Of a DNA stretch of 64,000 nt, positions 1-64,000 are shown piece after piece (position 1 is the stretch's first letter; each line of letters starts with the position of its first letter). This DNA is from Dehalococcoidia bacterium (GTDB taxonomy: Bacteria > Chloroflexota > Dehalococcoidia > Lucifugimonadales > JAGWBF01): NCBI GenBank assembly GCA_965247295.1, contig CBDFGQ010000004.1, positions 65,356 to 129,355 on the forward strand. The letters run 5' to 3'. Below the pieces are notes generated by a model. The model did not search any database and was not told where the DNA came from. It saw nothing but the letters and a program-made list of their open reading frames with translations. Position numbers and translations under genes: made by a program.

Positions 1-1499
1 TCCAGGAACCGTCTCATGTGGGGCTCTACCTGGCTGACCAGGTCCCGGGCCTCCAGCTCAGCCGGACTCAGGGGCCGGTCCAGCGCGCCGTTGATCTCCT
101 TTAGCACGGCCTCCTTGTCCACGTGGGTCAGCTTTCCGTCACGCATGACCACGTCGCCGTCAATCATGACCGTGTCCACGTCCTGGCTCCGGCCCCTGTA
201 GACCAGGGCCTCGATGAGCCCGATCACGGGGTCGATGTAAGGGTACTCGATGTTCCGTAGATTGAGCAGCACCAGGTCCGCCCGCATCCCGGGGTCCAGG
301 GTGCCCACCTTGTCTCCGAACCAGGCGCAGTAGGCCCCGCCCTCGGTGCCCATCCGGAGCACGTCGTAGGGGGTGGGACAGACGTTGTCTATGCCGGGGA
401 TGTATTGCAGCCTGAGGACCAGCTTCATCTCCTGGAACATGTCCTTGTCGTCGTTGATGGTGGCCTCGTCGCTGCCCAGCCCGATCTTGACGCCCCTCTC
501 CAGCGCCTTCCCTATGGGGGCGATGCCGTTGTGGATGCGCAGGTTGGAGCTGGCGTTGTGGCAGATGTTGGTGCCCGTAGCGGCCATGAGCTCGATATCC
601 TCGTCGGTTATCCAGACGCTGTGGCCGCAGACGATCTCCCGGCCCAGGAATCCCAGGTCGTCGAGGTGCTGGAGGGGGGACTTGTTCCAGGCCCGGTCTC
701 CGTAGAACTTCTGGTATGGGCTTTCCTGGAGGTGAATGTGCATGCCCGTCTGGTACTTTGTGGCCATCTCCTTCAGCGCCACCAGCAGGTCGTCGGAGCA
801 CCGGTGGACGTTGTTGGGGGCCAGCGTGACCCGGATTCGCTCATACTGGTCGTTCCCGTACTTCTGGACGACCTCCTCCAGGGCCTGTATCCACTCTTTT
901 GTGGGGGCGTACCCCCGGGCCACGAACGAAGTAAATCGCTCCCCGAGCTCTCCCGGCATCGTGGCTGCGAAGTCCCGCTCATCGCCGGCAGGTCCAACTA
1001 TGTGGGCGTTCTGATTGGTGAAGATAGGCGCGTAAGAGACTCGCATGCCTATCTCCTGGTAGGCTTTGAGGGCCCTGTCGGCCACCTCCATCATATGGGA
1101 GGGGCGCTTCCCTAGTACCCCACCGTGGATCGCCTGGACGGTGGTGGTCCCGGTCTCGATCATCTGGATGGCACCGTACATCTGGTCCAGGTAGGGATCG
1201 ATGCTCCGCGCCCCCATTCTGCGCAGGGCCCTGAGCTCCTGGGTGTTGTCCAGCTGCCCCATCTGCAAGGGGGTAAGGCCCACGTGGAAATGGTCGTTCA
1301 CCAGGCCGGGCATCACCACGTAGTTGGGGGAGCCGATAACCTCTGCGTCGGGGTGCTGCGTCCGCAGGTCCTCGTACCTGCCCACCTCGATGATCTCGCC
1401 GTCACGCTGGAACACTGCCCCGTCGGAGACCACGTCCGCGGAGTCGGGCCCCGTGATCTTACGGATAACGTACTTCCCTCGTACCAGTGATGAGCGCAT
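1..1499 (-). CDS. Metal-dependent amidohydrolase (aminohydrolase/chlorohydrolase-like); C-terminus lies outside the window
   Basis: Own translation of the minus strand from ATG (1497-1499) with GGAGG upstream: MRSSLVRGKYVIRKITGPDS...PGLVNDHFHVG...GMHIHLQESPYQ...GLGSDEATINDD. Open to the window edge, so it is absent from the ORF track. Listed ORFs 160-1115 are frame shadows. Confidence 0.8.
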   Translation of the reverse strand, partial: MRSSLVRGKYVIRKITGPDSADVVSDGAVFQRDGEIIEVGRYEDLRTQHPDAEVIGSPNYVVMPGLVNDHFHVGLTPLQMGQLDNTQELRALRRMGARSIDPYLDQMYGAIQMIETGTTTVQAIHGGVLGKRPSHMMEVADRALKAYQEIGMRVSYAPIFTNQNAHIVGPAGDERDFAATMPGELGERFTSFVARGYAPTKEWIQALEEVVQKYGNDQYERIRVTLAPNNVHRCSDDLLVALKEMATKYQTGMHIHLQESPYQKFYGDRAWNKSPLQHLDDLGFLGREIVCGHSVWITDEDIELMAATGTNICHNASSNLRIHNGIAPIGKALERGVKIGLGSDEATINDDKDMFQEMKLVLRLQYIPGIDNVCPTPYDVLRMGTEGGAYCAWFGDKVGTLDPGMRADLVLLNLRNIEYPYIDPVIGLIEALVYRGRSQDVDTVMIDGDVVMRDGKLTHVDKEAVLKEINGALDRPLSPAELEARDLVSQVEPHMRRFL

Positions 1500-1798
1500 C
1501 GTTGCCTCCTTCTACAACGGCTTCTGGAATACAGCGGCCCCCGTAACTGAGCTAAGGGCTCCCGGCACCGACATCTGGCAGTAAGGGGAGACGATAGCCT
1601 GCGGCTGGGCATCAAGCGTTGCCTCGACGGTCTAGCGTAACACACGGGTTTCGGTGGGTTGCCAACGTGGATCGCCTTGGCTTCATCCGAGGAAGGGCGT
1701 AGGCCCGCCTCTAGGGCTCGCAGCTGTTACCGGTTTCCAAGTTGGTTCTTGCGAAAACTTCTTCGTGAATCCAGACTAGAACTTGAAGTGAATCCAGG

Positions 1799-2104
1799 CT
1801 AGTACTTGAACTCGATAATAATGTTCCTGAAGCGAACGTCGGTTTTATTGGTGACCTGGTGCTCCTCGTGGACGTCCCGAAACCTCCAGCTTCCAGGCCC
1901 AGACACATTCACCTCGGGCGCCCGGCCACCCTCCTCCAGAGTGGGGCTTCCGCCCTCGACGGTAACGGTCACATAGTCGTAATCGTGAATGTGCCAGTCG
2001 CTGGACTGCCCAGGCTCCAGCACCAGAGTCCATACGGTTATTCGGTCGTTCTCGAACAGCTTCTCGGTGGCAATCTCCCCCAGGGGCTGATTCCCTCTCG
2101 GCAT
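1799..2104 (-). CDS. Cupin-domain protein
   Basis: 101-aa ORF with cupin-like motifs (WTLVLEPGQSSDWHIHDYDYVTVTVEGG ... HEEHQVTN). Confidence 0.7.
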   Translation of the reverse strand: MPRGNQPLGEIATEKLFENDRITVWTLVLEPGQSSDWHIHDYDYVTVTVEGGSPTLEEGGRAPEVNVSGPGSWRFRDVHEEHQVTNKTDVRFRNIIIEFKY

Positions 2105-2331
2105 AACGGACCTCCTCCTAGGATCGCCTTCAGACCAAATTCCTAAGCTCTAGGCTAGGCTTACGGGCTGTGTCCGTCAAGCGCCCGTCCCGAGCAGGTG
2201 TTCAGGACAGGCACCAAATTTATAGCAAGCTGGAATTAACGCATCAAAAAGACTAATGGGCATGCTTCGGATGCCATGGCCGAATTTCCCTACCGGAATA
2301 AAGCTGCATTACCCAGTGGTACCCGCCCTGG

Positions 2332-3303
2332 TCAGCCGACCTTCACAAGCTTTTGCACCGACCGCAGCTGCTGGGAGTGGTCCACGAGACCGGCGTATCG
2401 CTGGCTCTGGGTCTCGCTGCGCGGACACTCGGCCACGTATATGTCTCCATGGGAGTCCACGGCGATGCCGTGGGGAGCGTAAAAGCTGCCTACCTGGCTT
2501 CCGAAGGTCTGCTCGCCCAGCCGCGCCAGAACGTTTCCCTTGGAGTCTAGAACGGATACCCGGGGGCCTATGCGCATGCCCGCCGCGTTAGTGGCGGAAC
2601 CCGAGAATAGCTCGCCCACGTAGACCAGCCCGTTAACACCCCGGTCCATACAGACACAGGTGGGCCTGGCGAAATTCACCCACTGGGTCTCGTACTTGCC
2701 GTTGGAATCGAATATCTGAACGCGCTTGTTCTGCCGGTCGGCAACGTAGACCCACCCGTCCCTGTCGGTCGCTATGCTATGGACCAGATTGAACTGGCCG
2801 GGGTCCGTGCCCGACTCTCCCCAAGAAAATAGGTGCTTCCCGTCGGGGGAGTATTTGTGGACCCTCGCGTTGCTGTAGCCGTCCGAGACGTACAGGTCTC
2901 CGGTCTTGGGGTCCAGGGCCACCTTCGTCGGGGAGTTGAAGGGCTCGCCGCTCATGGCAGGCGAAGGCTGCCCCGGGGTGCCGATGGTCATGAGGAGCTT
3001 CCCATCGGGGGTGAACTTCTGCACCACGTGCTTACCCTTGTCCGTGACGTAGACCGAACCATCCGGCCCTATCTGCGCCCCATGGGGGTTGGTGAAAATC
3101 CTCTCGTCCCCCCAGGTTCGGAGAACGTCGCCGTTCCGGTCGAGGACAATCACCTGGGGATGGCCGTGGCTGAAGACAAATAGGTTGTCCTGGGCGTCCA
3201 CGGCCACTGAGAGGGCATCGCTGCCGTAGCCCCAACCCTCGGGCAGGTTGCCCCAATCCTTTCCCGAGACCTCGTATGTGTACTTCCCCGTGCCGAGTTT
3301 CAT
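2332..3303 (-). CDS. NHL-repeat beta-propeller protein (peptidyl-alpha-hydroxyglycine lyase-like)
   Basis: Repeated NHL-type blades (PHGAQIGPDGSVYVTD, VHSIATDRDGWVYVADRQNKRVQIF, PHGIAVDSHGDIYVAE). The internal ATG at 3303 has GGAGGAG upstream and is preferred over the track start at 3348. Confidence 0.8.
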   Translation of the reverse strand: MKLGTGKYTYEVSGKDWGNLPEGWGYGSDALSVAVDAQDNLFVFSHGHPQVIVLDRNGDVLRTWGDERIFTNPHGAQIGPDGSVYVTDKGKHVVQKFTPDGKLLMTIGTPGQPSPAMSGEPFNSPTKVALDPKTGDLYVSDGYSNARVHKYSPDGKHLFSWGESGTDPGQFNLVHSIATDRDGWVYVADRQNKRVQIFDSNGKYETQWVNFARPTCVCMDRGVNGLVYVGELFSGSATNAAGMRIGPRVSVLDSKGNVLARLGEQTFGSQVGSFYAPHGIAVDSHGDIYVAECPRSETQSQRYAGLVDHSQQLRSVQKLVKVG

Positions 3304-3469
3304 GATCCGCTCCTCCAGCCGTGCCTCCCGGCGCAGATTCCCAGGCAATACTGCCCGTCCAGATGGGCTATCTATATTTTCGAGACCTTTTATTTACTAT
3401 CTACCCCTGAGCATCAAGTGCCCAGGTATTTATCGTTGCAGCTTCTATCTCAAGCTTGCAGCTGGTACC

Positions 3470-3525
3470 TAGTGCCGAGGGAGGGATTCGAATCCACACA
3501 CCCTTGACCGTAGCAGATTTTAAGT
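3470..3525 (-). repeat. Partial copy of the tRNA-Leu(UAA) 3' half (anticodon loop to 3' end); putative att site of an integrated element
   Basis: Hand alignment with 33417-33472 gives 50 of 56 identical, same orientation. Similarity ends at the 5' edge of the anticodon loop. No 5' half is present and CCA is replaced by CTA. Confidence 0.75.
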
Positions 3526-3815
3526 TGTACTCTCACCAACCTGTTCTATGTCATTGTATCTGGGGTGGTCTAATCCTGTCCACCAGTTTGCATCTGGACG
3601 GTATTTTCCCTCCCGGCCGGTGATGCCCGGTACCAAGGAGTCCCCGAACAATTTCTCCCAGCTATCGGGAATCTGGGGTAGGACCACGGGCCAGCTGCCT
3701 GAACTCATCCACGCGGCATTATCTCACCGTACTGAAGGGGAAGTAGGTCAGACACGAGACTCCCCCGATGCTATAATTGTCTTAACGACAACCTGCAGGA
3801 GTGGAGGGAGGGGAC

Positions 3816-4811
3816 ATGGCAGCAGGAGACGGCCGGCACCGTAAGCTCTACGTCGGCACGCACGACGAAGTCTGCGCATTGACTAGCTCGGATGGCGGAA
3901 GCACGTGGAAACAGGGGGAGACCACCCCCCTCACCCATGCGGCGGCCCGGCTCAGCGTCAGTGCCACGACTCCTCAGCGTGCCTATCTGGCCGCATACGA
4001 GTCGGGTGTCTATCGCACCGACGACGGGGGCCTGAGCTGGCAAAATCTCTCAACTTACCCCTCCGACTACGCCCACAGTGTGTTGGTACATCCCGAAGAT
4101 GCACAGCACGTGTACGTCGGCAGCGAGCCCGCCGCCTTGTTCCGGTCCGCCGATGGGGGTGAGACCTGGGAGGAGTGTGCCGGGTTCAGATCAGTACCTG
4201 AATCCAGCGACTGGTCCTTCCATGGAGTGCGCCTGTCGCACATACGGGACCTGCGCATGGCCCCCGACGACCCGGGATGCCTGTACGCAGGTATCGAGGT
4301 GGGAGGGGTAGTGCGCTCTCGCGACGGAGGGGATAGCTGGCAGCAGCTCCACGGTACAAACGACGACATCCATTTGGTCAATCTGAGCGGTGATAGGCCT
4401 GGAACCGTTTACATCGCTACCGCGGGCGGGCCCTATCGCAGCGATGACCAGGGCCAGAGCTGGGAGCTCATCAACAGCGGTCTCCAGCGCCAATATACCT
4501 TGCACATCTCCGCAGCTCCCGATAATGCCGACCTGGTGCTCGTGTCGGTTTCCACCAACGCAGGGCGTCAGAACCCCCAGTTCTACCGCTCCACGAATGG
4601 AGGTCGGGAATGGCGGCTAATAGGCTCGGTGGGATCGGATGATGACATGGTGGTTGCAATTGACTGGGACCCCAATGAGCCCCGCCGCGCTTATGCGGGT
4701 ACCGATGGAGGAAAGCTGTTCTGCAGTGAGGATAGGGGTGAGACCTGGGAGCCTCTGCCCGTCAGCCTCCCGTCCGTTGCCGTCAGCGCTATGGTAGTAG
4801 CGCCCTCTTAG
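3816..4811 (+). CDS. BNR/Asp-box repeat beta-propeller protein (glycosidase/Ycf48-like)
   Basis: Seven SxDxGxTW-type boxes (SSDGGSTW, TDDGGLSW, SADGGETW, SRDGGDSW, SDDQGQSW, STNGGREW, SEDRGETW). The ATG at 3816 is preceded by GGAGGGAGG. Confidence 0.8.
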   Translation: MAAGDGRHRKLYVGTHDEVCALTSSDGGSTWKQGETTPLTHAAARLSVSATTPQRAYLAAYESGVYRTDDGGLSWQNLSTYPSDYAHSVLVHPEDAQHVYVGSEPAALFRSADGGETWEECAGFRSVPESSDWSFHGVRLSHIRDLRMAPDDPGCLYAGIEVGGVVRSRDGGDSWQQLHGTNDDIHLVNLSGDRPGTVYIATAGGPYRSDDQGQSWELINSGLQRQYTLHISAAPDNADLVLVSVSTNAGRQNPQFYRSTNGGREWRLIGSVGSDDDMVVAIDWDPNEPRRAYAGTDGGKLFCSEDRGETWEPLPVSLPSVAVSAMVVAPS

Positions 4812-4865
4812 CGTCCGCTGAGAGCACGCTAGACTGGCCCCTTCACGGCCCGGCGGGCCTCCAAG

Positions 4866-5036
4866 TTCCAGTCCCCGCTCGATGATAGCCCTACGCTTGT
4901 CGTATTTCCGTTTTCCACGAGCCAGCCACAGCTCCACCTGCGCCATGTGATCTTTGATGTAAACTCGCAGGGCTACCAGGCTGAGGCCCGTCTCCGACGC
5001 GCTACGCGACACATACGCCAACCGGTCCATGTGCAC
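4866..5036 (-). pseudogene. smpB: C-terminal fragment of SsrA-binding protein SmpB
   Basis: DRLAYVSRSASETGLSLVALRVYIKDHMAQVELWLARGKRKYDKRRAIIER aligns with the SmpB C-terminus (E. coli ...[40 protein letters not shown]). There is an in-frame stop just upstream and no N-terminal two-thirds. The ORF then reads through antisense to the BNR gene. Confidence 0.55.
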
Positions 5037-5299
5037 CGTATATTACTCGATGCAATACTTTGTCGAGTCCACCCCTATCGTCCTGGCGACGGCCACGGTC
5101 CCTATGCAGAGAGCCTGACAACGCCGGGACGGGGGACGTCACGGGGCATAGGAAAAAACGTGACACACCTGGCGACATGAAGTACGATTATCACCATTAA
5201 CGTGACCAATCGTCGCAGTCTGCGCCAGATGTATGTGTCAGGAATCTCTGACACGGGGCACCTGGAGGTAGCGGTTCGGACGATCAAAGGAGGGACGGG

Positions 5300-6337
5300 A
5301 TGGCCATCAACCGCATAGTATCGCCGGTCCAGTGGGGCGAGTTGACAAGGTATGAAGAGATCGAGGTGGGAAGGGAGTTGGGGCCCATAGAGTGGACCTG
5401 TAACGCCGAGACGCTGGACCTTCTACTACACTGCTATGATCTGTGGCACGAGTGGTTCGTGGTCGACTCCCCCTTTGGAGGGCGCGTGCTTCCGCCCCCA
5501 GTGCTGGCTCAGGTCTTTATCTCCCTGAACCCCTATATTTTCCGTGCCGCGGCCGCCGGCCTAGAAGAGGAGTGCTTCGATGTGCTCCGACTGGACAAAA
5601 AGTACATCTTCAGCGGGAAGATCGCGGACAAGTTTATCAAGAGAGATAAGGAGTGGGTCCTCTTCGACCACGTCTGCACCGACGAAGATGGCCGGGTGGT
5701 GGTCAAGCACAAGAGCCTCTTGGCACTCTCTTTCATAACCAGGCAGCAGATGCAGAAACTCAATGTAGAGGCACCCGACGTCACGACGATCGATGTGCAG
5801 GAGGCCTATCCTTACGCTCCTCCGGTGCTGGAGCCCAAGATACCCGGTGAGTGGAAGAGGGGCCCTGAGATGCCCGTCTCACGAACAAGCTACGCCAACA
5901 AGGACATGCCCCTGGGAGCCGATTTGGTCCCGCAGTCCACCCAGTACACCTGGCGGCGCATGCGGGACTGGGAGCAGTACACCTACCACGAATTCATGCA
6001 GTGGCCCGAGTCGGCGGCTACCTACAATATCCATACCCATCCCGACGCGGCACACAAGTTTGGCCTGGCCGCTCCCAACATCGGGGCACCCCGCTACTCC
6101 GCCTTCGTGTCCCTCATGATGCTCAGCGCCTTAGGAGAGGGATGGCTGCGTGGGGGGGCATTCTCCTTTCGATTCGTCCGGCAGGTGGGTCTCTGGGACT
6201 TCATCACCGCCAAAGCGCGGCTGGTCAAGAAGGAATCAGAAGGTAACGCGGTCAGGCTGACTTTCGATACTTGGGTGGAGAACCAGCGGGGCGAGAAGGT
6301 CCTTGTGGGGCTCTCCAGCGGGTTGGTGCCTCTTTAA
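5300..6337 (+). CDS. MaoC-like double-hotdog (R)-hydratase (mesaconyl-/itaconyl-CoA hydratase-like)
   Basis: 345 aa. The C-terminal half has a MaoC-type motif (YNIHTHPDAAHKFGLAAPNIGAP). Size and architecture match double-hotdog hydratases. Operon-like with two CoA-transferases. Confidence 0.6.
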   Translation: MAINRIVSPVQWGELTRYEEIEVGRELGPIEWTCNAETLDLLLHCYDLWHEWFVVDSPFGGRVLPPPVLAQVFISLNPYIFRAAAAGLEEECFDVLRLDKKYIFSGKIADKFIKRDKEWVLFDHVCTDEDGRVVVKHKSLLALSFITRQQMQKLNVEAPDVTTIDVQEAYPYAPPVLEPKIPGEWKRGPEMPVSRTSYANKDMPLGADLVPQSTQYTWRRMRDWEQYTYHEFMQWPESAATYNIHTHPDAAHKFGLAAPNIGAPRYSAFVSLMMLSALGEGWLRGGAFSFRFVRQVGLWDFITAKARLVKKESEGNAVRLTFDTWVENQRGEKVLVGLSSGLVPL

Positions 6338-6364
6338 AAGGCGAAGGCATTCAGGGGGACCAGT

Positions 6365-7603
6365 ATGACACGGGAGGAAAGGCTCGCAGTGAAAGCTCCT
6401 CTTTCCGGGATCAGGGTAATTGAGGTAGGCAACTTTATCTCCGCACCATCTTGCGCAATGATCCTGGGGGAGCTGGGTGCCGAGGTGGTCAAGCTCGAAA
6501 CGCCTCGGGTGGGCGACGACTCGCGGTACTATGGCCCTTTCCAGAATGACGAGCCTGACAGAGAGAAGAGCGGTCTCTTCCTCTACTTAAACAGGAACAA
6601 ATTTGGGGCCACCCTGAACCTTGATACTGGCACAGGACGTGACCTCCTCAGCGATCTCGTCGGTATCTCCGATATCCTGATAGAGAACATCCCCGATCTG
6701 CCCGATGGCCAGCCGCAGCTGGAGTATGGCGACCTGGGCATCGTGAATCCCCAGCTCGTGATGCTCTCCATCAGTCCCTTCGGGAAGACAGGACCTCGCA
6801 GGCAGTGGAAGGCCGAGGATATCAATATCGCGGCCGCCAGCGGTTTCAGCGCTTCCATGGGCCTGCCGGAAAGAGAGCCCTTGGGATTTCCCGTGCCTAT
6901 GGCGGGGTTCAATGCTGGGCTATACGCGGCTGCGGCGGTGTTGACCGCCCTCTGTGTGCGCGATCTCCACGGGGAGGGACAGGCTATCGATGTTTCAGAA
7001 GTGGAAGCCCTGGCAACGCTCCACACTGGGGAAGAGGTCTTGATGTGGATGCATCAGTGGCGAGAGACCCGGAGGATGGGTCACCGTACGCTGACTACAT
7101 ACGGCTTCCCCAGCTGCAACCTGGGCTGTAAGGATGGCCAGGTTTTTGTGAACACAACGGGGCAAGACAATTGGCTGACGCTCATCGAGCTGATGGGCAA
7201 CCCTGATTGGACGCGGGAACCGAGGTTCCGGGATCTCATGAAGATCGACGAATCGGATTGGCCCGAGGGGGACCGTCACTTGGGGGCCTGGCTGGCGAAC
7301 TATACGAGGGACGAGCTGCTGGACCTGGAGATAGGCAGAAATCTTCGCGTTGGCATCGCGCCCGTCCGCGATATCGGTGAAGTCAGCCGTGACCCGTCTC
7401 TGGATGGGTTCTTCACGGGGATTCCCGGCGATGATGGACAAGCGGTGCGCTTTCCAGGCCTTGCATATCACTTCTCGAACTGGGCGCCGCCTCTATCCCG
7501 GCGGGCGCCCGGGCTTGGCGAGGATAACGTGTTGGTATTCTGCGAGTTGCTGGGTGTGCCCAGACATGAGCTGGTCAGGATGTACCAGGCAGGGGTTGTC
7601 TAG
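6365..7603 (+). CDS. Family III CoA-transferase (CaiB/BaiF type)
   Basis: N-terminus LSGIRVIEVGNFISAPSCAMILGELGAEVVKLETP is typical of CoA-transferase family III. Confidence 0.85.
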   Translation: MTREERLAVKAPLSGIRVIEVGNFISAPSCAMILGELGAEVVKLETPRVGDDSRYYGPFQNDEPDREKSGLFLYLNRNKFGATLNLDTGTGRDLLSDLVGISDILIENIPDLPDGQPQLEYGDLGIVNPQLVMLSISPFGKTGPRRQWKAEDINIAAASGFSASMGLPEREPLGFPVPMAGFNAGLYAAAAVLTALCVRDLHGEGQAIDVSEVEALATLHTGEEVLMWMHQWRETRRMGHRTLTTYGFPSCNLGCKDGQVFVNTTGQDNWLTLIELMGNPDWTREPRFRDLMKIDESDWPEGDRHLGAWLANYTRDELLDLEIGRNLRVGIAPVRDIGEVSRDPSLDGFFTGIPGDDGQAVRFPGLAYHFSNWAPPLSRRAPGLGEDNVLVFCELLGVPRHELVRMYQAGVV

Positions 7604-7604
7604 G

Positions 7605-8828
7605 ATGGAACCCACTAGAAACGGAGGGCTGGCGGATTACCGAGTGGTGGACCTAAGCCGTACTCTGGCTGGGCCAGTGCCCAGCATGTTCCTGGCGGAT
7701 ATGGGGGCCCAGGTAATTAAAGTCGAGACGAGGAGGTACCTCGACGCGATAAGGCGTGGGCGCCTTGTGGAGCCAGAACAGTCAGAGGTCGAGCAGCACC
7801 CACAAGCGCATAATGTCTGGCGTGGAAAACTGGGCATCACCCTTGACATAGCTCAACCTGAGGCCCGCTCCATCCTCAGTCGGCTTATAGGTGTAAGCGA
7901 CGTGGTCGTGGAGAGCTTTGGTCCGGGCGTCCTTCAAAGGCTGGGGCTCGGGTACGACAGATTGAGGGAGATAAAGCATGACATCATCCTAATGTCCTTA
8001 AAGACCTTTACCGCCAGCGGGCCGTTGCACGCGATCCGGGGCGGTGGCCCCACGGCCCACGCTTTGGGCGGCGTCAACAGCATTATCGGATACGAGGATG
8101 GGAAGGTCCTCTCCCTTGGGAGATATACCGCAGACCTTCTCACCGGGCTCCAGACCCTCATCGCCCTTTGCGCGGCCCTGCACCAGCGGAAGCTGGAGGG
8201 AACGGGTCAACACATCGAGGTCTGTCTGACAAAATCGTCCATCCTGGCCGCAACCGTCGCCTTCCTGGAATACTCTTTCACCGGTCGGACCCTAAAGCCA
8301 AGGGGTAATTTCGATCCCACCATGGCGCCCTACAACTACTTCCCCTGCCTGGGGGAGGACCAGTGGGTCTCGATCGCCGTGCGTACCGAGGAGCAGTGGC
8401 AGGGGCTATGTGAGGCTCTCGGCAATCCCGAATGGACGAGGGAAAAGATGTTCCGCGATAAGTATGACCGGCTCAAGAACCGGGAAGAGTTAGAGCGCCT
8501 GATCTCACCGTGGACCAGGGAACACACTGCAATGGAAGTAGCGGAGACATTACAGGCACTGGGCGTTCCCGCAGCCCCCCTTCTTAGAGCGCAGGACCGC
8601 TTTGCCGACCCTCATTTCCAGGCGCGAGGGCTCTACACCTGGGTGGACCATCCGGTCCTCGGCAGCGAGCCTCTTTTCAACACCATGTGGAAAATGAGCA
8701 AGACTCCTCCCCAGATCAGAGGGCCTGCGCCGCTACTCGGGCAGCACAACGATTACGTCTTCCGCGCGCTATTGGGCATGTCCGAGAAGGAGATAGACAG
8801 TCTCACGGAGACGGGAGTGCTCGGTTGA
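7605..8828 (+). CDS. Family III CoA-transferase (second paralogue)
   Basis: LADYRVVDLSRTLAGPVPSMFLADMGAQVIKVETRR. ATG at 7605, 2 nt after the stop of the upstream gene. The track ORF start at 7350 overlaps the previous gene and was rejected. Confidence 0.85.
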   Translation: MEPTRNGGLADYRVVDLSRTLAGPVPSMFLADMGAQVIKVETRRYLDAIRRGRLVEPEQSEVEQHPQAHNVWRGKLGITLDIAQPEARSILSRLIGVSDVVVESFGPGVLQRLGLGYDRLREIKHDIILMSLKTFTASGPLHAIRGGGPTAHALGGVNSIIGYEDGKVLSLGRYTADLLTGLQTLIALCAALHQRKLEGTGQHIEVCLTKSSILAATVAFLEYSFTGRTLKPRGNFDPTMAPYNYFPCLGEDQWVSIAVRTEEQWQGLCEALGNPEWTREKMFRDKYDRLKNREELERLISPWTREHTAMEVAETLQALGVPAAPLLRAQDRFADPHFQARGLYTWVDHPVLGSEPLFNTMWKMSKTPPQIRGPAPLLGQHNDYVFRALLGMSEKEIDSLTETGVLG

Positions 8829-9158
8829 AGGGGTGCTGCTATACATGCACATCATCAGGCTGAATACGGCATTGAAGGTATCGGGAGGCTCGGTCCTGAT
8901 GAAATCGTGGATCACCACCGACCACCCCAGCCATCAACCCTGTGGCTATGTATGACTTGAATTCACAGGACTCAGCGTCCGGATGCTCCTCCGGGACTGC
9001 GCCTGGCTGGTCCTAGTCAGGACGCTGTTCACTCCTTCGCTTCGCACGTCGTAAGACCTTATTGTTATCGGGGAGCCTGTCCACGTAATAATTGACGCGA
9101 TACAGTATGACTGTACATGCCGTCAAGCGCGTGGGTTAGTGAGAGGAGGCACACTGTC

Positions 9159-10577
9159 ATGGCGGACCGCGACCAGGCGTTTACCCCGGCGTTCGAACTG
9201 GTGGAGCAGATTACGACCAGGGCCGTCTCACCGGTGGAGCTGACCGAGCTGTACCTCAGGCGCATCGAAGGGCTGGACATCAAGCTTAACTCCTACCTGA
9301 CGGTGATAGGTGACGAGGCCCTCGAAGCGGCCAGGCGGGCGGAGAAGGCTCTGGCCGATGGAGAGGCCGTCGGCCCCCTCCACGGGCTCCCCATCTCCGT
9401 CAAGGACCTGGAGGTGACGGCGGGCATCAGGACCACCTTCGGCTCCCTGGTGTTCAAAGACCACGTGCCCGAGGGGGACTCGGGAGTGGCCGAGCGGGTC
9501 CGCAAGTCGGGGGCCATAATCCTGGGCAAGACCAATACCCCCGAGTTCGGCGTCGGGGACACTACCAGAAACCGGCTGGGAGACGCCTGCCGCAACCCCT
9601 GGGACACATCGAGGACTGCAGGGGCCTCCAGTGGTGGCGCGGCGGCGGCCCTGGCTGCCGGCCTCTGTCCCCTGGCCACCGGGAGCGACGCCGGTGGCTC
9701 CATCCGCATCCCAGCGAGCTTCTGCGGAGTCTACGGGATCAAGCCCACCCTGGGCCGCGTGCCTCGGTTCGGGGGAGTGGGCCGTCCCAGCCCCAATCCC
9801 GTGGCCCAGAGCGGACCGATGGCCCGGACGGTGAGGGACGCGGCCATGTTGCTCCAGGTGCTGGCGGGCCCGGATGACAGAGACGTGAACACCCTCAGGG
9901 AGCAGCCTGCCAACTACCTGGCCGACCTCGAGGCGGGAGTTCGGGGCTCCAGGATCGCCTGGAGCCTGGACCTGGGCTATGCCACGGTGGACCCGGAGGT
10001 TTCCGAGGTCACCTCCCGGGCGGCCAGACTCTTCGAGGAGCTGGGGGCGCAGGTGGATGAGCCCGGTATCAGTATGGAGGAGCCCTTTAGCCGGGTGGGG
10101 CCCGTCGTCTGGGCCAACTCCTACGCCTCCTACGGCCATCATCTTGAGGAGCGCCCTGGCGACCTGACGGACTACGCCAGGGAGAGGTTGGAAAAGGGCA
10201 AGGCGGTGACCGGGGCCGACTACGCCCGCGCTCTGAGGCAGCTGGAGCTGCTCAAGTTCCAGATGGACACCCTGATGGAGAAGTACGATCTGCTGCTGAC
10301 CCCCACCATGTCCGTCCCAGCGTTAGCGATAGCGCAGCACCCCTCATCCATCGCCGGCCGGGAGGTGAGCCGGGAGTGGGGATTCAAGCCCTTTAATCTG
10401 GTGTTCAATCTGACGGGGCAGCCCGCGGCCAACGTACCTTGTGGCTTCTCTTCCGATGGGTTGCCCATAGGGTTGCAAGTCATAGGGCGCCGGGGCGACG
10501 AGTCGATGGTCCTTCGGGCCTCGGCGGCCTTCGAGCAGGCCAGGCCCTGGGTGGACAGGCGACCTCCGGTCTCCTAA
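9159..10577 (+). CDS. Amidase-signature family amidase (GatA-like)
   Basis: [36 protein letters not shown] signature. ATG at 9159 with GAGGAGG upstream. Confidence 0.85.
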   Translation: [472 protein letters not shown]

Positions 10578-11018
10578 TTGCCGTGATCTCGGACAGGTCC
10601 AAAGGATGTGGTCCTTCCCCTGACCTATTTCAAGCTGATCAAAGAGTCCTCACCGGTGCCGCCGAGTCGCCCCACGACCATATCCAAGTTGTTTCCCGTG
10701 GCTATACGGGCCTTCTGGAGGCCATTCCAGCAATTATTTACTGATTGCCATTAGAGAGACGCTGGTCAGGCAGTTCCCAGGACGGTCGCAGCCGTATAGG
10801 CTGATGCGGCCCACCTCCAAGTCTGGCTCCAGTCATCGAAGTCATAGGAAGTGCAGAGGGTTAAGCGATGCGGTGATTGACTGCGTTCCAGAGTGACCGT
10901 ACCATCGTCAGCGTGGCGTATGGTCGGATCTCGGTATATCCCCAGCTTGATATAGTGTATGTCGGCTAGGGCCGAGGGTTGTCCGGACTTAGCAGATACC
11001 GGGATTAGGGAGGCCACC

Positions 11019-12269
11019 ATGGATACCATCTTACGGAACACGCGCATAGAGGACGGCGTCCACAAGCTCACGGCCGACATCGGCATCGACCACGGACGAA
11101 TCGCCGTAATCGAGCCGAACCTCGCCGCCGAGGGCGAAGAGATCGACGTAAGTGGCCGGCTGGTCACGCCCGGGTTCATAGAGACACATATTCACCTGGA
11201 CAAGTCCTGTATCCTCGACCGCTGCAAATCGGAAAAGGGAGATCTGAGCGAGGCCATCGGAGAAGTGGGCAAGGCCAAGAAAGAGTTCACCCCCGAGGAC
11301 GTCTATGACCGCGCCAAGAGAACGCTCGAGAAATGCATCCTGAACGGCACAACCCACATGCGCACCCAGCTTGAGGTAGACCCCGGCATCGGTCTGCGAG
11401 GTCTGGAAGGCATCCTGCCGCTGATCGACGAGTACAAATGGGCCATCGATATCGAGATCTGTATCTTTCCTCAGGAAGGGTTACTCAACAATCCGGGGAC
11501 GGATGAGCTAATGGTCGAGGCACTCAGGAGTGGCGGCTCGGTCGTCGGAGCCGCACCGTACACCGATAGCGACCCCCACGGTCAGATCGACCGCATCTTC
11601 GAGATGGCGCGGGAATTGGGCATCGATATCGACATGCATCTTGACTTCGGCCCGGACCCGAGCGAGCTGGACCTCGACTATGTCTGCGAGCTCACGGACA
11701 AATTCGACTATGGTGGCCGGGTGACTATCGGACACATGACCAAACTCTCAGCCGCGGACCCGGAACGGTTCAAGGAAAAGGCCCGGCGGATGGCCGACGC
11801 CGGTGTCTCAGTGACGGTGCTGCCCTCGACGGACCTGTTCCTAATGGGCCGGCACCAAGATCACAGCATCATGCGGGGTGTGACGGCCGCGCACAAATTG
11901 TGCCATGAAGGTGTGAACTGCTCGTTGTCCACGAACAACGTGCTGAACCCCTTTACGCCATTCGGCGACTGCTCTCTAGTCCGGATCGCCAACCTTTACG
12001 CCAACATCTGCCAGGTGGGCACGCGAGACGACATCGTCGAGTGCTACCAGATGATCACCAACCGCTCGGCGAAGCTCATGCGGCTGGATGATTACGGCCT
12101 TGAAGTCGGCAAGTCGGCCGACCTGGTCGTGCTTGATTGTTACGACCGAGCGACCGCGATCGCCGAACTGGCGCAGCCGCTCTGGGGATTTAAGCGTGGG
12201 CGTGTGACCTTCACCCGCGTGCCGGCCGAGTTGCACCGGCCCCACAGAGGCGAAGGTGCCCACGCATGA
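11019..12269 (+). CDS. Cytosine-deaminase-like amidohydrolase
   Basis: VTPGFIETHIHLDKSCILD (HxH metal motif) and overall CodA-like layout. ATG at 11019 with GGGAGG upstream. Stop overlaps ATG 12266 (ATGA). Confidence 0.8.
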   Translation: MDTILRNTRIEDGVHKLTADIGIDHGRIAVIEPNLAAEGEEIDVSGRLVTPGFIETHIHLDKSCILDRCKSEKGDLSEAIGEVGKAKKEFTPEDVYDRAKRTLEKCILNGTTHMRTQLEVDPGIGLRGLEGILPLIDEYKWAIDIEICIFPQEGLLNNPGTDELMVEALRSGGSVVGAAPYTDSDPHGQIDRIFEMARELGIDIDMHLDFGPDPSELDLDYVCELTDKFDYGGRVTIGHMTKLSAADPERFKEKARRMADAGVSVTVLPSTDLFLMGRHQDHSIMRGVTAAHKLCHEGVNCSLSTNNVLNPFTPFGDCSLVRIANLYANICQVGTRDDIVECYQMITNRSAKLMRLDDYGLEVGKSADLVVLDCYDRATAIAELAQPLWGFKRGRVTFTRVPAELHRPHRGEGAHA

Positions 12270-12345
12270 AGCCGATTAAAAGTGAGGTAGGATGGAAAAA
12301 ATGGACACCAAAGTCGGAGTAGGATAATACGACGGAGGTGTCAGA

Positions 12346-12660
12346 ATGAAAAGGGTTCCACAAGGAAGGTACAGCAGGGAATTCCGGCAGGAAGCAGTGA
12401 GGCTGGTAACAGAAGAGAAGCTATCATTGCCAGAGGCAGGCCGCCGGCTGTCCTTGCCGCCATCGACATTAGGGTACTGGGTGAAGGCACATAGGGCTGG
12501 CAAACTGGGAGATGTGGGCAAGACGTACAGGCCCATGACAGAAGTAGAGATGGACCTTGCCCGGACGAAGAAGGAACTGGCGGAAGTGAAGATGGAGCGG
12601 GACATACTAAAAAAAGCAGCCGCGTACTTTGCCAGGGAGTCGCTGCCCGGTACGCGATGA
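12346..12660 (+). CDS. IS3 transposase OrfA (HTH)
   Basis: MKRVPQGRYSREFRQEAVRLV...LPEAGRRLSLPPSTLGYWVK followed by a leucine-zipper-like tail, typical of IS3 OrfA. Confidence 0.9.
   Translation: MKRVPQGRYSREFRQEAVRLVTEEKLSLPEAGRRLSLPPSTLGYWVKAHRAGKLGDVGKTYRPMTEVEMDLARTKKELAEVKMERDILKKAAAYFARESLPGTR
12609..12615 (+). promoter_or_regulatory. Programmed -1 frameshift heptamer A_AAA_AAA(G) of the IS3 transposase
   Basis: CTA AAA AAA GCA in the orfA frame. The orfB frame has no stop from here to 12657. Confidence 0.6.
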
Positions 12661-13520
12661 TGAAAGAACTGCGGCTCGACTACCCCAAATGTGTCTTGGG
12701 CCGGTTGTTGAACGTATCGGCCAGTGGCTACTATGCCTGGGTGGACCGGCCATCGTCCAGGCGAGCACAGGAGGAAGTGCGGCTGGAGCTGGAGATCAGG
12801 GCAGCCCACAAGCGGACGAGACAGACCTATGGCCCGGAACGGTTACAGCGCGACCTGGCGGAGCATGGCGTTCGGGTGGGCATCTGTCGCATCAAGCGTA
12901 TCCGAAAGAAGCTTGGCATACGCTGCAGGCAGAAGAGGAGATTCAAGGCCACCACCGACTCCGGGCACAGACTACCGGTTGCAGATAACATATTGGGCCA
13001 GCAGTTCAAGGTCTGGAGGCCGAACACTGTGTGGGTGAGTGACATCGCCTATATACCGACCGATGAGGGCTGGCTATATCTGGCGGGCCACAAGGACCTG
13101 TTCACCGGAGAGATTGTGGGCTATGCCATGGGAGAGCGGATGACCAAGAACCTGGTTAGTCAGTCTCTATTGCGGGCGCTGAGAGCCAAACGTCCAGCGA
13201 GGGGCCTGATGCATCACTCTGACCGAGGCAGTCAGTATTGCTCCCAGGAATACAGAGGTTTTCTCGAGCGGTCTGGCCTGCGATCTTCCATGAGCGGGAA
13301 GGGGAACTGCTTTGATAATGCTCCGATGGAGAGCTTCTGGGCCACACTCAAGCAGGAGTTGGTCCACCACCGTCATTACAGAAGCAGGCAGGAGGCAGCT
13401 CGAGAGATCACGGAATATATCGAGCTCTTCTATAACCGCCAGCGCCGCCAGGCCAGGCTGGGGTTCCTGTCACCCGCGGCGTATGAGCAGAGATTCTATG
13501 CCGGACTACCAGCAGCATGA
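12657..13520 (+). CDS. IS3 transposase OrfB (DDE integrase core), normally made as an OrfAB -1 frameshift fusion
   Basis: WVSDIAYIPT...HHSDRGSQYCS...NAPMESFWATLKQE are DDE motifs. The frame is open upstream through the slippery site. Confidence 0.9.
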   Translation: MMKELRLDYPKCVLGRLLNVSASGYYAWVDRPSSRRAQEEVRLELEIRAAHKRTRQTYGPERLQRDLAEHGVRVGICRIKRIRKKLGIRCRQKRRFKATTDSGHRLPVADNILGQQFKVWRPNTVWVSDIAYIPTDEGWLYLAGHKDLFTGEIVGYAMGERMTKNLVSQSLLRALRAKRPARGLMHHSDRGSQYCSQEYRGFLERSGLRSSMSGKGNCFDNAPMESFWATLKQELVHHRHYRSRQEAAREITEYIELFYNRQRRQARLGFLSPAAYEQRFYAGLPAA

Positions 13521-14755
13521 AAGGTTTGGTGTCCACTATTTACGTCCGACCTCAAAGCGCGCAGCCGCAAGGACCGCCCAACGAATCTCTTGGAGCCTTC
13601 TGCCACGACAACCATGTGGCGCTCGAAGGCGCGCCGGACGGGCCACTGAGGGGGTTGACCTTCGGCGTCAAGGACATCTTCCACATCGCCGGCCACAGGA
13701 CCGGCTTCGGCCACCCCGACTGGCTGCGCATGCACCCGCCGGCCGAGGTCACGGCGGCGGTGGTGCAGCGGCTCCTCGACGCTGGTGCCCGAATGATTGG
13801 GAAGACCCACACGGACGAGTTGGCCTACAGCCTGAGTGGGGAGAACATGCACTATGGCACGCCTGTCAACCCGGCCGCCCCCGACCGAATCCCCGGCGGA
13901 TCGTCCAACGGCTCGGTTTCAGCCGTCGCCGGGGGGCTCGTGGATTTCGCCCTGGGGACCGACTGCGGCGGCTCGGTGCGTCTACCAGCAAGCTATTGCG
14001 GTGTCCTCGGCATGCGTCCAACCTACGGCCGAGTGCCGCTCGATGGTGTGATCCCATTTGGCCCGAGCTTCGATGTCGCCGGCTGGTTTGCCCGTGACGC
14101 CGATGTCTTGGAGCGAGTGGGTCGAGCGCTGCTCAACGATGAGTCGGAACCTCCAGTTCCCAAACGGCTACTGTACGCCCGCGACGCCTTCGATCTTGTC
14201 GATCCACAGGTGACGGAGGCCTTGGAGGACGCCGTCGGGAAAGCCGTCGTCGCCATCGGCTCCAGTGAAGAGGTCAGGGTCAGCCCCGAGAGTCTGCCCG
14301 CTTGGTTCGAGACCTTCCGGGTGCTGCAGGCGGCGGAGGTTTGGGGCAATCACGGCGCGTGGGTCGAGGCGGTGAAACCCGAATTCGGCCGTGGCATTCG
14401 CGAGCGGCTCGCGTGGGCGTCGCAGGTCACAGAGGATGATGTAGCCGCCTGCAAGGTCAAGCACACAGCGATAAGGGCCCGGATTTATGGGTTGATAAAG
14501 GAGGGCGATATATTGTGCCTGCCGACCTCCCCACGGGTCGCGCCGCTCAGGAACACGCCGACCAACGATATTGAAGTCAGGTTTCGCCACCAGGCGATGG
14601 GCTTGCTGTGCATCGCAGGTCTTGGGGGGCTTCCACAGGTGAGCCTGCCGCTGGCTTCACTCGACGGCCTCCCGCTGGGGCTCTCCCTCGTGGGGCCACG
14701 CGGCGCCGACACGCAGCTGCTAGCCCTGACACGGAAACTGATGCTCGACGCCTAA
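13517..14755 (+). CDS. Amidase-signature amidase with its 5' end replaced by the IS3 insertion (hybrid start inside the IS)
   Basis: GGSSNGSVSAVAGGLVDFALGTDCGGSVRLPASYCG signature. The first 13 codons (MKGLVSTIYVRPQ) lie within the IS right end. The native start can be reconstructed at 12266. Confidence 0.8.
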   Translation: MKGLVSTIYVRPQSAQPQGPPNESLGAFCHDNHVALEGAPDGPLRGLTFGVKDIFHIAGHRTGFGHPDWLRMHPPAEVTAAVVQRLLDAGARMIGKTHTDELAYSLSGENMHYGTPVNPAAPDRIPGGSSNGSVSAVAGGLVDFALGTDCGGSVRLPASYCGVLGMRPTYGRVPLDGVIPFGPSFDVAGWFARDADVLERVGRALLNDESEPPVPKRLLYARDAFDLVDPQVTEALEDAVGKAVVAIGSSEEVRVSPESLPAWFETFRVLQAAEVWGNHGAWVEAVKPEFGRGIRERLAWASQVTEDDVAACKVKHTAIRARIYGLIKEGDILCLPTSPRVAPLRNTPTNDIEVRFRHQAMGLLCIAGLGGLPQVSLPLASLDGLPLGLSLVGPRGADTQLLALTRKLMLDA

Positions 14756-15121
14756 CTCTGGATTGCCACGAAAGCTACGCGGTACGGCAGGAATATGATC
14801 AGCGAAACCTGAGGCAGCTCTGGGAGCCAACGCTGCGATAGACCGACTCGAAACCGACACCGGCCAGGCAGAAGCCAATTTCCACGGGCCTATCCGCCCA
14901 GGCCCACTTTTCTTCGCCCCTCGCTTCCTGTCTGACCCACAACAAAGGTGCCATGTAACTCCGTATGCTTCTCTGCCACCTAGAGGGTCATTCTCATGAA
15001 TCGATCATGGTCCGGTGTCATGGGAAGCGCTTCCTCCGACCAGTTCACATGAAGTCCAGGCTTATGGTCTCTCGATGAGCATCGTCCCACGGTCCACCTG
15101 GCTGGGAACCAGCCGGGGTGG

Positions 15122-16021
15122 TCACGCGATTTGCTCACTCCGCACCTCTGCCCCGGCCGACTCCTCCTGCAACAGGAAGCCGATGGTCCTGTCCTTCTCC
15201 GCCCATCCCCGGTTCATGGCCTGCACCATAATCTGCTCCACCAGGCTCGCCACGGACAGTGGCACCTGGTTCCTCCGGCCAAGCTCCGTGGCCAGCCCGA
15301 TGTCTTTTCTCGCCAGGGCCAGGGTGAATACGGGGGAGTCGAACAGGCCACGAAACACCGTGGGGGCTAGACGATCCTGCATCGTTCCAACTACGCCACG
15401 GCTCCCAGAGTCGAGGAGGACGGGAAGGCTTACCCCCGCTTTTACCCCCAGGGTCAGCCCTTCGGCCACCACGTGCTGCATGACGATGGACATCAAGTTG
15501 TGGACCAACTTACACACGCAAGCTGCGCCGAGTTCACCGGCGTATATCACTTTGTCGGCGAAGGCGAGGAGTAAAGGATGAATGCGGTTATAAACGGCCC
15601 GTTCTCCTCCCACCATCACTATGACTTCCCTATGGACCGCATCAGACGGGCTACTAAGGACGGGCGCGTCCATCACGTGGGCGCCCTTCTGGCGGAACAG
15701 CGGTTCGAGCCTATGAACCAGGTCAGGGCCGCAGGTGGACAGGTCCAGATAAACGCTGCCCTCCCTGATTCCTTCCAACAGCCCTCCTGGCCCGGTGACT
15801 ACGTGGTCCACTTCCCGAGGCCCGGGCAGAGATGTAAAAACGATTTCACTGTAGCCAGCTACCTCAGCTGGCGACGTGGCAAGCCGCGCCCCTCCTTCCA
15901 GCAGAGGCCGCACCGCGTCTTCCCGAGTGTCGTGGACCACCATGGGATACCCGGCCTTTTGAATGTTAACGGCCATCGGCGTGCCCATCTTGCCCAGCCC
16001 AATGAACCCTATGGTCTCCAT
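15122..16021 (-). CDS. 3-hydroxyisobutyrate/6-phosphogluconate-type NAD(P)-dependent dehydrogenase
   Basis: METIGFIGLGKMGTPMAVNIQKAGYPMVVHD Rossmann N-terminus. ATG at 16021 with AGGGGG upstream. Confidence 0.85.
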   Translation of the reverse strand: METIGFIGLGKMGTPMAVNIQKAGYPMVVHDTREDAVRPLLEGGARLATSPAEVAGYSEIVFTSLPGPREVDHVVTGPGGLLEGIREGSVYLDLSTCGPDLVHRLEPLFRQKGAHVMDAPVLSSPSDAVHREVIVMVGGERAVYNRIHPLLLAFADKVIYAGELGAACVCKLVHNLMSIVMQHVVAEGLTLGVKAGVSLPVLLDSGSRGVVGTMQDRLAPTVFRGLFDSPVFTLALARKDIGLATELGRRNQVPLSVASLVEQIMVQAMNRGWAEKDRTIGFLLQEESAGAEVRSEQIA

Positions 16022-16202
16022 GCTACCCCCTATACCGGCTGAATTCGGACCCGCCTGCCCTCCCAGCACGTCAGGGTCAGGCCTTCTCCACAGCCTGTGG
16101 TGGAAGCGCCTCGTAAGTCAACCCTGCGACGAATCGCGCCAACTGCCTGCTCAAGGATTCAGTCATCATCACAGCCCGTCTGACCTTCGCGAAGCTTCTA
16201 CC

Positions 16203-17159
16203 CTAAAACCGGCTGCGCTTGTCTACCACGTTCACCAGCGACTCTCCCATCCCGAAACGCCGGCAGTTCTCAATGAAGAGTTGAGTTCGGCGCTCTGGTA
16301 CATGGGGGGCGTCACGGGAGGCAATATGGGGCGGGATCAGAACGCCAGGCGTCGTCCAGAGGGGATGGTCGGAGGGCAGAGGCTCCACCTCGAACACGTC
16401 CAGCCCTGCCCCTGCGATCTCTCCCGTATCCAGGGCCGCCACCAGGTCCTCCAGCACCACGCACACCCCACGGCCAACGTTGATCAGAAAAGATGAAGGC
16501 TTCATCAGGCGGAAGCGTCTGGCGTTCATCATTCCTCGGGTCTGAGGTGTGTCCGGGGTTGTGATGACCACGAAGTCCGCCCTGGGCAGGACATCGTCGA
16601 GCAATTCGGGTGGATGCAGCTCATCGAGGTACTGGGGCCCCTCTTTGAGTCTTGGGTCTACACCTATGGTGTTCATACCAAACGCCTTGCACAAACTCGC
16701 CACCTCGGAGCCGATTCCTCCCACACCTACCAAGACAACGCTGCTGTCGGGAAGATGCACTGCGGCCTCAGCCGGCCTCCACTGTCGCCCCGACTGCTGG
16801 GGTGTGTATCGGTAGAAACGCCGTGCCAGTGCCAGTAGCAAAGCCATCGCGTGGTGTCCCACATTGTCGTGGTAGATACCACGGAAGTTAGTAACTACCA
16901 CATCGCTGCCTACAAGCGCCTCGTGATAAAAGGATGGATCGGGGCCTGCGGCATGGCACTGGATCCACCGGAGTCCTTTGGCACTGGCGAAGAGGTCTGG
17001 AGGAACATAACCGTAAGCAGCATCGGCGACCTCGATGTCGTGGAAAGCGGCCTGGTAGTTGGAGAAGACCTTGACCTCGGCCGTCAGTACGGCCTCTCGT
17101 ATCCTGGCTGGCCAGTCGTCGTGGCAGCCGGGTGGCAGGATGATCATCTTGAAGCTCAC
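16203..17159 (-). CDS. D-isomer-specific 2-hydroxyacid dehydrogenase
   Basis: VVLVGVGGIGSEVASLCKAFGMNTIGVD...INVGRGVCV...DVFEVEPLP...PHIAS motifs. Confidence 0.85.
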   Translation of the reverse strand: MSFKMIILPPGCHDDWPARIREAVLTAEVKVFSNYQAAFHDIEVADAAYGYVPPDLFASAKGLRWIQCHAAGPDPSFYHEALVGSDVVVTNFRGIYHDNVGHHAMALLLALARRFYRYTPQQSGRQWRPAEAAVHLPDSSVVLVGVGGIGSEVASLCKAFGMNTIGVDPRLKEGPQYLDELHPPELLDDVLPRADFVVITTPDTPQTRGMMNARRFRLMKPSSFLINVGRGVCVVLEDLVAALDTGEIAGAGLDVFEVEPLPSDHPLWTTPGVLIPPHIASRDAPHVPERRTQLFIENCRRFGMGESLVNVVDKRSRF

Positions 17160-17543
17160 CTATCACCTCCTCGCTCTCCGGTGGGTCAGGAAACGGGCTT
17201 GGTGCAGGGAATCATTGCACGCTCTAGTTGACCTGTCACATGTTCCCTCAACTTATGGAGACTCGTACCAGGGCCGACATAGTATGCAGCGGTCGGTTGG
17301 AATGGTTGTGTCTCCGTGGATACCCCCATTATCGTCATGATTGGGCGGAGATCGCACGTTGCCACCGTCCGCTCGTAGCGGGCACGATGGGCTCCAGCAC
17401 TTCATCCCAGTCGTGGACGCTATGGACGTTCCCGGCAGGGAGCATCGCCCCTTCGCAGTCCCCGAACTGGTCGAAGACAAAAATGGAGTGATGACAGACA
17501 GTACCAAAGTGGCCGTTGTAGGCTGCCCTTTCTTGCCGGGCCC

Positions 17544-18101
17544 CTACACCGGCAGAACGGGCTCAGTTCTCTCCGTTGGCAGGTCCGCCTCGAAGGCGTT
17601 AATGTTGAAGGCCAGCATGGCATAGTACCCCATAAGGTTGGTCAGCTCCGTAACACCCCGTATGCCAAACTGGGCGAGGGCCGCCTCAAAGCTGGAGGAG
17701 CTGACCCGGTGGGTGCGAAAGAAATCCCGGCCAAAGTCCACCACAGCGGCCTCGTCCGGGGGCAGGCCCGCCAGCTCCTGCCGCTCCCGCAGGCGGTCGA
17801 CGGTCTCCTCAGCCAAGCCGGCGCTGCGCCCCGAGGCGGCGTGGGCATTCCAGATGTACTGGCAGTCGAGTTCCCGGGCCGTGACCAGCATCGCCAGCTC
17901 CTGGATTCTTGACGAGAGGCTGGACCCTTGTCTCAGGTAGTCCGACAGGTGCGCTCCCCGCTTCGCGATCTCCGGAACGTTGATCATTATAGACATCGGG
18001 CCGCTGGCAGGCACCCCTCCCCTTTGTTGCACTACCTCCTGGAAGGCAGCTTCCTGGCCTGTCGGGATACTGTCCTGGGTTGCTGTAGGTACACGGGCCA
18101 T
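17544..18101 (-). CDS. Carboxymuconolactone decarboxylase (AhpD-like) family protein
   Basis: RIQELAMLVTARELDCQYIWNAHAASGRSAGL is typical of the CMD family. Confidence 0.75.
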   Translation of the reverse strand: MARVPTATQDSIPTGQEAAFQEVVQQRGGVPASGPMSIMINVPEIAKRGAHLSDYLRQGSSLSSRIQELAMLVTARELDCQYIWNAHAASGRSAGLAEETVDRLRERQELAGLPPDEAAVVDFGRDFFRTHRVSSSSFEAALAQFGIRGVTELTNLMGYYAMLAFNINAFEADLPTERTEPVLPV

Positions 18102-18301
18102 GCCTTACTCCTTTATCGACATTGGGTATCGACGTTGGACGGCCAAAAGCAAGGGCCGAACTCCGTACGTGAGCCAAGGATTCGTCTCTGGGATTATAAC
18201 GGAATCTCCGGCCCAATCCACCAGGCGATTACCCTTTGGTCGGCTCGGTTATGCCTCGCATAGACCTTGATAGTAAGATGTAGGGGACAAGGAGGCGTGA
18301 A

Positions 18302-18601
18302 ATGCAACAAACTCCCTCGTATCTAGCAACCCTCTCTAGGGTCGACCCCAAGCTGCTTGAGCACGTCAGTGGTGTGCGGGACTACGTCATTAGCGATGGA
18401 GCTCTCTCGGCCAAGGTAAAGACCTTGATGACAATGCTGTGTGATGCCTTACTAGCCCACAGCGACGGCGTATACGTCATCTCCCAACGGGCTCGCGGCC
18501 TGGGTGCGTCGGAGCAAGAGATCGCTGAGACGGTGCAGGTAGCCTACCTTATGGGCGGCACGCCTGCGCTAGTCACCGGCTGCAATGCCTTTCGCGAGTA
18601 G
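18302..18601 (+). CDS. Small carboxymuconolactone decarboxylase (AhpD-like) family protein
   Basis: LSAKVKTLMTMLCDALLAHSDGV...VQVAYLMGGTPAL is CMD-domain-like. Confidence 0.7.
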   Translation: MQQTPSYLATLSRVDPKLLEHVSGVRDYVISDGALSAKVKTLMTMLCDALLAHSDGVYVISQRARGLGASEQEIAETVQVAYLMGGTPALVTGCNAFRE

Positions 18602-18842
18602 CTGCATCCAAACAATAAGATAGCAGGGGCTGCAAGGAGCGACTCAGGAGGCCAGCCAGGGCCCGGCTGATGTCGAGCTAGTGGTGCTTGCAAATCTGGT
18701 CGTGATGGAGCAGACCTTGAGGAAGGTCGTCCAATGCCGTCGCCGTCACCGTCTCCCGCACCGCTCCCCGTTAAACGTCAGGCACCTCGGCTCGGCGCGG
18801 TCCACCATGCAATGGTTCTTAGGCTTATTCACCAGCCCGATG

Positions 18843-19985
18843 TTACTTGAATCCGTAGAGGGCCACGGTATTCTCACAGGTAATCTTGCGACGCACCCTC
18901 TCGTCCAAGTGGCCCATATCCTGGTCAATCGCTTCCAAGGAACGAGGCCACACTCCATCAGGATGGGGGTAATCAGAGCCCCACAACATGTTGTCCTCCC
19001 CGATCATCTCCACCATGCGAGGACCGGAGGTCTCCGTCTGGAAGGTGGTGTGGCCCTGGCGTCGCCAATAGTCGCTGGGTTTCATGGTCAGACCGAGGTA
19101 TCGGTGCAAGCGGTCTGCGAACGCCATGTCCATGCGCTCCAGAATATAAGGAATCCACCCCGCGCCCGATTCACCCAACACAAACTTTAGGCCGGTCTAC
19201 TCCTCCAGGGCGCCGGAGAAGATGATGGATGGCAAAAATTCGGCGGCGGAGATCTGAAGGAGGGTGTTCCGGATTCCCCTGTGCACGTTGTCTTCCCGCT
19301 CGTCATCCGTTGGCGGTCTGCTGGGAAACCCCCGAGGACCTGTTACATGGAAAGAGACGGGCATACCGGTGTCCTGCAACGCAGCCCACAGTGGGTACCA
19401 GGTCCTGACCCAAAGATTTTTACTGGCGGTAAAAACGTCGAAGTCCGCGCCCCGGAGACCCAGTTTAGCAGCTCGATAGACCTCGCCGGCGGCAACTTCG
19501 GCATCGTGATTAGGTATGCAGGCCAGCCCCGCCCAGCGTCCAGGATGGGTCTTGCAGAACTCGGCGATCCAGTCGTTGTAGATTTGGTACACCACAGAAA
19601 CCAGCTCACGGTTTTCCAATCGAAGCCCGGTCGCCAGAATACCGTAGATCACCTCGGCGTCTATACCGTCTAGCTCCATATCTTTTAGGCGAAGTTCAGG
19701 GGTGGTCGGATGGGGGTTCCCGCTGGCGCCATCAGCGTAAAACCCAGTGTCCAGCATCCGATCCGTCTGTATTGACTCGCCCCGCTTGGGAGGGATGAAG
19801 CCGTGTCCCAGGCCACCTACGACTCCTAATATTTTCTCCTCCGCCACCCAGCGGGGCCCCTCAGGAGTCTCCACAACCCTGGGCACGAGCTCCTTCCATT
19901 TGGCAGCTGACTGGGATGCAAAGAGACCACCAGGCAACCACGTCATGTCCACATGGGAGTCCGCAGAGACGACGTTATATTCCAT
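18843..19985 (-). pseudogene. Amidohydrolase-2 (ACMSD-like) family gene interrupted by one in-frame TAG
   Basis: ORFs 19197-19985 and 18843-19181 are in the same frame. Read-through gives ...IIFSGALEE*TGLKFVLGESGAGWIPY..., a contiguous family motif. N-terminus VVSADSHVD. Confidence 0.75.
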
Positions 19986-20085
19986 GCCGATTCACTCCTC
20001 CTGTTTTTCCTTGGTTGTCCTCAGCCCTTTTCCGGTGGGCCAGCACATGGTCATCACCCAGTCCACCGGTGAGCACCCGATCCCG

Positions 20086-20406
20086 TTACCCGACCGTCTT
20101 CTCCCCCTTGTACGGCGGGCTCTGGTTGGGAGTCAGCGCCAGGGTTCGTACCTCGCCGAACTCCTTCCTCAGCTTCTCCCACGAATCACCGCCATCGTCG
20201 CTGGTATACATATAGCCGTAGAGGCTGGCGGCGACTATGACGTTTGGCATCGATGGGTGCATGGCAAACCAATATTTAAGAGAATTGGGCTCCACCTGAA
20301 GGGACGCTGCCGCCGCTATGGGACCATAATAAACCATGTGCCGGGGAACTTCTACATCCGGGAAAGCGGTCCGGATTTTGCGGGGTCTCATTGGCAGGTC
20401 CCCCAT
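20086..20406 (-). pseudogene. C-terminal fragment of a BNR/Asp-box propeller protein
   Basis: Ends ...YTSDDGGDSWEKLRKEFGEVRTLALTP, a single Asp-box, similar to the C-terminus of 3816-4811. Far too short for a propeller. Confidence 0.4.
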
Positions 20407-20513
20407 GCGGGGAGCCAAATGATTGCGCTTGACGACATCCGGGAGCGCCTCTACACTCCTGCTTAGCTCCTTGTATCGCGGAGAAGGGGCTACCGAGTTC
20501 GGTCCCCCACGGT

Positions 20514-20792
20514 TTGGACATCCAGCACCGGATGAAGGTGCTGGTACCGGGACCTTATGGCTCCGTGTTCTGGAACTCCCACCGCAAAGGGACATGGGCG
20601 CTGCATATCCATCAAGGCAACTGGATCTGCTACCTTACCAAGGGGAGAATGAAGGAGAAGTTCGGCGGGACTCAAGAGAACATCTGCCATCCAGGTGATA
20701 TCTTGGCGGCCCAGGCGGGCGCCGAACGCTGTACCGAAGCCCTGGAGGACAACGAGACCTTCGAGTTCAAGTGGCCCGCACCCATGCTGTGA
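20514..20792 (+). CDS. Cupin-domain protein
   Basis: 92 aa: WALHIHQGNWICYLTKGRM...HPGDILAAQAGAERCTEALEDNETFEF is cupin-like. Confidence 0.5.
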   Translation: MDIQHRMKVLVPGPYGSVFWNSHRKGTWALHIHQGNWICYLTKGRMKEKFGGTQENICHPGDILAAQAGAERCTEALEDNETFEFKWPAPML

Positions 20793-20920
20793 AATGGCAT
20801 TAGCCACTCCTGGGAACCGCACCGGTAGCGCTCTCCGATTAGGGTTTAGCAGCAACCGGGTTCACAGGGCCGTAGATGCGTAACAATGGTTGCGGTCGTA
20901 AGGGGAAGAGAGGAGCTAAC

Positions 20921-22324
20921 ATGGATAGAGCGGACATACCGTTCCTTAGCGCCAGTGAGCTTTCGAGGCTGATACAACAGAAGGAGGTGTCTCCCGTCGA
21001 CGCCACCGAGGCCTACCTGGAGCGTATCGACGACCTGGACTTCAAGTTCAACTCGTACTTAACGGTATGCCGTCGAGATGCGCTTAACGCTGCGAAAGAG
21101 GCGGAGCAAGAGATAGCTAAGGGTCACTACCTGGGTCCTATGCACGGTATCCCCGTGGCGGTGAAGGACCAATTGTGGACCAAGGGCATCCGGACCACCG
21201 GCGGCTCCTATATTCTGGCAGATTTTGTACCCCACGAGGATGCTACGGCGATAGACAACCTGAAAAAGGTTGGAGCCATCCTGCTGGGAAAGACCAATCT
21301 CACCGAGTTCGCCATAGGCGGCTCTTTACATCTCAGCCCCACGCGCAATCCCTGGGACCTAGATATGTTCACGGGAGGTTCCAGCGGTGGCTCTGGGGCG
21401 GCAACAGCCGCCTTCCTCTGTGCCACTTCCTTAGGGGAAGATACCGGCGGCTCTATTCGCAGGCCCGCGGCATGGTGTGGTGTGGTAGGTCTGAGGCCCA
21501 GCTGGGGTAGAGTGAGCCGCTATGGCGTCATGCCAGGGTCATGGTCCATGGACCAAGTTGGTCCCATATCGCGGACTGTGGAGGACGCCGCCATCACCCT
21601 GGGAGCCATCGCCGGTCACGACCCCAAAGACCCCTACACCTGGAATGTTCCAGTACCCGACTACAGGAAAGCCCTGGATGGGAATATCAAGGGCATTCGA
21701 GTCGGAACAGTCACGGAACTGATTCACAGCGAGATCGTGGATCCCGAGATTAGGGATACCATTCTCAGATCTGCTTCGGTTCTCGGTGAGCTGGGAGCGT
21801 CGGTGGAGGAGGTGTCCCTTCCTCTCACCAAACACGGCGGGACGATTACAGACATACTGATACGCGTCGAGTCGGCCATGGCCTATCGAGAATGGATTAG
21901 GGACCGACTCCACGACTTTGGCCACTCGAACCAGATCGGCCTTCTCACGGGCAGCGTGATGCCGGCGCAGGCCTATTACAAGGCCCAGAAACTGCGAACT
22001 CTAGTACGGCAACAAGTTAACGAGGCGCTAGAAAAGTACGACGTTCTTGTGCTTCCCACGGCACGAACACCTGCGCCTAGAGTACAGGATGACCAGGTTA
22101 TGATCAGCAAGGAGATGGCGTCGAATCTGAGCCTCGTCCTTACCCGCCCCTTTAATCTGGCCAGCGCTCCCGCCATCTCCATCCCCTGCGGGTTTAGTTC
22201 CAAGGGCCTCCCCATCGGACTACAGATAGGTGGGCGACCCTTCGATGAGGAAACGGTCCTCAATGTCGCCCATGCTTACGAGCAAAGCACCCCCTGGCAC
22301 ACGATGAAGCCACCCAACGCATAG
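20921..22324 (+). CDS. Amidase-signature family amidase (GatA-like)
   Basis: GGSSGGSGAATAAFLCATSLGEDTGGSIRRPAAWCG signature. ATG at 20921 with GAGGAG upstream. Confidence 0.85.
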   Translation: MDRADIPFLSASELSRLIQQKEVSPVDATEAYLERIDDLDFKFNSYLTVCRRDALNAAKEAEQEIAKGHYLGPMHGIPVAVKDQLWTKGIRTTGGSYILADFVPHEDATAIDNLKKVGAILLGKTNLTEFAIGGSLHLSPTRNPWDLDMFTGGSSGGSGAATAAFLCATSLGEDTGGSIRRPAAWCGVVGLRPSWGRVSRYGVMPGSWSMDQVGPISRTVEDAAITLGAIAGHDPKDPYTWNVPVPDYRKALDGNIKGIRVGTVTELIHSEIVDPEIRDTILRSASVLGELGASVEEVSLPLTKHGGTITDILIRVESAMAYREWIRDRLHDFGHSNQIGLLTGSVMPAQAYYKAQKLRTLVRQQVNEALEKYDVLVLPTARTPAPRVQDDQVMISKEMASNLSLVLTRPFNLASAPAISIPCGFSSKGLPIGLQIGGRPFDEETVLNVAHAYEQSTPWHTMKPPNA

Positions 22325-22637
22325 GGGAGTCGATCCTCACCCCACACCGCCGCGGTTGTAAGAAGGTCGGACGGCCCCACAGTTTACGAATATATACAGG
22401 ACACCCGTGTTCCTGTAGTCATGTTGTCATGGAGGCGCGCACTGAAGTTTCTCCGTGGTTGTGTAGCTATATAGGCCCACTCGTCGACCATGTGGCGAAG
22501 CAATCCGACTCTGGGGTTCCAGGTCGGAAAGGGGGTCATAGGTGATGAACCCCCATCCCATGCGTCAGGCCCAAGACAGTAAGTGGTGGGCCTGACGCCG
22601 TTCTCGCAGGTCCTTCTCTTGGGGTGCTTGGGCTAGC

Positions 22638-23843
22638 TCAATCCTCACAGAAAAACCGCTTGCGCACCGACTCGTCCAGCGGCCCAATAGGGCCGTTGAA
22701 GATGGTTAGGGGATTTCGGCTGGGGTCCTGACTCCACATAGGTAGAATCTTCTCCCGGCGGGTATCGGCTTCAGGCCCGGTTTGACATAGGACTTCGGCC
22801 ATCCAATTTTCGAAGTTATGTATTATTCCGAAATCCCGATCGTGCTGGGCCGCGTAGGCATTCCCGGCTTCCTCCCAGTTTTCGTTGGCCACGAGATTTC
22901 CAGATAGGAGCTTGGCGTCATGAATGGCCAAGCCTAAGCCCTGTCCCCAGCTTGGGTCGGTTGCTCCGGCGGCGTCACCAATCAGGGCAAGACCGTTTCG
23001 GTAGGGGTGTTCCACCCAGTTGGTTGCTCCGCTAAAAGTGGCCAAGGGTCCAGAAACCGCAGCTGGTCCGAATATTTCATCCGGAACACCCGCCACTCGG
23101 GCTCCCGCCAAGAATTGGGAGAATCCGGAGTCGCCGCTCATGCGGTATTCGGTTGAGGCCGGGTAAGATACGTAGGCCCTTCCTCTTCTTCCTCTTTGAC
23201 AAAAAACGAAGGACTTATGCCCCGTTGATGGGGTCATTCAATGGTGGACGGCGTCATTTTGCAGGGGCAAGTCGTCTAATAGAACCCCAGCCACCATGTT
23301 TAGGTCGGGATCAGCCTGGACGGAGAAACCACCCGACATCCTGCCCATCGAGCTGCGGCCATCTGCGCTGACCACCAAGCGCGCTTGCAACTCTGTGCTC
23401 TGGCCGTCTTGGTTGGCCTTTACTGTTGGTGCGCCGCCTAGGTTTATCTCGCGCACACGGGCACCCCGCCTAACCTCCGCGCCAGCATCTGACGCAGCGT
23501 TGACTAGGGCTTCCTGCAGGTCCGGGTGATAGATTGATAGCATCGGCGTCTTCGGAGTCGTGGTGGCTTCAAGGTCTTGGCGGTCCATATGCTCAGGTCC
23601 GTGGTACCAGTACCAATACCGTAGAAGGTTTGCACCGGCAGTCATCAGAGTATCGTAGACGCCCAAATCCATGGCCTCTTTCGTACTCCAAGGTGCAATC
23701 GCTTCTCCCCGCACCCGGTCTCTGAAGGATGTTTGCGATTCCAGGACCAGGACTTTAGCTCCGTGTTCCGCCATGACTCTGGCCAGGATCGAACCGGCAA
23801 TCCCTCCCCCAACGGTGATGATATCGTAGGTTTGTGCTGCCAT
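22638..23843 (-). pseudogene. FAD-dependent monooxygenase interrupted by one in-frame TGA
   Basis: N-terminal YDIITVGGGIAGSILA dinucleotide fold and C-terminal LALIGDAAGATDPSWGQGL motif lie in two abutting same-frame ORFs (...AVHH*MTPSTGHKSFVF...). Confidence 0.75.
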
Positions 23844-23944
23844 TAACCCTGCTCCTCAAGCGCCGTTCGAAGATTTAATGAGTGGTTCGACTCGATTATT
23901 GGCGACGGAAGCTTGGGTGTCAAGCTTGCGCTGGCTATCGAATT

Positions 23945-24292
23945 CTAACGGCCGCATCTTTCCACTTCAGTCAGATGGCCCCAGTTAAAATCCCCTGCGT
24001 CAACGGCGATGGCCGCCACGTTATGGGCCCGGGCCTTTTTGATGGCCATGCGCATCGCCCTCTCGGTGACCACAAATCCAAATCCCCAGTTCCCGTTGAT
24101 CACGGCCGTGGTGGGGGACTCCTGAACCACCTCGAAGGGCGCCCCCGGCACTATGTGGCCCCGGCGAATGCGGTCGACATACTCGGGTATGTGGATAACG
24201 CCGTGGGAGTCGTGGCCCGCCAGGTTGGCCTTCACCTGGTGCTTGGCATCCACCCCGGTTCCACCTCCTTGAGTGTGCCGACTGCTTCTCAT
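23945..24292 (-). pseudogene. Truncated Ldh_2-family (malate/L-lactate/sulfolactate dehydrogenase type 2) gene
   Basis: LAGHDSHGVIHIPEYVDRIRRGHIVPGAPFEVVQESPTTAVINGNWGFGFVVTERAMRMAIKKARAHNVAAIAV matches only the N-terminal third of the roughly 340-aa family. Confidence 0.55.
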
Positions 24293-25188
24293 GGGAGGTA
24301 CATGCGGTTGACCTTGGCCACATAGCTAAAGGTTGGGTTCACGAACTGGGTACACCGCGCCTCCAGCACCTGGCCCAAAAAAAGATACGCCTCCCCCATC
24401 GAGAAACCGTAGTCCTCCTGGAGCCAGAGGACCATCTCAGCCAGCGCAGTCCTGAAGGCGTCCTCGGCGGGCCTGGCGTTGGCTGTGGTCATTATGTGAG
24501 TTTCGTTGGTGATCCGAGGCCAGGACATGCAGGCCGGCTTGTCTGCCAGATCGCACGATATCTTCACTCGACCACCAGCCTCGATGCCGCCCGCGCCGCA
24601 GATCTCCCCGTCGCCCTGGCGCGCGTGCATATCCCCGATGTGGAGCAACGCCCCCGGGACGGTGATCGGCAGATAGACCGACGCCCCCGTGGTGACCTCC
24701 TGGATATCGAAGTTGCCGCCCCACTGGCCAGCCCAACCGTTGCTCCAGCGGGTGTATTCAGGAGCCACGCCGACGAAGCCGAGCATGGGAGCGACGGGAA
24801 TCCTGAGTACGTCACTCCAATGGATGTACCCATCGCTGATCTCTACAACCTTTTGGTGTGCGCCAACCCCGCTGGGTCCCAGCCAGCCAGGCATCGCGCT
24901 GTTGGCACCGGTGTACCTGGTATACCCTACAGGGTCCAGGTCTATTTCGCCGACGTGTACGATCAGCATCTGACCAGGCTGGGCGCCCTCCACGTAAATA
25001 CACCCACTGGAGGGATTGCCGCCCCGCAGCTTCCGTTCCAGCGCTTCCCGGTCAGGATGATTCTCCAGCCACGGTCCGCGGTTGATCTGAGTCTCTACCT
25101 CAAACTCCTCGCCAGGCTCTACGCGTAGGGTTGGCTCGTTGCTCGGGCCCGTCTCGAAATAGAGGACATCTTTGGTGGCGCGTTTCAT
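24289..25188 (-). CDS. Acetamidase/formamidase family protein
   Basis: 299 aa: TLRVEPGEEFEVETQ...GGNPSSGCIYVEGAQPGQMLIVHVGEIDL...GDMHARQGDGEICG is FmdA/AmdA-like. Confidence 0.8.
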   Translation of the reverse strand: MKRATKDVLYFETGPSNEPTLRVEPGEEFEVETQINRGPWLENHPDREALERKLRGGNPSSGCIYVEGAQPGQMLIVHVGEIDLDPVGYTRYTGANSAMPGWLGPSGVGAHQKVVEISDGYIHWSDVLRIPVAPMLGFVGVAPEYTRWSNGWAGQWGGNFDIQEVTTGASVYLPITVPGALLHIGDMHARQGDGEICGAGGIEAGGRVKISCDLADKPACMSWPRITNETHIMTTANARPAEDAFRTALAEMVLWLQEDYGFSMGEAYLFLGQVLEARCTQFVNPTFSYVAKVNRMYLP

Positions 25189-25230
25189 TTGTCATGCTCC
25201 TTGTGGTGCTCAAGTCACCTGCTAACCAGG

Positions 25231-26193
25231 TTACTCCGTGAAATCGTTCGCCTTGCGCCAGGCAAGGTATTCCCGAATACCGGAGCGAAGGTCGAACTGG
25301 GGGACGAATCCCAAATCGCTTTGAAGTCGCGCTGAAGACAAATGGGAACCACCGCGAATAGGGACAGTGGAGGGCACATCCGCCACGCGAAGGCCAGGAT
25401 GCACCTCCTCCAGGACCTGGATAATGTAGCCCATCGATCTCCGTTCTTCCACCGTAACGTTGTAAACATCGTAGGACAGCGACGGCGCCTGCAGGACCGT
25501 GGCGATGCCATTCGCCATATCGGCCACGTAGGTGAACGCCCCCTCGGCTGTCCGATCAGCGACCTCAACGGGCTCGCCTCTGACGATATTCCCCGTCCAT
25601 CTCTTGAGGACAGACTGGTTCGCCCGGTGGTCTGTGACCCGCTCCATCGGCCCAAAAGGTGAGCCCAGCCGTGTACTCACCGTAGAAAAACCGTGCAGCT
25701 CCCCGTACCTTCGCGTCAGCAGCTCACTGGTGTACTTGGTGAGTGCATAGAGTGTTCGCGGTCGAGGAGCGGTATCTTCGACGAGAGCCATCTCAGGGTC
25801 GTGGTCTTCTCCGTAGATAGACCCGGAACTTACGTATAGGAACCGCTCGATCGGTAGCTGGCGTGCTAGCTCAAGTAGGTTCGTTGTGCCCATCACGTTG
25901 ATGTCCACGATGGACCTACTCCGGCCCGCTTCCACTTCTGGAAGAACTCCGGTGAATACGGCGGCATGGACGATCCTTGTGATGCCGTGGCCCAGTAGTT
26001 GGCTCAGGTCCTCTTGTCGGAGGATGTCTCCCTGAACGAAAGTGATTCTGTCCGCCCACGGCTTGATGTACTCGTGGAGCAGTTGGTGGGGGGCGACTAA
26101 GTCAAAACAGATGACTTGTTGACCTCGTTCCGCCAGTGTTCGCACGACGTTGCTTGCTACGAAACCGGTTCCACCCGTCACTAAGGTAGCCAT
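25231..26193 (-). CDS. NAD-dependent epimerase/dehydratase (SDR)
   Basis: MATLVTGGTGFVASNVVRTL... The ATG at 26193 is preceded by GAAGGAGG. Confidence 0.85.
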   Translation of the reverse strand: MATLVTGGTGFVASNVVRTLAERGQQVICFDLVAPHQLLHEYIKPWADRITFVQGDILRQEDLSQLLGHGITRIVHAAVFTGVLPEVEAGRSRSIVDINVMGTTNLLELARQLPIERFLYVSSGSIYGEDHDPEMALVEDTAPRPRTLYALTKYTSELLTRRYGELHGFSTVSTRLGSPFGPMERVTDHRANQSVLKRWTGNIVRGEPVEVADRTAEGAFTYVADMANGIATVLQAPSLSYDVYNVTVEERRSMGYIIQVLEEVHPGLRVADVPSTVPIRGGSHLSSARLQSDLGFVPQFDLRSGIREYLAWRKANDFTE

Positions 26194-26719
26194 ACATGGT
26201 CCTCCTTCTTTACGATCTTGTGCGCGGATTGGCCAAAAAGGCCAGGAAGGGACTGACGCCAATCACCTGCGTGGTGGTGATGGACTCAGATGAGACCTTG
26301 GTTGGGTCCAACCGAACCTGCGCGATTGGGCCAAAATCTCGACGCGGGCTGATGGGATGATGCTATTTCGTGGCGAACCATCCCGTTGGGTGCACGCACG
26401 CTCCCTCAGCTCCTCGGTGGCCTTCAGATCGAGCTGAAGGGTATCCGGACCAACGACGCCGCCGCTGAGGAACGAAGCCCGCCTCTTCCGGGAAACCTGG
26501 GCAATTATAACACCGTTACTGGTAAGCCACCCCGTGACTTCGGGAATGGGGGCGCGGGCTTGATGATCAGACGGTGGAGAACGCTGGGCAGTCAAGGCAT
26601 AATAGTCTGCTCACCCGCATCTCGATTGCAAATTTCGTTACAATTGGTGAAGACCAGGAGATCAAGACCCACCAGCGGATCTGGAATGCCAAATATCATC
26701 CGAAGGGAGGCCGTTCAAT

Positions 26720-27646
26720 ATGAGCGACAGCAGCGGGAGACAGCCCTTTAGACTCATGGAGACCTTTCGGTCCCTGTTCTACACACCCCTCTACGTGGCC
26801 GTCGCCGGTGGCTTTCTGAATGAGGAGGGCCTTGCCGTGGAGTTCTCCACATGCCCTCCGGGACACCACGGATTGAGCGCACTGAACAGCGGAATCGCCG
26901 ACATCGCCCAGGCGGGGCCAATGAGAAGCATAATTGCCGCCGACTGGGGGGCCGAGGTCGTGCCCCTGCACATCATTGAGATCAACAGCCGCGACGGCTT
27001 CTTCCTCGTTGGTCGGAAGCCCCAGGACCAGTTTCAGTGGATCGACCTGAAGGGCGCCACCCTGATCCCCGTGGGTTTCTCGCCCATGCCAGTGGCTTCC
27101 CTCAAATACGCCCTGAGAAGAAAAGAGGTCGAGCTGTCGGAAATGCGGCTAATTGAAGGGCATTCCCTCCAGGAAGCTACCAATGCCTTCCGACGAGGGG
27201 AGGGCGACTTTATTCACCTGCCTCAGCCGGCAACGGAACAGCTGGTCCAGGAAGGCGCAGGACATCTGTGCGTCGCCCTGGGCCCGATAAACGGCCACAT
27301 ATCCTACAGCTCCTTCGCCGTCACTCAACGATTGCTCCACGCTAACCCAGAGGTCATACACCGGTTCACCCGGGGATTTTATAGCGCCCAAAAATGGCTG
27401 GCGGAGAGCGACTCCAAGCCTATTGCTAAAACCGTAGCCGCCTTCTTCCCCGAAATAGAGTCAATCGTGTTAATCAAGTCGATCGGCCGGTACAAAGAGC
27501 AAGACACGTGGGCCAAGGACCCTCTGTTAAGGGTAGATGGCTTCGACGCGCTGCAGGAGATATTGGTAGAAGCGGGCCTGGTCAAGTCCCGGCAGCCCTA
27601 CGAGCGGATTGTGTGCACCGAGTTCGCCCAGGCTGTTCTGGGATAG
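26720..27646 (+). CDS. NMT1/THI5-like (SsuA/ThiY-type) substrate-binding protein
   Basis: FRSLFYTPLYVAVAGGFLNEEGLAVEF and overall periplasmic-binding-protein layout. No obvious signal peptide. Confidence 0.7.
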   Translation: MSDSSGRQPFRLMETFRSLFYTPLYVAVAGGFLNEEGLAVEFSTCPPGHHGLSALNSGIADIAQAGPMRSIIAADWGAEVVPLHIIEINSRDGFFLVGRKPQDQFQWIDLKGATLIPVGFSPMPVASLKYALRRKEVELSEMRLIEGHSLQEATNAFRRGEGDFIHLPQPATEQLVQEGAGHLCVALGPINGHISYSSFAVTQRLLHANPEVIHRFTRGFYSAQKWLAESDSKPIAKTVAAFFPEIESIVLIKSIGRYKEQDTWAKDPLLRVDGFDALQEILVEAGLVKSRQPYERIVCTEFAQAVLG

Positions 27647-27698
27647 AAACGCCGGGAGTGGACCTATGGCAGGAAAGGGCCCTGGCAGGTGGCGAGAC

Positions 27699-28931
27699 CT
27701 ACCGCGTCGGTTTGATATGACTCCCGACCTGAGCGCTGGTCTGAGCCCTCTGGCCCCCTTGGGAGCGGTCCCGGGCTACTCGCGCTCCGAGCATCAGGGC
27801 GACGGCCGCCAGCACCAGTGCGATCCCCAGCAATCGGAATGTAGAGGTGAAATCTAGCCAGGTTATCAATAAGCCGCCCATCACAGGTCCAGCCACCTTG
27901 CCCGTGTTCTTCAGGGTGCCGATCAGGCCCATACCAGCGCCGAGATTGCCCTGACTGACGCGATTGGATACCAGGGCCAGGGTAGAGGGGAAGGCCATTG
28001 CCTGTGCGACCCCCATCAGAACTGCCGGGGCCATCAGGAGGGCGGCGCTCTTCGCAAATGTCAGGAGAAGCAACGCCAGGCCGAGGACGCACATCCCCAC
28101 CGCAAGCGCGTTGATATAACCAACGCGGTCTCCCAGGCGGCCTCCCAGCGGGTTCAGGCACAGATGCACCAGCTCCTGCACGGCGAAGAAGGCGCCGGCG
28201 ACGGCCACGTTGACGCCGATGGAGAGGGCGTAGATGGGTACGAACGCCTTAGCCGCGTATAGGGCTACGTACATCGAGGCGTCCAGACCTCCGGACAGCC
28301 AGACGGCCGAGGTCCTGGCCCCCTCTTTGAATGCACCCACGATCTGTGCTGGCAGCGTGCGCCGGCGAGTCGGGTCCGCTGGCCTGGACTCCGAGAGTAG
28401 CAGCACCGGTAAGAAGGCGGCGCTGCTCATCAGCCCGACGATGGTGAACACCAAGACCGGTGACATCGAGAGCAGCATCCACCCGGCCGCGGCCGGGCCG
28501 ACCACGTAGCCACCATTCCTGGCCAGGCTGAACCACCCCAGACGCTCGGCCCGCCTCTCACTGGACAGCTCCGCTACGTAGGCCAGGGTAACCGGCCCGT
28601 AGATGGCCGTCGCCATCCCGTGAGCTATACGCACGGCAAACAGCTGCTCGGGGGTGCTGACGAACCGGTACACGAAGGGCATACCGGCGAAGAAGACCGT
28701 GCCTACCAGCAGCCAGGCGCGGCGGCCCCATCGGTCCGAAAGCACGCCGATGAAGGGTTTGAGGGCTAGACCCGTCAGCGCCGAGACCGAGACGATGAAG
28801 CCAAGGAACGCGTCGGAGGCGCCGAGCATGGCCGCGTAGATGGGAAGCAGAGGCGTCTTGCCCATCTGGTAGGCCGAGCGCACAATGAAGTCAGCCCCCG
28901 TTATCAGGCAGAAGTTACTCTGCCGGCTCAA
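27699..28931 (-). CDS. MFS transporter
   Basis: 410 aa, about 12 hydrophobic segments, GVLSDRWGRR motif between TM2 and TM3. Confidence 0.85.
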   Translation of the reverse strand: MSRQSNFCLITGADFIVRSAYQMGKTPLLPIYAAMLGASDAFLGFIVSVSALTGLALKPFIGVLSDRWGRRAWLLVGTVFFAGMPFVYRFVSTPEQLFAVRIAHGMATAIYGPVTLAYVAELSSERRAERLGWFSLARNGGYVVGPAAAGWMLLSMSPVLVFTIVGLMSSAAFLPVLLLSESRPADPTRRRTLPAQIVGAFKEGARTSAVWLSGGLDASMYVALYAAKAFVPIYALSIGVNVAVAGAFFAVQELVHLCLNPLGGRLGDRVGYINALAVGMCVLGLALLLLTFAKSAALLMAPAVLMGVAQAMAFPSTLALVSNRVSQGNLGAGMGLIGTLKNTGKVAGPVMGGLLITWLDFTSTFRLLGIALVLAAVALMLGARVARDRSQGGQRAQTSAQVGSHIKPTR

Positions 28932-29024
28932 GGGGCGGCACGCCGCATGGATGAATGTCGGCGATTCACTCGATTCTGGTCCTACTGACTTTCGCCGCCG
29001 TCGGGCACATCTTTAACTGCGACC

Positions 29025-32000
29025 CTAGCTCGTTCGGGGGACGATTGCCGGGATCTCTAGCTCGCGGACCAGGTTCTCGAACGCCGAGACATCTTTATCG
29101 ATTATCTCCTCCACACGGTCCAGGTGAGGCTGGATCTTGGCACTGATGTCCGCGAATACCGCCAACGCCTGCGTGGGTGGTGCGAAGTCGGCGGCTGCCA
29201 CCACTGCTGTGATCTCTGCCAGCTTCGCGTTCAGCCTGGCGGGCAGGTTCAATCGGTCCCGGGCGCCGGTGTGGGCGACCTGGATCAGCTCATCTTCCGC
29301 CGCTTTGAGCCTATCCTTAATCGTCTTGCCCGAAGTTGCGACGGCCTCCCCCGAGGCGTGATCCTTGGCTCTCTCGATCCACTCGTTGACCTGCAGGCGG
29401 ACGCTGCGCAGCTTGATTATGGAGTCGTGGGTCTCCGACAACCTATCGCGGATCCTGACCAACAGGTCGAACTGGGCCTCGAAGTCCTTCTGGGTCGCGG
29501 TTACCCGCGGGTCTTTAACGAGCAGGAAGCTTTCGGCCTGGGAATCGTCACCGACGTTCAGCCGCGCCTGGTACCGTCCCGGTGGGGCCATGGGTCCGAA
29601 GCCCTCGTCGTCCATTGTCTTGTCGCCGGGCACCTTTCGCGCGTCGGGGTAGCGCATGTGCCAGATGAACCGGTTCATGCCCACCTCCGCCGGCACTCGC
29701 TGCTCGGGCGGCTGGATTAAGTCCTTACTTTCGGGCTCCTTGCTGGAGTAGGTCCGGATCTCCTCTCCGTGAGAGTCGAAGAAGCTCAGCGTCACCTCGG
29801 CCTCAGGCTTCTCCTTCAGGTAGTAGTTGACTATCACTCCGTGCGGGGGGTTCTTGCCCCCGTCCAGAAAGTCAAGCTTCAGGTCTCCGTAGGGATCGGT
29901 CGTCTCGGTGTAGGCGATATAGCCACCCACGCCCCTCGTGTAGCTCTTCCCCGGGGTCGGTTTCTGGACTCGGAAGGGCGCCGCCGTCCGGTAGGTATCA
30001 CGTGGCCTGAGCAGGGTGAACTGCGGTGCTGCCAGCTCCCCAGCGAGCTGACGGACCTGCGTCAGGTCGTCCATGATCCAGAAGGAGCGCCCATGGGTGG
30101 CGGCTACCAGGTCGTCGTCCTTGACGATCAGATCGTAGACCGGAACCTTGGGCAGGTTGGCCTGCATGGGCTTCCACGACTGCCCATCGTCGAACGAGAT
30201 GTAGGCGGTGGTCTCTGTGCCAGCGTAGAGCAGCCCGGGACGCACCGGGTCCTCTCGCACGACCCTGGTGTAGTCTTCCTCGGGGATGCCGTTGGTTATC
30301 TTGGTCCAGGACCTTCCGTAGTCGCCGGTCTTGTACAGCAACGGAGTGTTGTCGTCGAGCTTGTAGCGCGTCGCGGCCAGATACGCCTTGGCCGGGTCGT
30401 GAGGTGAGGGCTCGATCATGCTGATCAGCGTCCACTCAGCCATTCCGTCGGGGGTTATGTTGTCCCAATTGGCGCCGCCGTCGCGAGAGATGTGGACGAG
30501 CCCATCGTCCGAGCCAGCCCAGAATACGCCCTTCTCGTGGGGCGACTCGACGAAGGCGAAGATGGTGGCGTATGTCTCCGCCCCTGACGTGTCCAAGGTG
30601 ACGGGCCCTCCCGAAGGCCCCAACTTGGTCTCGTCGTTGCGTGTCAGGTCGGGACTGATGGGCTCCCAACTGCTACCCTGGTCTCGGGACCGAAAAGCGA
30701 TGTTGCCCGAGACGTAGAGGTCGTCGGAGTCGTGGGGCGAGAAGAAGATGGGATAGGTCCACTGGAACCGGTACTTCATCTCCTTGGCGCCCAGGCCGAT
30801 GTTGATCTCGGGCCACACGGTGATGATTCTTATCTGGCCGGTCCGGTGGTCGTAGCGCAGCATGTTGCCCCCGCCACCCGGAGAGCTGCCGATGGCGCCG
30901 GAGATGACGATGTTGGGGTCTTCCGGATGCACGGCTATATGGCCGCTCTCCGATGTCCCAACTGTGTAGCAGTCGCCCCAGGGTATGGCTCCTTTGTGCG
31001 TCATTGAGGGCACGCTGATGGCCGAGTTGTCTTGCTGGGTGCCGTAGAGGCGGTAAGGGTACTGGTTGTCCGCGGCGACGTGATAGAACTGGGCGGTAAG
31101 CTGGTTGTAGATGGTGGACCACGAGTCGCCGCCGTTGAACGAGACGCAGGCGCCACCGTCGTTGCCCTCGATCATGCGCTGGGGGTTGCGAGGGTCGATC
31201 CAGAGGTCGTGGTTGTCGCCGTGGGGCGTCGTTACCTCGGTGAATGCCCTGCCCCCGTCGATGGACTTCCAGCACTTGTAGTTGAGGATCCACAGGGTGT
31301 CCTGGTCCTTAGGGTCAGCGAAGACGTGCTGGTAGTACCACGGCCGTCCCTGGAGGTCCTGGTTGTTGCTGACCATCTCCCACTTGGCGCCGCCGTCGTC
31401 GGAGCGGTACAGCGCTGCTTTCTCGGACTCGACCGTAGCCCATACGCGACCGGACCTGGCGGGCGACACGGCCACACCGATGCGACCCTTGGTCCCCTCG
31501 GGCAGACCCGGGTTGTTGGTGATGTCGGTCCACGTATCTCCCCCGTCCACGGACCTGTACAGCGCGCTGTCGGGTCCGCCGCTGGTGAGGCTCCAGGGGT
31601 TCCGGTTGGCCTGCCAGATAGATGCGTACAGGATCCGAGGGTTGTTCGGGTCCATCGACAGGTCGGCCGCCCCGGCGCTGTCGCTCCTGGACAGAACATG
31701 CTCCCAGTTCTTGCCGCCGTCGGTAGAGCGGAACACCCCTCGCTGTGCGTTGGGTCCGAAGGCGTGCCCGAGGGCCGCCACGTACACCTGGTCCGGGTCT
31801 TTGGGGTGGACGCGTACCCGCGAGATGTGGCGGGTGTCCTCTAGTCCCAGGTGGGTCCACGTCTTGCCTGCGTCCGTCGACTTGTACACACCGTCGCCGT
31901 AGGAGACGTCGAGGCGGATGCATGCCTCCCCCATACCCGCGTAGAGGACGTTGGGGTCCGAGTCGGAGACCGCGATGGCACCGACCGATGCCGTCTTGAA

Positions 32001-32189
32001 GTAGCCGTCGGACACGTTCTGCCAATACGTGCCGGCGTCGTCAGTCTTCCATACGCCTCCGGCGCACGCGCCGAAGTAGAACACGGCAGGATTCACTGGG
32101 TCGCCTGCAACGGCCACCACCCGTCCTCCCCGCGGTGGGCCAATGCAACGCCATTCCAGTCCGTTGAGCATGTTCTGGTCGACAGTCAC
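29025..32189 (-). CDS. Large BNR/Asp-box, sortilin/VPS10-type double-propeller protein (GH74-like glycosidase family)
   Basis: 1054 aa with many Asp-boxes (KTDDAGTYW, STDAGKTW, STDGGKNW, SVDGGDTW, SDDGGAKW, SIDGGRAF, SRDGGANW, FDDGQSW). Confidence 0.85.
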   Translation of the reverse strand: MTVDQNMLNGLEWRCIGPPRGGRVVAVAGDPVNPAVFYFGACAGGVWKTDDAGTYWQNVSDGYFKTASVGAIAVSDSDPNVLYAGMGEACIRLDVSYGDGVYKSTDAGKTWTHLGLEDTRHISRVRVHPKDPDQVYVAALGHAFGPNAQRGVFRSTDGGKNWEHVLSRSDSAGAADLSMDPNNPRILYASIWQANRNPWSLTSGGPDSALYRSVDGGDTWTDITNNPGLPEGTKGRIGVAVSPARSGRVWATVESEKAALYRSDDGGAKWEMVSNNQDLQGRPWYYQHVFADPKDQDTLWILNYKCWKSIDGGRAFTEVTTPHGDNHDLWIDPRNPQRMIEGNDGGACVSFNGGDSWSTIYNQLTAQFYHVAADNQYPYRLYGTQQDNSAISVPSMTHKGAIPWGDCYTVGTSESGHIAVHPEDPNIVISGAIGSSPGGGGNMLRYDHRTGQIRIITVWPEINIGLGAKEMKYRFQWTYPIFFSPHDSDDLYVSGNIAFRSRDQGSSWEPISPDLTRNDETKLGPSGGPVTLDTSGAETYATIFAFVESPHEKGVFWAGSDDGLVHISRDGGANWDNITPDGMAEWTLISMIEPSPHDPAKAYLAATRYKLDDNTPLLYKTGDYGRSWTKITNGIPEEDYTRVVREDPVRPGLLYAGTETTAYISFDDGQSWKPMQANLPKVPVYDLIVKDDDLVAATHGRSFWIMDDLTQVRQLAGELAAPQFTLLRPRDTYRTAAPFRVQKPTPGKSYTRGVGGYIAYTETTDPYGDLKLDFLDGGKNPPHGVIVNYYLKEKPEAEVTLSFFDSHGEEIRTYSSKEPESKDLIQPPEQRVPAEVGMNRFIWHMRYPDARKVPGDKTMDDEGFGPMAPPGRYQARLNVGDDSQAESFLLVKDPRVTATQKDFEAQFDLLVRIRDRLSETHDSIIKLRSVRLQVNEWIERAKDHASGEAVATSGKTIKDRLKAAEDELIQVAHTGARDRLNLPARLNAKLAEITAVVAAADFAPPTQALAVFADISAKIQPHLDRVEEIIDKDVSAFENLVRELEIPAIVPRTS

Positions 32190-32311
32190 ACTATCACCTC
32201 TTCTGCGTCATGTAAGCTGGTCCTCTGCCATAGAGAAACACTATCATTACCAATCGTACGCCCAGGTAGCCCCCAGGGCCTGCGGCCCGAGATCCCAGAG
32301 AACTCCTCGGG

Positions 32312-32464
32312 CTACCGAGCTTGAGCGCGCCCTCGGGTCGCCGCTGCTGGCACAATACGGGACCGTCGCACCATGCGCTGCTCCATCGTCGTCTTACGCA
32401 CCCAAGACTCCAGCGTTCTCCGCTCCTGTTCCGTCAGGGCAATGGTTGTCGCTACTCCTGCCAT
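32312..32464 (-). pseudogene. Remnant of an IS630-like transposase N-terminal HTH
   Basis: Own translation: MAGVATTIALTEQERRTLESWVRKTTMEQRMVRRSRIVPAAATRGRAQAR*. The LTxxERxxLExxxR...RxRIV pattern is typical of the N-terminus of IS630-family transposases. Only about 50 aa remain. Confidence 0.35.
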
Positions 32465-33416
32465 ACAAGGAGCATACTAGGGTTGGGCTAAACTCACCGT
32501 TCCCCCTCCATGCTAGCGGTATCACACCTCGTGCGTTGACGGCCGTTCAGGAATTTCCTCTAACGCGTATGCGATCACAGGCACCGGTACCAGAGGTAAA
32601 GCCATACGCATTTCCCGTTCATTACGGTCTGTTTCTTAGTCTGCTGGCTGTTCCAGTTGGGTTTTCCCACTACCTGGAGCAGCCGATGGGCCCACCTCCG
32701 TCTTCTCTACGTGAATGATCATAGGCGCGTGGGTAAGCTACACCTATGCTGGCTCGACGTCAAATCCGTGTGTATGGCCGGTAGTGTAGCCTGCTGGATG
32801 TAAAGGAGAGCGCGCTTATCCTTCCAGGATGTAGACATTGACCAAGCTTGGGCTGGTTGAATTCTGTAAGTCGCCGACTGCGAGGCATAACCAGCCTCAC
32901 GCATTGTAGTGCCTAGCCTTGTACCAGGTATCGCCTTGTCAGGCATCCTGCGGCCTTTCCTACGCCATGCTGCACCCACACCGCCTCCGCCCAGTGCTGA
33001 CCTAATTGTTGGCCTCGTTTGCTATTACAGCCCATGACAACTGCCCCTGGGGCGACGGGGCCACGCTACCTTATCATGGGTGTCAAGTGTGGGGATGCAG
33101 CTGTGACTAAGGCTCAAGCCAAGCTGCCGGTGATGCTGGTGACCTGGCCGATATGCCCGTACCGATTCCGTACGGGCCCACAAAACTGACTTCTCGGAAT
33201 TTCGTCTGGCACAAGCGGGACGTGGAAAAATCTCTGAAGAGAGACGGCATCCCCGCCCGCCGTAAGGCCCCATCACGCTCCCGGATAGGGCCCTTTATAT
33301 TCGTCCACGTAGGTCTACGAAAAGGACCGTGGGCATTTCGTGGACATGCACAGCTCTTTAGAACAGGGCCCGCGTCGCAATCACAGCGAATATCGTCTCA
33401 GTGTTTAGCTGAAACC

Positions 33417-33502
33417 TGGTGCCGAGGGAGGGATTCGAACCCACACACCCGTGAGGGTAGCGGATTTTAAGTCCGCCGCGTCTACCATTCCGCCACCTCG
33501 GC
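33417..33502 (-). tRNA. tRNA-Leu (anticodon UAA), class II with long variable arm, CCA encoded
   Basis: Minus strand GCCGAGGTGGCGGAATGGTAGACGCGGCGGACTTAAAATCCGCTACCCTCACGGGTGTGTGGGTTCGAATCCCTCCCTCGGCACCA. 7-bp acceptor stem, anticodon stem GCGGA/TCCGC with loop CTTAAAA, TTCGAAT T-loop. Confidence 0.9.
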
Positions 33503-33676
33503 CCATCGCTAGCCGGTACGAATGAAAACGCAGGAGGAGCACGCTGCGTACACATGCCCCTACCTGCGTCCATTTTTTAGGGGTTGGAGGCGACGGGCGG
33601 ATTCGGAAGCCCGTCATTTGTGAGCGGTTGTTGAAGGTTGTAGACGTAGCTATTCATAGCTATTTTCACACTAGGC

Positions 33677-33728
33677 GGTTGTCTATGATATGTGGATGGT
33701 TGTCGGCGTTGTCGGCATTTGTGTCGGC
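33677..33728. repeat. Cluster of short direct repeats (GGTTGTC / TGTCGGC x3); candidate integrase arm-type binding sites
   Basis: ggcGGTTGTCtatgatatgtggatGGTTGTCGGCGTTGTCGGCatttgTGTCGGC lies between the integrase stop and the tRNA-Leu. Confidence 0.45.
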
Positions 33729-33806
33729 AAATCAGAGGTCTTCGCAGCAGATCAAACCCCCGTTCTTCAATATACTTGGACGGCAACCACGGGGATATTT
33801 TACCAC

Positions 33807-34937
33807 TTATTCTTCTTTCATCGCCCGTGCGAAAGCTTCGGCTGCTTGCTTCTGCCATCCAGGGAGAGAATGGGCGTAGATGTCCGCGGTAGTAGAGACG
33901 CTGGCATGCCCGAGTCGCTTGCTCACGACCACAACACTCTGCCCACTTTGCAGCGAGACAGAGGCATGAAAGTGCCGCAAGCTCCGTACAGTCAGTTCCG
34001 GGCGACCGACACGTTGCCCAAAGCTCTTTACCGCCTTCGATAGGTTGTCTGGGTTAATCCACTCTCCATATGCCCCGGCAAATACTCTCCCATAGTCCTT
34101 ATATGCCTCACGCATGAGCTCCTTAACTGTTCGCTGCTCTTCTTGGTGCTTGGCGAACACTGCGATGGTTCCAGCATCGAGATCAATCACGCGCCTCCCG
34201 CTATGGGTCTTGGGTGGGTCCACGTATAGTCCCCGTTCGAGGGTGCGCGAAAGAGACCGCTCGATGAGAATACGTCCTTGCTCCAGGTCCACGTCGTTCC
34301 AGAGCAGTCCCATCGCCTCGCCACGGCGCATGCCGGTATAGGCAATAAGGTGAATACAAGCGAAGAGGTAATGCTCCTCCGCCCTCGCCAGTTCAAGGGC
34401 AGCACGAACGGATCTGATATCCGGTGGTGCAGGTTCCTGACGGATTATCCGAGGTGGCACCACTGCCGATACGGGGTTCCTATAGACCAACTCCATGCGC
34501 AGGGCGTGTTTCATAGCACCTGACAGGACACGGTGAACGAGGCCCACCCCTTCTGCTGCCATACCTTGGGCTGAGAGTTGGGATTCCAAGGCCTGTACAT
34601 GAGATGGGGCTAGCTTGGTCAGCTGCACGTAGCCTATGGCTGGCTTGATGTGGCGGGCGATAATTCCCTGGTATCGTTCCTTGGTGCGCTGGCGCCGGTT
34701 TGGCGCGATGATCTCTTGCATCCACCGGTCCAGCCAGTCCCGCAACAGTATCTTCTCGGTCGAGAGGGCAATGCCCTGATCGAGGCTAGTAAGGAACTCC
34801 CGGAGCTTGCGTTGGGCCTGGGCTTTAGTACCCCGGACAGTGATGAAACGGCGCTGTCGTTTGCCCAGGCCGTCCCGCCCGGTGTCGATAGTGAGCTCCC
34901 AGGAGCCGGGGCTGCGCTGTCGGAGGGCGCCTTTCAT
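33807..34937 (-). CDS. Tyrosine recombinase / phage integrase
   Basis: 376 aa with N-terminal SAM-like domain, RRGEAMGLLW, LRHFHASVSLQSG, LGHASVSTTADIYAH (R-H-R-Y catalytic pattern). Confidence 0.9.
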   Translation of the reverse strand: MKGALRQRSPGSWELTIDTGRDGLGKRQRRFITVRGTKAQAQRKLREFLTSLDQGIALSTEKILLRDWLDRWMQEIIAPNRRQRTKERYQGIIARHIKPAIGYVQLTKLAPSHVQALESQLSAQGMAAEGVGLVHRVLSGAMKHALRMELVYRNPVSAVVPPRIIRQEPAPPDIRSVRAALELARAEEHYLFACIHLIAYTGMRRGEAMGLLWNDVDLEQGRILIERSLSRTLERGLYVDPPKTHSGRRVIDLDAGTIAVFAKHQEEQRTVKELMREAYKDYGRVFAGAYGEWINPDNLSKAVKSFGQRVGRPELTVRSLRHFHASVSLQSGQSVVVVSKRLGHASVSTTADIYAHSLPGWQKQAAEAFARAMKEE

Positions 34938-36584
34938 TTAGCTTTCACAGACGATCCCATCATCGTCGGCGTCTCTCATGTATTGATACGCCGGATGCCC
35001 CCGGCGTACAGGTGCGATGCCATGGTTCCGCGCCTCGTCGCAGGTGATGCGCCCGTTGCCATTGTCGTCCCATAGCGCCAGCGCGTCCACGTCGGGACCG
35101 GGGGGTGGGATTGGCGTTGGGGTCACCGACTCCGTAGCGGAAACCACGACCATCTCCACAGACGAGCAGCCAGTCAGCACGAGGCCTAGAGCATCCGCTT
35201 CGGCTTGATCGACGGTGAGCTCATACTTGAGCCGGACCTGGACGATTCGATCTGCGAACCAGCACGTATTCATGTCAGGCAGCCACTCGGCCGCATCCTT
35301 ATCGCTCTTCTGGTGGCGGTTGACGCTCGGGTCAGCGAGCGTGAGGTTTAGCAGGTCAGCGGCGAACTCGCGCCGCGTTGCATCGTTAGCGGCGCACAAG
35401 CCGCTATCGTGGGCCTCAGAACGTGCGACGATGTGCTCAATGTCGGTGTCCTTCTGACTGGCAAACCAACGGCCTGTATAAGGCCCATAGATTCCGCCTA
35501 TATCTGCAACGATTTGGGCCTCAACAGACTGGGAGTAGGGATAATCATCTGGATCGTACGATGAGCAGCGGTCTTCTGGAGCAAGAACGAGACCACGCCA
35601 AGTTGTCAATGACGTAGAAGTTGGAGTGAGTGTAGGCGATGGAGTGCTGGTTGGCGTGGCTATATCATCTGGTGGATAGTAAAAGGCACACATACCATTC
35701 TCAAGTTCCTCGTGTGGGACGTTGCTATACAAGTCTGGAAACTGTTGCCGATTGGAACAGGGTTCCTCTTCGCGGGTATATCCTTGGGCGATGGCTTCAC
35801 TTATGGATATGGTTTCTGGCGTGGCCGTTGGGGTCGGCATGGCGGTTGGCTCAGGCGTGGCTGTGGGCTCAGGTGTAGTGAATTCCAAACTGCACGGATT
35901 CTCCTCGACTAGCACTTCCGGTGAAACGTAGACAACCCATTTGCTATCCTGCCACACCCATCCCGGCTCTTCGTCTGTTACGCTTTCGTCGTCATCAAGA
36001 TCGAACGACACTCCGTCCTTTTCCCAGTGGGAGTCAGTCCATCCATTGTCACCGTCTATCCTCACTCCATCTAAGACATAGGACGCACCTTCAGGTATAC
36101 CCCAGAATGACCATGCAAAGGTCAGGAGTACTGCGAAATCCTCTAATGAGCATTTCGCTTTATACTCGTCAGGATAGAAGGAACGTAACAACGCCCATTC
36201 GCGTTTGGCTAGTGCACCACCGGCGACGGTGCCGACTTGCGATAACAGTGCTGCCCTGTCGACCTCTGCGGTTGGCTCAGGCGTCGCCGTAGGCGTTGGT
36301 GTATTCGTAACCTCGTCCACTGTGGGTGTCGGCGTTGGAGTGCTGGGCATAGTTGCGTTCGTCGCCTCAGGTGTAGCCGTCGGCTCTGCGGTCGGACTAA
36401 ATGGTGTATTCGTAGGAAGCAAGGATGCGGGTGTCGTGGTGGGCTTAGGAGTCGCGGGAGCCCCTGTAGCTGACGGAGTGGACTCCACCGTTGGTTCTGC
36501 GGTAGCAACGAGTTCAGGCGTTTCTTCCCCGCAGGCCGCCGCCGCTAGCAGGAGGAGTAGGCTGATTGCTATGATGGTGCGCAT
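34938..36584 (-). CDS. Secreted (probable lipoprotein) DUF1524-type His-Me/HNH nuclease with C-terminal Excalibur Ca-binding domain
   Basis: Signal peptide MRTIIAISLLLLLAAAAC. Long Pro/Thr-rich linkers. DTDIEHIVARSEAHDSGL...LADPSVNRHKSDKD is DUF1524-like. The C-terminus DDNGNGRITCDEARNHGIAPVRRGHPAYQYMRDADDDGIVCE is Excalibur-like. The stop TAA abuts the integrase ATG. Confidence 0.7.
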   Translation of the reverse strand: MRTIIAISLLLLLAAAACGEETPELVATAEPTVESTPSATGAPATPKPTTTPASLLPTNTPFSPTAEPTATPEATNATMPSTPTPTPTVDEVTNTPTPTATPEPTAEVDRAALLSQVGTVAGGALAKREWALLRSFYPDEYKAKCSLEDFAVLLTFAWSFWGIPEGASYVLDGVRIDGDNGWTDSHWEKDGVSFDLDDDESVTDEEPGWVWQDSKWVVYVSPEVLVEENPCSLEFTTPEPTATPEPTAMPTPTATPETISISEAIAQGYTREEEPCSNRQQFPDLYSNVPHEELENGMCAFYYPPDDIATPTSTPSPTLTPTSTSLTTWRGLVLAPEDRCSSYDPDDYPYSQSVEAQIVADIGGIYGPYTGRWFASQKDTDIEHIVARSEAHDSGLCAANDATRREFAADLLNLTLADPSVNRHQKSDKDAAEWLPDMNTCWFADRIVQVRLKYELTVDQAEADALGLVLTGCSSVEMVVVSATESVTPTPIPPPGPDVDALALWDDNGNGRITCDEARNHGIAPVRRGHPAYQYMRDADDDGIVCES

Positions 36585-36673
36585 TCTTACCCCTAAATGT
36601 AGCTTACGACCCGCTAGTCCAGCGAGTCAAGACCAAGCCCGGGTTAACCTCCTCATACTGATATACTATCGAT

Positions 36674-37072
36674 ATGCTCTCGGATGATCTCATCCAGGAA
36701 CAGGCCTATCTGGTGTCACGCGGGGTACGTCCGCTGGCTCTACTGGAATCCGTCAGTCTTGAACCTGCGGAGATGGTCAACACGTTTGTCCGCCTCAACC
36801 AAGTCGCAGTGGACCCTGCCATCCCCTTCGTGCTGCCTCGCAGGGATATGAACTGCGCGATGACAGGATTCGCCGCTGCTCCATGGGTGATTGAGCTTCT
36901 CCAGTGGTCCTACGACCATGCCCCTCTTCGACAGCACCACCGCATTATCGGACTGTTGTTGGGCTACTCCGTCAGCGCCATAGCCGAGCACGACTCCCGT
37001 GAGTTCGCGGGTCGGCCTAAGGAGCAATCCAGGTCCACTCAACAGCCCGCTTGCAATAGGAGCACGGAGTAA
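36674..37072 (+). CDS. Hypothetical protein (lysogeny-region cargo)
   Basis: 132-aa ORF with plausible composition. No recognisable motif. Confidence 0.45.
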   Translation: MLSDDLIQEQAYLVSRGVRPLALLESVSLEPAEMVNTFVRLNQVAVDPAIPFVLPRRDMNCAMTGFAAAPWVIELLQWSYDHAPLRQHHRIIGLLLGYSVSAIAEHDSREFAGRPKEQSRSTQQPACNRSTE

Positions 37073-37343
37073 ACGTATCGCCCTTGCCGAATCGATGCGT
37101 ATGGCTGCAGTCACCCTGGTAAAGCCCCGACTGCTGGCAAGTCTCCCCTGTGCTAGGCAATGTCTCAACTCCTTTCCAGGCCCGCTTCTCCTAAAACGTC
37201 CTGCCTAACCAGCGTACTTCGCCGATGATGTCTGTGCCATACAGCAGAGGTGCAGGCGGCCAGTCAGGGTTGTCGCTGACCACCAGCCATCGCCCTCGGT
37301 CCGCAATGCGTACTTCATCGATGAAATTCATATGTTCTCCTCT

Positions 37344-37793
37344 CTACACTCTCATCAACCGTCCCTGTACTTCCACAAAGTTAGCCGGAACGCCGAAATA
37401 CGCAGCGATCTCCTGGACAGTTCCTAGCCCTTCGTCCCAGGCTTCATCCTTGTCCACCAGGAGATGAAAGGCAAAGTCTTCGGCCTCGCGTTCGAGTTTG
37501 TCCACCAAGCCGCTGTTTGCTCGCAGCCATATGTTATTCAAGTGGGAGTGCATGATGAAATGCCCAATGCCATGAGCGACCGCCCAGCGTTGCGCCGGCC
37601 TATCCAGCTGTTCCGCTACTGCGATGTTATTCTCAACGATGACCTCATGGAGTTCATCAGGTGGCATCGCCCGCTCGTACACTTCAAGGCCAAGCATATG
37701 AGCTACCTCGGCCACATTCGCCTGTCCCGAGAGACCGAATTTGCGGCGTATCCTCTCAGCTTCCAGATTGGCTTTCACGGCGCTCTTTCTCAT
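37344..37793 (-). CDS. ImmA/IrrE-family (DUF955) metallopeptidase-like protein with an HGxxH variant motif
   Basis: RWAVAHGIGHFIMHSH...EREAEDFAFHLLV matches the ImmA layout, but the catalytic Glu of HExxH is Gly. The start is uncertain (37793 or 37835) and overlaps the XRE gene. Confidence 0.7.
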   Translation of the reverse strand: MRKSAVKANLEAERIRRKFGLSGQANVAEVAHMLGLEVYERAMPPDELHEVIVENNIAVAEQLDRPAQRWAVAHGIGHFIMHSHLNNIWLRANSGLVDKLEREAEDFAFHLLVDKDEAWDEGLGTVQEIAAYFGVPANFVEVQGRLMRV

Positions 37794-38172
37794 GCACGAA
37801 GCGGATGAAATCGGCGATACTCCTGATTGCCTCATCCGATAGTTCTTTGCCTGTGGACCTCAGAGCCAACGACGCCTCGTTCATGACCAACTCGCGGTCG
37901 GCTTCTATGGGCGACTGCTCGGCCTTGGATTCTGGTTCCGGCTGTCTTTGATCCCCTTCGCCAAAGAACCACTCGTAGGGCTTGTCATATGCGTGGGCTA
38001 GAGAGCGCAAGGCCGGCCCTGAAGGGTTTACGCGGTCAGTTTCATAGCTGTAAATCGTGTTGGGATCAACCCCTATAGCCTGACCAGCTTGCCTCTGCGT
38101 CAAGCCAGCTTCAACCCTAGCTTGCTTTAGGCGCTGTCCCAACCCACTGTTGCTTCCGTCGCCACGACCCAA
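37756..38172 (-). CDS. XRE-family HTH repressor (CI/ImmR-like)
   Basis: LGQRLKQARVEAGLTQRQAGQAIGVDPNTIYSYETDRVNPS. Divergent from a Cro-like gene. Confidence 0.85.
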   Translation of the reverse strand: MGRGDGSNSGLGQRLKQARVEAGLTQRQAGQAIGVDPNTIYSYETDRVNPSGPALRSLAHAYDKPYEWFFGEGDQRQPEPESKAEQSPIEADRELVMNEASLALRSTGKELSDEAIRSIADFIRFVHEKERRESQSGS

Positions 38173-38283
38173 TTTCTTGTTACCTCGCTGTCTATTTTAA
38201 GTTGACCCTCTTGACAAGGTAGACTAATTACAATAGACTATTTAGAGAGAATTACTCTAGTTAACAGAGGGACAGGTATTGAG
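38173..38283. promoter_or_regulatory. Divergent immunity-region promoter/operator segment
   Basis: TTGACA (38211-38216), 17 nt, TAGACT (38234-38239). TAGACT is repeated at 38220 and 38234, with the inverted half-site GTCTA at 38190. Confidence 0.5.
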
Positions 38284-38508
38284 ATGGCCAAGACGCCGAC
38301 TCAGGAAAAGCTAGAGGCCCAAAGAAGCAAGGGCATGGCGGACATACTCCGAGAAGCCCTGGAAGGCCGCCGCGGTCAGAAGCACATGGTCACCATTGCC
38401 GCTATGGACCTTGGAGTGACCGACGCCACCCTTTATCAATGGTGCCGGGAGTTCGGCATCGACATCGACGACTACCGGCGTCCGGCGGTTCGGGAGGGGG
38501 AAGCATGA
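38284..38508 (+). CDS. Cro/early-regulator-like small HTH protein
   Basis: 74 aa. Position divergent from the repressor. IAAMDLGVTDATLYQWCREFGI is HTH-like. Confidence 0.55.
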   Translation: MAKTPTQEKLEAQRSKGMADILREALEGRRGQKHMVTIAAMDLGVTDATLYQWCREFGIDIDDYRRPAVREGEA

Positions 38509-38732
38509 GCGTTGTTGAAAAGCGGGCTCTGAGGCTGGAAGAAGTAGTTGGGCTCGTTAGCCTGTCCAGTGCGACGGTCTACCGGATGATGTCGCGAGGC
38601 GAGTTTCCCCGTCCTGTGTGGGTCGGTCGGCGGGCAGCCAGATGGCACTCCGATGAGGTGGAGGAGTGGCTGGCCTCCCACCCACACACCGTTCCCGAAA
38701 GCCCAGGGCGAGCGAAGGAGGTGCGTCGATGA
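38505..38732 (+). CDS. AlpA/excisionase-type DNA-binding protein
   Basis: LRLEEVVGLVSLSSATVYRMMSRGEFPRPVWVGRRAARWHSDEVEEWL. ATGA overlap with the upstream stop. Confidence 0.7.
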   Translation: MSVVEKRALRLEEVVGLVSLSSATVYRMMSRGEFPRPVWVGRRAARWHSDEVEEWLASHPHTVPESPGRAKEVRR

Positions 38733-39046
38733 GCTGCACGACGGTGAGAGCGCACACACGGCGGGGCTATCAGGTCCGGGCGCACAGCAGGCGGACGGTA
38801 GGCCGGAACGTCGCCGACGTGCTGACCAGCGACCTGGACCGGATATATGACGAGCGGGACACGCAGGGTCCCCCACGAGGCATCGTTGGCGCCAACCCCG
38901 ACTGCCCGCATCCAGGCTGGTATCCGATCCGGCGACTCCTCGTGGATACGCCATACGAAGACAGTCCGATACTGGCGTACTGCTGCACGGGCTGCGCGGC
39001 GACGAAGGCTAGGGAGCGAGTGCTGGCGGAGGGGGATGAGGGGTAG
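38729..39046 (+). CDS. Hypothetical protein
   Basis: ATGA-coupled ORF, 105 aa, Cys-containing C-terminus (YCCTGCAATKA). Confidence 0.45.
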   Translation: MSCTTVRAHTRRGYQVRAHSRRTVGRNVADVLTSDLDRIYDERDTQGPPRGIVGANPDCPHPGWYPIRRLLVDTPYEDSPILAYCCTGCAATKARERVLAEGDEG

Positions 39047-39087
39047 TGGTCACAACGGTTGACACAAGCGGAGAAGGAGGACGGGTT

Positions 39088-39774
39088 ATGACGACTGTAT
39101 GGACGCAAGAGGCGGACGCACGGTTACGGAACTATCTCGCATCACACGAGTTGGCCGACGGCATTGGTACGGAGGAGTCGGCCTGCTCAGTCGCGGCGAT
39201 CAACCTCGCGCTCACTGCGGAGTTGACGGACACCATCCCGATGTGTATGTCGAAGGTTATCGGTCAATGGATGATGGCTGTCCAGGATGTGATGCCCTCG
39301 GAGATGCGCAACTCGCCGGGGTGGAAGTGTTTGCTGCCGATCGCCGCTGGCACGGGCCGTGAGAGGGAGGAGGAACGGCTAGCTCTGGTCATGGATTGGA
39401 TGTGGGAGACGGTGCTCCCCGATTTACAGAGCGTAGCGGACCAGGGCGGCTTCGGCGCCGAGTGGCGGACGATGTGCGTGGAGAAGTCCCCCGAGGCTGC
39501 CAGGGCCGCCGCCAGGGCTGCCGCCGGGGCTGCCGCCGGGGCCGCCGCCGGGGATGTCGCCTGGGATGCCGCCTGGGCCGCCGCCAGGGCTGCCGAAGCC
39601 TTTGCCGCCGCCAGGGCCGCCGCCAGGGCTGCCGAAGCCTTTGCCGCCGCCAGGGCCGCCGCCAGGGCCGCCGCCTGGGCCGCCGCCTGGGCCGCCGCCG
39701 GGGATGTCGCCTGGGAGCGGTACGACCCTGTTGGGCTGTTAGCGCGGTTGGTGGAGGGGGTGGAGAGCTCGTGA
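39088..39774 (+). CDS. Hypothetical protein with C-terminal Ala-rich 4-residue-periodic repeat array
   Basis: ATG at 39088 with GAAGGAGGA upstream. Globular N-terminal domain, then AARAAARAAAGAAAGAAAGDVAWDAAWAAARAAEAFAAARAAARAAEAFAAARAAARAAAWAAAWAAAGDVAWE. Confidence 0.65.
   Translation: MTTVWTQEADARLRNYLASHELADGIGTEESACSVAAINLALTAELTDTIPMCMSKVIGQWMMAVQDVMPSEMRNSPGWKCLLPIAAGTGREREEERLALVMDWMWETVLPDLQSVADQGGFGAEWRTMCVEKSPEAARAAARAAAGAAAGAAAGDVAWDAAWAAARAAEAFAAARAAARAAEAFAAARAAARAAAWAAAWAAAGDVAWERYDPVGLLARLVEGVESS
39493..39716 (+). repeat. Coding tandem repeat (12-nt period) including a perfect 39-bp tandem duplication
   Basis: 39586-39624 and 39625-39663 are identical. GCCGCCGGGGATGTCGCCTGGGA occurs at both ends of the array. 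Confidence 0.85.
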
Positions 39775-40013
39775 ACGACAAGCTAGGCTACAGAGTCAAG
39801 GAGGCCGCCGAGTGCCTGAGTATCAGCGTCTGGAAACTGAAGGAGGAGATGTATCAGGGGCGCATCAGGTACATAAAAATTGGGAGCCGGGTGGTAATAC
39901 CCAGGTGGGCGTTGGAGGAAAGGCTGAGGCCCGAGGCAATGAAGCTATTGCCGATGGAGATGGGGGCGGGCACGGGCACGCTGAAGACTGACCAGGAGGC
40001 ATCACAAGCATGA
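39771..40013 (+). CDS. Excisionase-family (HTH_17) DNA-binding protein
   Basis: GTG at 39771 overlaps the upstream TGA. YRVKEAAECLSISVWKLKEEMYQGRIRYIKIGSRVVIPRWALEERL. Confidence 0.7.
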   Translation: MNDKLGYRVKEAAECLSISVWKLKEEMYQGRIRYIKIGSRVVIPRWALEERLRPEAMKLLPMEMGAGTGTLKTDQEASQA

Positions 40014-40150
40014 GCTGCTACCCGCAGACGTTCCAGTGCTCCATAGGAGACCACCGCAAGTGCAGTGGCGAGGTTCCTCACCTGAGTACGCCGCCAACGC
40101 TGTGCCAGTGCGAGTGCCACGCCAGGTATCGAGAGTTAGTCGCAGCTTAA
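40010..40150 (+). CDS. Small Cys/His-rich hypothetical protein (46 aa)
   Basis: Own translation: MSCYPQTFQCSIGDHRKCSGEVPHLSTPPTLCQCECHARYRELVAA. ATGA-coupled to the upstream gene. Below the track size cutoff. Confidence 0.35.
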   Translation: MSCYPQTFQCSIGDHRKCSGEVPHLSTPPTLCQCECHARYRELVAA

Positions 40151-40169
40151 GCATAGATAGAGAGGAATC

Positions 40170-40964
40170 ATGACAACCGAGTTAGCGAAAAGCCAAGCAA
40201 CGCTACTGGAGAAGGTCGTGATCCAGGGCGACCTGGAGAAACTATCGCCAGCCGAACGCCTGCATTACTACAGCAAGGTCTGTGAATCCTTGGGCCTGAA
40301 TCCCCTCACCCAACCCTTTGCCTACATCAAGCTATCCGGCAAGCTCCGACTCTATGCCACCAAGGACGCCACTGAGCAACTGGCCCAGATTCATGGAATA
40401 AGCATTGGGCTATCTGATGGACAGACGATAGACGGTATGTACGTGATAAAGGCCACAGCAGCCAAGGAAGGCCGGTCCGCCGACGCAACGGGCGCAGTCC
40501 CCATTGAGAACCTGAAGGGCGAGCCCAAAGCCAACGCCCTGATGAAGGCGGAGACGAAGGCGTCACGGCGGGCGGTGCTTCGTCTCGTGGGTCTGGGCTG
40601 GCTGGACGAGACCGAGGTTGACAGTGTGCCCGGGTCTACTCATGTGACCGTGGATCAAACCACCGGCGAGATAGCGGAGGCAAGGCCGGACTTTGAGCTT
40701 CGAGACTACCAAGGGGAGAGCGTGGAAGGTCTGCGGCAAGGGCTCCGTGAGGGGCATCTGCCGCCAGCACTCAACGGCGATGCCAAGGCTGGCAGCGTCG
40801 AGGCCCTCGCAGCCCATATGAAGACCCTGGGGTGGGAGTGGGAAACATTCGAGACGAAGGTCCTGGGGATGACCTGGGGTGAGTGGATGAAACTGGGAGG
40901 CGATCCTGGGACGGCATGGCGCCGGTTCCAGAACTGGCAAGAGGAGGAGAACGATGCTGACTAA
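40170..40964 (+). CDS. RecT/Red-beta-type single-strand annealing protein
   Basis: LSPAERLHYYSKVCESLGLNPLTQPFAYIKL...ALMKAETKASRRAVLRLVGLG. Confidence 0.8.
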   Translation: MTTELAKSQATLLEKVVIQGDLEKLSPAERLHYYSKVCESLGLNPLTQPFAYIKLSGKLRLYATKDATEQLAQIHGISIGLSDGQTIDGMYVIKATAAKEGRSADATGAVPIENLKGEPKANALMKAETKASRRAVLRLVGLGWLDETEVDSVPGSTHVTVDQTTGEIAEARPDFELRDYQGESVEGLRQGLREGHLPPALNGDAKAGSVEALAAHMKTLGWEWETFETKVLGMTWGEWMKLGGDPGTAWRRFQNWQEEENDAD

Positions 40965-41748
40965 GACGGACGTGCAACTGCTACCACAGTACCGGGACAT
41001 CAGCATAGAGCTGGTTGAGAAGCGCCGGCAGCACTGGTACAGGGTGAGTGGGTACGACGAGCTCCTGCCGTCCGTGACGACCTTCCTCAAGGTGATCGAC
41101 AAGTCCGGCCCCTTGGTGGGCTGGGCCCGGAAGGACGCACTGGAGAAGGCGGCAGAAGAGCTCCGAGCGCAGTTGCAGATCGCAGTGCCCTGGCGGGATG
41201 AGGATCAAGTGCCGTGGGTGGACGACGTTATAGCGGGCGCCAAGGACCGGATATACCGCACGAAGGACAGCGCTGCGGATGCGGGTAAGGCTGCCCACGA
41301 GCTCGTCGCCGCCATCCTCCAGGGCGGCAGCCCCCTGGTGCCGGATGCGTTGCGCCCGGCGGTCCAGGGCGCCCAGGAGATGCTCGCGGACTATCGGCTC
41401 AGCCCCGTCGCCACAGAGCACCTCGTCTGGCACCCCTCCCAGCAGTACGCAGGGACTATCGATCTCGTGGCCCGTGATGCCGATGGCCGGCTGGTGGTAG
41501 TGGACTGGAAGCGGGCCAAGGGCATCTATCCTGAACACGGCTATCAGGTCGCAGCCTATGCTGACGCCCTAGAAACCCTTACCGGTGAGCCGGTGGCCAG
41601 CGCCTATGTGGTCCGCCTTCTCCAGGACGACCAGGGCGACCTGCGTTACGAAGTCCGGGCCGTTGAAGACCGCGCCCAGGCGCAGGCCATATTCCGCTTG
41701 GCCCTGGGGCTGTGGTGGGCGCTGAAGGAGCCGATATGGAGCCCCTAA
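40954..41748 (+). CDS. PD-(D/E)XK exonuclease (YqaJ/Cas4-like recombination exonuclease)
   Basis: YAGTIDLVARDADGRLVVVDWKRAKG (D...D-x-K) motif. Follows the annealing protein. Confidence 0.75.
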   Translation: MLTKTDVQLLPQYRDISIELVEKRRQHWYRVSGYDELLPSVTTFLKVIDKSGPLVGWARKDALEKAAEELRAQLQIAVPWRDEDQVPWVDDVIAGAKDRIYRTKDSAADAGKAAHELVAAILQGGSPLVPDALRPAVQGAQEMLADYRLSPVATEHLVWHPSQQYAGTIDLVARDADGRLVVVDWKRAKGIYPEHGYQVAAYADALETLTGEPVASAYVVRLLQDDQGDLRYEVRAVEDRAQAQAIFRLALGLWWALKEPIWSP

Positions 41749-42692
41749 CGCGCCACCCGCTGAGCACCCTCTGGGGGGACATGCCCGAAGAGCAGTTTCG
41801 CGAGTTTGTAGCAGGGCTGAGGGAGCGGCATACCCGCCAGATGGTCATGACCCTGGACGGGAAAATCCTGGACGGGTGGCACCGCTACAAAGCCTGCCTG
41901 GAGTTGTGTATCGATCCGTTTTTTGCCGTCTATACCGAGGATGACCCAGTGGGCTACGTCATACGGGAGAACGCGATGCGGCGCCACCTAACCCCAGGGC
42001 AGCGGGCCGCCTGCATTGTGGCCTGTCACGAGTGGGCGAAGACGGGGCGCCCCCAAAAGGGTGACCGAGGGTCACCCTTTTATACGGAGGATGACCCTGA
42101 TACGGCCCGACTCATGGGGGGTGCACCCGGTTCACCCCTTCCAGCGACCGTCTCAAAGATGGCAGAGGAGGCCAGCGTCAGTGAGCGCACCATCCAGCGT
42201 GCCAAGGTAGCAGAGGAAGCAGGGTTAGGCAACGCCATCCGTTCCGGCGAACTCTCTCCCAAAGCTGCGGCAGAGCAAGCCCGCCAACAGTCCGGCGCAC
42301 CACCCAAGCCCAAAGGCCCAACCCTCACCGAGCGCTTAGAGGCGCAGGTGGATGCCCTGCAGATGGAAGTCCACGAAAAGGCCCAGCGGATTGAGGGGCT
42401 AGAACGGGAGCTCCGCGAGGCCATGGCCCAGCAGTCCGAGTATCCCCACGAGCGCGAGGCGGTCGCCAACGAGCGCGAGGCCATGATCTCGGCCCTGCGC
42501 GGGTCGGTGAATGAGTGGCAGACGAAGCACAACGACGAACGCCGCCGGGCCAACTGGTGGGAGCGGCAAGCCCGGTCCCGCGGATGGAAGCGGGAGGGCC
42601 AAGCGAAACCACCGGACGCAGACGAGGAAGTAGAGCCACCCGAGTTTCCGATATACGAGGGCTGGGACGGCCAGGAGCACGGAGAGTTTTAG
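41736..42692 (+). CDS. ParB-like nuclease (ParB N-terminal/sulfiredoxin-fold) domain protein
   Basis: MVMTLDGKILDGWHRYKACLEL is ParB/Srx-like. Coiled-coil C-terminus. Confidence 0.75.
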   Translation: MEPLTRHPLSTLWGDMPEEQFREFVAGLRERHTRQMVMTLDGKILDGWHRYKACLELCIDPFFAVYTEDDPVGYVIRENAMRRHLTPGQRAACIVACHEWAKTGRPQKGDRGSPFYTEDDPDTARLMGGAPGSPLPATVSKMAEEASVSERTIQRAKVAEEAGLGNAIRSGELSPKAAAEQARQQSGAPPKPKGPTLTERLEAQVDALQMEVHEKAQRIEGLERELREAMAQQSEYPHEREAVANEREAMISALRGSVNEWQTKHNDERRRANWWERQARSRGWKREGQAKPPDADEEVEPPEFPIYEGWDGQEHGEF

Positions 42693-42693
42693 T

Positions 42694-45261
42694 ATGACCA
42701 CGGCATCCCTTTTGGAACCCACCCAGACACTGGACTTGCGCCCGTACCAGGTCCACAGCATCGAGGAGCTGCGGGAGGCCTTACGGCAGGGCTACCGGCG
42801 CATCATCCTCTGCGCTCCGACGGGCAGCGGGAAATGCTTGGCCAAGGGGACCAAAGTTCTCACCTACGGCGGGCATACTCTCAGGGTCGAACAAGTAGAG
42901 CCCGGCATGGCCCTGATGGGGCCGGACAGCCAGCCGCGGTACGTGAAGTCAATATCTCGCGGCTACGGCCCGATGGTCCAGGTTGTCCCCGTTAAAGGCC
43001 AGCCATGGCGGTGCAACGACGAACACATTCTGACCTTGGTGCGGACCTCTGACGGCAAGACCAACCGGGGCGGCGAGATTGTTGATGTTAGTGTCCTCGA
43101 TTGGATGCAGTGGTCGGATTACCAGAAGCATTTGCACAAGCTGTTCAGGGTTAGCGTCGACTTCTCAAGCGCACTCCCCCAACCGCTTCTCGTCGAGCCG
43201 TACCTGTTGGGGTTGCTGCTTGGCGACGGCTCGTTGACCCGCGGTGTCACCAGCATCTGCAATCCCGACCCCGAGGTGATCGAATACTGCCGTCACGCTG
43301 CGAACGCCTGGGGCCTGTACCTCCAAGACAATTTTTCCGAAAACCGCGCTCCGTCCTACACCTTCTCTCAAGGTCGCCCCAGAGGCGCCGAGAACCCGTT
43401 GACCTCCGTGCTGCGGAAGATAGGCGTCCACGGCGACGATGCTTACCTCAAACACGTTCCCCACGCCTACCAAGTCGCGCCCCGAGAGGAACGGCTGCAA
43501 CTGCTGGCCGGGCTGCTGGATACCGATGGGCATCTGTCCAATGGTTACTTCGACTACATTTCCGCTTCGAGAGAGTTAGCCGAAGATGTCGCGTTCGTGG
43601 CTCGAAGCGTCGGACTAGCGGCTTACGTCAAGCAGTGTGAGAAGGGCATAGCCTCCACCGGATTCAGGGGCACCTACCACCGGGTCTCGATTTCCGGCGA
43701 CGTTGACATGATCCCGACGCGGGTCACGCGCAAGCAGGCCCAACCACGCCAGCAAAAGAAGGACGTACTTCGCACCGGCTTCCATATACAGCCGGTAGGC
43801 GACGATGACTACTACGGCTTCACTCTCACCGGCGATGGGCGCTACCTGCTGGGAGATTTCACGGTCACCCACAACACCGAGATGGCAATCCATCTAGTCC
43901 AGGAGGCCCAGGCCAAGGGTAGCCGGGTGACCTTCGTGGTGGACAGCATTCCCTTGGTCAAGCAGACCAGCGGCCGATTCGCCACCTATGGCATCCCGCA
44001 CGGCTACGTCCAAGGCAAGAACACCCGGGGCCGTGGAGAACGCATCCAGGTGGCGATGGCCCAGACCATCGAGAAGCGTGAGTACTGGAACGGTTTGGAC
44101 CTGCTCATCATCGACGAGTGCCACATCCAGCGGAAGGCAATCTTGCAGTTCGCGCGGGAGTGGGGCGGGCCCGTTATCGGGTTGACCGCAACGCCCCTGA
44201 CGAAGGGGTTGAACGAGGCCTACGAGACCATCGTAAATGCCACGACGACGGACGGGCTGCTGGCCGAGGGCTGGCTGGCCCCGCTGCGCATCTACGCGGC
44301 CACCGAGATCGACATGGCCGGCGCGTCGAAGGACAAGGACGGGGAGTGGACGAGATCCGAGGTCCGCAACCGAGGCGGCAAGATCGTGGGCGACATCGTG
44401 AGCGAGTGGGCCGGCAAGACCCTTCAACACTTCGGCGGAACTGTCAAAACGCTGGTGTTCTCGGCGGACGTGGCCCATGGAGAGGAGTTGTGCCGGGCGT
44501 TTCAGGCCCAAGGCTACGACTTCCGGCAGTCCACGTATCACGACTCCGACGACGACACGGAGCGCCTGGTCGAGGGATTCACGCAGTGCTCCTTCACCGG
44601 CCTAGTATCGGTCGCCAAGTTCGTCAAAGGCTTCGACGTGAAGGACGTGCTGTGCGGGATCGACGCCCGCCCCAACTCAAGCTCGCTGTCCGAGGTCATT
44701 CAGAAGATGGGCCGGGTGATGCGTTCCAGCCCGGGTAAGGACTACGGGCTGTGGCTCGACCATGCCGGGAACATGGCCGGCTGGTACGACGACGTGTGCA
44801 ACATCTGGGCCAACGGCGTGGACCGCCTGCCCGATCCCACCGACCCAAAGAAGACCCGGAAGGAAGGCCGGGAGCGCCAGGAGGTAACGTGCCTGGGCTG
44901 CGGGTACGTGCTGCCCCCGAAAGCGGGCAGCTGCCCGTACTGCGGCAAGCCGCGGTCAAGGGCCAGGACCAGCTCGACGACCGTCCCAGGCCGCATGGAG
45001 GAACTGACCCGGCCTGGGTCTCGGGAATGGCAGAAGGATCGGCAGTGGACGTGGGAGCAACTATGCCGTGTGGCGCTGAACCGCAAAGGTGGGGATGTGG
45101 CGACAGCCCAGCGGCATGTCAAGTGGCTCTACAACCTCATGTTCGGTCAATGGCCAGCCCGGGACGCACCATTCACTCCTGCTGCTGCTGCGCCGGATGA
45201 GCGTGTAGAGAGAAAGGTACGGCAGCTGGTCATGGGCTGGGTGAAGGGGAAAGGGCGATGA
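42694..45261 (+). CDS. SF2 (DEAD/DEAH-type) DNA helicase containing an intein in Walker A; C-terminal zinc ribbon
   Basis: Exteins read ...ILCAPTGSGK|TEMAIHL..., IIDECH (motif II), GLTATP (motif III), CLGCGYVLPPKAGSCPYCG. Confidence 0.85.
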   Translation: MTTASLLEPTQTLDLRPYQVHSIEELREALRQGYRRIILCAPTGSGKCLAKGTKVLTYGGHTLRVEQVEPGMALMGPDSQPRYVKSISRGYGPMVQVVPVKGQPWRCNDEHILTLVRTSDGKTNRGGEIVDVSVLDWMQWSDYQKHLHKLFRVSVDFSSALPQPLLVEPYLLGLLLGDGSLTRGVTSICNPDPEVIEYCRHAANAWGLYLQDNFSENRAPSYTFSQGRPRGAENPLTSVLRKIGVHGDDAYLKHVPHAYQVAPREERLQLLAGLLDTDGHLSNGYFDYISASRELAEDVAFVARSVGLAAYVKQCEKGIASTGFRGTYHRVSISGDVDMIPTRVTRKQAQPRQQKKDVLRTGFHIQPVGDDDYYGFTLTGDGRYLLGDFTVTHNTEMAIHLVQEAQAKGSRVTFVVDSIPLVKQTSGRFATYGIPHGYVQGKNTRGRGERIQVAMAQTIEKREYWNGLDLLIIDECHIQRKAILQFAREWGGPVIGLTATPLTKGLNEAYETIVNATTTDGLLAEGWLAPLRIYAATEIDMAGASKDKDGEWTRSEVRNRGGKIVGDIVSEWAGKTLQHFGGTVKTLVFSADVAHGEELCRAFQAQGYDFRQSTYHDSDDDTERLVEGFTQCSFTGLVSVAKFVKGFDVKDVLCGIDARPNSSSLSEVIQKMGRVMRSSPGKDYGLWLDHAGNMAGWYDDVCNIWANGVDRLPDPTDPKKTRKEGRERQEVTCLGCGYVLPPKAGSCPYCGKPRSRARTSSTTVPGRMEELTRPGSREWQKDRQWTWEQLCRVALNRKGGDVATAQRHVKWLYNLMFGQWPARDAPFTPAAAAPDERVERKVRQLVMGWVKGKGR
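42835..43875 (+). mobile_element. Intein (347 aa) with LAGLIDADG homing-endonuclease domain
   Basis: Starts CLAKGTKVLT and ends FTVTHN followed by +1 Thr. LLGLLLGDGSL and LLAGLLDTDGHL are LAGLIDADG motifs. Splits GSGK|T. Confidence 0.85.
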
Positions 45262-46274
45262 CCGATACGTTGCAGGCCGCCCTCTACAGCATCCCCGCCG
45301 ACGACCGTGAGACGTGGGTGCAAATGGGCATGGCCATCAAGTCGGAGCTGGGGGATGCAGGTTTCGATCTGTGGAACATCTGGTCTCGGCAGTCGGACCG
45401 CTACAAGGCCACGGACGCCAGAGTCGTGTGGCGGTCTATCAGGCCCAATGGCGGGATTACCATCGCCACCCTCTACCACCTGGCCAAGGAGAACGGCTGG
45501 GCAGGCCAGGCGCCGGTCATGCCCCGGCCGACGCCGGAAGAGATTCACCGGCGCCGGGAGCAGGCCCGCAGGGAGGCCGAGGAGAGGGAGCGGGCGGCGC
45601 AGAGAGCCGTCGATGAAGCAACTAAGATGCTCCAGGAGGCCGAGCTAGGCCCGCACGATTACCTGGTCGCCAAGGGATTCCCCGACGCCCAGGGTCTGGT
45701 CTTGGACGGCAAGTTGCTGGTGCCCATGCGAAGCGTGGCTTCCGGGGCCTTGCACTCGATCCAGTCCATCGCCGCGGACGGCTCCAAGAAGTTCCTGCCC
45801 GGCGGCAAGGCCAAAGGCGCGGTGTACAACCTGGGTCGGTCCTGGCCCCGTTGGTATGTAGAGGGCTACGCCACTGGACTATCGGTGCAAGCGGCCCTCA
45901 AGCGCATGTACCGGGAAGACCAGGTGGTGGTGTGCTTCTCGGCGGGGAACCTGGCCCACATCGCGCCGCCAGGGGGGGCGACCCCGCGAGCGCAGTACGT
46001 GATCGCCGACCACGACTGGTGGCGATGTCCCAAGAAAGAATGCCGGGCCAAGTGGGACTACGAATCTAAGCGCTGTCCCTCTTGTGGGTCTTCGGGGGTA
46101 ACCGAACCGGCAGGGGAGAAGCATGCGAAGCAGACTGGGCTTCCCTACTGGATGCCCAATGAGCCAGGGACGGACGCCAACGACGTGATGCTCAGCCACG
46201 GGGTGGAGGCGCTGGCGGACGCTATGAGGGAAGTTCACATGACCGCAATGCCCCGAAGGGAGGTGGTTGCCTGA
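45258..46274 (+). CDS. Primase (PriCT-2 N-terminal domain plus Toprim domain, with a zinc-ribbon insertion)
   Basis: IPADDRETWVQMGMAIKSELGDAGFDLWNIWSRQSDRYK is PriCT-2-like. WYVEGYATGLSV...VVVCFSAGNL...IADHD is Toprim-like. CPKKECRAKWDYESKRCPSCG. Confidence 0.7.
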   Translation: MTDTLQAALYSIPADDRETWVQMGMAIKSELGDAGFDLWNIWSRQSDRYKATDARVVWRSIRPNGGITIATLYHLAKENGWAGQAPVMPRPTPEEIHRRREQARREAEERERAAQRAVDEATKMLQEAELGPHDYLVAKGFPDAQGLVLDGKLLVPMRSVASGALHSIQSIAADGSKKFLPGGKAKGAVYNLGRSWPRWYVEGYATGLSVQAALKRMYREDQVVVCFSAGNLAHIAPPGGATPRAQYVIADHDWWRCPKKECRAKWDYESKRCPSCGSSGVTEPAGEKHAKQTGLPYWMPNEPGTDANDVMLSHGVEALADAMREVHMTAMPRREVVA

Positions 46275-46562
46275 TGCCTGTATCCCTAGAGGACTTCATA
46301 GCGACGTTCTATTACCAGGCGTTGAAGGAGGGTAGATAGCTTCTGTTTTCGCAAGGCCAAGCACGTCAATGGCGGCCCTCCCGATACTTGTCCATCCGGC
46401 GAGACCGCCTACATGCTCCCTCACGACGGGGAGCCGCCGTCTAGGGGGAGGGTGAAAACTGCCCCTCAATCGCACGCACATAGCGAGGTTAAACAAGGTG
46501 CTGCGGACAAACCCGCGAGGCTGGATGAGGGCGGTGAGTGACGCCGTTAGGAGGGATAGTTG

Positions 46563-46709
46563 ATGGCCCTTCAAAGGTACAGCGAACGAGGGAACTCGCG
46601 CTTAGCGAGTAGAGGCAAAAGACGGGTGGTCGTCTGGGTAGAGGGGAGGGGGGGATGTCCTATGTCCCCTAAAGAACGGAAACCGAAAAACGGCGAGGGA
46701 AAAGAGTGA
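46563..46709 (+). CDS. Possible small basic protein (48 aa)
   Basis: Own translation: MALQRYSERGNSRLASRGKRRVVVWVEGRGGCPMSPKERKPKNGEGKE. AGGAGGG lies 7 nt upstream. The stop is 1 nt before the next start. Confidence 0.3.
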   Translation: MALQRYSERGNSRLASRGKRRVVVWVEGRGGCPMSPKERKPKNGEGKE

Positions 46710-46710
46710 G

Positions 46711-47271
46711 ATGAACGACCGATATGGCCTGGCGTCAGCTAAAGAGGTGGCGGATCAACTCGTGCGCCTGCTCGCTCCCCACTGTGAGCGGATCGCGGTA
46801 GCAGGATCCATCCGTCGCAAGCGGCCCCAGGTCAAAGACATCGAGTTGCTTTGCGCCTCGAAGGTCACGAGCACCGCTGACCTGTTCGGCAGAGCGGTCA
46901 CGAACTGGTACTTCCTAAACAAGAAACTCGACGCGCTGGTCGCGGACGGGTCGGTTCTAAATAAAAGGGCGGACAAGTCGGGGCGGTACAGCTACGGCGA
47001 GCACAACAAGCTCTTGGTCCATGTGCCCAGCGGTATTCCAGTTGACGTGTTCAGCTCGTCCACAAATAACTGGGGCATGAGCCTCGTGGTGAGGATCGGG
47101 CCGAAGGAGTTCAACGTTCGCATGATGTCCCGATTCCGCGAGCTGGGGATGTGGGGCCGTGCCTACGGTGGCGTGACGGACCAAGGGGGTACCGAGATCG
47201 AGTGCCCTGATGAGGAGACGGTCTTCCGGCTCTTGGGCTGGCCCTGGATGCCGCCGGAGAGGAGGAGCTAG
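46711..47271 (+). CDS. Minimal family X (Pol beta-like) nucleotidyltransferase/DNA polymerase, 186 aa
   Basis: IAVAGSIRRKRPQVKDIELLC, IPVDVFSS and C-terminal EETVFRLLGWPWMPPERR parallel the palm/thumb motifs of PolX enzymes. No 8-kDa or BRCT domains. Confidence 0.7.
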   Translation: MNDRYGLASAKEVADQLVRLLAPHCERIAVAGSIRRKRPQVKDIELLCASKVTSTADLFGRAVTNWYFLNKKLDALVADGSVLNKRADKSGRYSYGEHNKLLVHVPSGIPVDVFSSSTNNWGMSLVVRIGPKEFNVRMMSRFRELGMWGRAYGGVTDQGGTEIECPDEETVFRLLGWPWMPPERRS

Positions 47272-47274
47272 CCG

Positions 47275-47622
47275 ATGCTAGGCCGCTTGGTCATCGACGC
47301 TGCCATAACCGAGACGGAGTTCCAGGCCCAGGTTGTCCGGGCCGCCCGGATGTTCCGGTGGATGGTCAGTCACATGACGCTACCTCAGCGGTCTGAGCCA
47401 GGTGTGCCAGACCTGCTCATGGTGCGATCACCGCGAGTCATCTTCATGGAGCTCAAAAGCGAGAAAGGTCGGCTGGACACTAAGCAGCGATACAGTCCAA
47501 AGACAGGCCGAGCGCTACCGAATCAGAAGGACTGGAAGGACGCCTTGGAAGGCTGTATAGGGGTTGAGTATTTCCTTTGGAAGCCTAGTAATTGGGATGA
47601 GATAGTGGAGGTGCTGCGGTGA
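47275..47622 (+). CDS. VRR-NUC domain nuclease
   Basis: GVPDLLMVRSPRVIFMELKSEKGRL (PD...ExK). Confidence 0.75.
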   Translation: MLGRLVIDAAITETEFQAQVVRAARMFRWMVSHMTLPQRSEPGVPDLLMVRSPRVIFMELKSEKGRLDTKQRYSPKTGRALPNQKDWKDALEGCIGVEYFLWKPSNWDEIVEVLR

Positions 47623-48014
47623 GTCGTAAGCCCTACAAGTTCACTGCTCCAAGAAGGGCGCTAGTCCTCCAGGCCATAGCGGAGGGTAAGACACGCACGG
47701 CAGCTATGGAGGCGGTCGGGCTCCATCGTTCGGCGCTCTCCCACACTATGAAGCGCGACCCTGAGTTCGCCGCTCTGGTCGAGGCAGCCGAGATGCCAGT
47801 CCACGAGGCTGTGGAATCGGCACTGCTCAAGTCTGCCAAGAGCGGCAACGTCACAGCCCAGATATTCTACCTCTGCAACCGGGCCAAGGAGCGCTGGACT
47901 CACGTGAACCAGGTCAAGGTCGATACCAAGATCGACGTCCATGTGGGAACAGAGCAGGCGCTACAGGCGAAGATCATGGGCATGGCACAGCTAGGGGAGC
48001 CGGAGGAGGAGTGA
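47619..48014 (+). CDS. HTH protein resembling small terminase subunits
   Basis: N-terminal HTH (GKTRTAAMEAVGLHRSAL) and a GNVTAQIFYLCNRAKERW motif seen in HTH-type TerS proteins. It lies 3.7 kb upstream of TerL, so the assignment is tentative. Confidence 0.4.
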   Translation: MSRKPYKFTAPRRALVLQAIAEGKTRTAAMEAVGLHRSALSHTMKRDPEFAALVEAAEMPVHEAVESALLKSAKSGNVTAQIFYLCNRAKERWTHVNQVKVDTKIDVHVGTEQALQAKIMGMAQLGEPEEE

Positions 48015-48553
48015 TGGACCTTAACGCACTACAGCGCGAGGCCCACGCCATCGCCAAGGACCGCGGCTGGTGGGACGAGGAGCGGACCTTCGGCGACTGC
48101 ATCGCGCTGGTGCACTCGGAGCTGAGCGGGGCGCTGGAGGCGTATCGGGTTTGTGGAATAGTCGACTGTCCTCACGAACACACAGAAGGGGCAGGTGTCG
48201 CGGCCGAGCTCGCCGACGTGGTGATCCGGGTGGCGGACATGGCGGAGTGGTATGAGTTCCAATTGACCGACACCATCCCGACTGTTGTCTATGTCGCACA
48301 GGAAGCAGAACGGCCATTCGGCAGTTGGATAGCTCTACTCCACCACTGCTTAAGCAAATCGCTGGAGGCAAAGTGGCGGGATAGGCCGCCTTGTACAGCA
48401 ACTTACGATGGCTGGTGGGACTGGCTATGCCAGTGCTATCGCTGGGTTCGGAAGATGGCCGCCCACTACGGCATCGACCTGGACGCGGCCATCAAGGCCA
48501 AGATGGAGCACAACCGCACCAGGAGCTACAGGCACGGAGGTAAGGCGCTGTGA
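48011..48553 (+). CDS. MazG-like nucleotide pyrophosphohydrolase
   Basis: LVHSELSGALEAYR ... AAELADVVIRVADMAEW (ExxE...ExxD). Confidence 0.8.
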   Translation: MMDLNALQREAHAIAKDRGWWDEERTFGDCIALVHSELSGALEAYRVCGIVDCPHEHTEGAGVAAELADVVIRVADMAEWYEFQLTDTIPTVVYVAQEAERPFGSWIALLHHCLSKSLEAKWRDRPPCTATYDGWWDWLCQCYRWVRKMAAHYGIDLDAAIKAKMEHNRTRSYRHGGKAL

Positions 48554-49293
48554 CAATGAAACACATCGTCGCACTGTCGGGAGGGAAGGATTCTACGGTG
48601 ATGGCCCTGCACCTGGCCGAGGTCGAGCCGCTAGATTATGAATACATCATCACCCCCACTGGGGATGAACTGCCAGAGATGTATGAGCATTGGCAACGGC
48701 TTGGTGACCTGCTGGGCAAGCCGCTCAAGCCTGTTACGTCCGGCTACAGCCTCCAAGGGCTTATCCGCAAATGGAATGCCCTCCCGAACTGGCGGCAACG
48801 CTGGTGTACCCGTGTCCTGAAGATCGAGCCTTTCAACGCTTACCTGATGGCGAATCTGCCCGCCACAACCTATGTGGGGCTACGGGCGGACGAGGAAGAC
48901 AGGGAAGGAACCATCCTGGGCAACGTTGATGGCATTACCCAACGCTATCCCCTGCGTGAATGGGGTTGGGGCATCAACGACGTGCGACTCTATTTGGAAG
49001 GCCACGGTGTCTCAATCCCACAACGGACGGACTGTGCCCGGTGCTTTTTCCAGAGGGCAGGGGAATGGTACGAACTGTGGCGCAAGCATCCTGATCTTTA
49101 TGAAGAAGCAGTTGCCGACGAAGAACGCACAGGATACACGTTTCGTAAGCCGGGCGGACATAAAGATCGGCACCCTGTTGGGCTGGCAGACCTCCGGCAT
49201 TCTTTCGAGCGAGACCACATCCCCCGTGGTGCTGGGCAAATCTCCTTATTCAGCGATAACCGTGAGGATATGTGCCGTGTGTGCAGTTTATGA
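48550..49293 (+). CDS. PAPS-reductase/ATP-PPase family protein (DndC/IbrA-like)
   Basis: HIVALSGGKDSTVMAL PP-loop and WCTRVLKIEP. Confidence 0.85.
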   Translation: MTMKHIVALSGGKDSTVMALHLAEVEPLDYEYIITPTGDELPEMYEHWQRLGDLLGKPLKPVTSGYSLQGLIRKWNALPNWRQRWCTRVLKIEPFNAYLMANLPATTYVGLRADEEDREGTILGNVDGITQRYPLREWGWGINDVRLYLEGHGVSIPQRTDCARCFFQRAGEWYELWRKHPDLYEEAVADEERTGYTFRKPGGHKDRHPVGLADLRHSFERDHIPRGAGQISLFSDNREDMCRVCSL

Positions 49294-49335
49294 CGGCCAA
49301 TATCTCGGCCCCTACCGGCACGGAGGGAAGGCGCT

Positions 49336-50100
49336 GTGAGGCTCCTGGACCTGTACTGCGGGGCTGGCGGGGCGGCGATGGGCTACCACCGTGCGGGCTT
49401 TGACGAGATCGTCGGCGTGGATATTGCGCCGCAGCCCCGTTATCCGTTCGAGTTCGTCCAGGCCGACGCGCTGGAGTATCTGGCAGAGCACGGCCACGAC
49501 TACGACGCCATCCACGCGAGCCCGCCATGCCAAGGCTACAGCATCATGCACAACCTGCCGTGGCTCAGGGGAGGGGACTACCCGCTGCTGATCTTGCCTA
49601 CTATCGAAATGCTGGAAGCCCTCGGCAAGCCCTACGTCGTGGAGAACGTCATGGGGGCAAGACACGGGTCGAAGACTCTCCAGAAGCGGGGGCTAGAGGC
49701 ACATGGGCTCAAGGCGGGGTGGCTGTGTGGCGCGATGTTCGGGCTGCCGTTCTACCGGCATCGGCTGTTTGCGACGAACTGGATGTGGCTGGCGCCGGGG
49801 CATGGGAAGCACGTCAAGGTCATACAGCACGGTCGCATGTTGAAGGATAGAGCCAACCAAGTTGTCTACCGTGAATCTGCTGGCCGGGACAGCGGTGGTC
49901 TGACGCAGCCCGCGAATTCCCTTGCCCGCTGGCAAGGCAACGGTGCCCAAGGCAACGGTGTCGGTATCGGTCACGCCAAGGGCTGGCGGCTCGCAGCCGA
50001 TGCGATGGGCATCGACTGGATGAAGCGCGACGAATTGGCGCAGGCCATCCCACCGGTATATTGCGAATTTATTGGGCGGCAACTGCTGGAGGCGCTGTGA
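49336..50100 (+). CDS. DNA (cytosine-5)-methyltransferase
   Basis: LLDLYCGAGG (motif I), SPPCQGYS (motif IV), VVENV (motif VI). Confidence 0.85.
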   Translation: MRLLDLYCGAGGAAMGYHRAGFDEIVGVDIAPQPRYPFEFVQADALEYLAEHGHDYDAIHASPPCQGYSIMHNLPWLRGGDYPLLILPTIEMLEALGKPYVVENVMGARHGSKTLQKRGLEAHGLKAGWLCGAMFGLPFYRHRLFATNWMWLAPGHGKHVKVIQHGRMLKDRANQVVYRESAGRDSGGLTQPANSLARWQGNGAQGNGVGIGHAKGWRLAADAMGIDWMKRDELAQAIPPVYCEFIGRQLLEAL

Positions 50101-50276
50101 GTGACATCAAGAAGGCTTGCCTGAAGTGCGGGAAGGACCTGGCGGTCCGCGTCAACGGAGAGACCCATGAGGAGTTCTTGGGTTGTAGCCAGTACCCAGA
50201 GTGCGAGCACACAGAGCCACTACCCGTAGATATGGTCCTGCGCCGTCAGGGAGCGGCGACGCTCCCCGGTTTGTGA
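50097..50276 (+). CDS. Topoisomerase-type C4 zinc-finger protein
   Basis: GTG at 50097 overlaps the upstream TGA. CLKCGKDLAVRVNGETHEEFLGCSQYPECEH. Confidence 0.6.
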   Translation: MSDIKKACLKCGKDLAVRVNGETHEEFLGCSQYPECEHTEPLPVDMVLRRQGAATLPGL

Positions 50277-50292
50277 TCAAGCGGAGGTTTAC

Positions 50293-50592
50293 ATGACCAG
50301 ACTGTCTCCAGAATTCTACCGGCAGCGGGGCGAAGAGGGCCGCCCCTACATACTCCACTACCTGGCAACAGGCGATCAGGTATATGTCCCACCCCAGAGG
50401 CCCTGGGTCCGCGCTCCCAAGCCCGAGCGCTGTGGGCATTGCGGGACGGATGGTCGTATTAACCTCGTGCGTATCCGGCCCAGCAACGGGGATATGGGAG
50501 ACGGGTGGGCCTGCATCCAGTGTGGATGGACCCTGTACGACCCTGGGTGTATTGAAGACCTCAATGTGCCGGAGGGAAGGAGGCGAAAGTGA
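50293..50592 (+). CDS. Hypothetical zinc-ribbon protein
   Basis: 99 aa with CGHCG...CIQCG. Confidence 0.5.
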   Translation: MTRLSPEFYRQRGEEGRPYILHYLATGDQVYVPPQRPWVRAPKPERCGHCGTDGRINLVRIRPSNGDMGDGWACIQCGWTLYDPGCIEDLNVPEGRRRK

Positions 50593-50867
50593 AGCCGATA
50601 AACCTAACCGTGCCCTGGCTCCCTGAATGGATCCACGCCGTAATGCTCTGGCCGTTCATCGTCTATCGGCGTGGCGGCGAGGCCAGTATCACCCTTCGCC
50701 GCCACGAGTATTACCACTGGAGGCAGGCGGTCCAGTGGGGCGTCGTTCCCTGGTATCTGGCCTACGTGATCTTGCTGCCGTTCTACTGGAAGCGGCCACG
50801 GGAGCATCCGATGGAGGTGGAAGCCTACGCAGTGCAACGGGCGACGGCAAGGAAGATGCAATCCTAG
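50589..50867 (+). CDS. Hypothetical membrane-associated protein with HExxH motif
   Basis: 92 aa, hydrophobic segments, RRHEYYHWRQA. Confidence 0.45.
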   Translation: MKPINLTVPWLPEWIHAVMLWPFIVYRRGGEASITLRRHEYYHWRQAVQWGVVPWYLAYVILLPFYWKRPREHPMEVEAYAVQRATARKMQS

Positions 50868-50889
50868 CCTAGCGAGGGGGAGACAGGCG

Positions 50890-51180
50890 ATGAGCTACGA
50901 AGCTATAGACCAAGCAGTTAGGGTATTGAACGAGGCGCTGGAAGCTGACCCTGGGGCGATGCTAGCTCTCATGAATTTCGGGGTGACAGTGAACCAAACC
51001 CTTGCTGACCATCCTACGATCCAAGTATGGAGTAAGGAGGAGACTGATGGGCAAGGGTACAGACTCCGACCGTTAGGACTCATCAACGGCCTGTTCGGGG
51101 TAGATATCTATCAATGGGGATATATTGCCATGTCTATGAACGAGGATGGGACGATAGACAAATTCTCTCGCACACCCTAA
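50890..51180 (+). CDS. Hypothetical protein
   Basis: 96-aa ORF in the operon. No motif recognised. Confidence 0.45.
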   Translation: MSYEAIDQAVRVLNEALEADPGAMLALMNFGVTVNQTLADHPTIQVWSKEETDGQGYRLRPLGLINGLFGVDIYQWGYIAMSMNEDGTIDKFSRTP

Positions 51181-51274
51181 GGCTCAGAATGTTTGAGTGT
51201 AGACAGTTCGACAATGAGGCATATGCGTGCCCGAACCGGAGGGTCCAAGCGGAAGCTGCTATGGAGCGACGCCG

Positions 51275-51760
51275 TTGACCTCCGCGATTGAGCGCGCCGT
51301 CGCCGCCGTAGGCCCTGCCTTATCGTTGCAGCCTATGACTCTCACAGAGGCCAACCGGTGGGTTGATGCTGTTCACCGTCATCATCGCGCTCCACAAGGA
51401 GGACTGTTCGCTATAGGGGTCTCTGCTGAGCAGGAAGTGGTGGGTGTCGCTATTGTGGGTCGGCCAGTCTCCCGTCATCAGCAGGATGGCTGGACTGTGG
51501 AAGTTACAAGAGTGGCGGTGAAAGAAGGCTATCCGAACGCTTGTTCAATGCTGTACGGCGCATGTTGGCGAGCTGCGCGGTCTATGGGTTATCGGCGGGC
51601 AATAACCTACACGCTCAAGTCTGAACTTGGGACGTCAGTCAAGGCTGCCGGTTGGACTGAGATAGGCACTGCTGGCGGTGGCACGTGGAACAGGAAAGAC
51701 CGGCCACGGGTAGATACACACCCACTAGAGCAAAAAACTCTCTGGGATAGACGCGTATGA
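51275..51760 (+). CDS. XF1762-family / GNAT-fold-like protein commonly found next to phage terminases
   Basis: LTEANRWVDAVHRHHRAPQGGLFAIGV...GVAIVGRPVSR...EVTRVAV...ITYTL..E.GTSVKAAGW. TTG at 51275 (GGAG 8 nt upstream) is preferred. Alternatives are GTG 51227 and ATG 51335. Confidence 0.6.
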   Translation: MTSAIERAVAAVGPALSLQPMTLTEANRWVDAVHRHHRAPQGGLFAIGVSAEQEVVGVAIVGRPVSRHQQDGWTVEVTRVAVKEGYPNACSMLYGACWRAARSMGYRRAITYTLKSELGTSVKAAGWTEIGTAGGGTWNRKDRPRVDTHPLEQKTLWDRRV

Positions 51761-53022
51761 CCTCATCGGCCATCGAGAGAGCAGTCCAAGCGGTTGGGCC
51801 TGAACGCTTCCTAGCGTCCCTGTCCACCCAGGAGCAACAGGCCCTCGCCTACCAGTGGCGGCTATGGGCCAGGCCCTCGCAGCTGCCGCCGCCTGGTGAA
51901 TGGCTGACGTGGCTCATCATGGCTGGGCGCGGGTTCGGCAAGACCAGGACGGGCGCGGAATGGATACGCCAGCGCGTGGAATTAGGCGAGACTCGCCGAA
52001 TCGCCTTGGTAGGCCGGACCCCAGCGGATGCCCGCGACGTCATGGTGGAAGGAGAGTCCGGTATCCTGAACGTCTTCCCTCCTGATCAACGTCCCATCTA
52101 TGAGCCGTCGAAGCGCCGCATTACGTTTCATACTGGGGCCATTGCTACGGTCTATTCGTCGGAGAACCCGGAGCAGCTAAGAGGGCCTACTCATGACACG
52201 GCGTGGGTGGACGAATTGGGGACTTTTCAGTCCTCGGAGACGTTCGATAATTTACAGCTCGGCCTTCGTATGGGCCGACCCCGACAGATCGTCACGACCA
52301 CGCCGCGACCAGTGAGGACTATTCGGGACCTGGTTGCCGACTCGGACACCGTGATCACCAAAGGCACTAGCTACGAGAATCGGGCTAACCTTGCCCCTGC
52401 ATTCTATCGCCAGGTCATACGGCGCTATGAGGGCACAAGGCGCGGCCAGCAAGAGATCATGGGCCTGCTCCTGGAGGATGTGCCAGGCGCTCTCTGGCAG
52501 CGGAGCATGATCAAGTACAAGGCTGCGCCGGAACTAGAGCGTGTAGTTATTGGCATTGACCCTTCGGTGTCGGACAGTGAAGATGCCGCAAGATGTGGTA
52601 TAGTAGCAGCAGGAAAGGGCACAGATGGTATATATTACGTGCTCGCCGACAGGTCTCTACGGGCCAGCCCCGACCGTTGGGCGCATGAAGCAATTAGCCT
52701 CTTCCATGAGCTCAAGGCCGATAGAATCATTGCCGAGGTCAACCAGGGCGGGAAGATGGTGGAGCTTACGCTTAGAACAATTGATCCACTGATTCCCTAC
52801 AGTGCCGTCCACGCCAGCGTCGGCAAGAAGGCTAGGGCTGAGCCTGTATCTGCGCTATATGAACAGAATCGCGTTTTCCACGTGAAACCGTTCCGGGACC
52901 TAGAAGACGAATTTGTCACCTGGACTCCGGAAGAGGGGCCGAGTCCGGATAGGCTAGATGCCTGTGTTTACGCGCTCACGGAGCTTGCGTTAAGCCGACA
53001 GTGGAGGATGAGACCGATATGA
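51757..53022 (+). CDS. Terminase large subunit
   Basis: Walker A GRGFGKTRTGAEW, VDELG (Walker B-like), C-terminal RNase H-like nuclease region. ATGA overlap with the upstream gene. Confidence 0.9.
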   Translation: MTSSAIERAVQAVGPERFLASLSTQEQQALAYQWRLWARPSQLPPPGEWLTWLIMAGRGFGKTRTGAEWIRQRVELGETRRIALVGRTPADARDVMVEGESGILNVFPPDQRPIYEPSKRRITFHTGAIATVYSSENPEQLRGPTHDTAWVDELGTFQSSETFDNLQLGLRMGRPRQIVTTTPRPVRTIRDLVADSDTVITKGTSYENRANLAPAFYRQVIRRYEGTRRGQQEIMGLLLEDVPGALWQRSMIKYKAAPELERVVIGIDPSVSDSEDAARCGIVAAGKGTDGIYYVLADRSLRASPDRWAHEAISLFHELKADRIIAEVNQGGKMVELTLRTIDPLIPYSAVHASVGKKARAEPVSALYEQNRVFHVKPFRDLEDEFVTWTPEEGPSPDRLDACVYALTELALSRQWRMRPI

Positions 53023-53276
53023 ATGAAATCCAACTAGGCGCGATGTACAGAGACAAGCTCAGCGGGTTTATTGGTCGGGCATACTCGATTACCCGCTACT
53101 GGGCGGGGTGCGAGAGGGTGGTTTTGCAGCCACCAGTAGGAGAGGATGGGAAGCGGTCAGAGACGGAGCACTTCGATGTACCGCAACTAGAGCGCTTGGA
53201 CGAACCTGTCGTTGCACCCCCGGTTCTAGGTGTGGTTGACAAAACCGGCGGTGACCGACCAATACCCGACTGGTAG
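53019..53276 (+). CDS. Hypothetical protein
   Basis: ATGA-coupled to TerL. 85 aa. Confidence 0.45.
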   Translation: MNEIQLGAMYRDKLSGFIGRAYSITRYWAGCERVVLQPPVGEDGKRSETEHFDVPQLERLDEPVVAPPVLGVVDKTGGDRPIPDW

Positions 53277-53293
53277 AGGATGAGGCCTATCTA

Positions 53294-53563
53294 ATGGTTA
53301 AACAGACTCGAATAATCTTCACCTTGGGCGGCGTGGTACAAATACGTTTCGTATGTCCCAAGTGCGACGGAGCAGTGACTCAAAAACTCGATGCCAGTGA
53401 GCGATTGCCTGATCAATGTCCTTCATGTAAACAGCCATGGTCCAAAGAGCCGGGGATTCGTAGCAGCGATCAGATCTTCTTAGAAGCATTGCGACATTAT
53501 CTGAAGCAAGATGTGTTTCACGTGCAACTGCAATTCGAATTGGATGGCGAGAAGACAGAGTGA
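53294..53563 (+). CDS. Small zinc-ribbon protein, paralogue A
   Basis: MVKQTRIIFTLGGVVQIRFVCPKCDGAVTQ...QCPSCKQPW. Paralogous to 61067-61363. Confidence 0.6.
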   Translation: MVKQTRIIFTLGGVVQIRFVCPKCDGAVTQKLDASERLPDQCPSCKQPWSKEPGIRSSDQIFLEALRHYLKQDVFHVQLQFELDGEKTE

Positions 53564-53567
53564 CATC

Positions 53568-55652
53568 ATGAACCGCTTCACCCGTGGCCTCAAGGCGTTT
53601 ACCCAAATGATCTTTGGCCGCACTGCCAGTGGTCGCTCCCCGCTGTTCCTGCCCCGCACAGCCATTGACTACGAGCGCGAGGTAGGCGACGGCACCAAGT
53701 CCGATATCGTCATGGCTGGCGTTCACTGGCTTATGGGGGCCTTCCCCGAAGCCCCGGTTATCCTGAATCGGCTAGGCACCGACGGTAGCCCAGAGCCCGT
53801 CCTCATGCACGACTTTCTTGCCCTCCTGAAGCGTCCCAACCTGTACTACAGCGGTGAGCAGCTCTGGATGGGCATTGAGATGAGCTACACCGTGAGCGGC
53901 AACGCTTACGCCATCATCGTGTCAAACAACGCTGGTCGGCCTGCTCAACTCTGGTGGGTTCCACATTGGATGATGGAACCGGAATGGGATAGGGAGGGAA
54001 ACGAGTTCCTTACGCATTACGTCTACTCTCCACCGGGCCATAGGCCGATACGCATCGAAGCCGAGGATGTGCTGCACTTCCGGTTCGGCTTCGACCCTAA
54101 CAATCCGCGTAAGGGGCTATCGCCTTTACGCACAGTCATGCGTGAACTATTTACCGATGCAGAGGCAGCCAACTGGACCGCTTCGTTCCTGCGCAATGGT
54201 GCCGTCCCGTCTATCATGGTCATGCCCAAAGAGAACGCCAACATCATCCAGTCCGATGATGACCTAAAGGCTACGAAGGCTGACCTATCAGCTAGCTTCA
54301 CAGGAGACCGTCGTGGCGAACCCATGGCCATTGGAGCTCCAGTTGATATTGCGCAGTTTGGCTATAACCCGCAGGAGATGGACTTAGCGTCCCTGAGAAG
54401 GATTCCTGAGACTCGTGCAGCCGCTGTCCTACGGCTTCCCCCAATCGTCATGGGTCTGCTATCTGGTCTCCAATTTGCGACGTACGCGAACTTCCGTGAA
54501 GCAGAACGTGTGGCCTACCGGGCCAATCTCATACCAACCTATCGCAACATGGCAGGCACGCTGCGCACTCAATTGCTTTCCAGGTTCGAGCAGAACATCG
54601 ATCTGTTCGAAGTACAGTTCGATACCTCACAGGTAGAGGCTTTGCAGGAGAATGCGGACGAACGGGCGGCCCGATGGCGTGGCCTGTGGGTCGATGGAGT
54701 CGCCGAGCTGGGCGAAGCCCGTGCAGAAGTGGGTCTTACTGTGGACCCAGCGATACATAGTATTCGGCGTGTGCCGCTTGCGGTTTTGGAGATTCCCGCG
54801 GGAGAGGCGGTTTCCTCCTTCCTGCCACCCCCGTCTGGCCCTGAGACCCGAAGTCGTAAGGCCGTGGGCATTAAGGCGACTGCCGCCCAGCGCAACGTCA
54901 TCCTCGCCCTCCAGCGGGACGCTCTCAGATTGGAAGAGGCCTTTACGAAAGACCTTGAGCCAGCCTTTGAAGAACTAGGGCGGTTGGCAGAGCGGGCCTA
55001 CGAGGAGGCCCAGGTGTTGGTGCGTGCTGGTGGCAATGGCCGTGAGGAGAAGCAAACACCGGAGGAGGAAAAGCTAGCCGAGCGCATCATACAGCGCATG
55101 GCGCTAAGCCAGTGGAGCCAGGACGCCTTGATTCCTGCCTTCGATGGACACTATTTACGCACGACTCAAATGACGGTTGGGTCTATCAACAACGTCCTAA
55201 GTCTCAGTGTCAACCTCCCCGATCCAGTGGCGCGGGAGATCGTGGCTGCTGGCGGGCGCCGTGCGGGGCTCCTGGACATTACAGGGGATACACGACGGGC
55301 CATTTTTCGCTCTCTGGCCGACGGTAGATCTGCAGGAGAAGGCCCCGCAGCTTTGGGCCGCCGCATCCGTAGCCAGGTGCCCGCAGGGCGGTTTACGAAT
55401 GCTGGGGCGAAGTATAGGGCAAACCTTATTGCGAGGACAGAGACGCTTCATGCCCAACGTGTCAGCTCGCTCGAAGCGTATAGGGCTTCGGATGTAGTTA
55501 CAGGCGTAGTAGCTTTCGACAATCAGACTGGATACGGTGACGAGGAGTGCGTGGCGCGGGATGGTAGGGTGTTCACCTTTGAAGAGGCTGAGGCTGAGAT
55601 GGCCTCTGAACATCCCCAGGGTACGCTTAACTTCGCACCAAATGTTGGTTAA
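53568..55652 (+). CDS. Portal protein (HK97 family) fused to a Mu F/SPP1 gp7-like head-morphogenesis domain
   Basis: The N-terminal 400 aa are portal-like (NLYYSGEQLWMGIEMSYTVSGNAY...). The C-terminus RANLIARTETLHAQRVSSLEAY...DEECVARDGRVF is MuF-like. Confidence 0.8.
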   Translation: MNRFTRGLKAFTQMIFGRTASGRSPLFLPRTAIDYEREVGDGTKSDIVMAGVHWLMGAFPEAPVILNRLGTDGSPEPVLMHDFLALLKRPNLYYSGEQLWMGIEMSYTVSGNAYAIIVSNNAGRPAQLWWVPHWMMEPEWDREGNEFLTHYVYSPPGHRPIRIEAEDVLHFRFGFDPNNPRKGLSPLRTVMRELFTDAEAANWTASFLRNGAVPSIMVMPKENANIIQSDDDLKATKADLSASFTGDRRGEPMAIGAPVDIAQFGYNPQEMDLASLRRIPETRAAAVLRLPPIVMGLLSGLQFATYANFREAERVAYRANLIPTYRNMAGTLRTQLLSRFEQNIDLFEVQFDTSQVEALQENADERAARWRGLWVDGVAELGEARAEVGLTVDPAIHSIRRVPLAVLEIPAGEAVSSFLPPPSGPETRSRKAVGIKATAAQRNVILALQRDALRLEEAFTKDLEPAFEELGRLAERAYEEAQVLVRAGGNGREEKQTPEEEKLAERIIQRMALSQWSQDALIPAFDGHYLRTTQMTVGSINNVLSLSVNLPDPVAREIVAAGGRRAGLLDITGDTRRAIFRSLADGRSAGEGPAALGRRIRSQVPAGRFTNAGAKYRANLIARTETLHAQRVSSLEAYRASDVVTGVVAFDNQTGYGDEECVARDGRVFTFEEAEAEMASEHPQGTLNFAPNVG

Positions 55653-55710
55653 GGCCGTTGGATTTGTTTCAATGCATTACCGAAGACTTTCGGAGAGCTG
55701 AGAAAGTCGA

Positions 55711-55863
55711 ATGTCTGGCGCATTGACTACCACCGACCAACGCCCCCGCTGCTGGCGCTGTGGGCGGGTTCTCGCTGAGAAGCTTACCCGCCCCTGGGAA
55801 CTGAGTTGCTCCCGGTGCAAGGCGCCTAACGCGAGCCCGGTTTTGGCCCAGCAACCCCAGTAG
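55711..55863 (+). CDS. Possible Mu Com-like zinc-ribbon protein (50 aa)
   Basis: Own translation: MSGALTTTDQRPRCWRCGRVLAEKLTRPWELSCSRCKAPNASPVLAQQPQ. CxxC-15-CxxC with a CSRCK..N pattern as in Com. Overlaps a convergent ORF by 38 nt. Confidence 0.35.
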   Translation: MSGALTTTDQRPRCWRCGRVLAEKLTRPWELSCSRCKAPNASPVLAQQPQ

Positions 55864-56032
55864 GACCCCGCGTGCCAGGGACAAGCTTGATAGGTGATGG
55901 GACGATCCAGCCGCGCCCGACTCTCTGAGCCCCTTCGATGCGTCCCTGAGTGAGCAACTGCTGGATGCGTCTCTGGGAGACGCCTAGCTCCTTGGCGGCC
56001 TGTTGACTGGATAGGAATTGTTGTTGTACCAT
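55826..56032 (-). CDS. HTH_17/excisionase-like DNA-binding protein, reverse-oriented in the head module
   Basis: LSSQQAAKELGVSQRRIQQLLTQGRIEGAQRVGRGWIVP. Confidence 0.65.
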   Translation of the reverse strand: MVQQQFLSSQQAAKELGVSQRRIQQLLTQGRIEGAQRVGRGWIVPSPIKLVPGTRGPTGVAGPKPGSR

Positions 56033-56094
56033 GATCTTAGGTGACTAGCCTGGTAATGGGGCAGTTCGGCTTAGCTGGACTGCCCCATCTCATG

Positions 56095-56289
56095 TCATTC
56101 CTCCCTATCATCCTGAAGGCTTGCCCATATGGGTCGAGCTGCCTCTTGACCCAATAAGTATTCAGTCAAGGCTTTATCCGCTTCTGGAGTCATGATGCCC
56201 TTGGCTTCGGCTTCCATAGCAGCCTTTAGGACGCCTGCGATGAACTCCGCTGATGCTTGTAAGTTGCTATGATGATTACTGTTCATCAT
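56095..56289 (-). CDS. Hypothetical small acidic protein (64 aa) co-oriented with the phage tRNA
   Basis: ATGATG at 56289/56286 with GAGGG upstream, 19 nt downstream of the tRNA 3' end. The upstream part of track ORF 56095-56334 is antisense to the tRNA. Confidence 0.5.
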   Translation of the reverse strand: MMNSNHHSNLQASAEFIAGVLKAAMEAEAKGIMTPEADKALTEYLLGQEAARPIWASLQDDREE

Positions 56290-56307
56290 TCCCTCTCTTT
56301 TTGGGTA

Positions 56308-56380
56308 TGGAGCCAGGGGGATTCGAACCCCCATCTACCAAGGTGACTAACCTGGTGCTCTCCCTTTGAGCTATGGCCCC
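56308..56380 (-). tRNA. Phage tRNA on a tRNA-Ala scaffold (G3:U70, A73) with a non-Ala, probably 8-nt anticodon loop (UU-AGUC-AC); alternative reading is Thr(AGU)
   Basis: Minus strand GGGGCCATAGCTCAAAGGGAGAGCACCAGGTTAGTCACCTTGGTAGATGGGGGTTCGAATCCCCCTGGCTCCA. Cloverleaf drawn by hand. No CCA encoded. Confidence 0.75.
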
Positions 56381-56395
56381 CTGTTTCATGCTTCT

Positions 56396-56424
56396 ACTAT
56401 ACACTATTGCGTATTGTTTGTCAA
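56396..56424 (-). promoter_or_regulatory. Near-consensus sigma-70-type promoter for the tRNA cassette
   Basis: Minus strand TTGACA (56424-56419), 17 nt, TATAGT (56401-56396), 15 nt upstream of the tRNA 5' end. Confidence 0.6.
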
Positions 56425-56450
56425 GTGTTTTGACAGCTATTGGGCGGGTA

Positions 56451-56479
56451 TTGACAAACTGATTATGAAGTTCTACGAT
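56451..56479 (+). promoter_or_regulatory. Candidate rightward promoter facing the protease/capsid operon
   Basis: TTGACA (56451-56456), 17 nt, TACGAT (56474-56479). Confidence 0.4.
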
Positions 56480-56548
56480 ACTACATATAGTATTCGTGCG
56501 CCTTAGTGCGCCCGCATGTCGTGGACCAGTACGCTTAGGCGTCAGTGA

Positions 56549-56579
56549 CCCCGTGCAATACATAGCACGGGGTTTTTTT
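56549..56579 (+). terminator. Intrinsic terminator immediately upstream of the prohead protease gene
   Basis: CCCCGTGC-aatacata-GCACGGGG followed by TTTTTTT. Confidence 0.7.
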
Positions 56580-56581
56580 AT

Positions 56582-57223
56582 TTGCCTGACGACCTGCAAT
56601 ACAAGCGATTCACCCTTGAGATGAAGGGCGAGGGCGAGGCTGGCCTTGCCACCGCTCGCTTCGCCACCCTCAATGTTCGAGACCTCGACGGAGACGTCAC
56701 CCTCCCCGGAGCCTTCGGCAAGCAGACTGTTCTCCTCGCTGATTGGGCTCACGATAACCGCTCTCCATCTATTGGCCGCGCCGACATCCGTGAGGAAGGC
56801 GACCAAGCCCTAGGCGACATCCGCTTCAATCTGAAGATGATGCGGGGCAACGAAGCCTATCAGTCTATCGCAATGTCCCAAGAGCTCCAGGAGTGGAGCT
56901 ACGCCTACCAAATCCCTGAAGGCGGAGCCTACCAGGGCGACTTTGAGGGACAGCAGGTCCGTTTTCTCAAGGCAGTCAAGGTGACCCACCTATCCCCTGT
57001 CGAGCAAGGGGCGGGCATCAATACTGCAACCCTGGATATCAAAAGCGCTGTCTCTGCGGACGAATACGACAAACTGCTGAAGCGCATCGCTTTCTTGGAA
57101 GAGACGCAGCGCCAGGCTGAAGAAGTCAAGAAGGAACTGGCTCAGCAGCCCGACCCCTGGCTAGAATATGCCAACTACCGCACGGAGATGCTCCGGCGCA
57201 AAGCCTTTGTATTAGGAGAGTGA
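56582..57223 (+). CDS. HK97-family prohead protease
   Basis: KRFTLEMKGEGEAGLATARFATLNVRDLDGDVTLPGAFG matches the S78/U35 N-terminal pattern. Only a TTG start is available. Confidence 0.8.
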   Translation: MPDDLQYKRFTLEMKGEGEAGLATARFATLNVRDLDGDVTLPGAFGKQTVLLADWAHDNRSPSIGRADIREEGDQALGDIRFNLKMMRGNEAYQSIAMSQELQEWSYAYQIPEGGAYQGDFEGQQVRFLKAVKVTHLSPVEQGAGINTATLDIKSAVSADEYDKLLKRIAFLEETQRQAEEVKKELAQQPDPWLEYANYRTEMLRRKAFVLGE

Positions 57224-58479
57224 CAATGGAACTCAAGGAACTTCAGGACAAGTATCTTGGCCTGCTGAAGCAGGTGGAGGAGGTTCGTGCGCCCTACGAC
57301 GGTAAGGAAGCGCCTCCAGAAGACGTCAAAACGAAGATGAATGCCTTGCTAGACGAGGCCGACAAGCTCCAGGACGAGATCAAGAAGGCTCAGGACGGGG
57401 TCAAGCAAGCCAAACGCCTGGAGGAGCACACGAAGTGGGCCAATGAACCGCAGCGTAACTTCCCATTTCCCAAGGCCAATAGTGAGCAGAAGGATGGGGA
57501 GAAGGAGCAACTGGCGGTCAAGGGTTTCCGGGCCTACCTCAAGGGCGGCCAGATGGCGCTCGCCAACGATGCCATCCCCGGCATTCCTGAGTACAAGGTG
57601 CTCCAGGCTGACCAGGACACCGCTGGTGGCTATCTCACCGTGCCCATGCAGGTAGTCCAGACCCTACTCCGCGGCATCGATGACGCCGTGGTAATCCGCG
57701 GGCTCGCTAGCACCATCCAGGTAGGGCAGGGCGTGAGCCTTGGCGTGCCGACCCTCGATACCGACCAGGAGGACCCCACCTGGACGTCTGAGCTTCAGAC
57801 TGGAGTCCAGGACGATGTTGGGGCGTTTGGCCGACGGGAGCTGAACCCCTCGCCCCTGGCCAAGCGGGTCAGAATCTCAAACAAGCTCATCAATGCCCCC
57901 GGCTTGGACGCTGAGGCGATCTGGCTCCAGCGGATGCAGTACCGCTTTGACCGGGCTCAGGAGAACGCTTTCATGAACGGCCATGGGGCGAACCAGCCCC
58001 TGGGCCTCTTCACCGCCTCCAGCGACGGCATCAGTACCAGTAGGGATGTGAGCACCGGCAACACCACTACGGCCATCACTGCCGACGGCCTCATTAATGC
58101 CCGGTATCAGCTCAAGGGGGGCTACTGGGCTCGCGCTCGCTGGCTCTTCCATCGGGACGCGCTGAAGCAAATCAGAACAATCCAGGACTCAAACGGCTCC
58201 TACATCTGGCAGCCCAGCTTCCAAGCTGGACAGCCGGAGACCATCCTGGGCACGCCGTTCGTTATGAGCGAGTTTGTGCCGAACACGTTTACCACCGGTA
58301 ACTATGTAGGCATGATCGCCGACTTCAGCTACTACTGGATTGCCGACGCGCTGAGCATGCAGGTACAGCGGCTCATCGAGCTTTACGCCGAGTCGAACCA
58401 GGTGGGCTACATTGGCCGACTGGAGACTGATGGCATGCCCGTACTCGAAGAGGCATTTGTCCGAGTGACACTAACTTAG
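57220..58479 (+). CDS. HK97-family major capsid protein
   Basis: N-terminal coiled-coil delta-like region, then DTAGGYLTVPMQVVQ... and a typical HK97-fold length of 419 aa. Confidence 0.9.
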   Translation: MTMELKELQDKYLGLLKQVEEVRAPYDGKEAPPEDVKTKMNALLDEADKLQDEIKKAQDGVKQAKRLEEHTKWANEPQRNFPFPKANSEQKDGEKEQLAVKGFRAYLKGGQMALANDAIPGIPEYKVLQADQDTAGGYLTVPMQVVQTLLRGIDDAVVIRGLASTIQVGQGVSLGVPTLDTDQEDPTWTSELQTGVQDDVGAFGRRELNPSPLAKRVRISNKLINAPGLDAEAIWLQRMQYRFDRAQENAFMNGHGANQPLGLFTASSDGISTSRDVSTGNTTTAITADGLINARYQLKGGYWARARWLFHRDALKQIRTIQDSNGSYIWQPSFQAGQPETILGTPFVMSEFVPNTFTTGNYVGMIADFSYYWIADALSMQVQRLIELYAESNQVGYIGRLETDGMPVLEEAFVRVTLT

Positions 58480-58492
58480 GAGGCTGACTGAC

Positions 58493-58939
58493 ATGGCTCA
58501 GAACTTTCTACCGAAACATCGGAGTAGCATCGCCATAGCGGCGGGCTCGCGGACGGCAGGTCAGACCGCCATCAACGGTGCAATGGTCGATATGCAGGGA
58601 TATGAAGGCGTTGTGGCGGTCGTCGAGATGGGAACCATTGCAGCCACCGCTGTCACGTCCATCAAATGGCAGCAGAGCGATACCACCACCTCCGCGGACT
58701 TCAGCGACCTGGAGGGCACGGGAATCGACATTGCGGACGACGACGACGACAAGATATTTGTCTCGGAGCTTTACCGGCCCACCAAGCGGTACGTGCGGAT
58801 TGTTGTTGCCCGGGCTACTGCCAACGCAGCGGTTCGTGCTGCCACATACATCCAGTACAAGCCGCGAGAGGCGCCTGTCTCCCAGGGTACGGGTGTGAAT
58901 AGCGAGCTTCACGTTGGGCCTGCTGAAGGGACGGCATAA
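58493..58939 (+). CDS. Hypothetical head-associated protein (possible decoration protein)
   Basis: Position directly after the capsid gene. 148 aa. Confidence 0.45.
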   Translation: MAQNFLPKHRSSIAIAAGSRTAGQTAINGAMVDMQGYEGVVAVVEMGTIAATAVTSIKWQQSDTTTSADFSDLEGTGIDIADDDDDKIFVSELYRPTKRYVRIVVARATANAAVRAATYIQYKPREAPVSQGTGVNSELHVGPAEGTA

Positions 58940-58941
58940 CG

Positions 58942-59292
58942 ATGGCTGATATTACCTTAACCGTACAGCAAACGGCTCGGACCGGCCTCGTCGCGACCTA
59001 TACGGATTCCAGCAGTACCGTACCGCTGACCACTACAGACACTTTCTTTGCCAACAACAATGGCCGAACATTCCTCCATGTCCAGAATGGGGCAACGGAT
59101 GTCGTTGTTACTATTCACACACCGCACACTGTGGACGGTCTAGCTGTTGACGACCGTACGGTAACAGTCACAGCAGACACCGAGGCATTCATAGGACCAT
59201 TCCAGCCAGATGTCTATAACGGGGCAGACCATCAGATGAGCTTCGAGTTCGACGATGTGTCGAACGTGAGCGTGGCTGTGGTTCGAGTGTAG
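58942..59292 (+). CDS. Hypothetical structural protein
   Basis: 116-aa ORF in the head module. Confidence 0.45.
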   Translation: MADITLTVQQTARTGLVATYTDSSSTVPLTTTDTFFANNNGRTFLHVQNGATDVVVTIHTPHTVDGLAVDDRTVTVTADTEAFIGPFQPDVYNGADHQMSFEFDDVSNVSVAVVRV

Positions 59293-59379
59293 CTGTGGCA
59301 TTCAAGGGGGCTATCGAAAATAAGGCGCTCTATGTCCTGCCTCGGCATGGCCCGGAGTGCCGTTGCTGGGAGGTAGGTA

Positions 59380-59910
59380 ATGGCTTCGACCCTGATCACT
59401 GCCGGACAACTGAGGGAGCACGTAGAGACGGACCTAACCGACGAGGCCCTGGAACGGCTAGTAGACAGCGCAGACGCGGAGATAATAAGGGCCTACGGTC
59501 CTCATGACGGCGAGCAATCCGCACTCGTAGCAGGTCGAGGCTACAGGATATGGCTGCCCCGTCCAGCCGAGTCCATCACTGAGATAGTCGAATGGGCTGG
59601 ATGGGAAACCCCGGGAGACGCCGACACCGTATCCGCTGCCACGTACCATCTTGAGCATGGTGGGCGTACCATCTGGCGCACTGATGCTCAGTTCATGACG
59701 AATGTACAGGTTACCTACACTCCAGTAGCTGATAACCCACGCCGCACCGCAGTCCTCATTGACCTTGTTAAGTTAGAGATTCAGTATCGGGGACTCAATA
59801 CCGAAAGAGTTGGCTCCTACTCTGTGACATATATGGACCACGACAAAGAGCGCCAAAGAGTCTTGACTCGTCTACGTCAGAACTACGCAGGCGCGGGGTT
59901 GTTGGCATGA
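59380..59910 (+). CDS. Head-tail connector (gp6/QLRG-type) protein
   Basis: ITAGQLREHVETDLTDEALERLVDSADAEIIRAYG is typical of the gp6-like family. Confidence 0.7.
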   Translation: MASTLITAGQLREHVETDLTDEALERLVDSADAEIIRAYGPHDGEQSALVAGRGYRIWLPRPAESITEIVEWAGWETPGDADTVSAATYHLEHGGRTIWRTDAQFMTNVQVTYTPVADNPRRTAVLIDLVKLEIQYRGLNTERVGSYSVTYMDHDKERQRVLTRLRQNYAGAGLLA

Positions 59911-60182
59911 GGAGAGAAGATATGGATGACCGATGGCGTTGGGACGATGACGAAGGCAACGGCTCCTACGTATTGGACGGGCCGGACAATGTATGGCGGG
60001 CGAGAGTTGAACCGGGGAAACCGGAGTGCATTGTGCGGATCAGTTTATGGGGTACGGACAAGTACGAGGGGCGGCTGTACACTCAAGGTATTGTGGGGCT
60101 GGAAAACGCCTGTATGTTCGCCGGGTTCGTAGCGGGTGAATTGCTGCGCAGGGCGCGGCCTCATGCGTTTCTGGTGACATGA
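59907..60182 (+). CDS. Hypothetical protein
   Basis: ATGA-coupled 91-aa ORF. Confidence 0.45.
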   Translation: MRREDMDDRWRWDDDEGNGSYVLDGPDNVWRARVEPGKPECIVRISLWGTDKYEGRLYTQGIVGLENACMFAGFVAGELLRRARPHAFLVT

Positions 60183-60526
60183 GCGCTCGCAGTTTCATGA
60201 CTCACAGGTGCGATACGGAGCGCGACGTGAAATCTGCAAAGCTAGATCCCTATAACCATCCTGTCATAGAGCTTCGCGACATCAATACCGCTCTACCCTG
60301 TTATTGGCAGGTTCGTACTGAGCGGCTGATCCTGGATGGTGACAAGGCCGCCGCTATTGCTATGCACAACATGCTTACGCCACTGGGAAGCGACCTGCAA
60401 GAGCAGGACAGGGTGACCCGCATCTACGACCGTCGGGACCGGACTTTGAAGTCGGAGACCATGCGGGTGCTGACGATGATCCGGCGTGAGGATCACCTGG
60501 AACTGGCCTTGGAGGAAGTCACGTGA
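60179..60526 (+). CDS. Head closure / head-tail adaptor protein
   Basis: Size, position and the pattern ...PCYWQ...E...RV.. resemble SPP1 gp16/HK97 gp9-type adaptors. Confidence 0.55.
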   Translation: MSARSFMTHRCDTERDVKSAKLDPYNHPVIELRDINTALPCYWQVRTERLILDGDKAAAIAMHNMLTPLGSDLQEQDRVTRIYDRRDRTLKSETMRVLTMIRREDHLELALEEVT

Positions 60527-60613
60527 CTCCCAATTTACCTGATGGCCTGAGCTTGTTCGGTAAGAGTCCAACGGGGGCGATCATGGTGCTGGAGATTTAC
60601 CGGAGGCGCTAGT

Positions 60614-60904
60614 GTGACGACTGAGCCTCTGAACATCGAAATGCTCCGGCAGCTGGACAGCGATGTCCGGGAGTTGCGCGCTGCCCTCCAGGAACTTCAT
60701 AACAGTCAGGATCGGCACGCTGCTACGATGGAGCGTCGCCTTGCTGGGGTAGAATCGGTGCTCGCTCTTCATCGTGCTACTGGGAATGGTAACAATGGGA
60801 TACCTGGCCGTCTAGCCAAGTGGAAGGACATCATCATCATTGCCTTGATCGCTAAGCTAGCGGGGCTGAATATAGCCCAGCTAACCGGATTGATAGGAGA
60901 CTGA
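60614..60904 (+). CDS. Hypothetical coiled-coil protein with a C-terminal transmembrane segment
   Basis: 96 aa. DIIIIALIAKLAGLNIAQLTGLI is a hydrophobic tail. Confidence 0.45.
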   Translation: MTTEPLNIEMLRQLDSDVRELRAALQELHNSQDRHAATMERRLAGVESVLALHRATGNGNNGIPGRLAKWKDIIIIALIAKLAGLNIAQLTGLIGD

Positions 60905-61066
60905 TATCCTAAAATGGATACGGGTGTTCAAAGCCGTGCGGGTGCTCATGCACGTGGTTGCCGATGCAGATGAGGACCAGAAGATCACGGCGGAAGAGGC
61001 GCGGCAGATTATGAAAGCGACGTGGGGCGTGGTCCACGCCTACCGAGGGCATTAGGGGGAGTGGAT

Positions 61067-61363
61067 ATGGTCAAAGAGACTCGCATCGTCTTCGGCATAG
61101 AAGACCTGGTAACAGTTCGGTTCCAGTGCCATAAGTGCAAGGGCGAGGTTGCGCAGGACATCAGCGCTCCTGAGCCAATGCCCAACCAATGCCCCCTGTG
61201 CGGGCACTCTTGGCAAACGAATGAGGGCTTGCCAACGAGATCGCATCGGCTTCTGGCGCTGTTGCGAGAGGTGCTAAAGGAGCAAGACGAGCTCACACAG
61301 CATGGCTACATCCCCGTACACCTGCGCCTCGATCTCGATGGCAGTAAGGACGAAAATGCCTAG
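61067..61363 (+). CDS. Small zinc-ribbon protein, paralogue B
   Basis: MVKETRIVFGIEDLVTVRFQCHKCKGEVAQ...QCPLCGHSW. ATG at 61067 with GGGGGAG upstream. Confidence 0.6.
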   Translation: MVKETRIVFGIEDLVTVRFQCHKCKGEVAQDISAPEPMPNQCPLCGHSWQTNEGLPTRSHRLLALLREVLKEQDELTQHGYIPVHLRLDLDGSKDENA

Positions 61364-61790
61364 AGGACACAAGATCAACTGGAAGGGTGACCAGATCAAG
61401 AAGAGGCTGCTAACCGCGGCTCGGCAGGGCATTGATGAGACGATGGCAGCTTGTGTGGTAGACGCCAAGCGCGAGACGCCTGTCAGGACGGGAGCGCTCC
61501 AGGGCTCGGTACGGTTCGAGCCAGCCAAGGTACGCGGGAATGAGGCAAAGGGAACCTGGGGATCGTTCGACGTCAACTATGCCTTCTACATAGAAGTAGG
61601 CGTTCAGGCAGGGGTCGCGACTGTTCAGGCGCACACGCGGCAAAACAAAAGCGGGAAGATTTCCAGCGTGCGCTCCCATACCCGCCGCTATGGACCGAGG
61701 GAGGGCCGGAACATGCTACGCAACGCCGCAGACAATGAGTATCCCAAACTCAAAAAGCGCATAGCAAAGCGTTTCAAGAGGTCAATCTAA
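61356..61790 (+). CDS. HK97 gp10-family tail-completion/neck protein
   Basis: ETPVRTGALQGSVRFEP...YAFYIEVG is the gp10-family pattern. Confidence 0.7.
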   Translation: MPRGHKINWKGDQIKKRLLTAARQGIDETMAACVVDAKRETPVRTGALQGSVRFEPAKVRGNEAKGTWGSFDVNYAFYIEVGVQAGVATVQAHTRQNKSGKISSVRSHTRRYGPREGRNMLRNAADNEYPKLKKRIAKRFKRSI

Positions 61791-61791
61791 G

Positions 61792-62205
61792 GTGCCAAAT
61801 CCACGAGCGGCTCTCATCGCCTATCTGCTAGCCGATACCGGCGTGACAGCCCTGGCATCCACTCGTATATTTGGGGAGCTGCCCGGATCGGAGAACCAAT
61901 ACATGCCGAGAGCCTGCCTCGTACTCACAGAGACCGGCAGTGGCTCCCTAGGCCCAGGGGCCCGCTCCTATGTTCCCTGGGGAGTCACACGGATGGATAT
62001 CAGAGCATACGGCAGCACACCCTATGAAGCGAGTCAGCTTTACCACGCAATGAATGTGGCCGTAAAGCAGATGGCCCGGACGGTCGCTGTGAATACAGTC
62101 TTGCAGGCTGCCATCGTTAGCGCAGGGCCGCGTAGCGGCAGGGACCCTGACGTAGACTGGCCCTTTGTTTGGGGCAGCTACGAGGTATCGGCACTAGAAG
62201 AATAG
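61792..62205 (+). CDS. Tail terminator-like protein (DUF3168-type)
   Basis: AALIAYLLADTGVTALASTRIFGELP... and position before the major tail gene. Confidence 0.55.
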   Translation: MPNPRAALIAYLLADTGVTALASTRIFGELPGSENQYMPRACLVLTETGSGSLGPGARSYVPWGVTRMDIRAYGSTPYEASQLYHAMNVAVKQMARTVAVNTVLQAAIVSAGPRSGRDPDVDWPFVWGSYEVSALEE

Positions 62206-62220
62206 GTAGGAGGAAGAACA

Positions 62221-62808
62221 ATGCCAAGCGCACCATTTGAACTCGTTTCCGCGCCCGTCACGCTGTACACAGCGCCAGAGGGCACAGCGGCACCGGAGAT
62301 TTCTACAACCCCTGGCTCCCCGTGGTTAGTCCTCGGAACAAGCGGGTCCAAGAGTATCTCCGAGGACGGCGTCACGGTAACGCCCTCTGAGACCCTGGAA
62401 TCCCAGCGGGTCCTGGGCTCCCCAGCGGTACAGAAGCTCTTTCGCACCGAGGAAGACTTAATGATAGGGGCGATGCTCCTGGACCTGAATGCGGAGACTT
62501 TCGCCAGGGTGATGAACCAGTCCGCAGTAACAGACGTAGCTGCTGCCAGTGGCACTGCTGGTTATCGTCGGTTCCCTATGCTCCGGGGCTTTAACGTGAA
62601 CTATGTGGCCTTGCTGGTCAAGGGCTTCTCGACCTATGCCGATGAGATGTTTGCTCAGTATTGGGTACCAAAGGTCTACATTATGCTCAGTGGAGATATC
62701 ACATATGTGAAGGGTGAGGCCGCTGGCCTGGAGCTGGAGATCATGGCAGTCGAGGATTCCAGCGGTGGTTATGGCGAGTACCAGGATCAGGACGCCGCAG
62801 CTCTGTAG
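62221..62808 (+). CDS. Major tail protein
   Basis: 195 aa. Position immediately upstream of the chaperone pair and tape measure. Confidence 0.65.
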   Translation: MPSAPFELVSAPVTLYTAPEGTAAPEISTTPGSPWLVLGTSGSKSISEDGVTVTPSETLESQRVLGSPAVQKLFRTEEDLMIGAMLLDLNAETFARVMNQSAVTDVAAASGTAGYRRFPMLRGFNVNYVALLVKGFSTYADEMFAQYWVPKVYIMLSGDITYVKGEAAGLELEIMAVEDSSGGYGEYQDQDAAAL

Positions 62809-62816
62809 GAGGGGAT

Positions 62817-63212
62817 ATGGTTGAAAACGGGCATCGCCCGGACATCCTTGACCTTTCCAATATTGGAGGCCGAAGGCCAAAGGTCAAGCTGCACGATGGC
62901 GAGACGTATGAGGTTGTGAGTCCCTCGGACCTAGGTCCGGTATTCGGGGCGCAGTTCAAAGAGTTCTATGAGGAATACACCGCCCTTGAGGATAAGGAAG
63001 ACCTTGAGAGCGCCCAGCGTCAGGAAGGCCTGGCCCGAAAGATGGCCAGGCTGATATGCCCAGAGATGCCAGATGATGTGGCTAACAGCTTACCATTCCA
63101 GGCTGCCGTCGGGCTCATGCTGGATTTTTTAGGGACCGTCAAGGAAAGCGAGGGGATGGACCCTCAGCTGAAGGCGGTGATGGACCGGATGCAGGGCCTT
63201 ACAGACAACTAG
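62817..63212 (+). CDS. Tail assembly chaperone (gpG analogue)
   Basis: 131 aa, acidic. Contains the slippery site near its 3' end, upstream of the tape measure. Confidence 0.65.
   Translation: MVENGHRPDILDLSNIGGRRPKVKLHDGETYEVVSPSDLGPVFGAQFKEFYEEYTALEDKEDLESAQRQEGLARKMARLICPEMPDDVANSLPFQAAVGLMLDFLGTVKESEGMDPQLKAVMDRMQGLTDN
63125..63131 (+). promoter_or_regulatory. Programmed -1 ribosomal frameshift heptamer T_TTT_TTA (G to G-T chaperone)
   Basis: GAT TTT TTA GGG in the zero frame. The -1 frame is open from 63074 to 63502. Confidence 0.65.
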
Positions 63213-63502
63213 TCCCAGCTCTGCAACGGTTCTATGGCGGATCGGACCCTATCGAGTGGGTCTTCATGCCGCCCAAAGTCCTCCAGGCTTTCGTTGAAGA
63301 CATGCCGCGGCTCCAGGCGCAGGAGGCTCTCAGGCAATATACGATTGCCGCTGTCGCTAGTGGGAACATGAAGACTGGACAAGCGCGCCGCATCATCGGT
63401 GGTTGGAGACGTCAGGCCCAATGGCATAGTGGTATTAAAAAAGCTAGGAGCAGGGAGGAGCACATGGCTTTACTTGCTTCCGTCGGGATACGCGTGAGGT
63501 AG
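63131..63502 (+). CDS. -1 frame extension of the tail assembly chaperone (gpT-like part of the G-T fusion)
   Basis: The -1 frame reads RDRQGKRGDGPSAEGG...PPKVLQAFVEDMPRLQAQEALRQYTIAAVASG... with no independent RBS at track ORF 63266. Confidence 0.55.
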   Translation, partial: RDRQGKRGDGPSAEGGDGPDAGPYRQLVPALQRFYGGSDPIEWVFMPPKVLQAFVEDMPRLQAQEALRQYTIAAVASGNMKTGQARRIIGGWRRQAQWHSGIKKARSREEHMALLASVGIRVR

Positions 63503-63506
63503 CGCT

Positions 63507-64000
63507 ATGACCATGATGGGTGGGAGCCTCGGTGGTGCAACCCTTGGACTTCGTGCGTCACTAAAAGAATTCAACAAAAATCTGAAGACAGCCCAGGGAA
63601 AGATGAAAGGGGCTGTCGGCAAGATGCAGGGCCTCGCCAACGGCCTGAAGCTGGGGGCCGGGGCTGCTGGAGTTGCTGTTGCTGGCATAGGCATCAAAGC
63701 CGTCGCATCGGCTGCCAAGTTCGAGAAGGGGATGCGTGAGGTCAATACCCTCGTGGGCGGCGACGAGTCCGCCTTCAAGCAGCTCCAATCGGATACATTA
63801 GCATTCTCCAAAGAGATGGGCCTTGCCACGGACAAGGCGGTGCCAGGCCTCTATCAAGCTATTTCATCAGGTGTACCACCTGAGAACGTCTTCCAGTTCA
63901 TGGAAGAGTCAGCCAAGGCTGCTATCGGCGGTAGTGCCGAGCTCTCTGACGTGATCGGCGTTACCACTGCAATTCTCAAGGGCTATGGCGAGGAAATGAC
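63507..64000 (+). CDS. Tail tape measure protein (N-terminal part; continues beyond the window)
   Basis: Own translation: MTMMGGSLGGATLGLRASLKEFNKNLKTAQGKM...AKFEKGMREVNTLVGGDES...VPGLYQAISSGVPPENV is the TP901-type core. Open to the window edge, so absent from the ORF track. Confidence 0.85.
   Translation, partial: MTMMGGSLGGATLGLRASLKEFNKNLKTAQGKMKGAVGKMQGLANGLKLGAGAAGVAVAGIGIKAVASAAKFEKGMREVNTLVGGDESAFKQLQSDTLAFSKEMGLATDKAVPGLYQAISSGVPPENVFQFMEESAKAAIGGSAELSDVIGVTTAILKGYGEEM

Follow-up and report, generated by a model that had tools for sequence, protein, structure and literature searches.

Does an intact tRNA gene with a displaced copy of its own 3' part some 30 kb away mark the DNA in between as a mobile island? 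The question is raised by the window analyzed here, a stretch of 64,000 nucleotides from a Dehalococcoidia bacterium, at its tRNA-Leu(UAA) gene (33417-33502, minus strand; called by ARAGORN and scored at 61.8 bits with Rfam). This gene is the final member of a host cluster, Leu(GAG)-Cys(GCA)-Leu(UAA), that recurs in many contigs and in strain L166, which has no prophage. A first-pass annotation had matched 3470-3525 to 33417-33472 at 50 of 56 positions, a count that our alignment reproduced over a repeat that proved to be longer. The positions 3460-3525 and 33407-33472 form a gap-free 66-nt direct repeat on the same (minus) strand with 58 of 66 positions identical (repeat search; BLAST E ∼1e-14), which covers tRNA positions 31 to 86 and ∼10 nt past the tRNA 3' end. 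On the basis of the repeat search, the alignments, and a pattern search, the copy at 33407-33472 is of attL type, and the displaced 3' part of tRNA-Leu(UAA) at 3460-3525 is probably an attR-type relic. Identity begins at tRNA position 31, the last base in the 5' strand of the anticodon stem and 1 nt ahead of the loop (CTTAAAA), and the 45 nt upstream are unrelated between the copies (p = 0.985). The drop at this edge is abrupt, from 88% identity to none, in agreement with the earlier placement of the break at the anticodon loop. At the other edge, the weaker similarity that had been described for ∼25 nt past the tRNA 3' end is real but shorter; it is significant for only ∼10 to 12 nt (GGTNNCAGCT, p ∼0.03) and is lost over positions 13 to 45 (p = 0.49). 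The fragment might have belonged to a dispersed repeat family, as the annotation itself had allowed, yet a degenerate 54-nt pattern has exactly two copies in the window, the two repeat copies themselves, with 0 expected from 100 shuffles. No other tRNA-like fragments were found in positions 1 to 36000.

Both repeat copies have the same 7-nt anticodon-loop overlap. The tRNA part of the displaced copy carries six substitutions, including a CC-to-GG change that breaks the variable-arm stem, a G-to-A change that breaks the T stem (stem positions were taken from the predicted tRNA fold), and a conversion of CCA to CTA. Judged from the sequence, these changes are what a nonfunctional displaced tRNA copy should look like, and for purposes of annotation the fragment at 3460-3525 should not be labeled a tRNA gene. 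The locus thus presents an intact tRNA with a cognate same-strand 3' fragment downstream, as do Islander-type islands, and an identity block that extends from the anticodon loop to ∼10 nt past the CCA, as do attachment sites of the anticodon-loop class.

Repeats at the same tRNA-Leu(UAA) were present in the metagenome contigs L197, L200, L183, L229, L215, and L188. The repeat spans tRNA positions 31 to 84 in L197 and positions 29 to 85 in L200 and L183; its start in the integrase-bearing elements is 1 to 3 nt ahead of the loop (positions 29-31), at most 2 nt from the start in the window. A small tyrosine integrase is encoded directly downstream of the tRNA in L197 and L200 (PF00589, E = 6.5e-30 and 2.3e-23, respectively), and these two elements also carry AAA_25, HTH_17, and RusA genes. 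The only thing left in L188 is a translated ORF fragment that, judged by eye, is like the C-terminal catalytic region of an integrase, and just 160 nt remain between the two repeat copies of L215. Decay series of tRNA-Leu(UAA) elements appear to exist. The elements of L197, L200, and L183 resemble the window in their target tRNA, in their repeat start at positions 29 to 31, and in the run of the repeat to the tRNA 3' end, but they are 4.8 to 5.1 kb long, have repeats that are 98 to 100% identical, and possess an integrase, a replication-type ATPase, and an excisionase-like HTH protein. They also derive from other taxa, in which the tRNA clusters include tRNA-Gly. The same anatomy at the same tRNA in independent contigs with an integrase beside it upholds the earlier assignment of the footprint to a tyrosine integrase. 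It also bears on an explanation that requires no integration at all, according to which the fragment is what remains of a duplicated tRNA-Leu(UAA) that lost its 5' half to a deletion or insertion. Segmental duplication and decay can leave partial tRNA genes, and the fragment does have several substitutions. We nevertheless consider this origin very improbable, as the break lies within 1 nt of the anticodon loop, the independent integrase-bearing elements start no more than 2 nt away, the loss of identity is abrupt rather than gradual, and ∼10 nt downstream of the tRNA are repeated as well.

The repeat copies enclose a 29.9-kb block (3526-33406) of host-like catabolic genes, as assessed by Pfam scans and tetranucleotide usage. 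Pfam matches revealed two CoA-transferase III genes, three amidases, amidohydrolases, dehydrogenases, FmdA-like and epimerase genes, an NMT1-type binding protein, an MFS transporter, and two BNR/sortilin-repeat proteins. The two BNR genes, which are located near the block ends, were considered as duplicates and ruled out with an identity of only 28%. Catabolic paralog families like those of the block are typical of this Dehalococcoidia lineage (PMC10444878), and the left flank outside the block (1-3303, minus strand) contains the same kinds of genes, identified by Pfam as an amidohydrolase that runs off the window (∼3-1499), a cupin (1799-2104), and an NHL-repeat protein (2332-3303). Features of the kinds that had been reported for the interval (IS elements, gene fragments, and nonsense-interrupted genes) are indeed present, with one IS element and a few pseudogenes in all. 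An IS3-family insertion sequence (12283-13555, plus strand; rve and HTH_Tnp_1 matches) comprises orfA (12346-12660) and orfB (12657-13520), has a copy of 87% identity in L084, and abuts an amidase gene (13517-14755) that is missing the first ∼35 profile positions, its match beginning at profile position 36. A smpB fragment (4857-5036, minus strand; PF01668, E = 1.9e-10; coordinates by tblastn) corresponds to profile positions 78 to 131 of 143, with the 5' two-thirds absent. A pseudogene for an FAD-dependent monooxygenase (22638-23843, minus strand) was recognized by comparison with the sister strain L166, in which the gene is free of the W202-to-stop change and encodes a 399-aa product, with a frameshift difference after about residue 364.

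No integrase or integrase remnant was found within the block, either by Pfam analysis of the main ORFs or by tblastn with the integrases of the window, L197, and L200, and the proteins that accompany the L197 and L200 integrases had no tblastn match there. The 1.2-kb stretch adjoining the tRNA downstream (32190-33416) is where intact elements of the L197 kind keep their integrase; it contains no recognizable gene in any frame, with six-frame Pfam searches empty at E values up to 1 and tblastn negative, and Pfam searches of the small ORFs at both block ends likewise returned nothing. An IS630-type transposase N terminus that had been guessed by eye at ∼32200-32330 (minus strand) was dropped when Pfam gave it no support. 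Phage, conjugation, toxin-antitoxin, and restriction genes were absent from the block in the Pfam scans. The interval thus lacks the tyrosine integrase that an Islander-type island contains, and the block displays neither mobility genes nor an anomalous composition. Its GC content is 0.58 to 0.62, and its tetranucleotide usage correlates with that of host core DNA at r = 0.87 to 0.92, compared with 0.76 to 0.90 for the neighboring prophage described below, so that the block is no less similar to the host core than the prophage is. No boundary appeared at either repeat copy in the k-mer profile that had been proposed as a check or in the other composition profiles.

The earlier statement that no intact integrase is present holds for 3526-33416 but is misleading, as an intact tyrosine integrase gene (33807-34937, minus strand; 376 aa; PF00589 and PF14659) sits just outside the interval, 300 nt from tRNA-Leu. 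Neither this gene nor the prophage to which it belongs, on the other side of tRNA-Leu, had been noticed. Full-length 376-aa relatives of the integrase occur in Dehalococcoidia; the closest relatives in a viral collection were at most 36% identical and uninformative. The gene reads towards a 21-nt core (33585-33605, minus strand) that is identical to the 3' end of the tRNA-Cys(GCA) of relatives, occurs only once in the window, is separate from the Leu repeat, and constitutes the attR core of the prophage. Three clustered GCCGACA motifs (33701-33728, minus strand) between the integrase stop codon and the Cys core, conserved in related elements, are candidate arm-type sites for the integrase. The prophage extends from 33.6 kb to beyond 64 kb, and its body (34938-64000, running off the window; Pfam and tRNA call) includes genes for a GmrSD-like protein, an M78 peptidase, a PD-(D/E)XK nuclease, an intein-bearing helicase, a primase, and a methylase, followed by Mom-like, terminase, and portal genes, a tRNA-Thr, a prohead protease, and a capsid gene. 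Strain L166, with 99.8% identity to the window across the 12.9 kb that were compared, has no prophage and retains an intact Leu(GAG)-Cys-Leu(UAA) cluster; its homology to the window begins exactly at the 21-nt Cys core, which defines the empty site of the prophage. In L166, transposase genes separate the tRNA cluster from the core genes, and there is an extra IS with an 8-bp target duplication. With an integrase, a core equal to the tRNA 3' end, structural genes, a sister-strain empty site, and an attL that lies beyond the window, this is a prophage integrated into tRNA-Cys, and it is apparently intact.

We conclude that the prophage is an insertion separate from the Leu repeat and that its integrase did not make that repeat. 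The contrary view, in which the integrase at 33807-34937 produced the Leu repeat or the 30 kb and the prophage are a single element, could appeal to the position of the gene so close to tRNA-Leu, to its reading direction towards tRNA-Leu, and to a 71%-identical relative in L086 that targets tRNA-Leu(UAA). It is contradicted by the L166 empty site and is barely conceivable. The prophage lies 5' of tRNA-Leu, its integrase is separated from tRNA-Leu by the attR of the prophage itself (the tRNA-Cys core), and L166, despite having no prophage, retains at least the 12.7 kb of the block nearest tRNA-Leu (99.8% identity). Relatives of this integrase, moreover, leave 15- to 22-nt repeats of tRNA 3' ends, ∼130 to 250 nt after the integrase gene, and not 66-nt repeats. 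Insertion on the 5' side of a tRNA by this family was considered because several loci show an integrase followed by a full same-strand tRNA; it was rejected for the window and L157, in which that tRNA is the next host gene past a short attR fragment. A full tRNA-Cys follows the integrase in L089 and L102, as does a tRNA-Gly in L112. An integrase adjoining one tRNA may belong to the neighboring tRNA. Given the Leu scar and the separate tRNA-Cys prophage, the tRNA cluster qualifies as a double integration hot spot: in this uncultured Dehalococcoidia bacterium, Leu(GAG)-Cys-Leu(UAA) bears on one side a prophage that looks live and whose empty site is proven, and on the other an old scar.

For the Leu repeat itself, a search for an empty site, as the annotation had suggested, identified no relative in which tRNA-Leu is directly followed by the left flank (relatives at 77-79% protein identity and JGI contigs). 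The relatives at 77 to 79% protein identity are not syntenic on the block side, and the contig with the closest retrievable NHL homologue (79%, L163) has no other gene in common with the window. L167 and L169, which were reached through the upstream core gene PIG-L, keep the upstream synteny up to a break directly after PIG-L and lack both the tRNA cluster and the block downstream. Only prophage DNA and tRNA are common to the window, L001, and L086, and the 89 JGI contigs with this tRNA have no flank in common with it. The single close strain, L166, carries no less than the 12.7 kb of the block adjoining tRNA-Leu. In an alternative account, only the scar is due to integration: a small ∼5-kb element of the L197/L200 kind was lost by deletion and the 30 kb are host DNA that arrived later by IS-mediated inversion, translocation, or insertion. 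The host-like composition and gene content of the block, with no mobility gene left, fit that account, as do L215 and L229, in which both repeat copies persist with almost nothing between, and L088, in which a perfect 42-nt tRNA-Val repeat surrounds just three ORFs (one ClpS-like and one alpha/beta hydrolase-like, by eye) and no integrase. It would also draw on IS activity in the population (the IS3 element of the window and the extra IS of L166), on the transposase genes beside the L166 tRNA cluster and the synteny break after PIG-L, and on the presence, 1.3 kb from the tRNA fragment, of a piece of the core gene smpB. Such a history needs extra events, however, and the repeat search detected no second IS copy or inverted repeat at any rearrangement boundary; in addition, the supposed earlier arrangement is seen in no relative, and 30-kb islands with metabolic cargo are common. 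We regard this account as possible but rather unlikely.

The results are better reconciled, in our judgment, with 3460-3525 being the attR-type remnant that was left when an element once inserted into the anticodon loop of tRNA-Leu(UAA) and with the block being an old element or stack of elements that is now fixed, and we hold this reading to be probable. A tyrosine integrase would have recombined an element-borne copy of the tRNA 3' part with the chromosomal gene, regenerating the tRNA at 33417-33502 and displacing the old 3' part downstream, where it would have drifted since. The block would most likely represent an old integrative element, or several stacked ones, whose recombination module was lost by deletion and not through decay in place: the repeat divergence is only 12%, an integrase decaying in place should still be recognizable, and deletion must therefore be assumed. 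We infer that the 30 kb, or part of it, arrived with the element, and the block would now be a fixed, immobile part of the chromosome. The first-pass proposal of an old, immobile island finds support with respect to the attachment-site scar and less with respect to the 30 kb as a single island, in view of the absence of an integrase remnant and of mobility genes, the host-like composition, the like genes in the left flank, and the failure to find an empty-site relative. A tRNA with a displaced fragment is the mark of a past integration and no proof that all of the DNA between is foreign, and the 30 kb should not be labeled a mobile island without comparative proof.

The feature is of a known, ordinary kind. 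Of the 3919 islands counted in Islander, 2083 have anticodon-centered and 1836 have T-stem sites, and 3760 come with 3' fragments (PMC4383910); the tRNA sublocation classes go back, as cited there, to Williams 2002. The Leu feature is like the anticodon-centered class A islands in having an intact tRNA and a same-strand 3' fragment downstream that extends from the loop past the tRNA 3' end, and 30 kb falls in their usual size range. It differs in that it has no integrase inside and would fail the integrase filter of Islander, its repeat is only 88% identical, its composition resembles that of the host, and the search for an empty site found none. Cis-mobilizable elements (CIMEs), described in streptococci, are integrase-less remnants flanked by attachment sites. 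The block resembles these in being flanked by attL- and attR-like repeats and in being without recombination and transfer genes, but its attR copy has diverged and its cargo is indistinguishable from host genes. That it is still a usable integrase-less cargo element, which elements of the L197/L200 kind could excise and move in trans, strikes us as quite improbable; if true, it would offer a route for the spread of catabolic paralog clusters among SAR202-like Dehalococcoidia. A likeness to the class J temperate phages of Islander, which use the T-loop-to-3'-end portion of a tRNA, belongs to the neighboring prophage and not to the Leu repeat: the integrase of that prophage reads outward to a short core equal to a tRNA 3' end, with candidate arm-type repeats next to it, and L166 demonstrates the empty site.

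Two tRNA genes were located in the window by ARAGORN and Rfam, tRNA-Leu(UAA) at 33417-33502 and tRNA-Thr(AGU) at 56308-56380 (Rfam 57.8 bits), both on the minus strand. The first-pass annotation had reported a displaced, same-strand repeat of the 3' part of tRNA-Leu(UAA), which our analysis confirmed. The repeat, aligned without gaps, spans 66 nt (3460-3525 versus 33407-33472) with 58 identical positions; 3470-3525 and 33417-33472 match at 50 of 56 positions, the same count as before, and a degenerate 54-nt pattern found only these two copies, with 0 matches expected by chance. No further tRNA-like pieces were detected in 1-36000 by a permissive Rfam scan. Identity starts at tRNA position 31, 1 base ahead of the loop CTTAAAA, and the 45 nt upstream of this start are unrelated between the copies (p = 0.985). 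Past the tRNA 3' end, similarity is present for ∼10-12 nt (p ∼0.03), short of the 25 nt originally claimed. Six substitutions fall within the tRNA part of the fragment; CC-to-GG disrupts the variable-arm stem, G-to-A disrupts the T stem, and CCA has become CTA. Given these changes, the fragment (3460-3525) is a non-functional copy that is drifting.

Searching JGI metagenomes for contigs with the 5' half and anticodon arm of tRNA-Leu(UAA) gave 89 loci, and most of those with enough upstream sequence carry the cluster (Ala)-Arg-Trp-Leu(GAG)-(Gly)-Cys-Leu(UAA). An integrase lies beside tRNA-Leu(UAA) in approximately 7 of the 63 contigs with enough downstream sequence, and several loci have a second, downstream copy of the tRNA 3' part. 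These copies cover tRNA positions 31-84 in contig L197 (53 of 54 identical, 4.8 kb away) and 29-85 in L200 and L183 (57 of 57, 5.1 kb away); the L197 and L200 elements have a small tyrosine integrase directly 3' of the tRNA together with AAA_25, HTH_17, and RusA proteins. For L188 (positions 36-84, 4.2 kb away) the sole ORF fragment left resembles, by eye, the C-terminal region of an integrase. The copy in L229 is 0.8 kb away and that in L215 (54 of 58 identical) only 160 nt away, the latter followed by ORFs that by eye resemble ordinary host genes. Intact, truncated, and fully eroded element states all appear to occur at this tRNA, and the window repeat starts no more than 2 nt from the start seen in the active elements.

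The earlier statement that no intact integrase is present holds inside the block, where we found neither an integrase nor a remnant of one, but it overlooked an intact tyrosine integrase gene just outside the interval (33807-34937, minus strand; 376 aa, PF00589 and PF14659), 300 nt from the 5' end of tRNA-Leu(UAA). Its closest relatives are all from metagenome-assembled Dehalococcoidia (Chloroflexota), some labelled SAR202. With this gene begins a prophage that continues as far as the window's right edge and encodes a GmrSD-like/Excalibur protein, M78 peptidase, PD-(D/E)XK nuclease, intein-bearing helicase, primase, methylase, Mom-like protein, large terminase, portal, tRNA-Thr, prohead protease, and major capsid protein. 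Alignment with related loci placed a 21-nt core (CGAATCCGCCCGTCGCCTCCA; 33585-33605, minus strand) 200 nt past the integrase stop, with three GCCGACA motifs ahead of it (33701-33728); in relatives, tRNA-Cys(GCA) ends 3' in exactly this sequence. The sister strain L166 (ENA assembly) lacks the prophage and has tRNA-Leu(GAG), tRNA-Cys(GCA), and tRNA-Leu(UAA) in succession; over window positions 33605 to 20736 the two share 99.8% identity, the 1054-aa BNR protein is the same in both, and L166 contains at least the 12.7 kb of the block nearest the tRNA. Because homology with this empty site starts precisely where the final 21 nt of tRNA-Cys begin, the prophage is inserted in tRNA-Cys(GCA), with tRNA-Leu(UAA) merely the next host gene. 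Assignment of the integrase to a separate tRNA-Cys prophage is well supported. The prophage (33585-64000) is apparently intact, its right end and regenerated tRNA-Cys lying past the window. We rejected it as the maker of the Leu repeat, since an element on the 5' side of tRNA-Leu would leave no 3' fragment 30 kb downstream.

A tRNA 3'-end repeat of 15-22 nt situated ∼130-250 nt past the integrase, as seen in loci L086, L088, L099, L155, L157, and six more, is typical behaviour of this integrase family. At three other related loci a full tRNA (Cys or Gly) in place of a short fragment comes after the integrase, at the attR position and on the integrase strand (L089, 11343-11418; L102, 11615-11691; L112, 11324-11398); these elements may carry an entire tRNA gene, or short fragments may have escaped notice. 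In locus L001 an HNH-endonuclease gene (11148-11759) separates an integrase 86% identical to that of the window from the tRNA-Cys core; the 10 kb upstream contain recA and NAD-synthase genes but no intact tRNA-Cys. Within the window prophage, the helicase gene (ResIII/Helicase_C; 42694-45261, plus strand) contains an interrupting intein that bears Hint and LAGLIDADG homing-endonuclease domains, and tRNA-Thr(AGU) lies between the portal and protease genes on the opposite strand; the anticodon AGU is unusual among bacteria. A 12-nt tandem array (GCCGCCGCCAGG-like, ∼16-20 copies; 39472-39740) within an ORF probably encodes a Gly/Pro-rich repeat. Adjoining the integrase is the gene for a 548-aa protein (34938-36584, minus strand) that combines a C-terminal domain of GmrSD-type endonucleases with an Excalibur calcium-binding domain; it may serve in defence as part of the prophage.

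From fragment to tRNA, the block encodes a 336-aa BNR protein, an smpB fragment, a 345-aa protein of unknown family, two CoA-transferase III proteins, an amidase and amidohydrolase, an IS3 element (12283-13555; 87% identical copy in locus L084), an amidase without its N-terminus, two dehydrogenases and a CMD-family protein, a second amidohydrolase and amidase, an FAD monooxygenase, FmdA-like and epimerase proteins, an NMT1-type binding protein, an MFS transporter, and the 1054-aa BNR protein, followed by 1.2 kb without a recognisable gene. The previous description of the block as containing IS elements, fragments of genes, and genes with nonsense interruptions is correct. The FAD monooxygenase (22638-23843, minus strand) has a W202-stop that is missing in L166. 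The fragment of the core gene smpB (4857-5036, minus strand; profile positions 78-131 of 143) is isolated, 1.3 kb from the tRNA-Leu fragment and on the same strand; neither the rest of the window nor any of the loci retrieved showed another smpB. L166 carries an additional IS with a DDE transposase (15668-17371) and an 8-bp target duplication (GGCTTACC; window site 26521-26528).

No phage, conjugation, or plasmid genes were found in the block. GC content is 0.56-0.65 over the window with no shift at either repeat copy, and tetranucleotide usage of the block, taken in 5-kb pieces, gives r = 0.87-0.92 against host core DNA (prophage, 0.76-0.90); this composition argues against a foreign origin. 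The left flank (amidohydrolase, cupin, NHL-repeat protein) has the same kinds of genes as the block, and SAR202-type Dehalococcoidia are characterised by large catabolic paralog families (PMC10444878). No retrievable relative was syntenic on the block side, the best NHL homologue (79%) being in an unrelated context. The nearest relatives of a core gene adjoining the locus are all metagenome-assembled Dehalococcoidia, some labelled SAR202. Relatives found with the upstream core gene PIG-L keep synteny from SSB through PIG-L, diverge immediately downstream, and lack the tRNA cluster there; in L166, transposase genes lie between PIG-L and the cluster, and the locus is therefore a rearrangement-prone breakpoint. 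With only 12% divergence between the repeats, we would expect to recognise an integrase gene that had decayed where it stood; its absence implies deletion. The original element has therefore been lost at least in part, and what the block contains today may differ from the cargo it arrived with. That the 29.9 kb is a degenerate island, and not host DNA that came to lie between scars, is only moderately likely.

A parallel in the lineage is locus L088, a second integrase-less repeat of the anticodon-loop type: a 42-nt stretch 2.6 kb downstream of tRNA-Val(UAC) (11898-11974) repeats its positions 33-74 perfectly (14535-14576), and only three ORFs are enclosed, one ClpS-like and one alpha/beta hydrolase-like by eye. 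We consider scar and block of modest interest, a feature of known kind in a lineage that has been little studied. The general account of tRNA fragments as attR relics (PMC9897764) agrees with the window repeat, which is very probably an old attR scar from integration of the anticodon-loop class. Approximately half of the 3919 islands in Islander belong to the anticodon-centred class, which both the start of the window repeat, so close to that of the active elements, and the element states fit (PMC4383910).

What the first reader, a model, noticed from the sequence alone, without database searches (positions are those of the whole stretch)
56308..56380. Phage tRNA with alanine identity elements but a 4-nt (AGUC) anticodon in an 8-nt loop
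The acceptor and D arms (GGGGCCAUAGCUCA..GGGAGAGC, 3' ..UGGCUCCA) are almost those of canonical bacterial tRNA-Ala. They include the G3:U70 pair and A73, which define AlaRS recognition independently of the anticodon.

The anticodon arm can be drawn two ways:
- 8-nt loop. The stem pairs fully (CCAGG/CUUGG with one G:U), the variable loop is the canonical 5 nt, and the loop is UU-AGUC-AC. That is the tRNA-Ala loop UU-UGC-AC with a four-base anticodon, keeping U33 and A37.
- 7-nt loop. This gives anticodon AGU (Thr) but needs a C28-U42 mismatch, C37 and a 6-nt variable loop.

Eight-nucleotide loops are the hallmark of +1 frameshift-suppressor tRNAs. AGUC would pair with GACU. The gene could therefore insert Ala with a +1 shift at GACU. 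It could also mis-decode Asp or Thr codons as Ala, or act as a decoy or replacement against anticodon-targeting host nucleases. It has its own strong promoter.
Basis: partly seen in the sequence, partly recalled or inferred. Interest (0 to 1): 0.85.

Follow-up and report, generated by a model that had tools for sequence, protein, structure and literature searches.

The report
Prophage alanine-type tRNA with aspartate-like anticodon
A prophage of a Dehalococcoidia bacterium carries a conserved gene, with its own promoter, for a tRNA whose body is alanine-type but whose anticodon loop is an aspartate-type GUC plus one extra base, so it should insert the wrong amino acid or shift the reading frame.

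Summary
Window 56380..56308 (minus strand) encodes a 73-nt tRNA (Rfam 57.8 bits) with G3:U70, A73, an alanine-type body and an 8-nt anticodon loop, UUAGUCAC. It is not an assembly error. The identical gene occurs in three more related (pro)phage loci from other assemblies, and the DNA upstream of it has diverged.

The key new fact is that four sister phages carry the same tRNA, in the same slot, with a normal 7-nt loop UUGUCAC (anticodon GUC, Asp). Three anticodon-stem pairs differ in a compensatory way. So the 8-nt loop is GUC plus an extra A on its 5' side. The Thr(AGU) call by ARAGORN is not supported.

A second new fact is unexplained. A same-sense copy of the anticodon arm lies directly 5' of the start codon of the downstream HTH gene, and it co-varies with the tRNA allele.

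I found no gene that needs a +1 shift at GACU. The prophage's own genes contain 36 in-frame GACU sites.

Most likely this is an Ala-charged tRNA that reads Asp codons. Quadruplet reading is possible but unsupported. Function is inferred, not shown.

The parts
56308..56380 (-). tRNA gene, allele A. Alanine-type body (G3:U70, A73), anticodon stem CCAGG/CUUGG, 8-nt loop UUAGUCAC, no encoded CCA.
   Evidence: Identical copies are in L002, L009 and L132. The 7-nt GUC allele B is in L010, L131, L138 and L139.
56396..56424 (-). Sigma-70-type promoter of the module (TTGACA-17-TATAGT). It ends 15 nt upstream of tRNA position 1.
   Evidence: 11 of 12 matches. Both hexamers are conserved in all four loci aligned, and also in L138/L139. 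Activity is inferred.
56095..56289 (-). 64-aa ORF of unknown function directly after the tRNA, preceded by a GAGAGGGAA ribosome-binding-like sequence. It is dispensable: absent in L132 and L139.
   Evidence: No Pfam, PHROG, NCBIfam or PADLOC match.
56058..56086 (-). Conserved stable hairpin (GGGGCAGU...ACUGCCCC) between the 64-aa ORF and the HTH leader. No U-tract follows it.
   Evidence: Present in all nine loci that carry the HTH gene.
56039..56054 (-). Same-sense copy of the anticodon arm (ACCAGGcUAGUCACCU), 6 nt before the HTH start codon. It co-varies with the tRNA allele.
   Evidence: In the window, the only two matches with up to 3 mismatches are this site and the tRNA itself.
55826..56032 (-). 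68-aa excisionase-family HTH_17 DNA-binding protein, the last gene of the module. It has A-type and B-type cores that go with the tRNA and leader alleles.
   Evidence: PF12728, 3.3e-07; TIGR01764, 25 bits, below the 28.8-bit cut-off.

Best explanation
This is a functional gene for a tRNA that descends from tRNA-Ala and has had its anticodon arm rewritten. It heads a small minus-strand cargo ('moron') module: promoter, tRNA, an optional 64-aa ORF, a hairpin, and an HTH gene. The module sits in the variable slot between the portal and prohead-protease genes of a Dehalococcoidia prophage.

AlaRS recognises the acceptor stem (G3:U70, A73) and ignores the anticodon, so the tRNA should be charged with alanine. 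Its anticodon core is GUC, as the sister allele with a canonical UUGUCAC loop shows. In this window an extra A sits between U33 and G34.

The predicted activity is therefore delivery of Ala to Asp codons (GAC/GAU), that is, Asp-to-Ala misreading. For the 8-nt allele a minor or alternative +1 reading of GAC-U is possible.

The sequence of the anticodon arm is also tied to the downstream HTH gene. A co-varying copy of the arm sits at that gene's start, so the arm probably doubles as a recognition site in the control of the module.

What is shown: the gene, its conservation, its two alleles, its alanine-type body, the promoter match and the duplicated arm. What is inferred: expression, charging with Ala, the codons read, and any benefit to the phage.
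For: - Real tRNA. Rfam gives 57.8 bits for allele A and 72 bits for allele B. U8, G18-G19 and the UUCGAAU T-loop are intact, read directly from the sequence.
- Alanine-type body. The acceptor stem is the same as in the IMG/VR tRNAs fetched with it (120 stretches), and all of those have UGC, GGC or CGC anticodons. The D arm and T arm match metagenomic tRNA-Ala(CGC/UGC). With the anticodon arm left out, the best body score is 41 for Ala, against 26 for Thr and 18 for Asp, out of a maximum of 50.
- Purifying selection. There are 0 variable columns of 73 among four allele-A loci and 1 of 71 among four allele-B loci, while 61 of 264 upstream columns vary among the A loci.
- Stem register. Three stem pairs differ in a compensatory way between the alleles: C-G/U-A, A-U/G-C and G-U/G-C.
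- Decoding loop. Allele B has a fully canonical loop with U33, GUC and A37.
- Promoter. It is conserved.
- Precedents. Changing the anticodon of tRNA-Ala gives mistranslation with Ala in yeast and human cells (PMC10543346, PMC12084884). An E. coli tRNA-Ala scaffold with a four-base anticodon is active and toxic (PMC9094753). An 8-nt loop can read triplets (PMC3113583).
- Leader copy. It co-varies with the tRNA allele and with the HTH core in all eight loci that have both.
Against: - There are no expression, charging or decoding data.
- I found no benefit of Asp-to-Ala misreading. No conserved Ala position of the major capsid protein is written as an Asp codon in this phage.
- A strongly expressed mistranslating tRNA should harm both host and phage.
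- AspRS reads GUC and C38, so some Asp charging of allele B cannot be excluded (PMC10543346 discusses this kind of competition).
- The extra A may abolish decoding altogether.
- The leader copy shows that the arm is under a constraint other than decoding. That weakens any argument based on the anticodon.
- The host's own tRNA-Asp could not be retrieved for comparison.
Confidence: 0.42

Rival explanations
1. The tRNA is a dedicated +1 frameshift suppressor. The AGUC loop reads GACU as one codon, inserts Ala, and so produces or restores a specific phage or host protein.
For: The 8-nt loop is conserved exactly in four loci. tRNAs with 8-nt loops and four-base anticodons decode quadruplets in E. 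coli, including on an Ala scaffold (PMC9094753). The classical suf tRNAs work this way (PMC4238358, PMC7803779). A GAC-UAA junction at 40959 would fuse two 264-aa ORFs if it were read as GACU.
Against: The sister allele has a normal 7-nt loop in the same slot with the same partner genes, so the extra base is not essential to the module. In the 30 kb of prophage in the window I found no split gene that needs a +1 shift. The 40959 junction is an ordinary ATGCTGACTAA overlap between two genes, the second being a complete Cas4-like exonuclease. The tail-chaperone shift is -1. There are 36 in-frame GACU in the phage's own genes, with no depletion specific to GAC. The extra A is mirrored in the non-tRNA leader copy, which points to a constraint other than codon size.
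Confidence: 0.15
2. The tRNA is not a decoder. It is a tRNA-shaped RNA, and its DNA matters too, with the anticodon arm acting as a recognition site. The arm could be a DNA operator for the adjacent excisionase-family HTH protein. It could be an RNA element bound by the same factor as the HTH leader (a thrS-type anticodon-arm mimic). Or it could be a decoy for an anticodon-loop nuclease or a modification enzyme. In this view the tRNA body only provides stability, RNase P processing or AlaRS binding.
For: The 16-nt copy of the arm sits 6 nt before the HTH start codon. The only two matches in the 64-kb window are this copy and the tRNA. Four of the five A/B differences in that 17-nt stretch, including the 1-nt insertion, recur in the leader. 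Local-alignment shuffles reached the observed score in 51 of 2000 trials for A and 4 of 2000 for B. The HTH core also has A and B forms, with substitutions inside the matched HTH domain. The tRNA body is invariant while 8 positions of the arm and variable loop differ between the alleles. The slot holds defence-type cargo in relatives: HicAB and an Eco29kI-like enzyme. Phage tRNAs with altered anticodon loops that escape nucleases have been proposed (PMC10264068).
Against: Allele B keeps every feature of a decoding loop, and the stem is kept by compensatory changes, which a DNA operator alone would not require. The leader copies do not keep the stem, so they are not good structural mimics. L136 has the leader and the HTH gene without any tRNA or second site. 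Physical linkage over 100-300 nt could explain part of the allele association. Leader positions 2 and 4 are polymorphic within type B.
Confidence: 0.25
3. The tRNA is a replacement tRNA-Asp. It is charged with Asp through its GUC anticodon and C38, and it keeps translation going when a host defence nuclease destroys host tRNA-Asp. The foreign body and the altered loop make it resistant.
For: Allele B has G34, U35, C36, C38, G10 and G2:C71, which to my knowledge are Asp identity elements in E. coli. Phage tRNAs that bypass anticodon nucleases are described (PMC10264068). Colicin E5-type enzymes cut tRNA-Asp at the U-Q-U motif, which the extra A of allele A would break (PMC1635277).
Against: The discriminator is A73, not the G73 that I know to be typical of tRNA-Asp. 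A complete AlaRS identity set is present. The body is far from the 22 tRNA-Asp in the comparison set (score 18 of 50). A phage could simply carry a mutated true tRNA-Asp.
Confidence: 0.08
4. The tRNA is an ordinary tRNA-Thr(AGU) with a 7-nt loop, as ARAGORN calls it.
For: ARAGORN makes this call. A fold of equal energy in which G30 and G31 pair with C39 and C38 and U40 is bulged exists; leaving the adjacent U-A pair open gives a 7-nt loop UUAGUCA.
Against: That reading needs a C-U mismatch or a bulge in the stem and puts a pyrimidine at position 37. The tRNA has G2:C71 where I expect C2:G71, and it has G3:U70. The Rfam model prefers the 8-nt loop. The orthologue has GUC, and ARAGORN itself calls it Asp.
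Confidence: 0.03
5. The feature is an assembly error or a decaying pseudogene of no consequence.
For: Several loci lie in degraded prophages full of IS elements. The assemblies appear to be long-read, judging from contig names.
Against: The sequence is identical across four loci whose upstream DNA has diverged. GTGACTAA is not a homopolymer. The promoter is conserved. The stem changes are compensatory. The same extra base is in the leader copy.
Confidence: 0.02

Closest known systems
Bacterial +1 frameshift-suppressor tRNAs (sufD, sufA6/SufB2, SufJ)
   Same: An 8-nt anticodon loop made by a single inserted base (PMC4238358, PMC7803779).
   Different: Those are laboratory mutants of cellular tRNAs that keep their own amino-acid identity and were selected against a known frameshift mutation. 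This one is a natural, conserved phage gene whose identity and anticodon do not match, no target site was found, and a 7-nt sister allele exists.
Yeast mitochondrial tRNAThr1(UAG) and Ashbya mitochondrial tRNAAla(UAG)
   Same: tRNAThr1 is a natural tRNA with an 8-nt loop that reads triplets and reassigns codons. The Ashbya relative gained G3:U70 and so inserts Ala at codons of another amino acid (PMC3113583, PMC3874161).
   Different: Those are organellar, they fully reassign codons that have no competing tRNA, and the Ala form has a 7-nt loop. Here a host tRNA-Asp presumably competes, and the gene is optional prophage cargo.
tRNA-Ala anticodon variants (engineered in yeast, natural in humans) and E. 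coli quadruplet tRNA-Ala
   Same: The principle is the same. AlaRS ignores the anticodon, so a tRNA-Ala body with another anticodon mistranslates. An Ala scaffold with a four-base anticodon is active and can stop growth (PMC10543346, PMC12084884, PMC9094753).
   Different: Those are point variants or constructs. None is a conserved viral gene with its own promoter and a linked regulator.
Bacterial mistranslating tRNAs (Streptomyces tRNAProA/ProX family; allo-tRNAs), cited from my own knowledge and not checked here
   Same: Natural bacterial tRNAs whose identity elements and anticodon disagree.
   Different: They have a different identity (Pro or Ser). The ProX tRNAs have a dedicated synthetase, and they are not phage-borne.
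Phage tRNAs that evade anticodon nucleases
   Same: A phage-encoded tRNA whose anticodon loop differs from the host norm (PMC10264068).
   Different: Those keep matching identity and anticodon, so they can replace the cleaved host tRNA. This one should carry the wrong amino acid.
thrS operator (anticodon-arm mimic in an mRNA leader), cited from my own knowledge
   Same: An anticodon-arm-like sequence lies immediately upstream of a start codon.
   Different: In thrS the mimic folds as a stem-loop and the regulated gene encodes the synthetase that binds it. Here the copy does not keep the stem, and the regulated gene is an HTH protein.

Membership tests
tRNA (Rfam RF00005) | Cloverleaf scoring above the curated threshold of the covariance model | tested here: met
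   57.8 bits (allele A) and 72 bits (allele B), against a gathering score of 29.
tRNA-Ala (AlaRS substrate) | G3:U70 wobble pair in the acceptor stem | tested here: met
   GGGGCCA/UGGCUCC, read directly from the sequence. PMC3874161 shows that G3:U70 decides AlaRS recognition.
tRNA-Ala (AlaRS substrate) | A73 discriminator and an alanine-type acceptor stem, D arm and T arm | tested here: met
   All tRNAs fetched from IMG/VR with the same acceptor stem (120 stretches) are Ala. The nearest bodies are Ala. The D and T arms match tRNA-Ala in L005 and L006.
tRNA-Ala (AlaRS substrate) | Anticodon NGC reading GCN codons | tested here: not met
   The loop is UUAGUCAC, or UUGUCAC in allele B. So it is an Ala acceptor by prediction, but not an Ala decoder.
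tRNA-Ala (AlaRS substrate) | Actual alanylation | not testable with these tools
   Needs an in vitro charging assay or analysis of the charged tRNA.
tRNA-Thr | 7-nt loop with a NGU anticodon, plus a threonine-type acceptor stem (C2:G71, from my own knowledge) | tested here: not met
   A 7-nt loop needs a mismatch or a bulge. The stem has G2:C71. The best body score against Thr is 26, against 41 for Ala. The orthologue has GUC.
tRNA-Asp | GUC anticodon with C38 in a 7-nt loop | tested here: inconclusive
   Met in allele B. In the window's allele A the extra A interrupts U33-G34.
tRNA-Asp | G73 discriminator and an aspartate-type body (from my own knowledge of the identity rules) | tested here: not met
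   The discriminator is A73. The best body score against the 22 tRNA-Asp is 18 of 50. The host's own tRNA-Asp was not available.
+1 frameshift-suppressor / quadruplet-decoding tRNA | Anticodon loop expanded to 8 nt | tested here: met
   Rfam alignment, minimum-energy fold, and the register fixed by allele B.
+1 frameshift-suppressor / quadruplet-decoding tRNA | A cognate four-base site whose +1 reading yields a needed product | tested here: not met
   No convincing site in the 30 kb of prophage in the window. There are 36 in-frame GACU in the phage's own genes. The last part of the prophage lies outside the window.
+1 frameshift-suppressor / quadruplet-decoding tRNA | Demonstrated quadruplet decoding | not testable with these tools
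   Needs a reporter assay and mass spectrometry.
tmRNA | tRNA-Ala-like domain plus a tag reading frame and pseudoknots | tested here: not met
   ARAGORN called a tmRNA over allele B in L010 and L139. Rfam finds only a tRNA in L010; L139 was not scanned.

The most novel reading that the evidence does not exclude
The module is a self-controlled 'toxic tRNA' system. An Ala-charged tRNA that misreads or frameshifts at Asp codons is kept in check by the adjacent HTH protein. That protein recognises the anticodon-arm sequence both inside the tRNA gene and at its own start site, which would explain why the two copies and the protein co-vary as specificity types A and B. On release, for example at superinfection or induction, the tRNA would corrupt translation. 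This would be the first natural case of a tRNA anticodon arm that doubles as a regulatory operator or mimic, and the first of a virus using deliberate sense-codon mistranslation or quadruplet reading.
Probability: 0.12. Interest if true: 0.9.

Novelty: new variant of a known kind. Interest (0 to 1): 0.66.

Why it matters
Natural tRNAs whose amino-acid identity and anticodon disagree are rare. Those with 8-nt loops are rarer still, and I know of none described as conserved cargo of a bacterial virus.

If the tRNA is charged with Ala and reads GAC/GAU or GACU, a prophage would be deliberately changing how sense codons are read in its host. That bears on three open questions: why phages carry tRNAs, how much mistranslation cells tolerate, and whether quadruplet decoding is used in nature.

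The two alleles form a natural experiment, because the body is the same and only the loop differs (7 nt or 8 nt). The co-varying copy of the anticodon arm in front of the neighbouring regulator gene is unexplained. It is directly testable and may reveal a new kind of coupling between a tRNA and a regulator.

The tRNA could also be a ready-made Ala-accepting scaffold for quadruplet or missense decoding in genetic-code engineering.

Tried and rejected
- Sequencing error. Rejected: the gene is identical in four loci from several assemblies, with a partial fifth copy, and the leader copy carries the same extra A.
- Thr(AGU) reading. Rejected (see the membership test).
- Search for a +1 target. I scanned all GACU and ACUN sites in the window that join a stop-free stretch of at least 60 codons to at least 60 stop-free codons in the +1 frame. 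Inside the prophage only 36992 and 40959 came up for GACU. Site 40959 is a normal gene overlap before a complete Cas4-like exonuclease. The ORF at 36992 has no family match and I did not examine it further. The tail chaperone uses -1.
- Avoidance of GACU in phage genes. The fraction of GAC followed by T is 12% in the prophage and 17% in the host, and GAU shows the same trend, so there is no specific signal.
- 'Recoded' Ala positions written as Asp codons in the major capsid protein. None found among 129 homologues.
- tRNA-dependent lysogeny (PMC10865867). Rejected: the prophage sits next to an intact tRNA-Leu(UAA) (61.8 bits), and the cargo tRNA is not a Leu tRNA.
- tmRNA. ARAGORN's tmRNA calls are artefacts of the alanine-type acceptor; Rfam finds only a tRNA in L010.
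- T-box or other known RNA families around the module. Nothing near threshold.
- Wider distribution. IMG/VR gave no tRNA with this D arm, none with an alanine-type acceptor plus a GTCAC loop, and no HTH relative. There was no match in cultured phage genomes. The one metagenome scan returned only ordinary tRNA-Ala and tRNA-Val with the same D arm.
- Integrative-cassette origin of the two arm copies (att-like direct repeats). I considered it but could not fit it to the observed order, because the second copy is followed by the HTH gene and not by a tRNA 3' half.
- Extended homology between the tRNA and the leader. The local alignments cover only the anticodon arm (16 nt in allele A, about 25 nt in allele B).
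- Host tRNA-Asp for comparison.
Full report
**1. The observation**

The finding's coordinates are exact. The gene lies on the minus strand, 56380..56308. The 73-nt RNA is GGGGCCAUAGCUCAAAGGGAGAGCACCAGGUUAGUCACCUUGGUAGAUGGGGGUUCGAAUCCCCCUGGCUCCA.

- The sequence shows directly an acceptor stem G1-C72, G2-C71, G3-U70, G4-C69, C5-G68, C6-G67, A7-U66, followed by A73. It also shows a short D loop with G18-G19 and a canonical T loop, UUCGAAU.
- Rfam's tRNA model scores it 57.8 bits (gathering score 29). It aligns it with a 5-bp anticodon stem CCAGG/CUUGG and one extra letter in the loop, so the loop is the 8-nt UUAGUCAC.
- ARAGORN only allows 7-nt loops and so reports Thr(AGU).
- RNAfold gives the 8-nt loop as the minimum-energy fold. 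Its centroid has equal energy, with G30 and G31 paired to C39 and C38, a bulged U40 and a 5-nt hairpin loop.
- A near-consensus promoter (TTGACA-17-TATAGT, 11 of 12) ends 15 nt upstream of the tRNA.

**2. Context**

- The window has about 60% G+C.
- From about 33.4 kb onward it is a prophage. A tRNA-Leu(UAA) lies at 33417-33502, followed by an integrase, replication genes, large terminase, portal (53511-55652), prohead protease (56582-57223), major capsid protein (57220-58479) and tail genes.
- The closest genomic relatives of the portal gene are in two Dehalococcoidia MAGs.
- The tRNA is the first gene of a small minus-strand module inserted between portal and protease, facing against the late genes. 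The order is promoter, tRNA, a 64-aa ORF with no detectable family, a stable hairpin, and a 68-aa excisionase-family HTH gene.
- In related phages the same slot holds other cargo: HicAB, an Eco29kI-like restriction enzyme, FloA and IS elements. It is therefore a typical variable cargo slot.

**3. Related loci and the two alleles**

Using the portal, the 64-aa ORF and the capsid cluster as handles, I fetched 13 related loci.

- *Allele A*, identical to the window over all 73 nt, is in L002, L009 and L132. A fifth copy with A7G is cut off by the end of L134.
- *Allele B*, 71 nt, is in L010 (a 36-kb contig whose name marks it as circular), L131, L138 and L139. Outside the anticodon arm and variable loop it is identical to allele A, apart from one T-loop base (an A-to-G change, UUCGAGU) in L139. 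Its stem is UCGGG/CCCGA, its loop is the perfectly canonical 7-nt UUGUCAC (U33, anticodon GUC, A37, C38), and its variable loop has 4 nt. Rfam scores it 72 bits.
- *Stem register.* Three stem pairs differ between the alleles in a compensatory way: 27-43 C-G/U-A, 29-41 A-U/G-C, and 30-40 G-U/G-C. This fixes the stem register and shows the 8-nt drawing is the right one. Allele A is allele B's loop with an extra A between U33 and G34.
- *Conservation.* Within alleles it is extreme: 0 of 73 and 1 of 71 variable columns, against 61 of 264 in the upstream flank among the allele-A loci. This excludes an assembly error and argues for purifying selection.
- *Loci without the tRNA.* Relatives L001, L135, L136 and L137 have none.

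**4. What kind of tRNA it is**

Every tRNA recovered from it has a UGC, GGC or CGC anticodon, that is, ordinary tRNA-Ala.
- The unusual D arm (UAGCUCAAAGGGAGAGC) and the T arm recur in metagenomic tRNA-Ala(CGC) and tRNA-Ala(UGC), the latter in an Ile-Ala pair typical of an rRNA spacer.
- With the anticodon arm left out, the best body match among 681 tRNAs in the fetched loci scores 41 of 50 for Ala, 33 for Val, 26 for Thr and 18 for Asp. The set is enriched for Ala by the way it was collected, but it holds 50 Thr and 22 Asp tRNAs.
- By the established rule that AlaRS recognises G3:U70 and not the anticodon (shown again in PMC3874161), both alleles should be alanine acceptors.
- Neither has G73, which to my knowledge tRNA-Asp carries. 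Neither has C2:G71, which to my knowledge bacterial tRNA-Thr carries.

**5. What it might read**

Allele B is a canonical decoder of GAC/GAU. For allele A three readings are possible.

1. GUC still reads GAC/GAU as a triplet, with the extra base tolerated on the 5' side. Yeast mitochondrial tRNAThr1 has an 8-nt loop and reads triplets (PMC3113583, PMC3874161).
2. AGUC reads GACU as a quadruplet. 8-nt-loop tRNAs do this in E. coli, including on an Ala scaffold, where one such construct stopped growth (PMC9094753; suf tRNAs in PMC4238358 and PMC7803779).
3. The loop no longer decodes.

I looked for a use of reading 2 and found none.

- In the prophage part of the window, only two GACU sites connect long ORFs across a +1 shift.
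- The clearer one, 40959, is the ordinary overlap ATGCTGACTAA between an unknown ORF and a complete Cas4-like exonuclease.
- The tail-chaperone shift is -1.
- The phage's own genes contain 36 in-frame GACU. The slight deficit of T after GAC is shared by GAU.
- No conserved Ala position of the capsid protein is written as Asp in this phage.

So there is no evidence for a programmed target. Efficient quadruplet reading would damage the phage's own proteins.

**6. An unexpected second feature**

Immediately 5' of the HTH start codon lies a same-sense copy of the anticodon arm.

| Allele | tRNA | Leader |
|---|---|---|
| A (window) | ACCAGGUUAGUCACCU | ACCAGGCUAGUCACCU, then AAGAUC-AUG (56054..56030, minus strand) |
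| B | CAUCGGGUUGUCACCC | CA(C/U)C(G/A)GGUUGUCACCC, then AAG(A/G)U(A/C)-AUG |

- These are the only two matches to the 16-mer in the 64-kb window, even allowing three mismatches.
- The differences between alleles recur in the leader. The one-base insertion (UAG against UG) and the U/C after CACC recur in all loci. The two stem positions recur in some loci.
- Shuffling reached the observed local-alignment score in 51 of 2000 trials for A and 4 of 2000 for B. The parallel indel adds independent weight.
- The HTH protein also comes in A and B core types, with substitutions inside the matched HTH domain. The protein's ends, the 64-aa ORF and the flanks recombine freely.
- The leader copies do not keep the stem. 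L136 has the leader plus the HTH gene but no tRNA.

I cannot decide between three possibilities: a shared recognition site (a DNA operator of the HTH protein, or an RNA site for a common factor), short-patch gene conversion, and plain linkage. Linkage alone does not explain the parallel insertion. Whatever the cause, the arm sequence is under a constraint that is not purely about decoding. That lowers confidence in any anticodon-based prediction.

**7. Best explanation and rivals**

| Explanation | Confidence |
|---|---|
| Expressed, Ala-charged descendant of tRNA-Ala with an Asp-type anticodon core. It gives Asp-to-Ala misreading, with quadruplet GACU reading as a possible side activity of allele A. 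It is carried as regulated prophage cargo. | about 0.4 |
| Non-decoding regulatory or decoy RNA | about 0.25 |
| Asp-charged replacement tRNA against an anticodon nuclease | about 0.08 |
| Thr tRNA | about 0.03 |
| Artefact or pseudogene | about 0.02 |

Expression, charging and decoding are all inferred.

**8. Comparison with what is known**

It resembles the suf frameshift suppressors in loop size only. In logic it resembles the yeast and Ashbya mitochondrial tRNAs and the engineered or human tRNA-Ala anticodon variants, where identity is set by G3:U70 and meaning by the anticodon. Unlike all of these, it is conserved cargo of a bacterial virus, it has two loop-size alleles, and it has a linked regulator.

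I found no counterpart in IMG/VR or in cultured phage genomes. Full-text searches turned up no description of such a phage tRNA.

I therefore rate it a new variant of a known kind. It is of real interest to tRNA and phage biologists, but its function is unproven.

Noticed in passing
window 56451-56581 (+): A sigma-70-like promoter (TTGACA-17-TACGAT) lies back-to-back with the tRNA promoter. It is followed by a structured RNA of about 100 nt that ends in an intrinsic terminator (56547-56574 plus a U-tract), just upstream of the prohead protease. It is conserved, with compensatory changes, in all related phages, with or without the tRNA. It resembles a short terminated late-leader transcript that would need antitermination.
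   Followed up: partly
window 42694-45261 (+); also L137 1-137 and L134 11190-11254: The phage helicase carries an intein (Hint plus LAGLIDADG domains). In relatives the large terminase (L137) and the tape-measure protein (L134) also carry inteins.
   Followed up: no
window 34938-36584 (-): A 548-aa ORF next to the integrase has a GmrSD-type restriction endonuclease C-terminal domain and an Excalibur calcium-binding domain. It may be prophage-borne defence cargo. It has no PADLOC match.
   Followed up: partly
window 40954-40964 (+): The overlap ATGCTGACTAA joins two ORFs of 264 aa each. The upstream ORF ends GAC-TAA, so a GACU quadruplet read would fuse it to the Cas4-like exonuclease. I judged this a coincidence.
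   Followed up: yes
L002 7348-9075: The portal gene of this relative is interrupted by about 1.7 kb that is absent from the window. I did not examine what the insertion is.
   Followed up: no
L131, L135, L136, L137, L138, L139 (slot between portal and protease): The slot that holds the tRNA module is a cargo hot spot. Relatives carry HicA/HicB, a 223-aa ORF plus an Eco29kI-like restriction enzyme, FloA, and several transposases there. In L131 and L139 the allele-B tRNA heads the cassette that contains the restriction enzyme.
   Followed up: partly
L010 5728-5971; L139 4086-4329: ARAGORN reports a 'tmRNA' that overlaps the allele-B tRNA and its upstream DNA. Rfam finds only a tRNA in L010 (L139 was not scanned). 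The call is probably triggered by the alanine-type acceptor stem.
   Followed up: yes
L134 1-75 (-): A further allele-A-like tRNA copy with A7G sits behind a different promoter and in a different context. It is cut off by the end of the locus, so I could not see whether position 66 compensates.
   Followed up: no
window 55711-55863 (+): A 50-aa ORF rich in cysteine pairs (CxxC...CxxC), zinc-ribbon-like, lies directly after the portal gene. It is conserved in L001.
   Followed up: no
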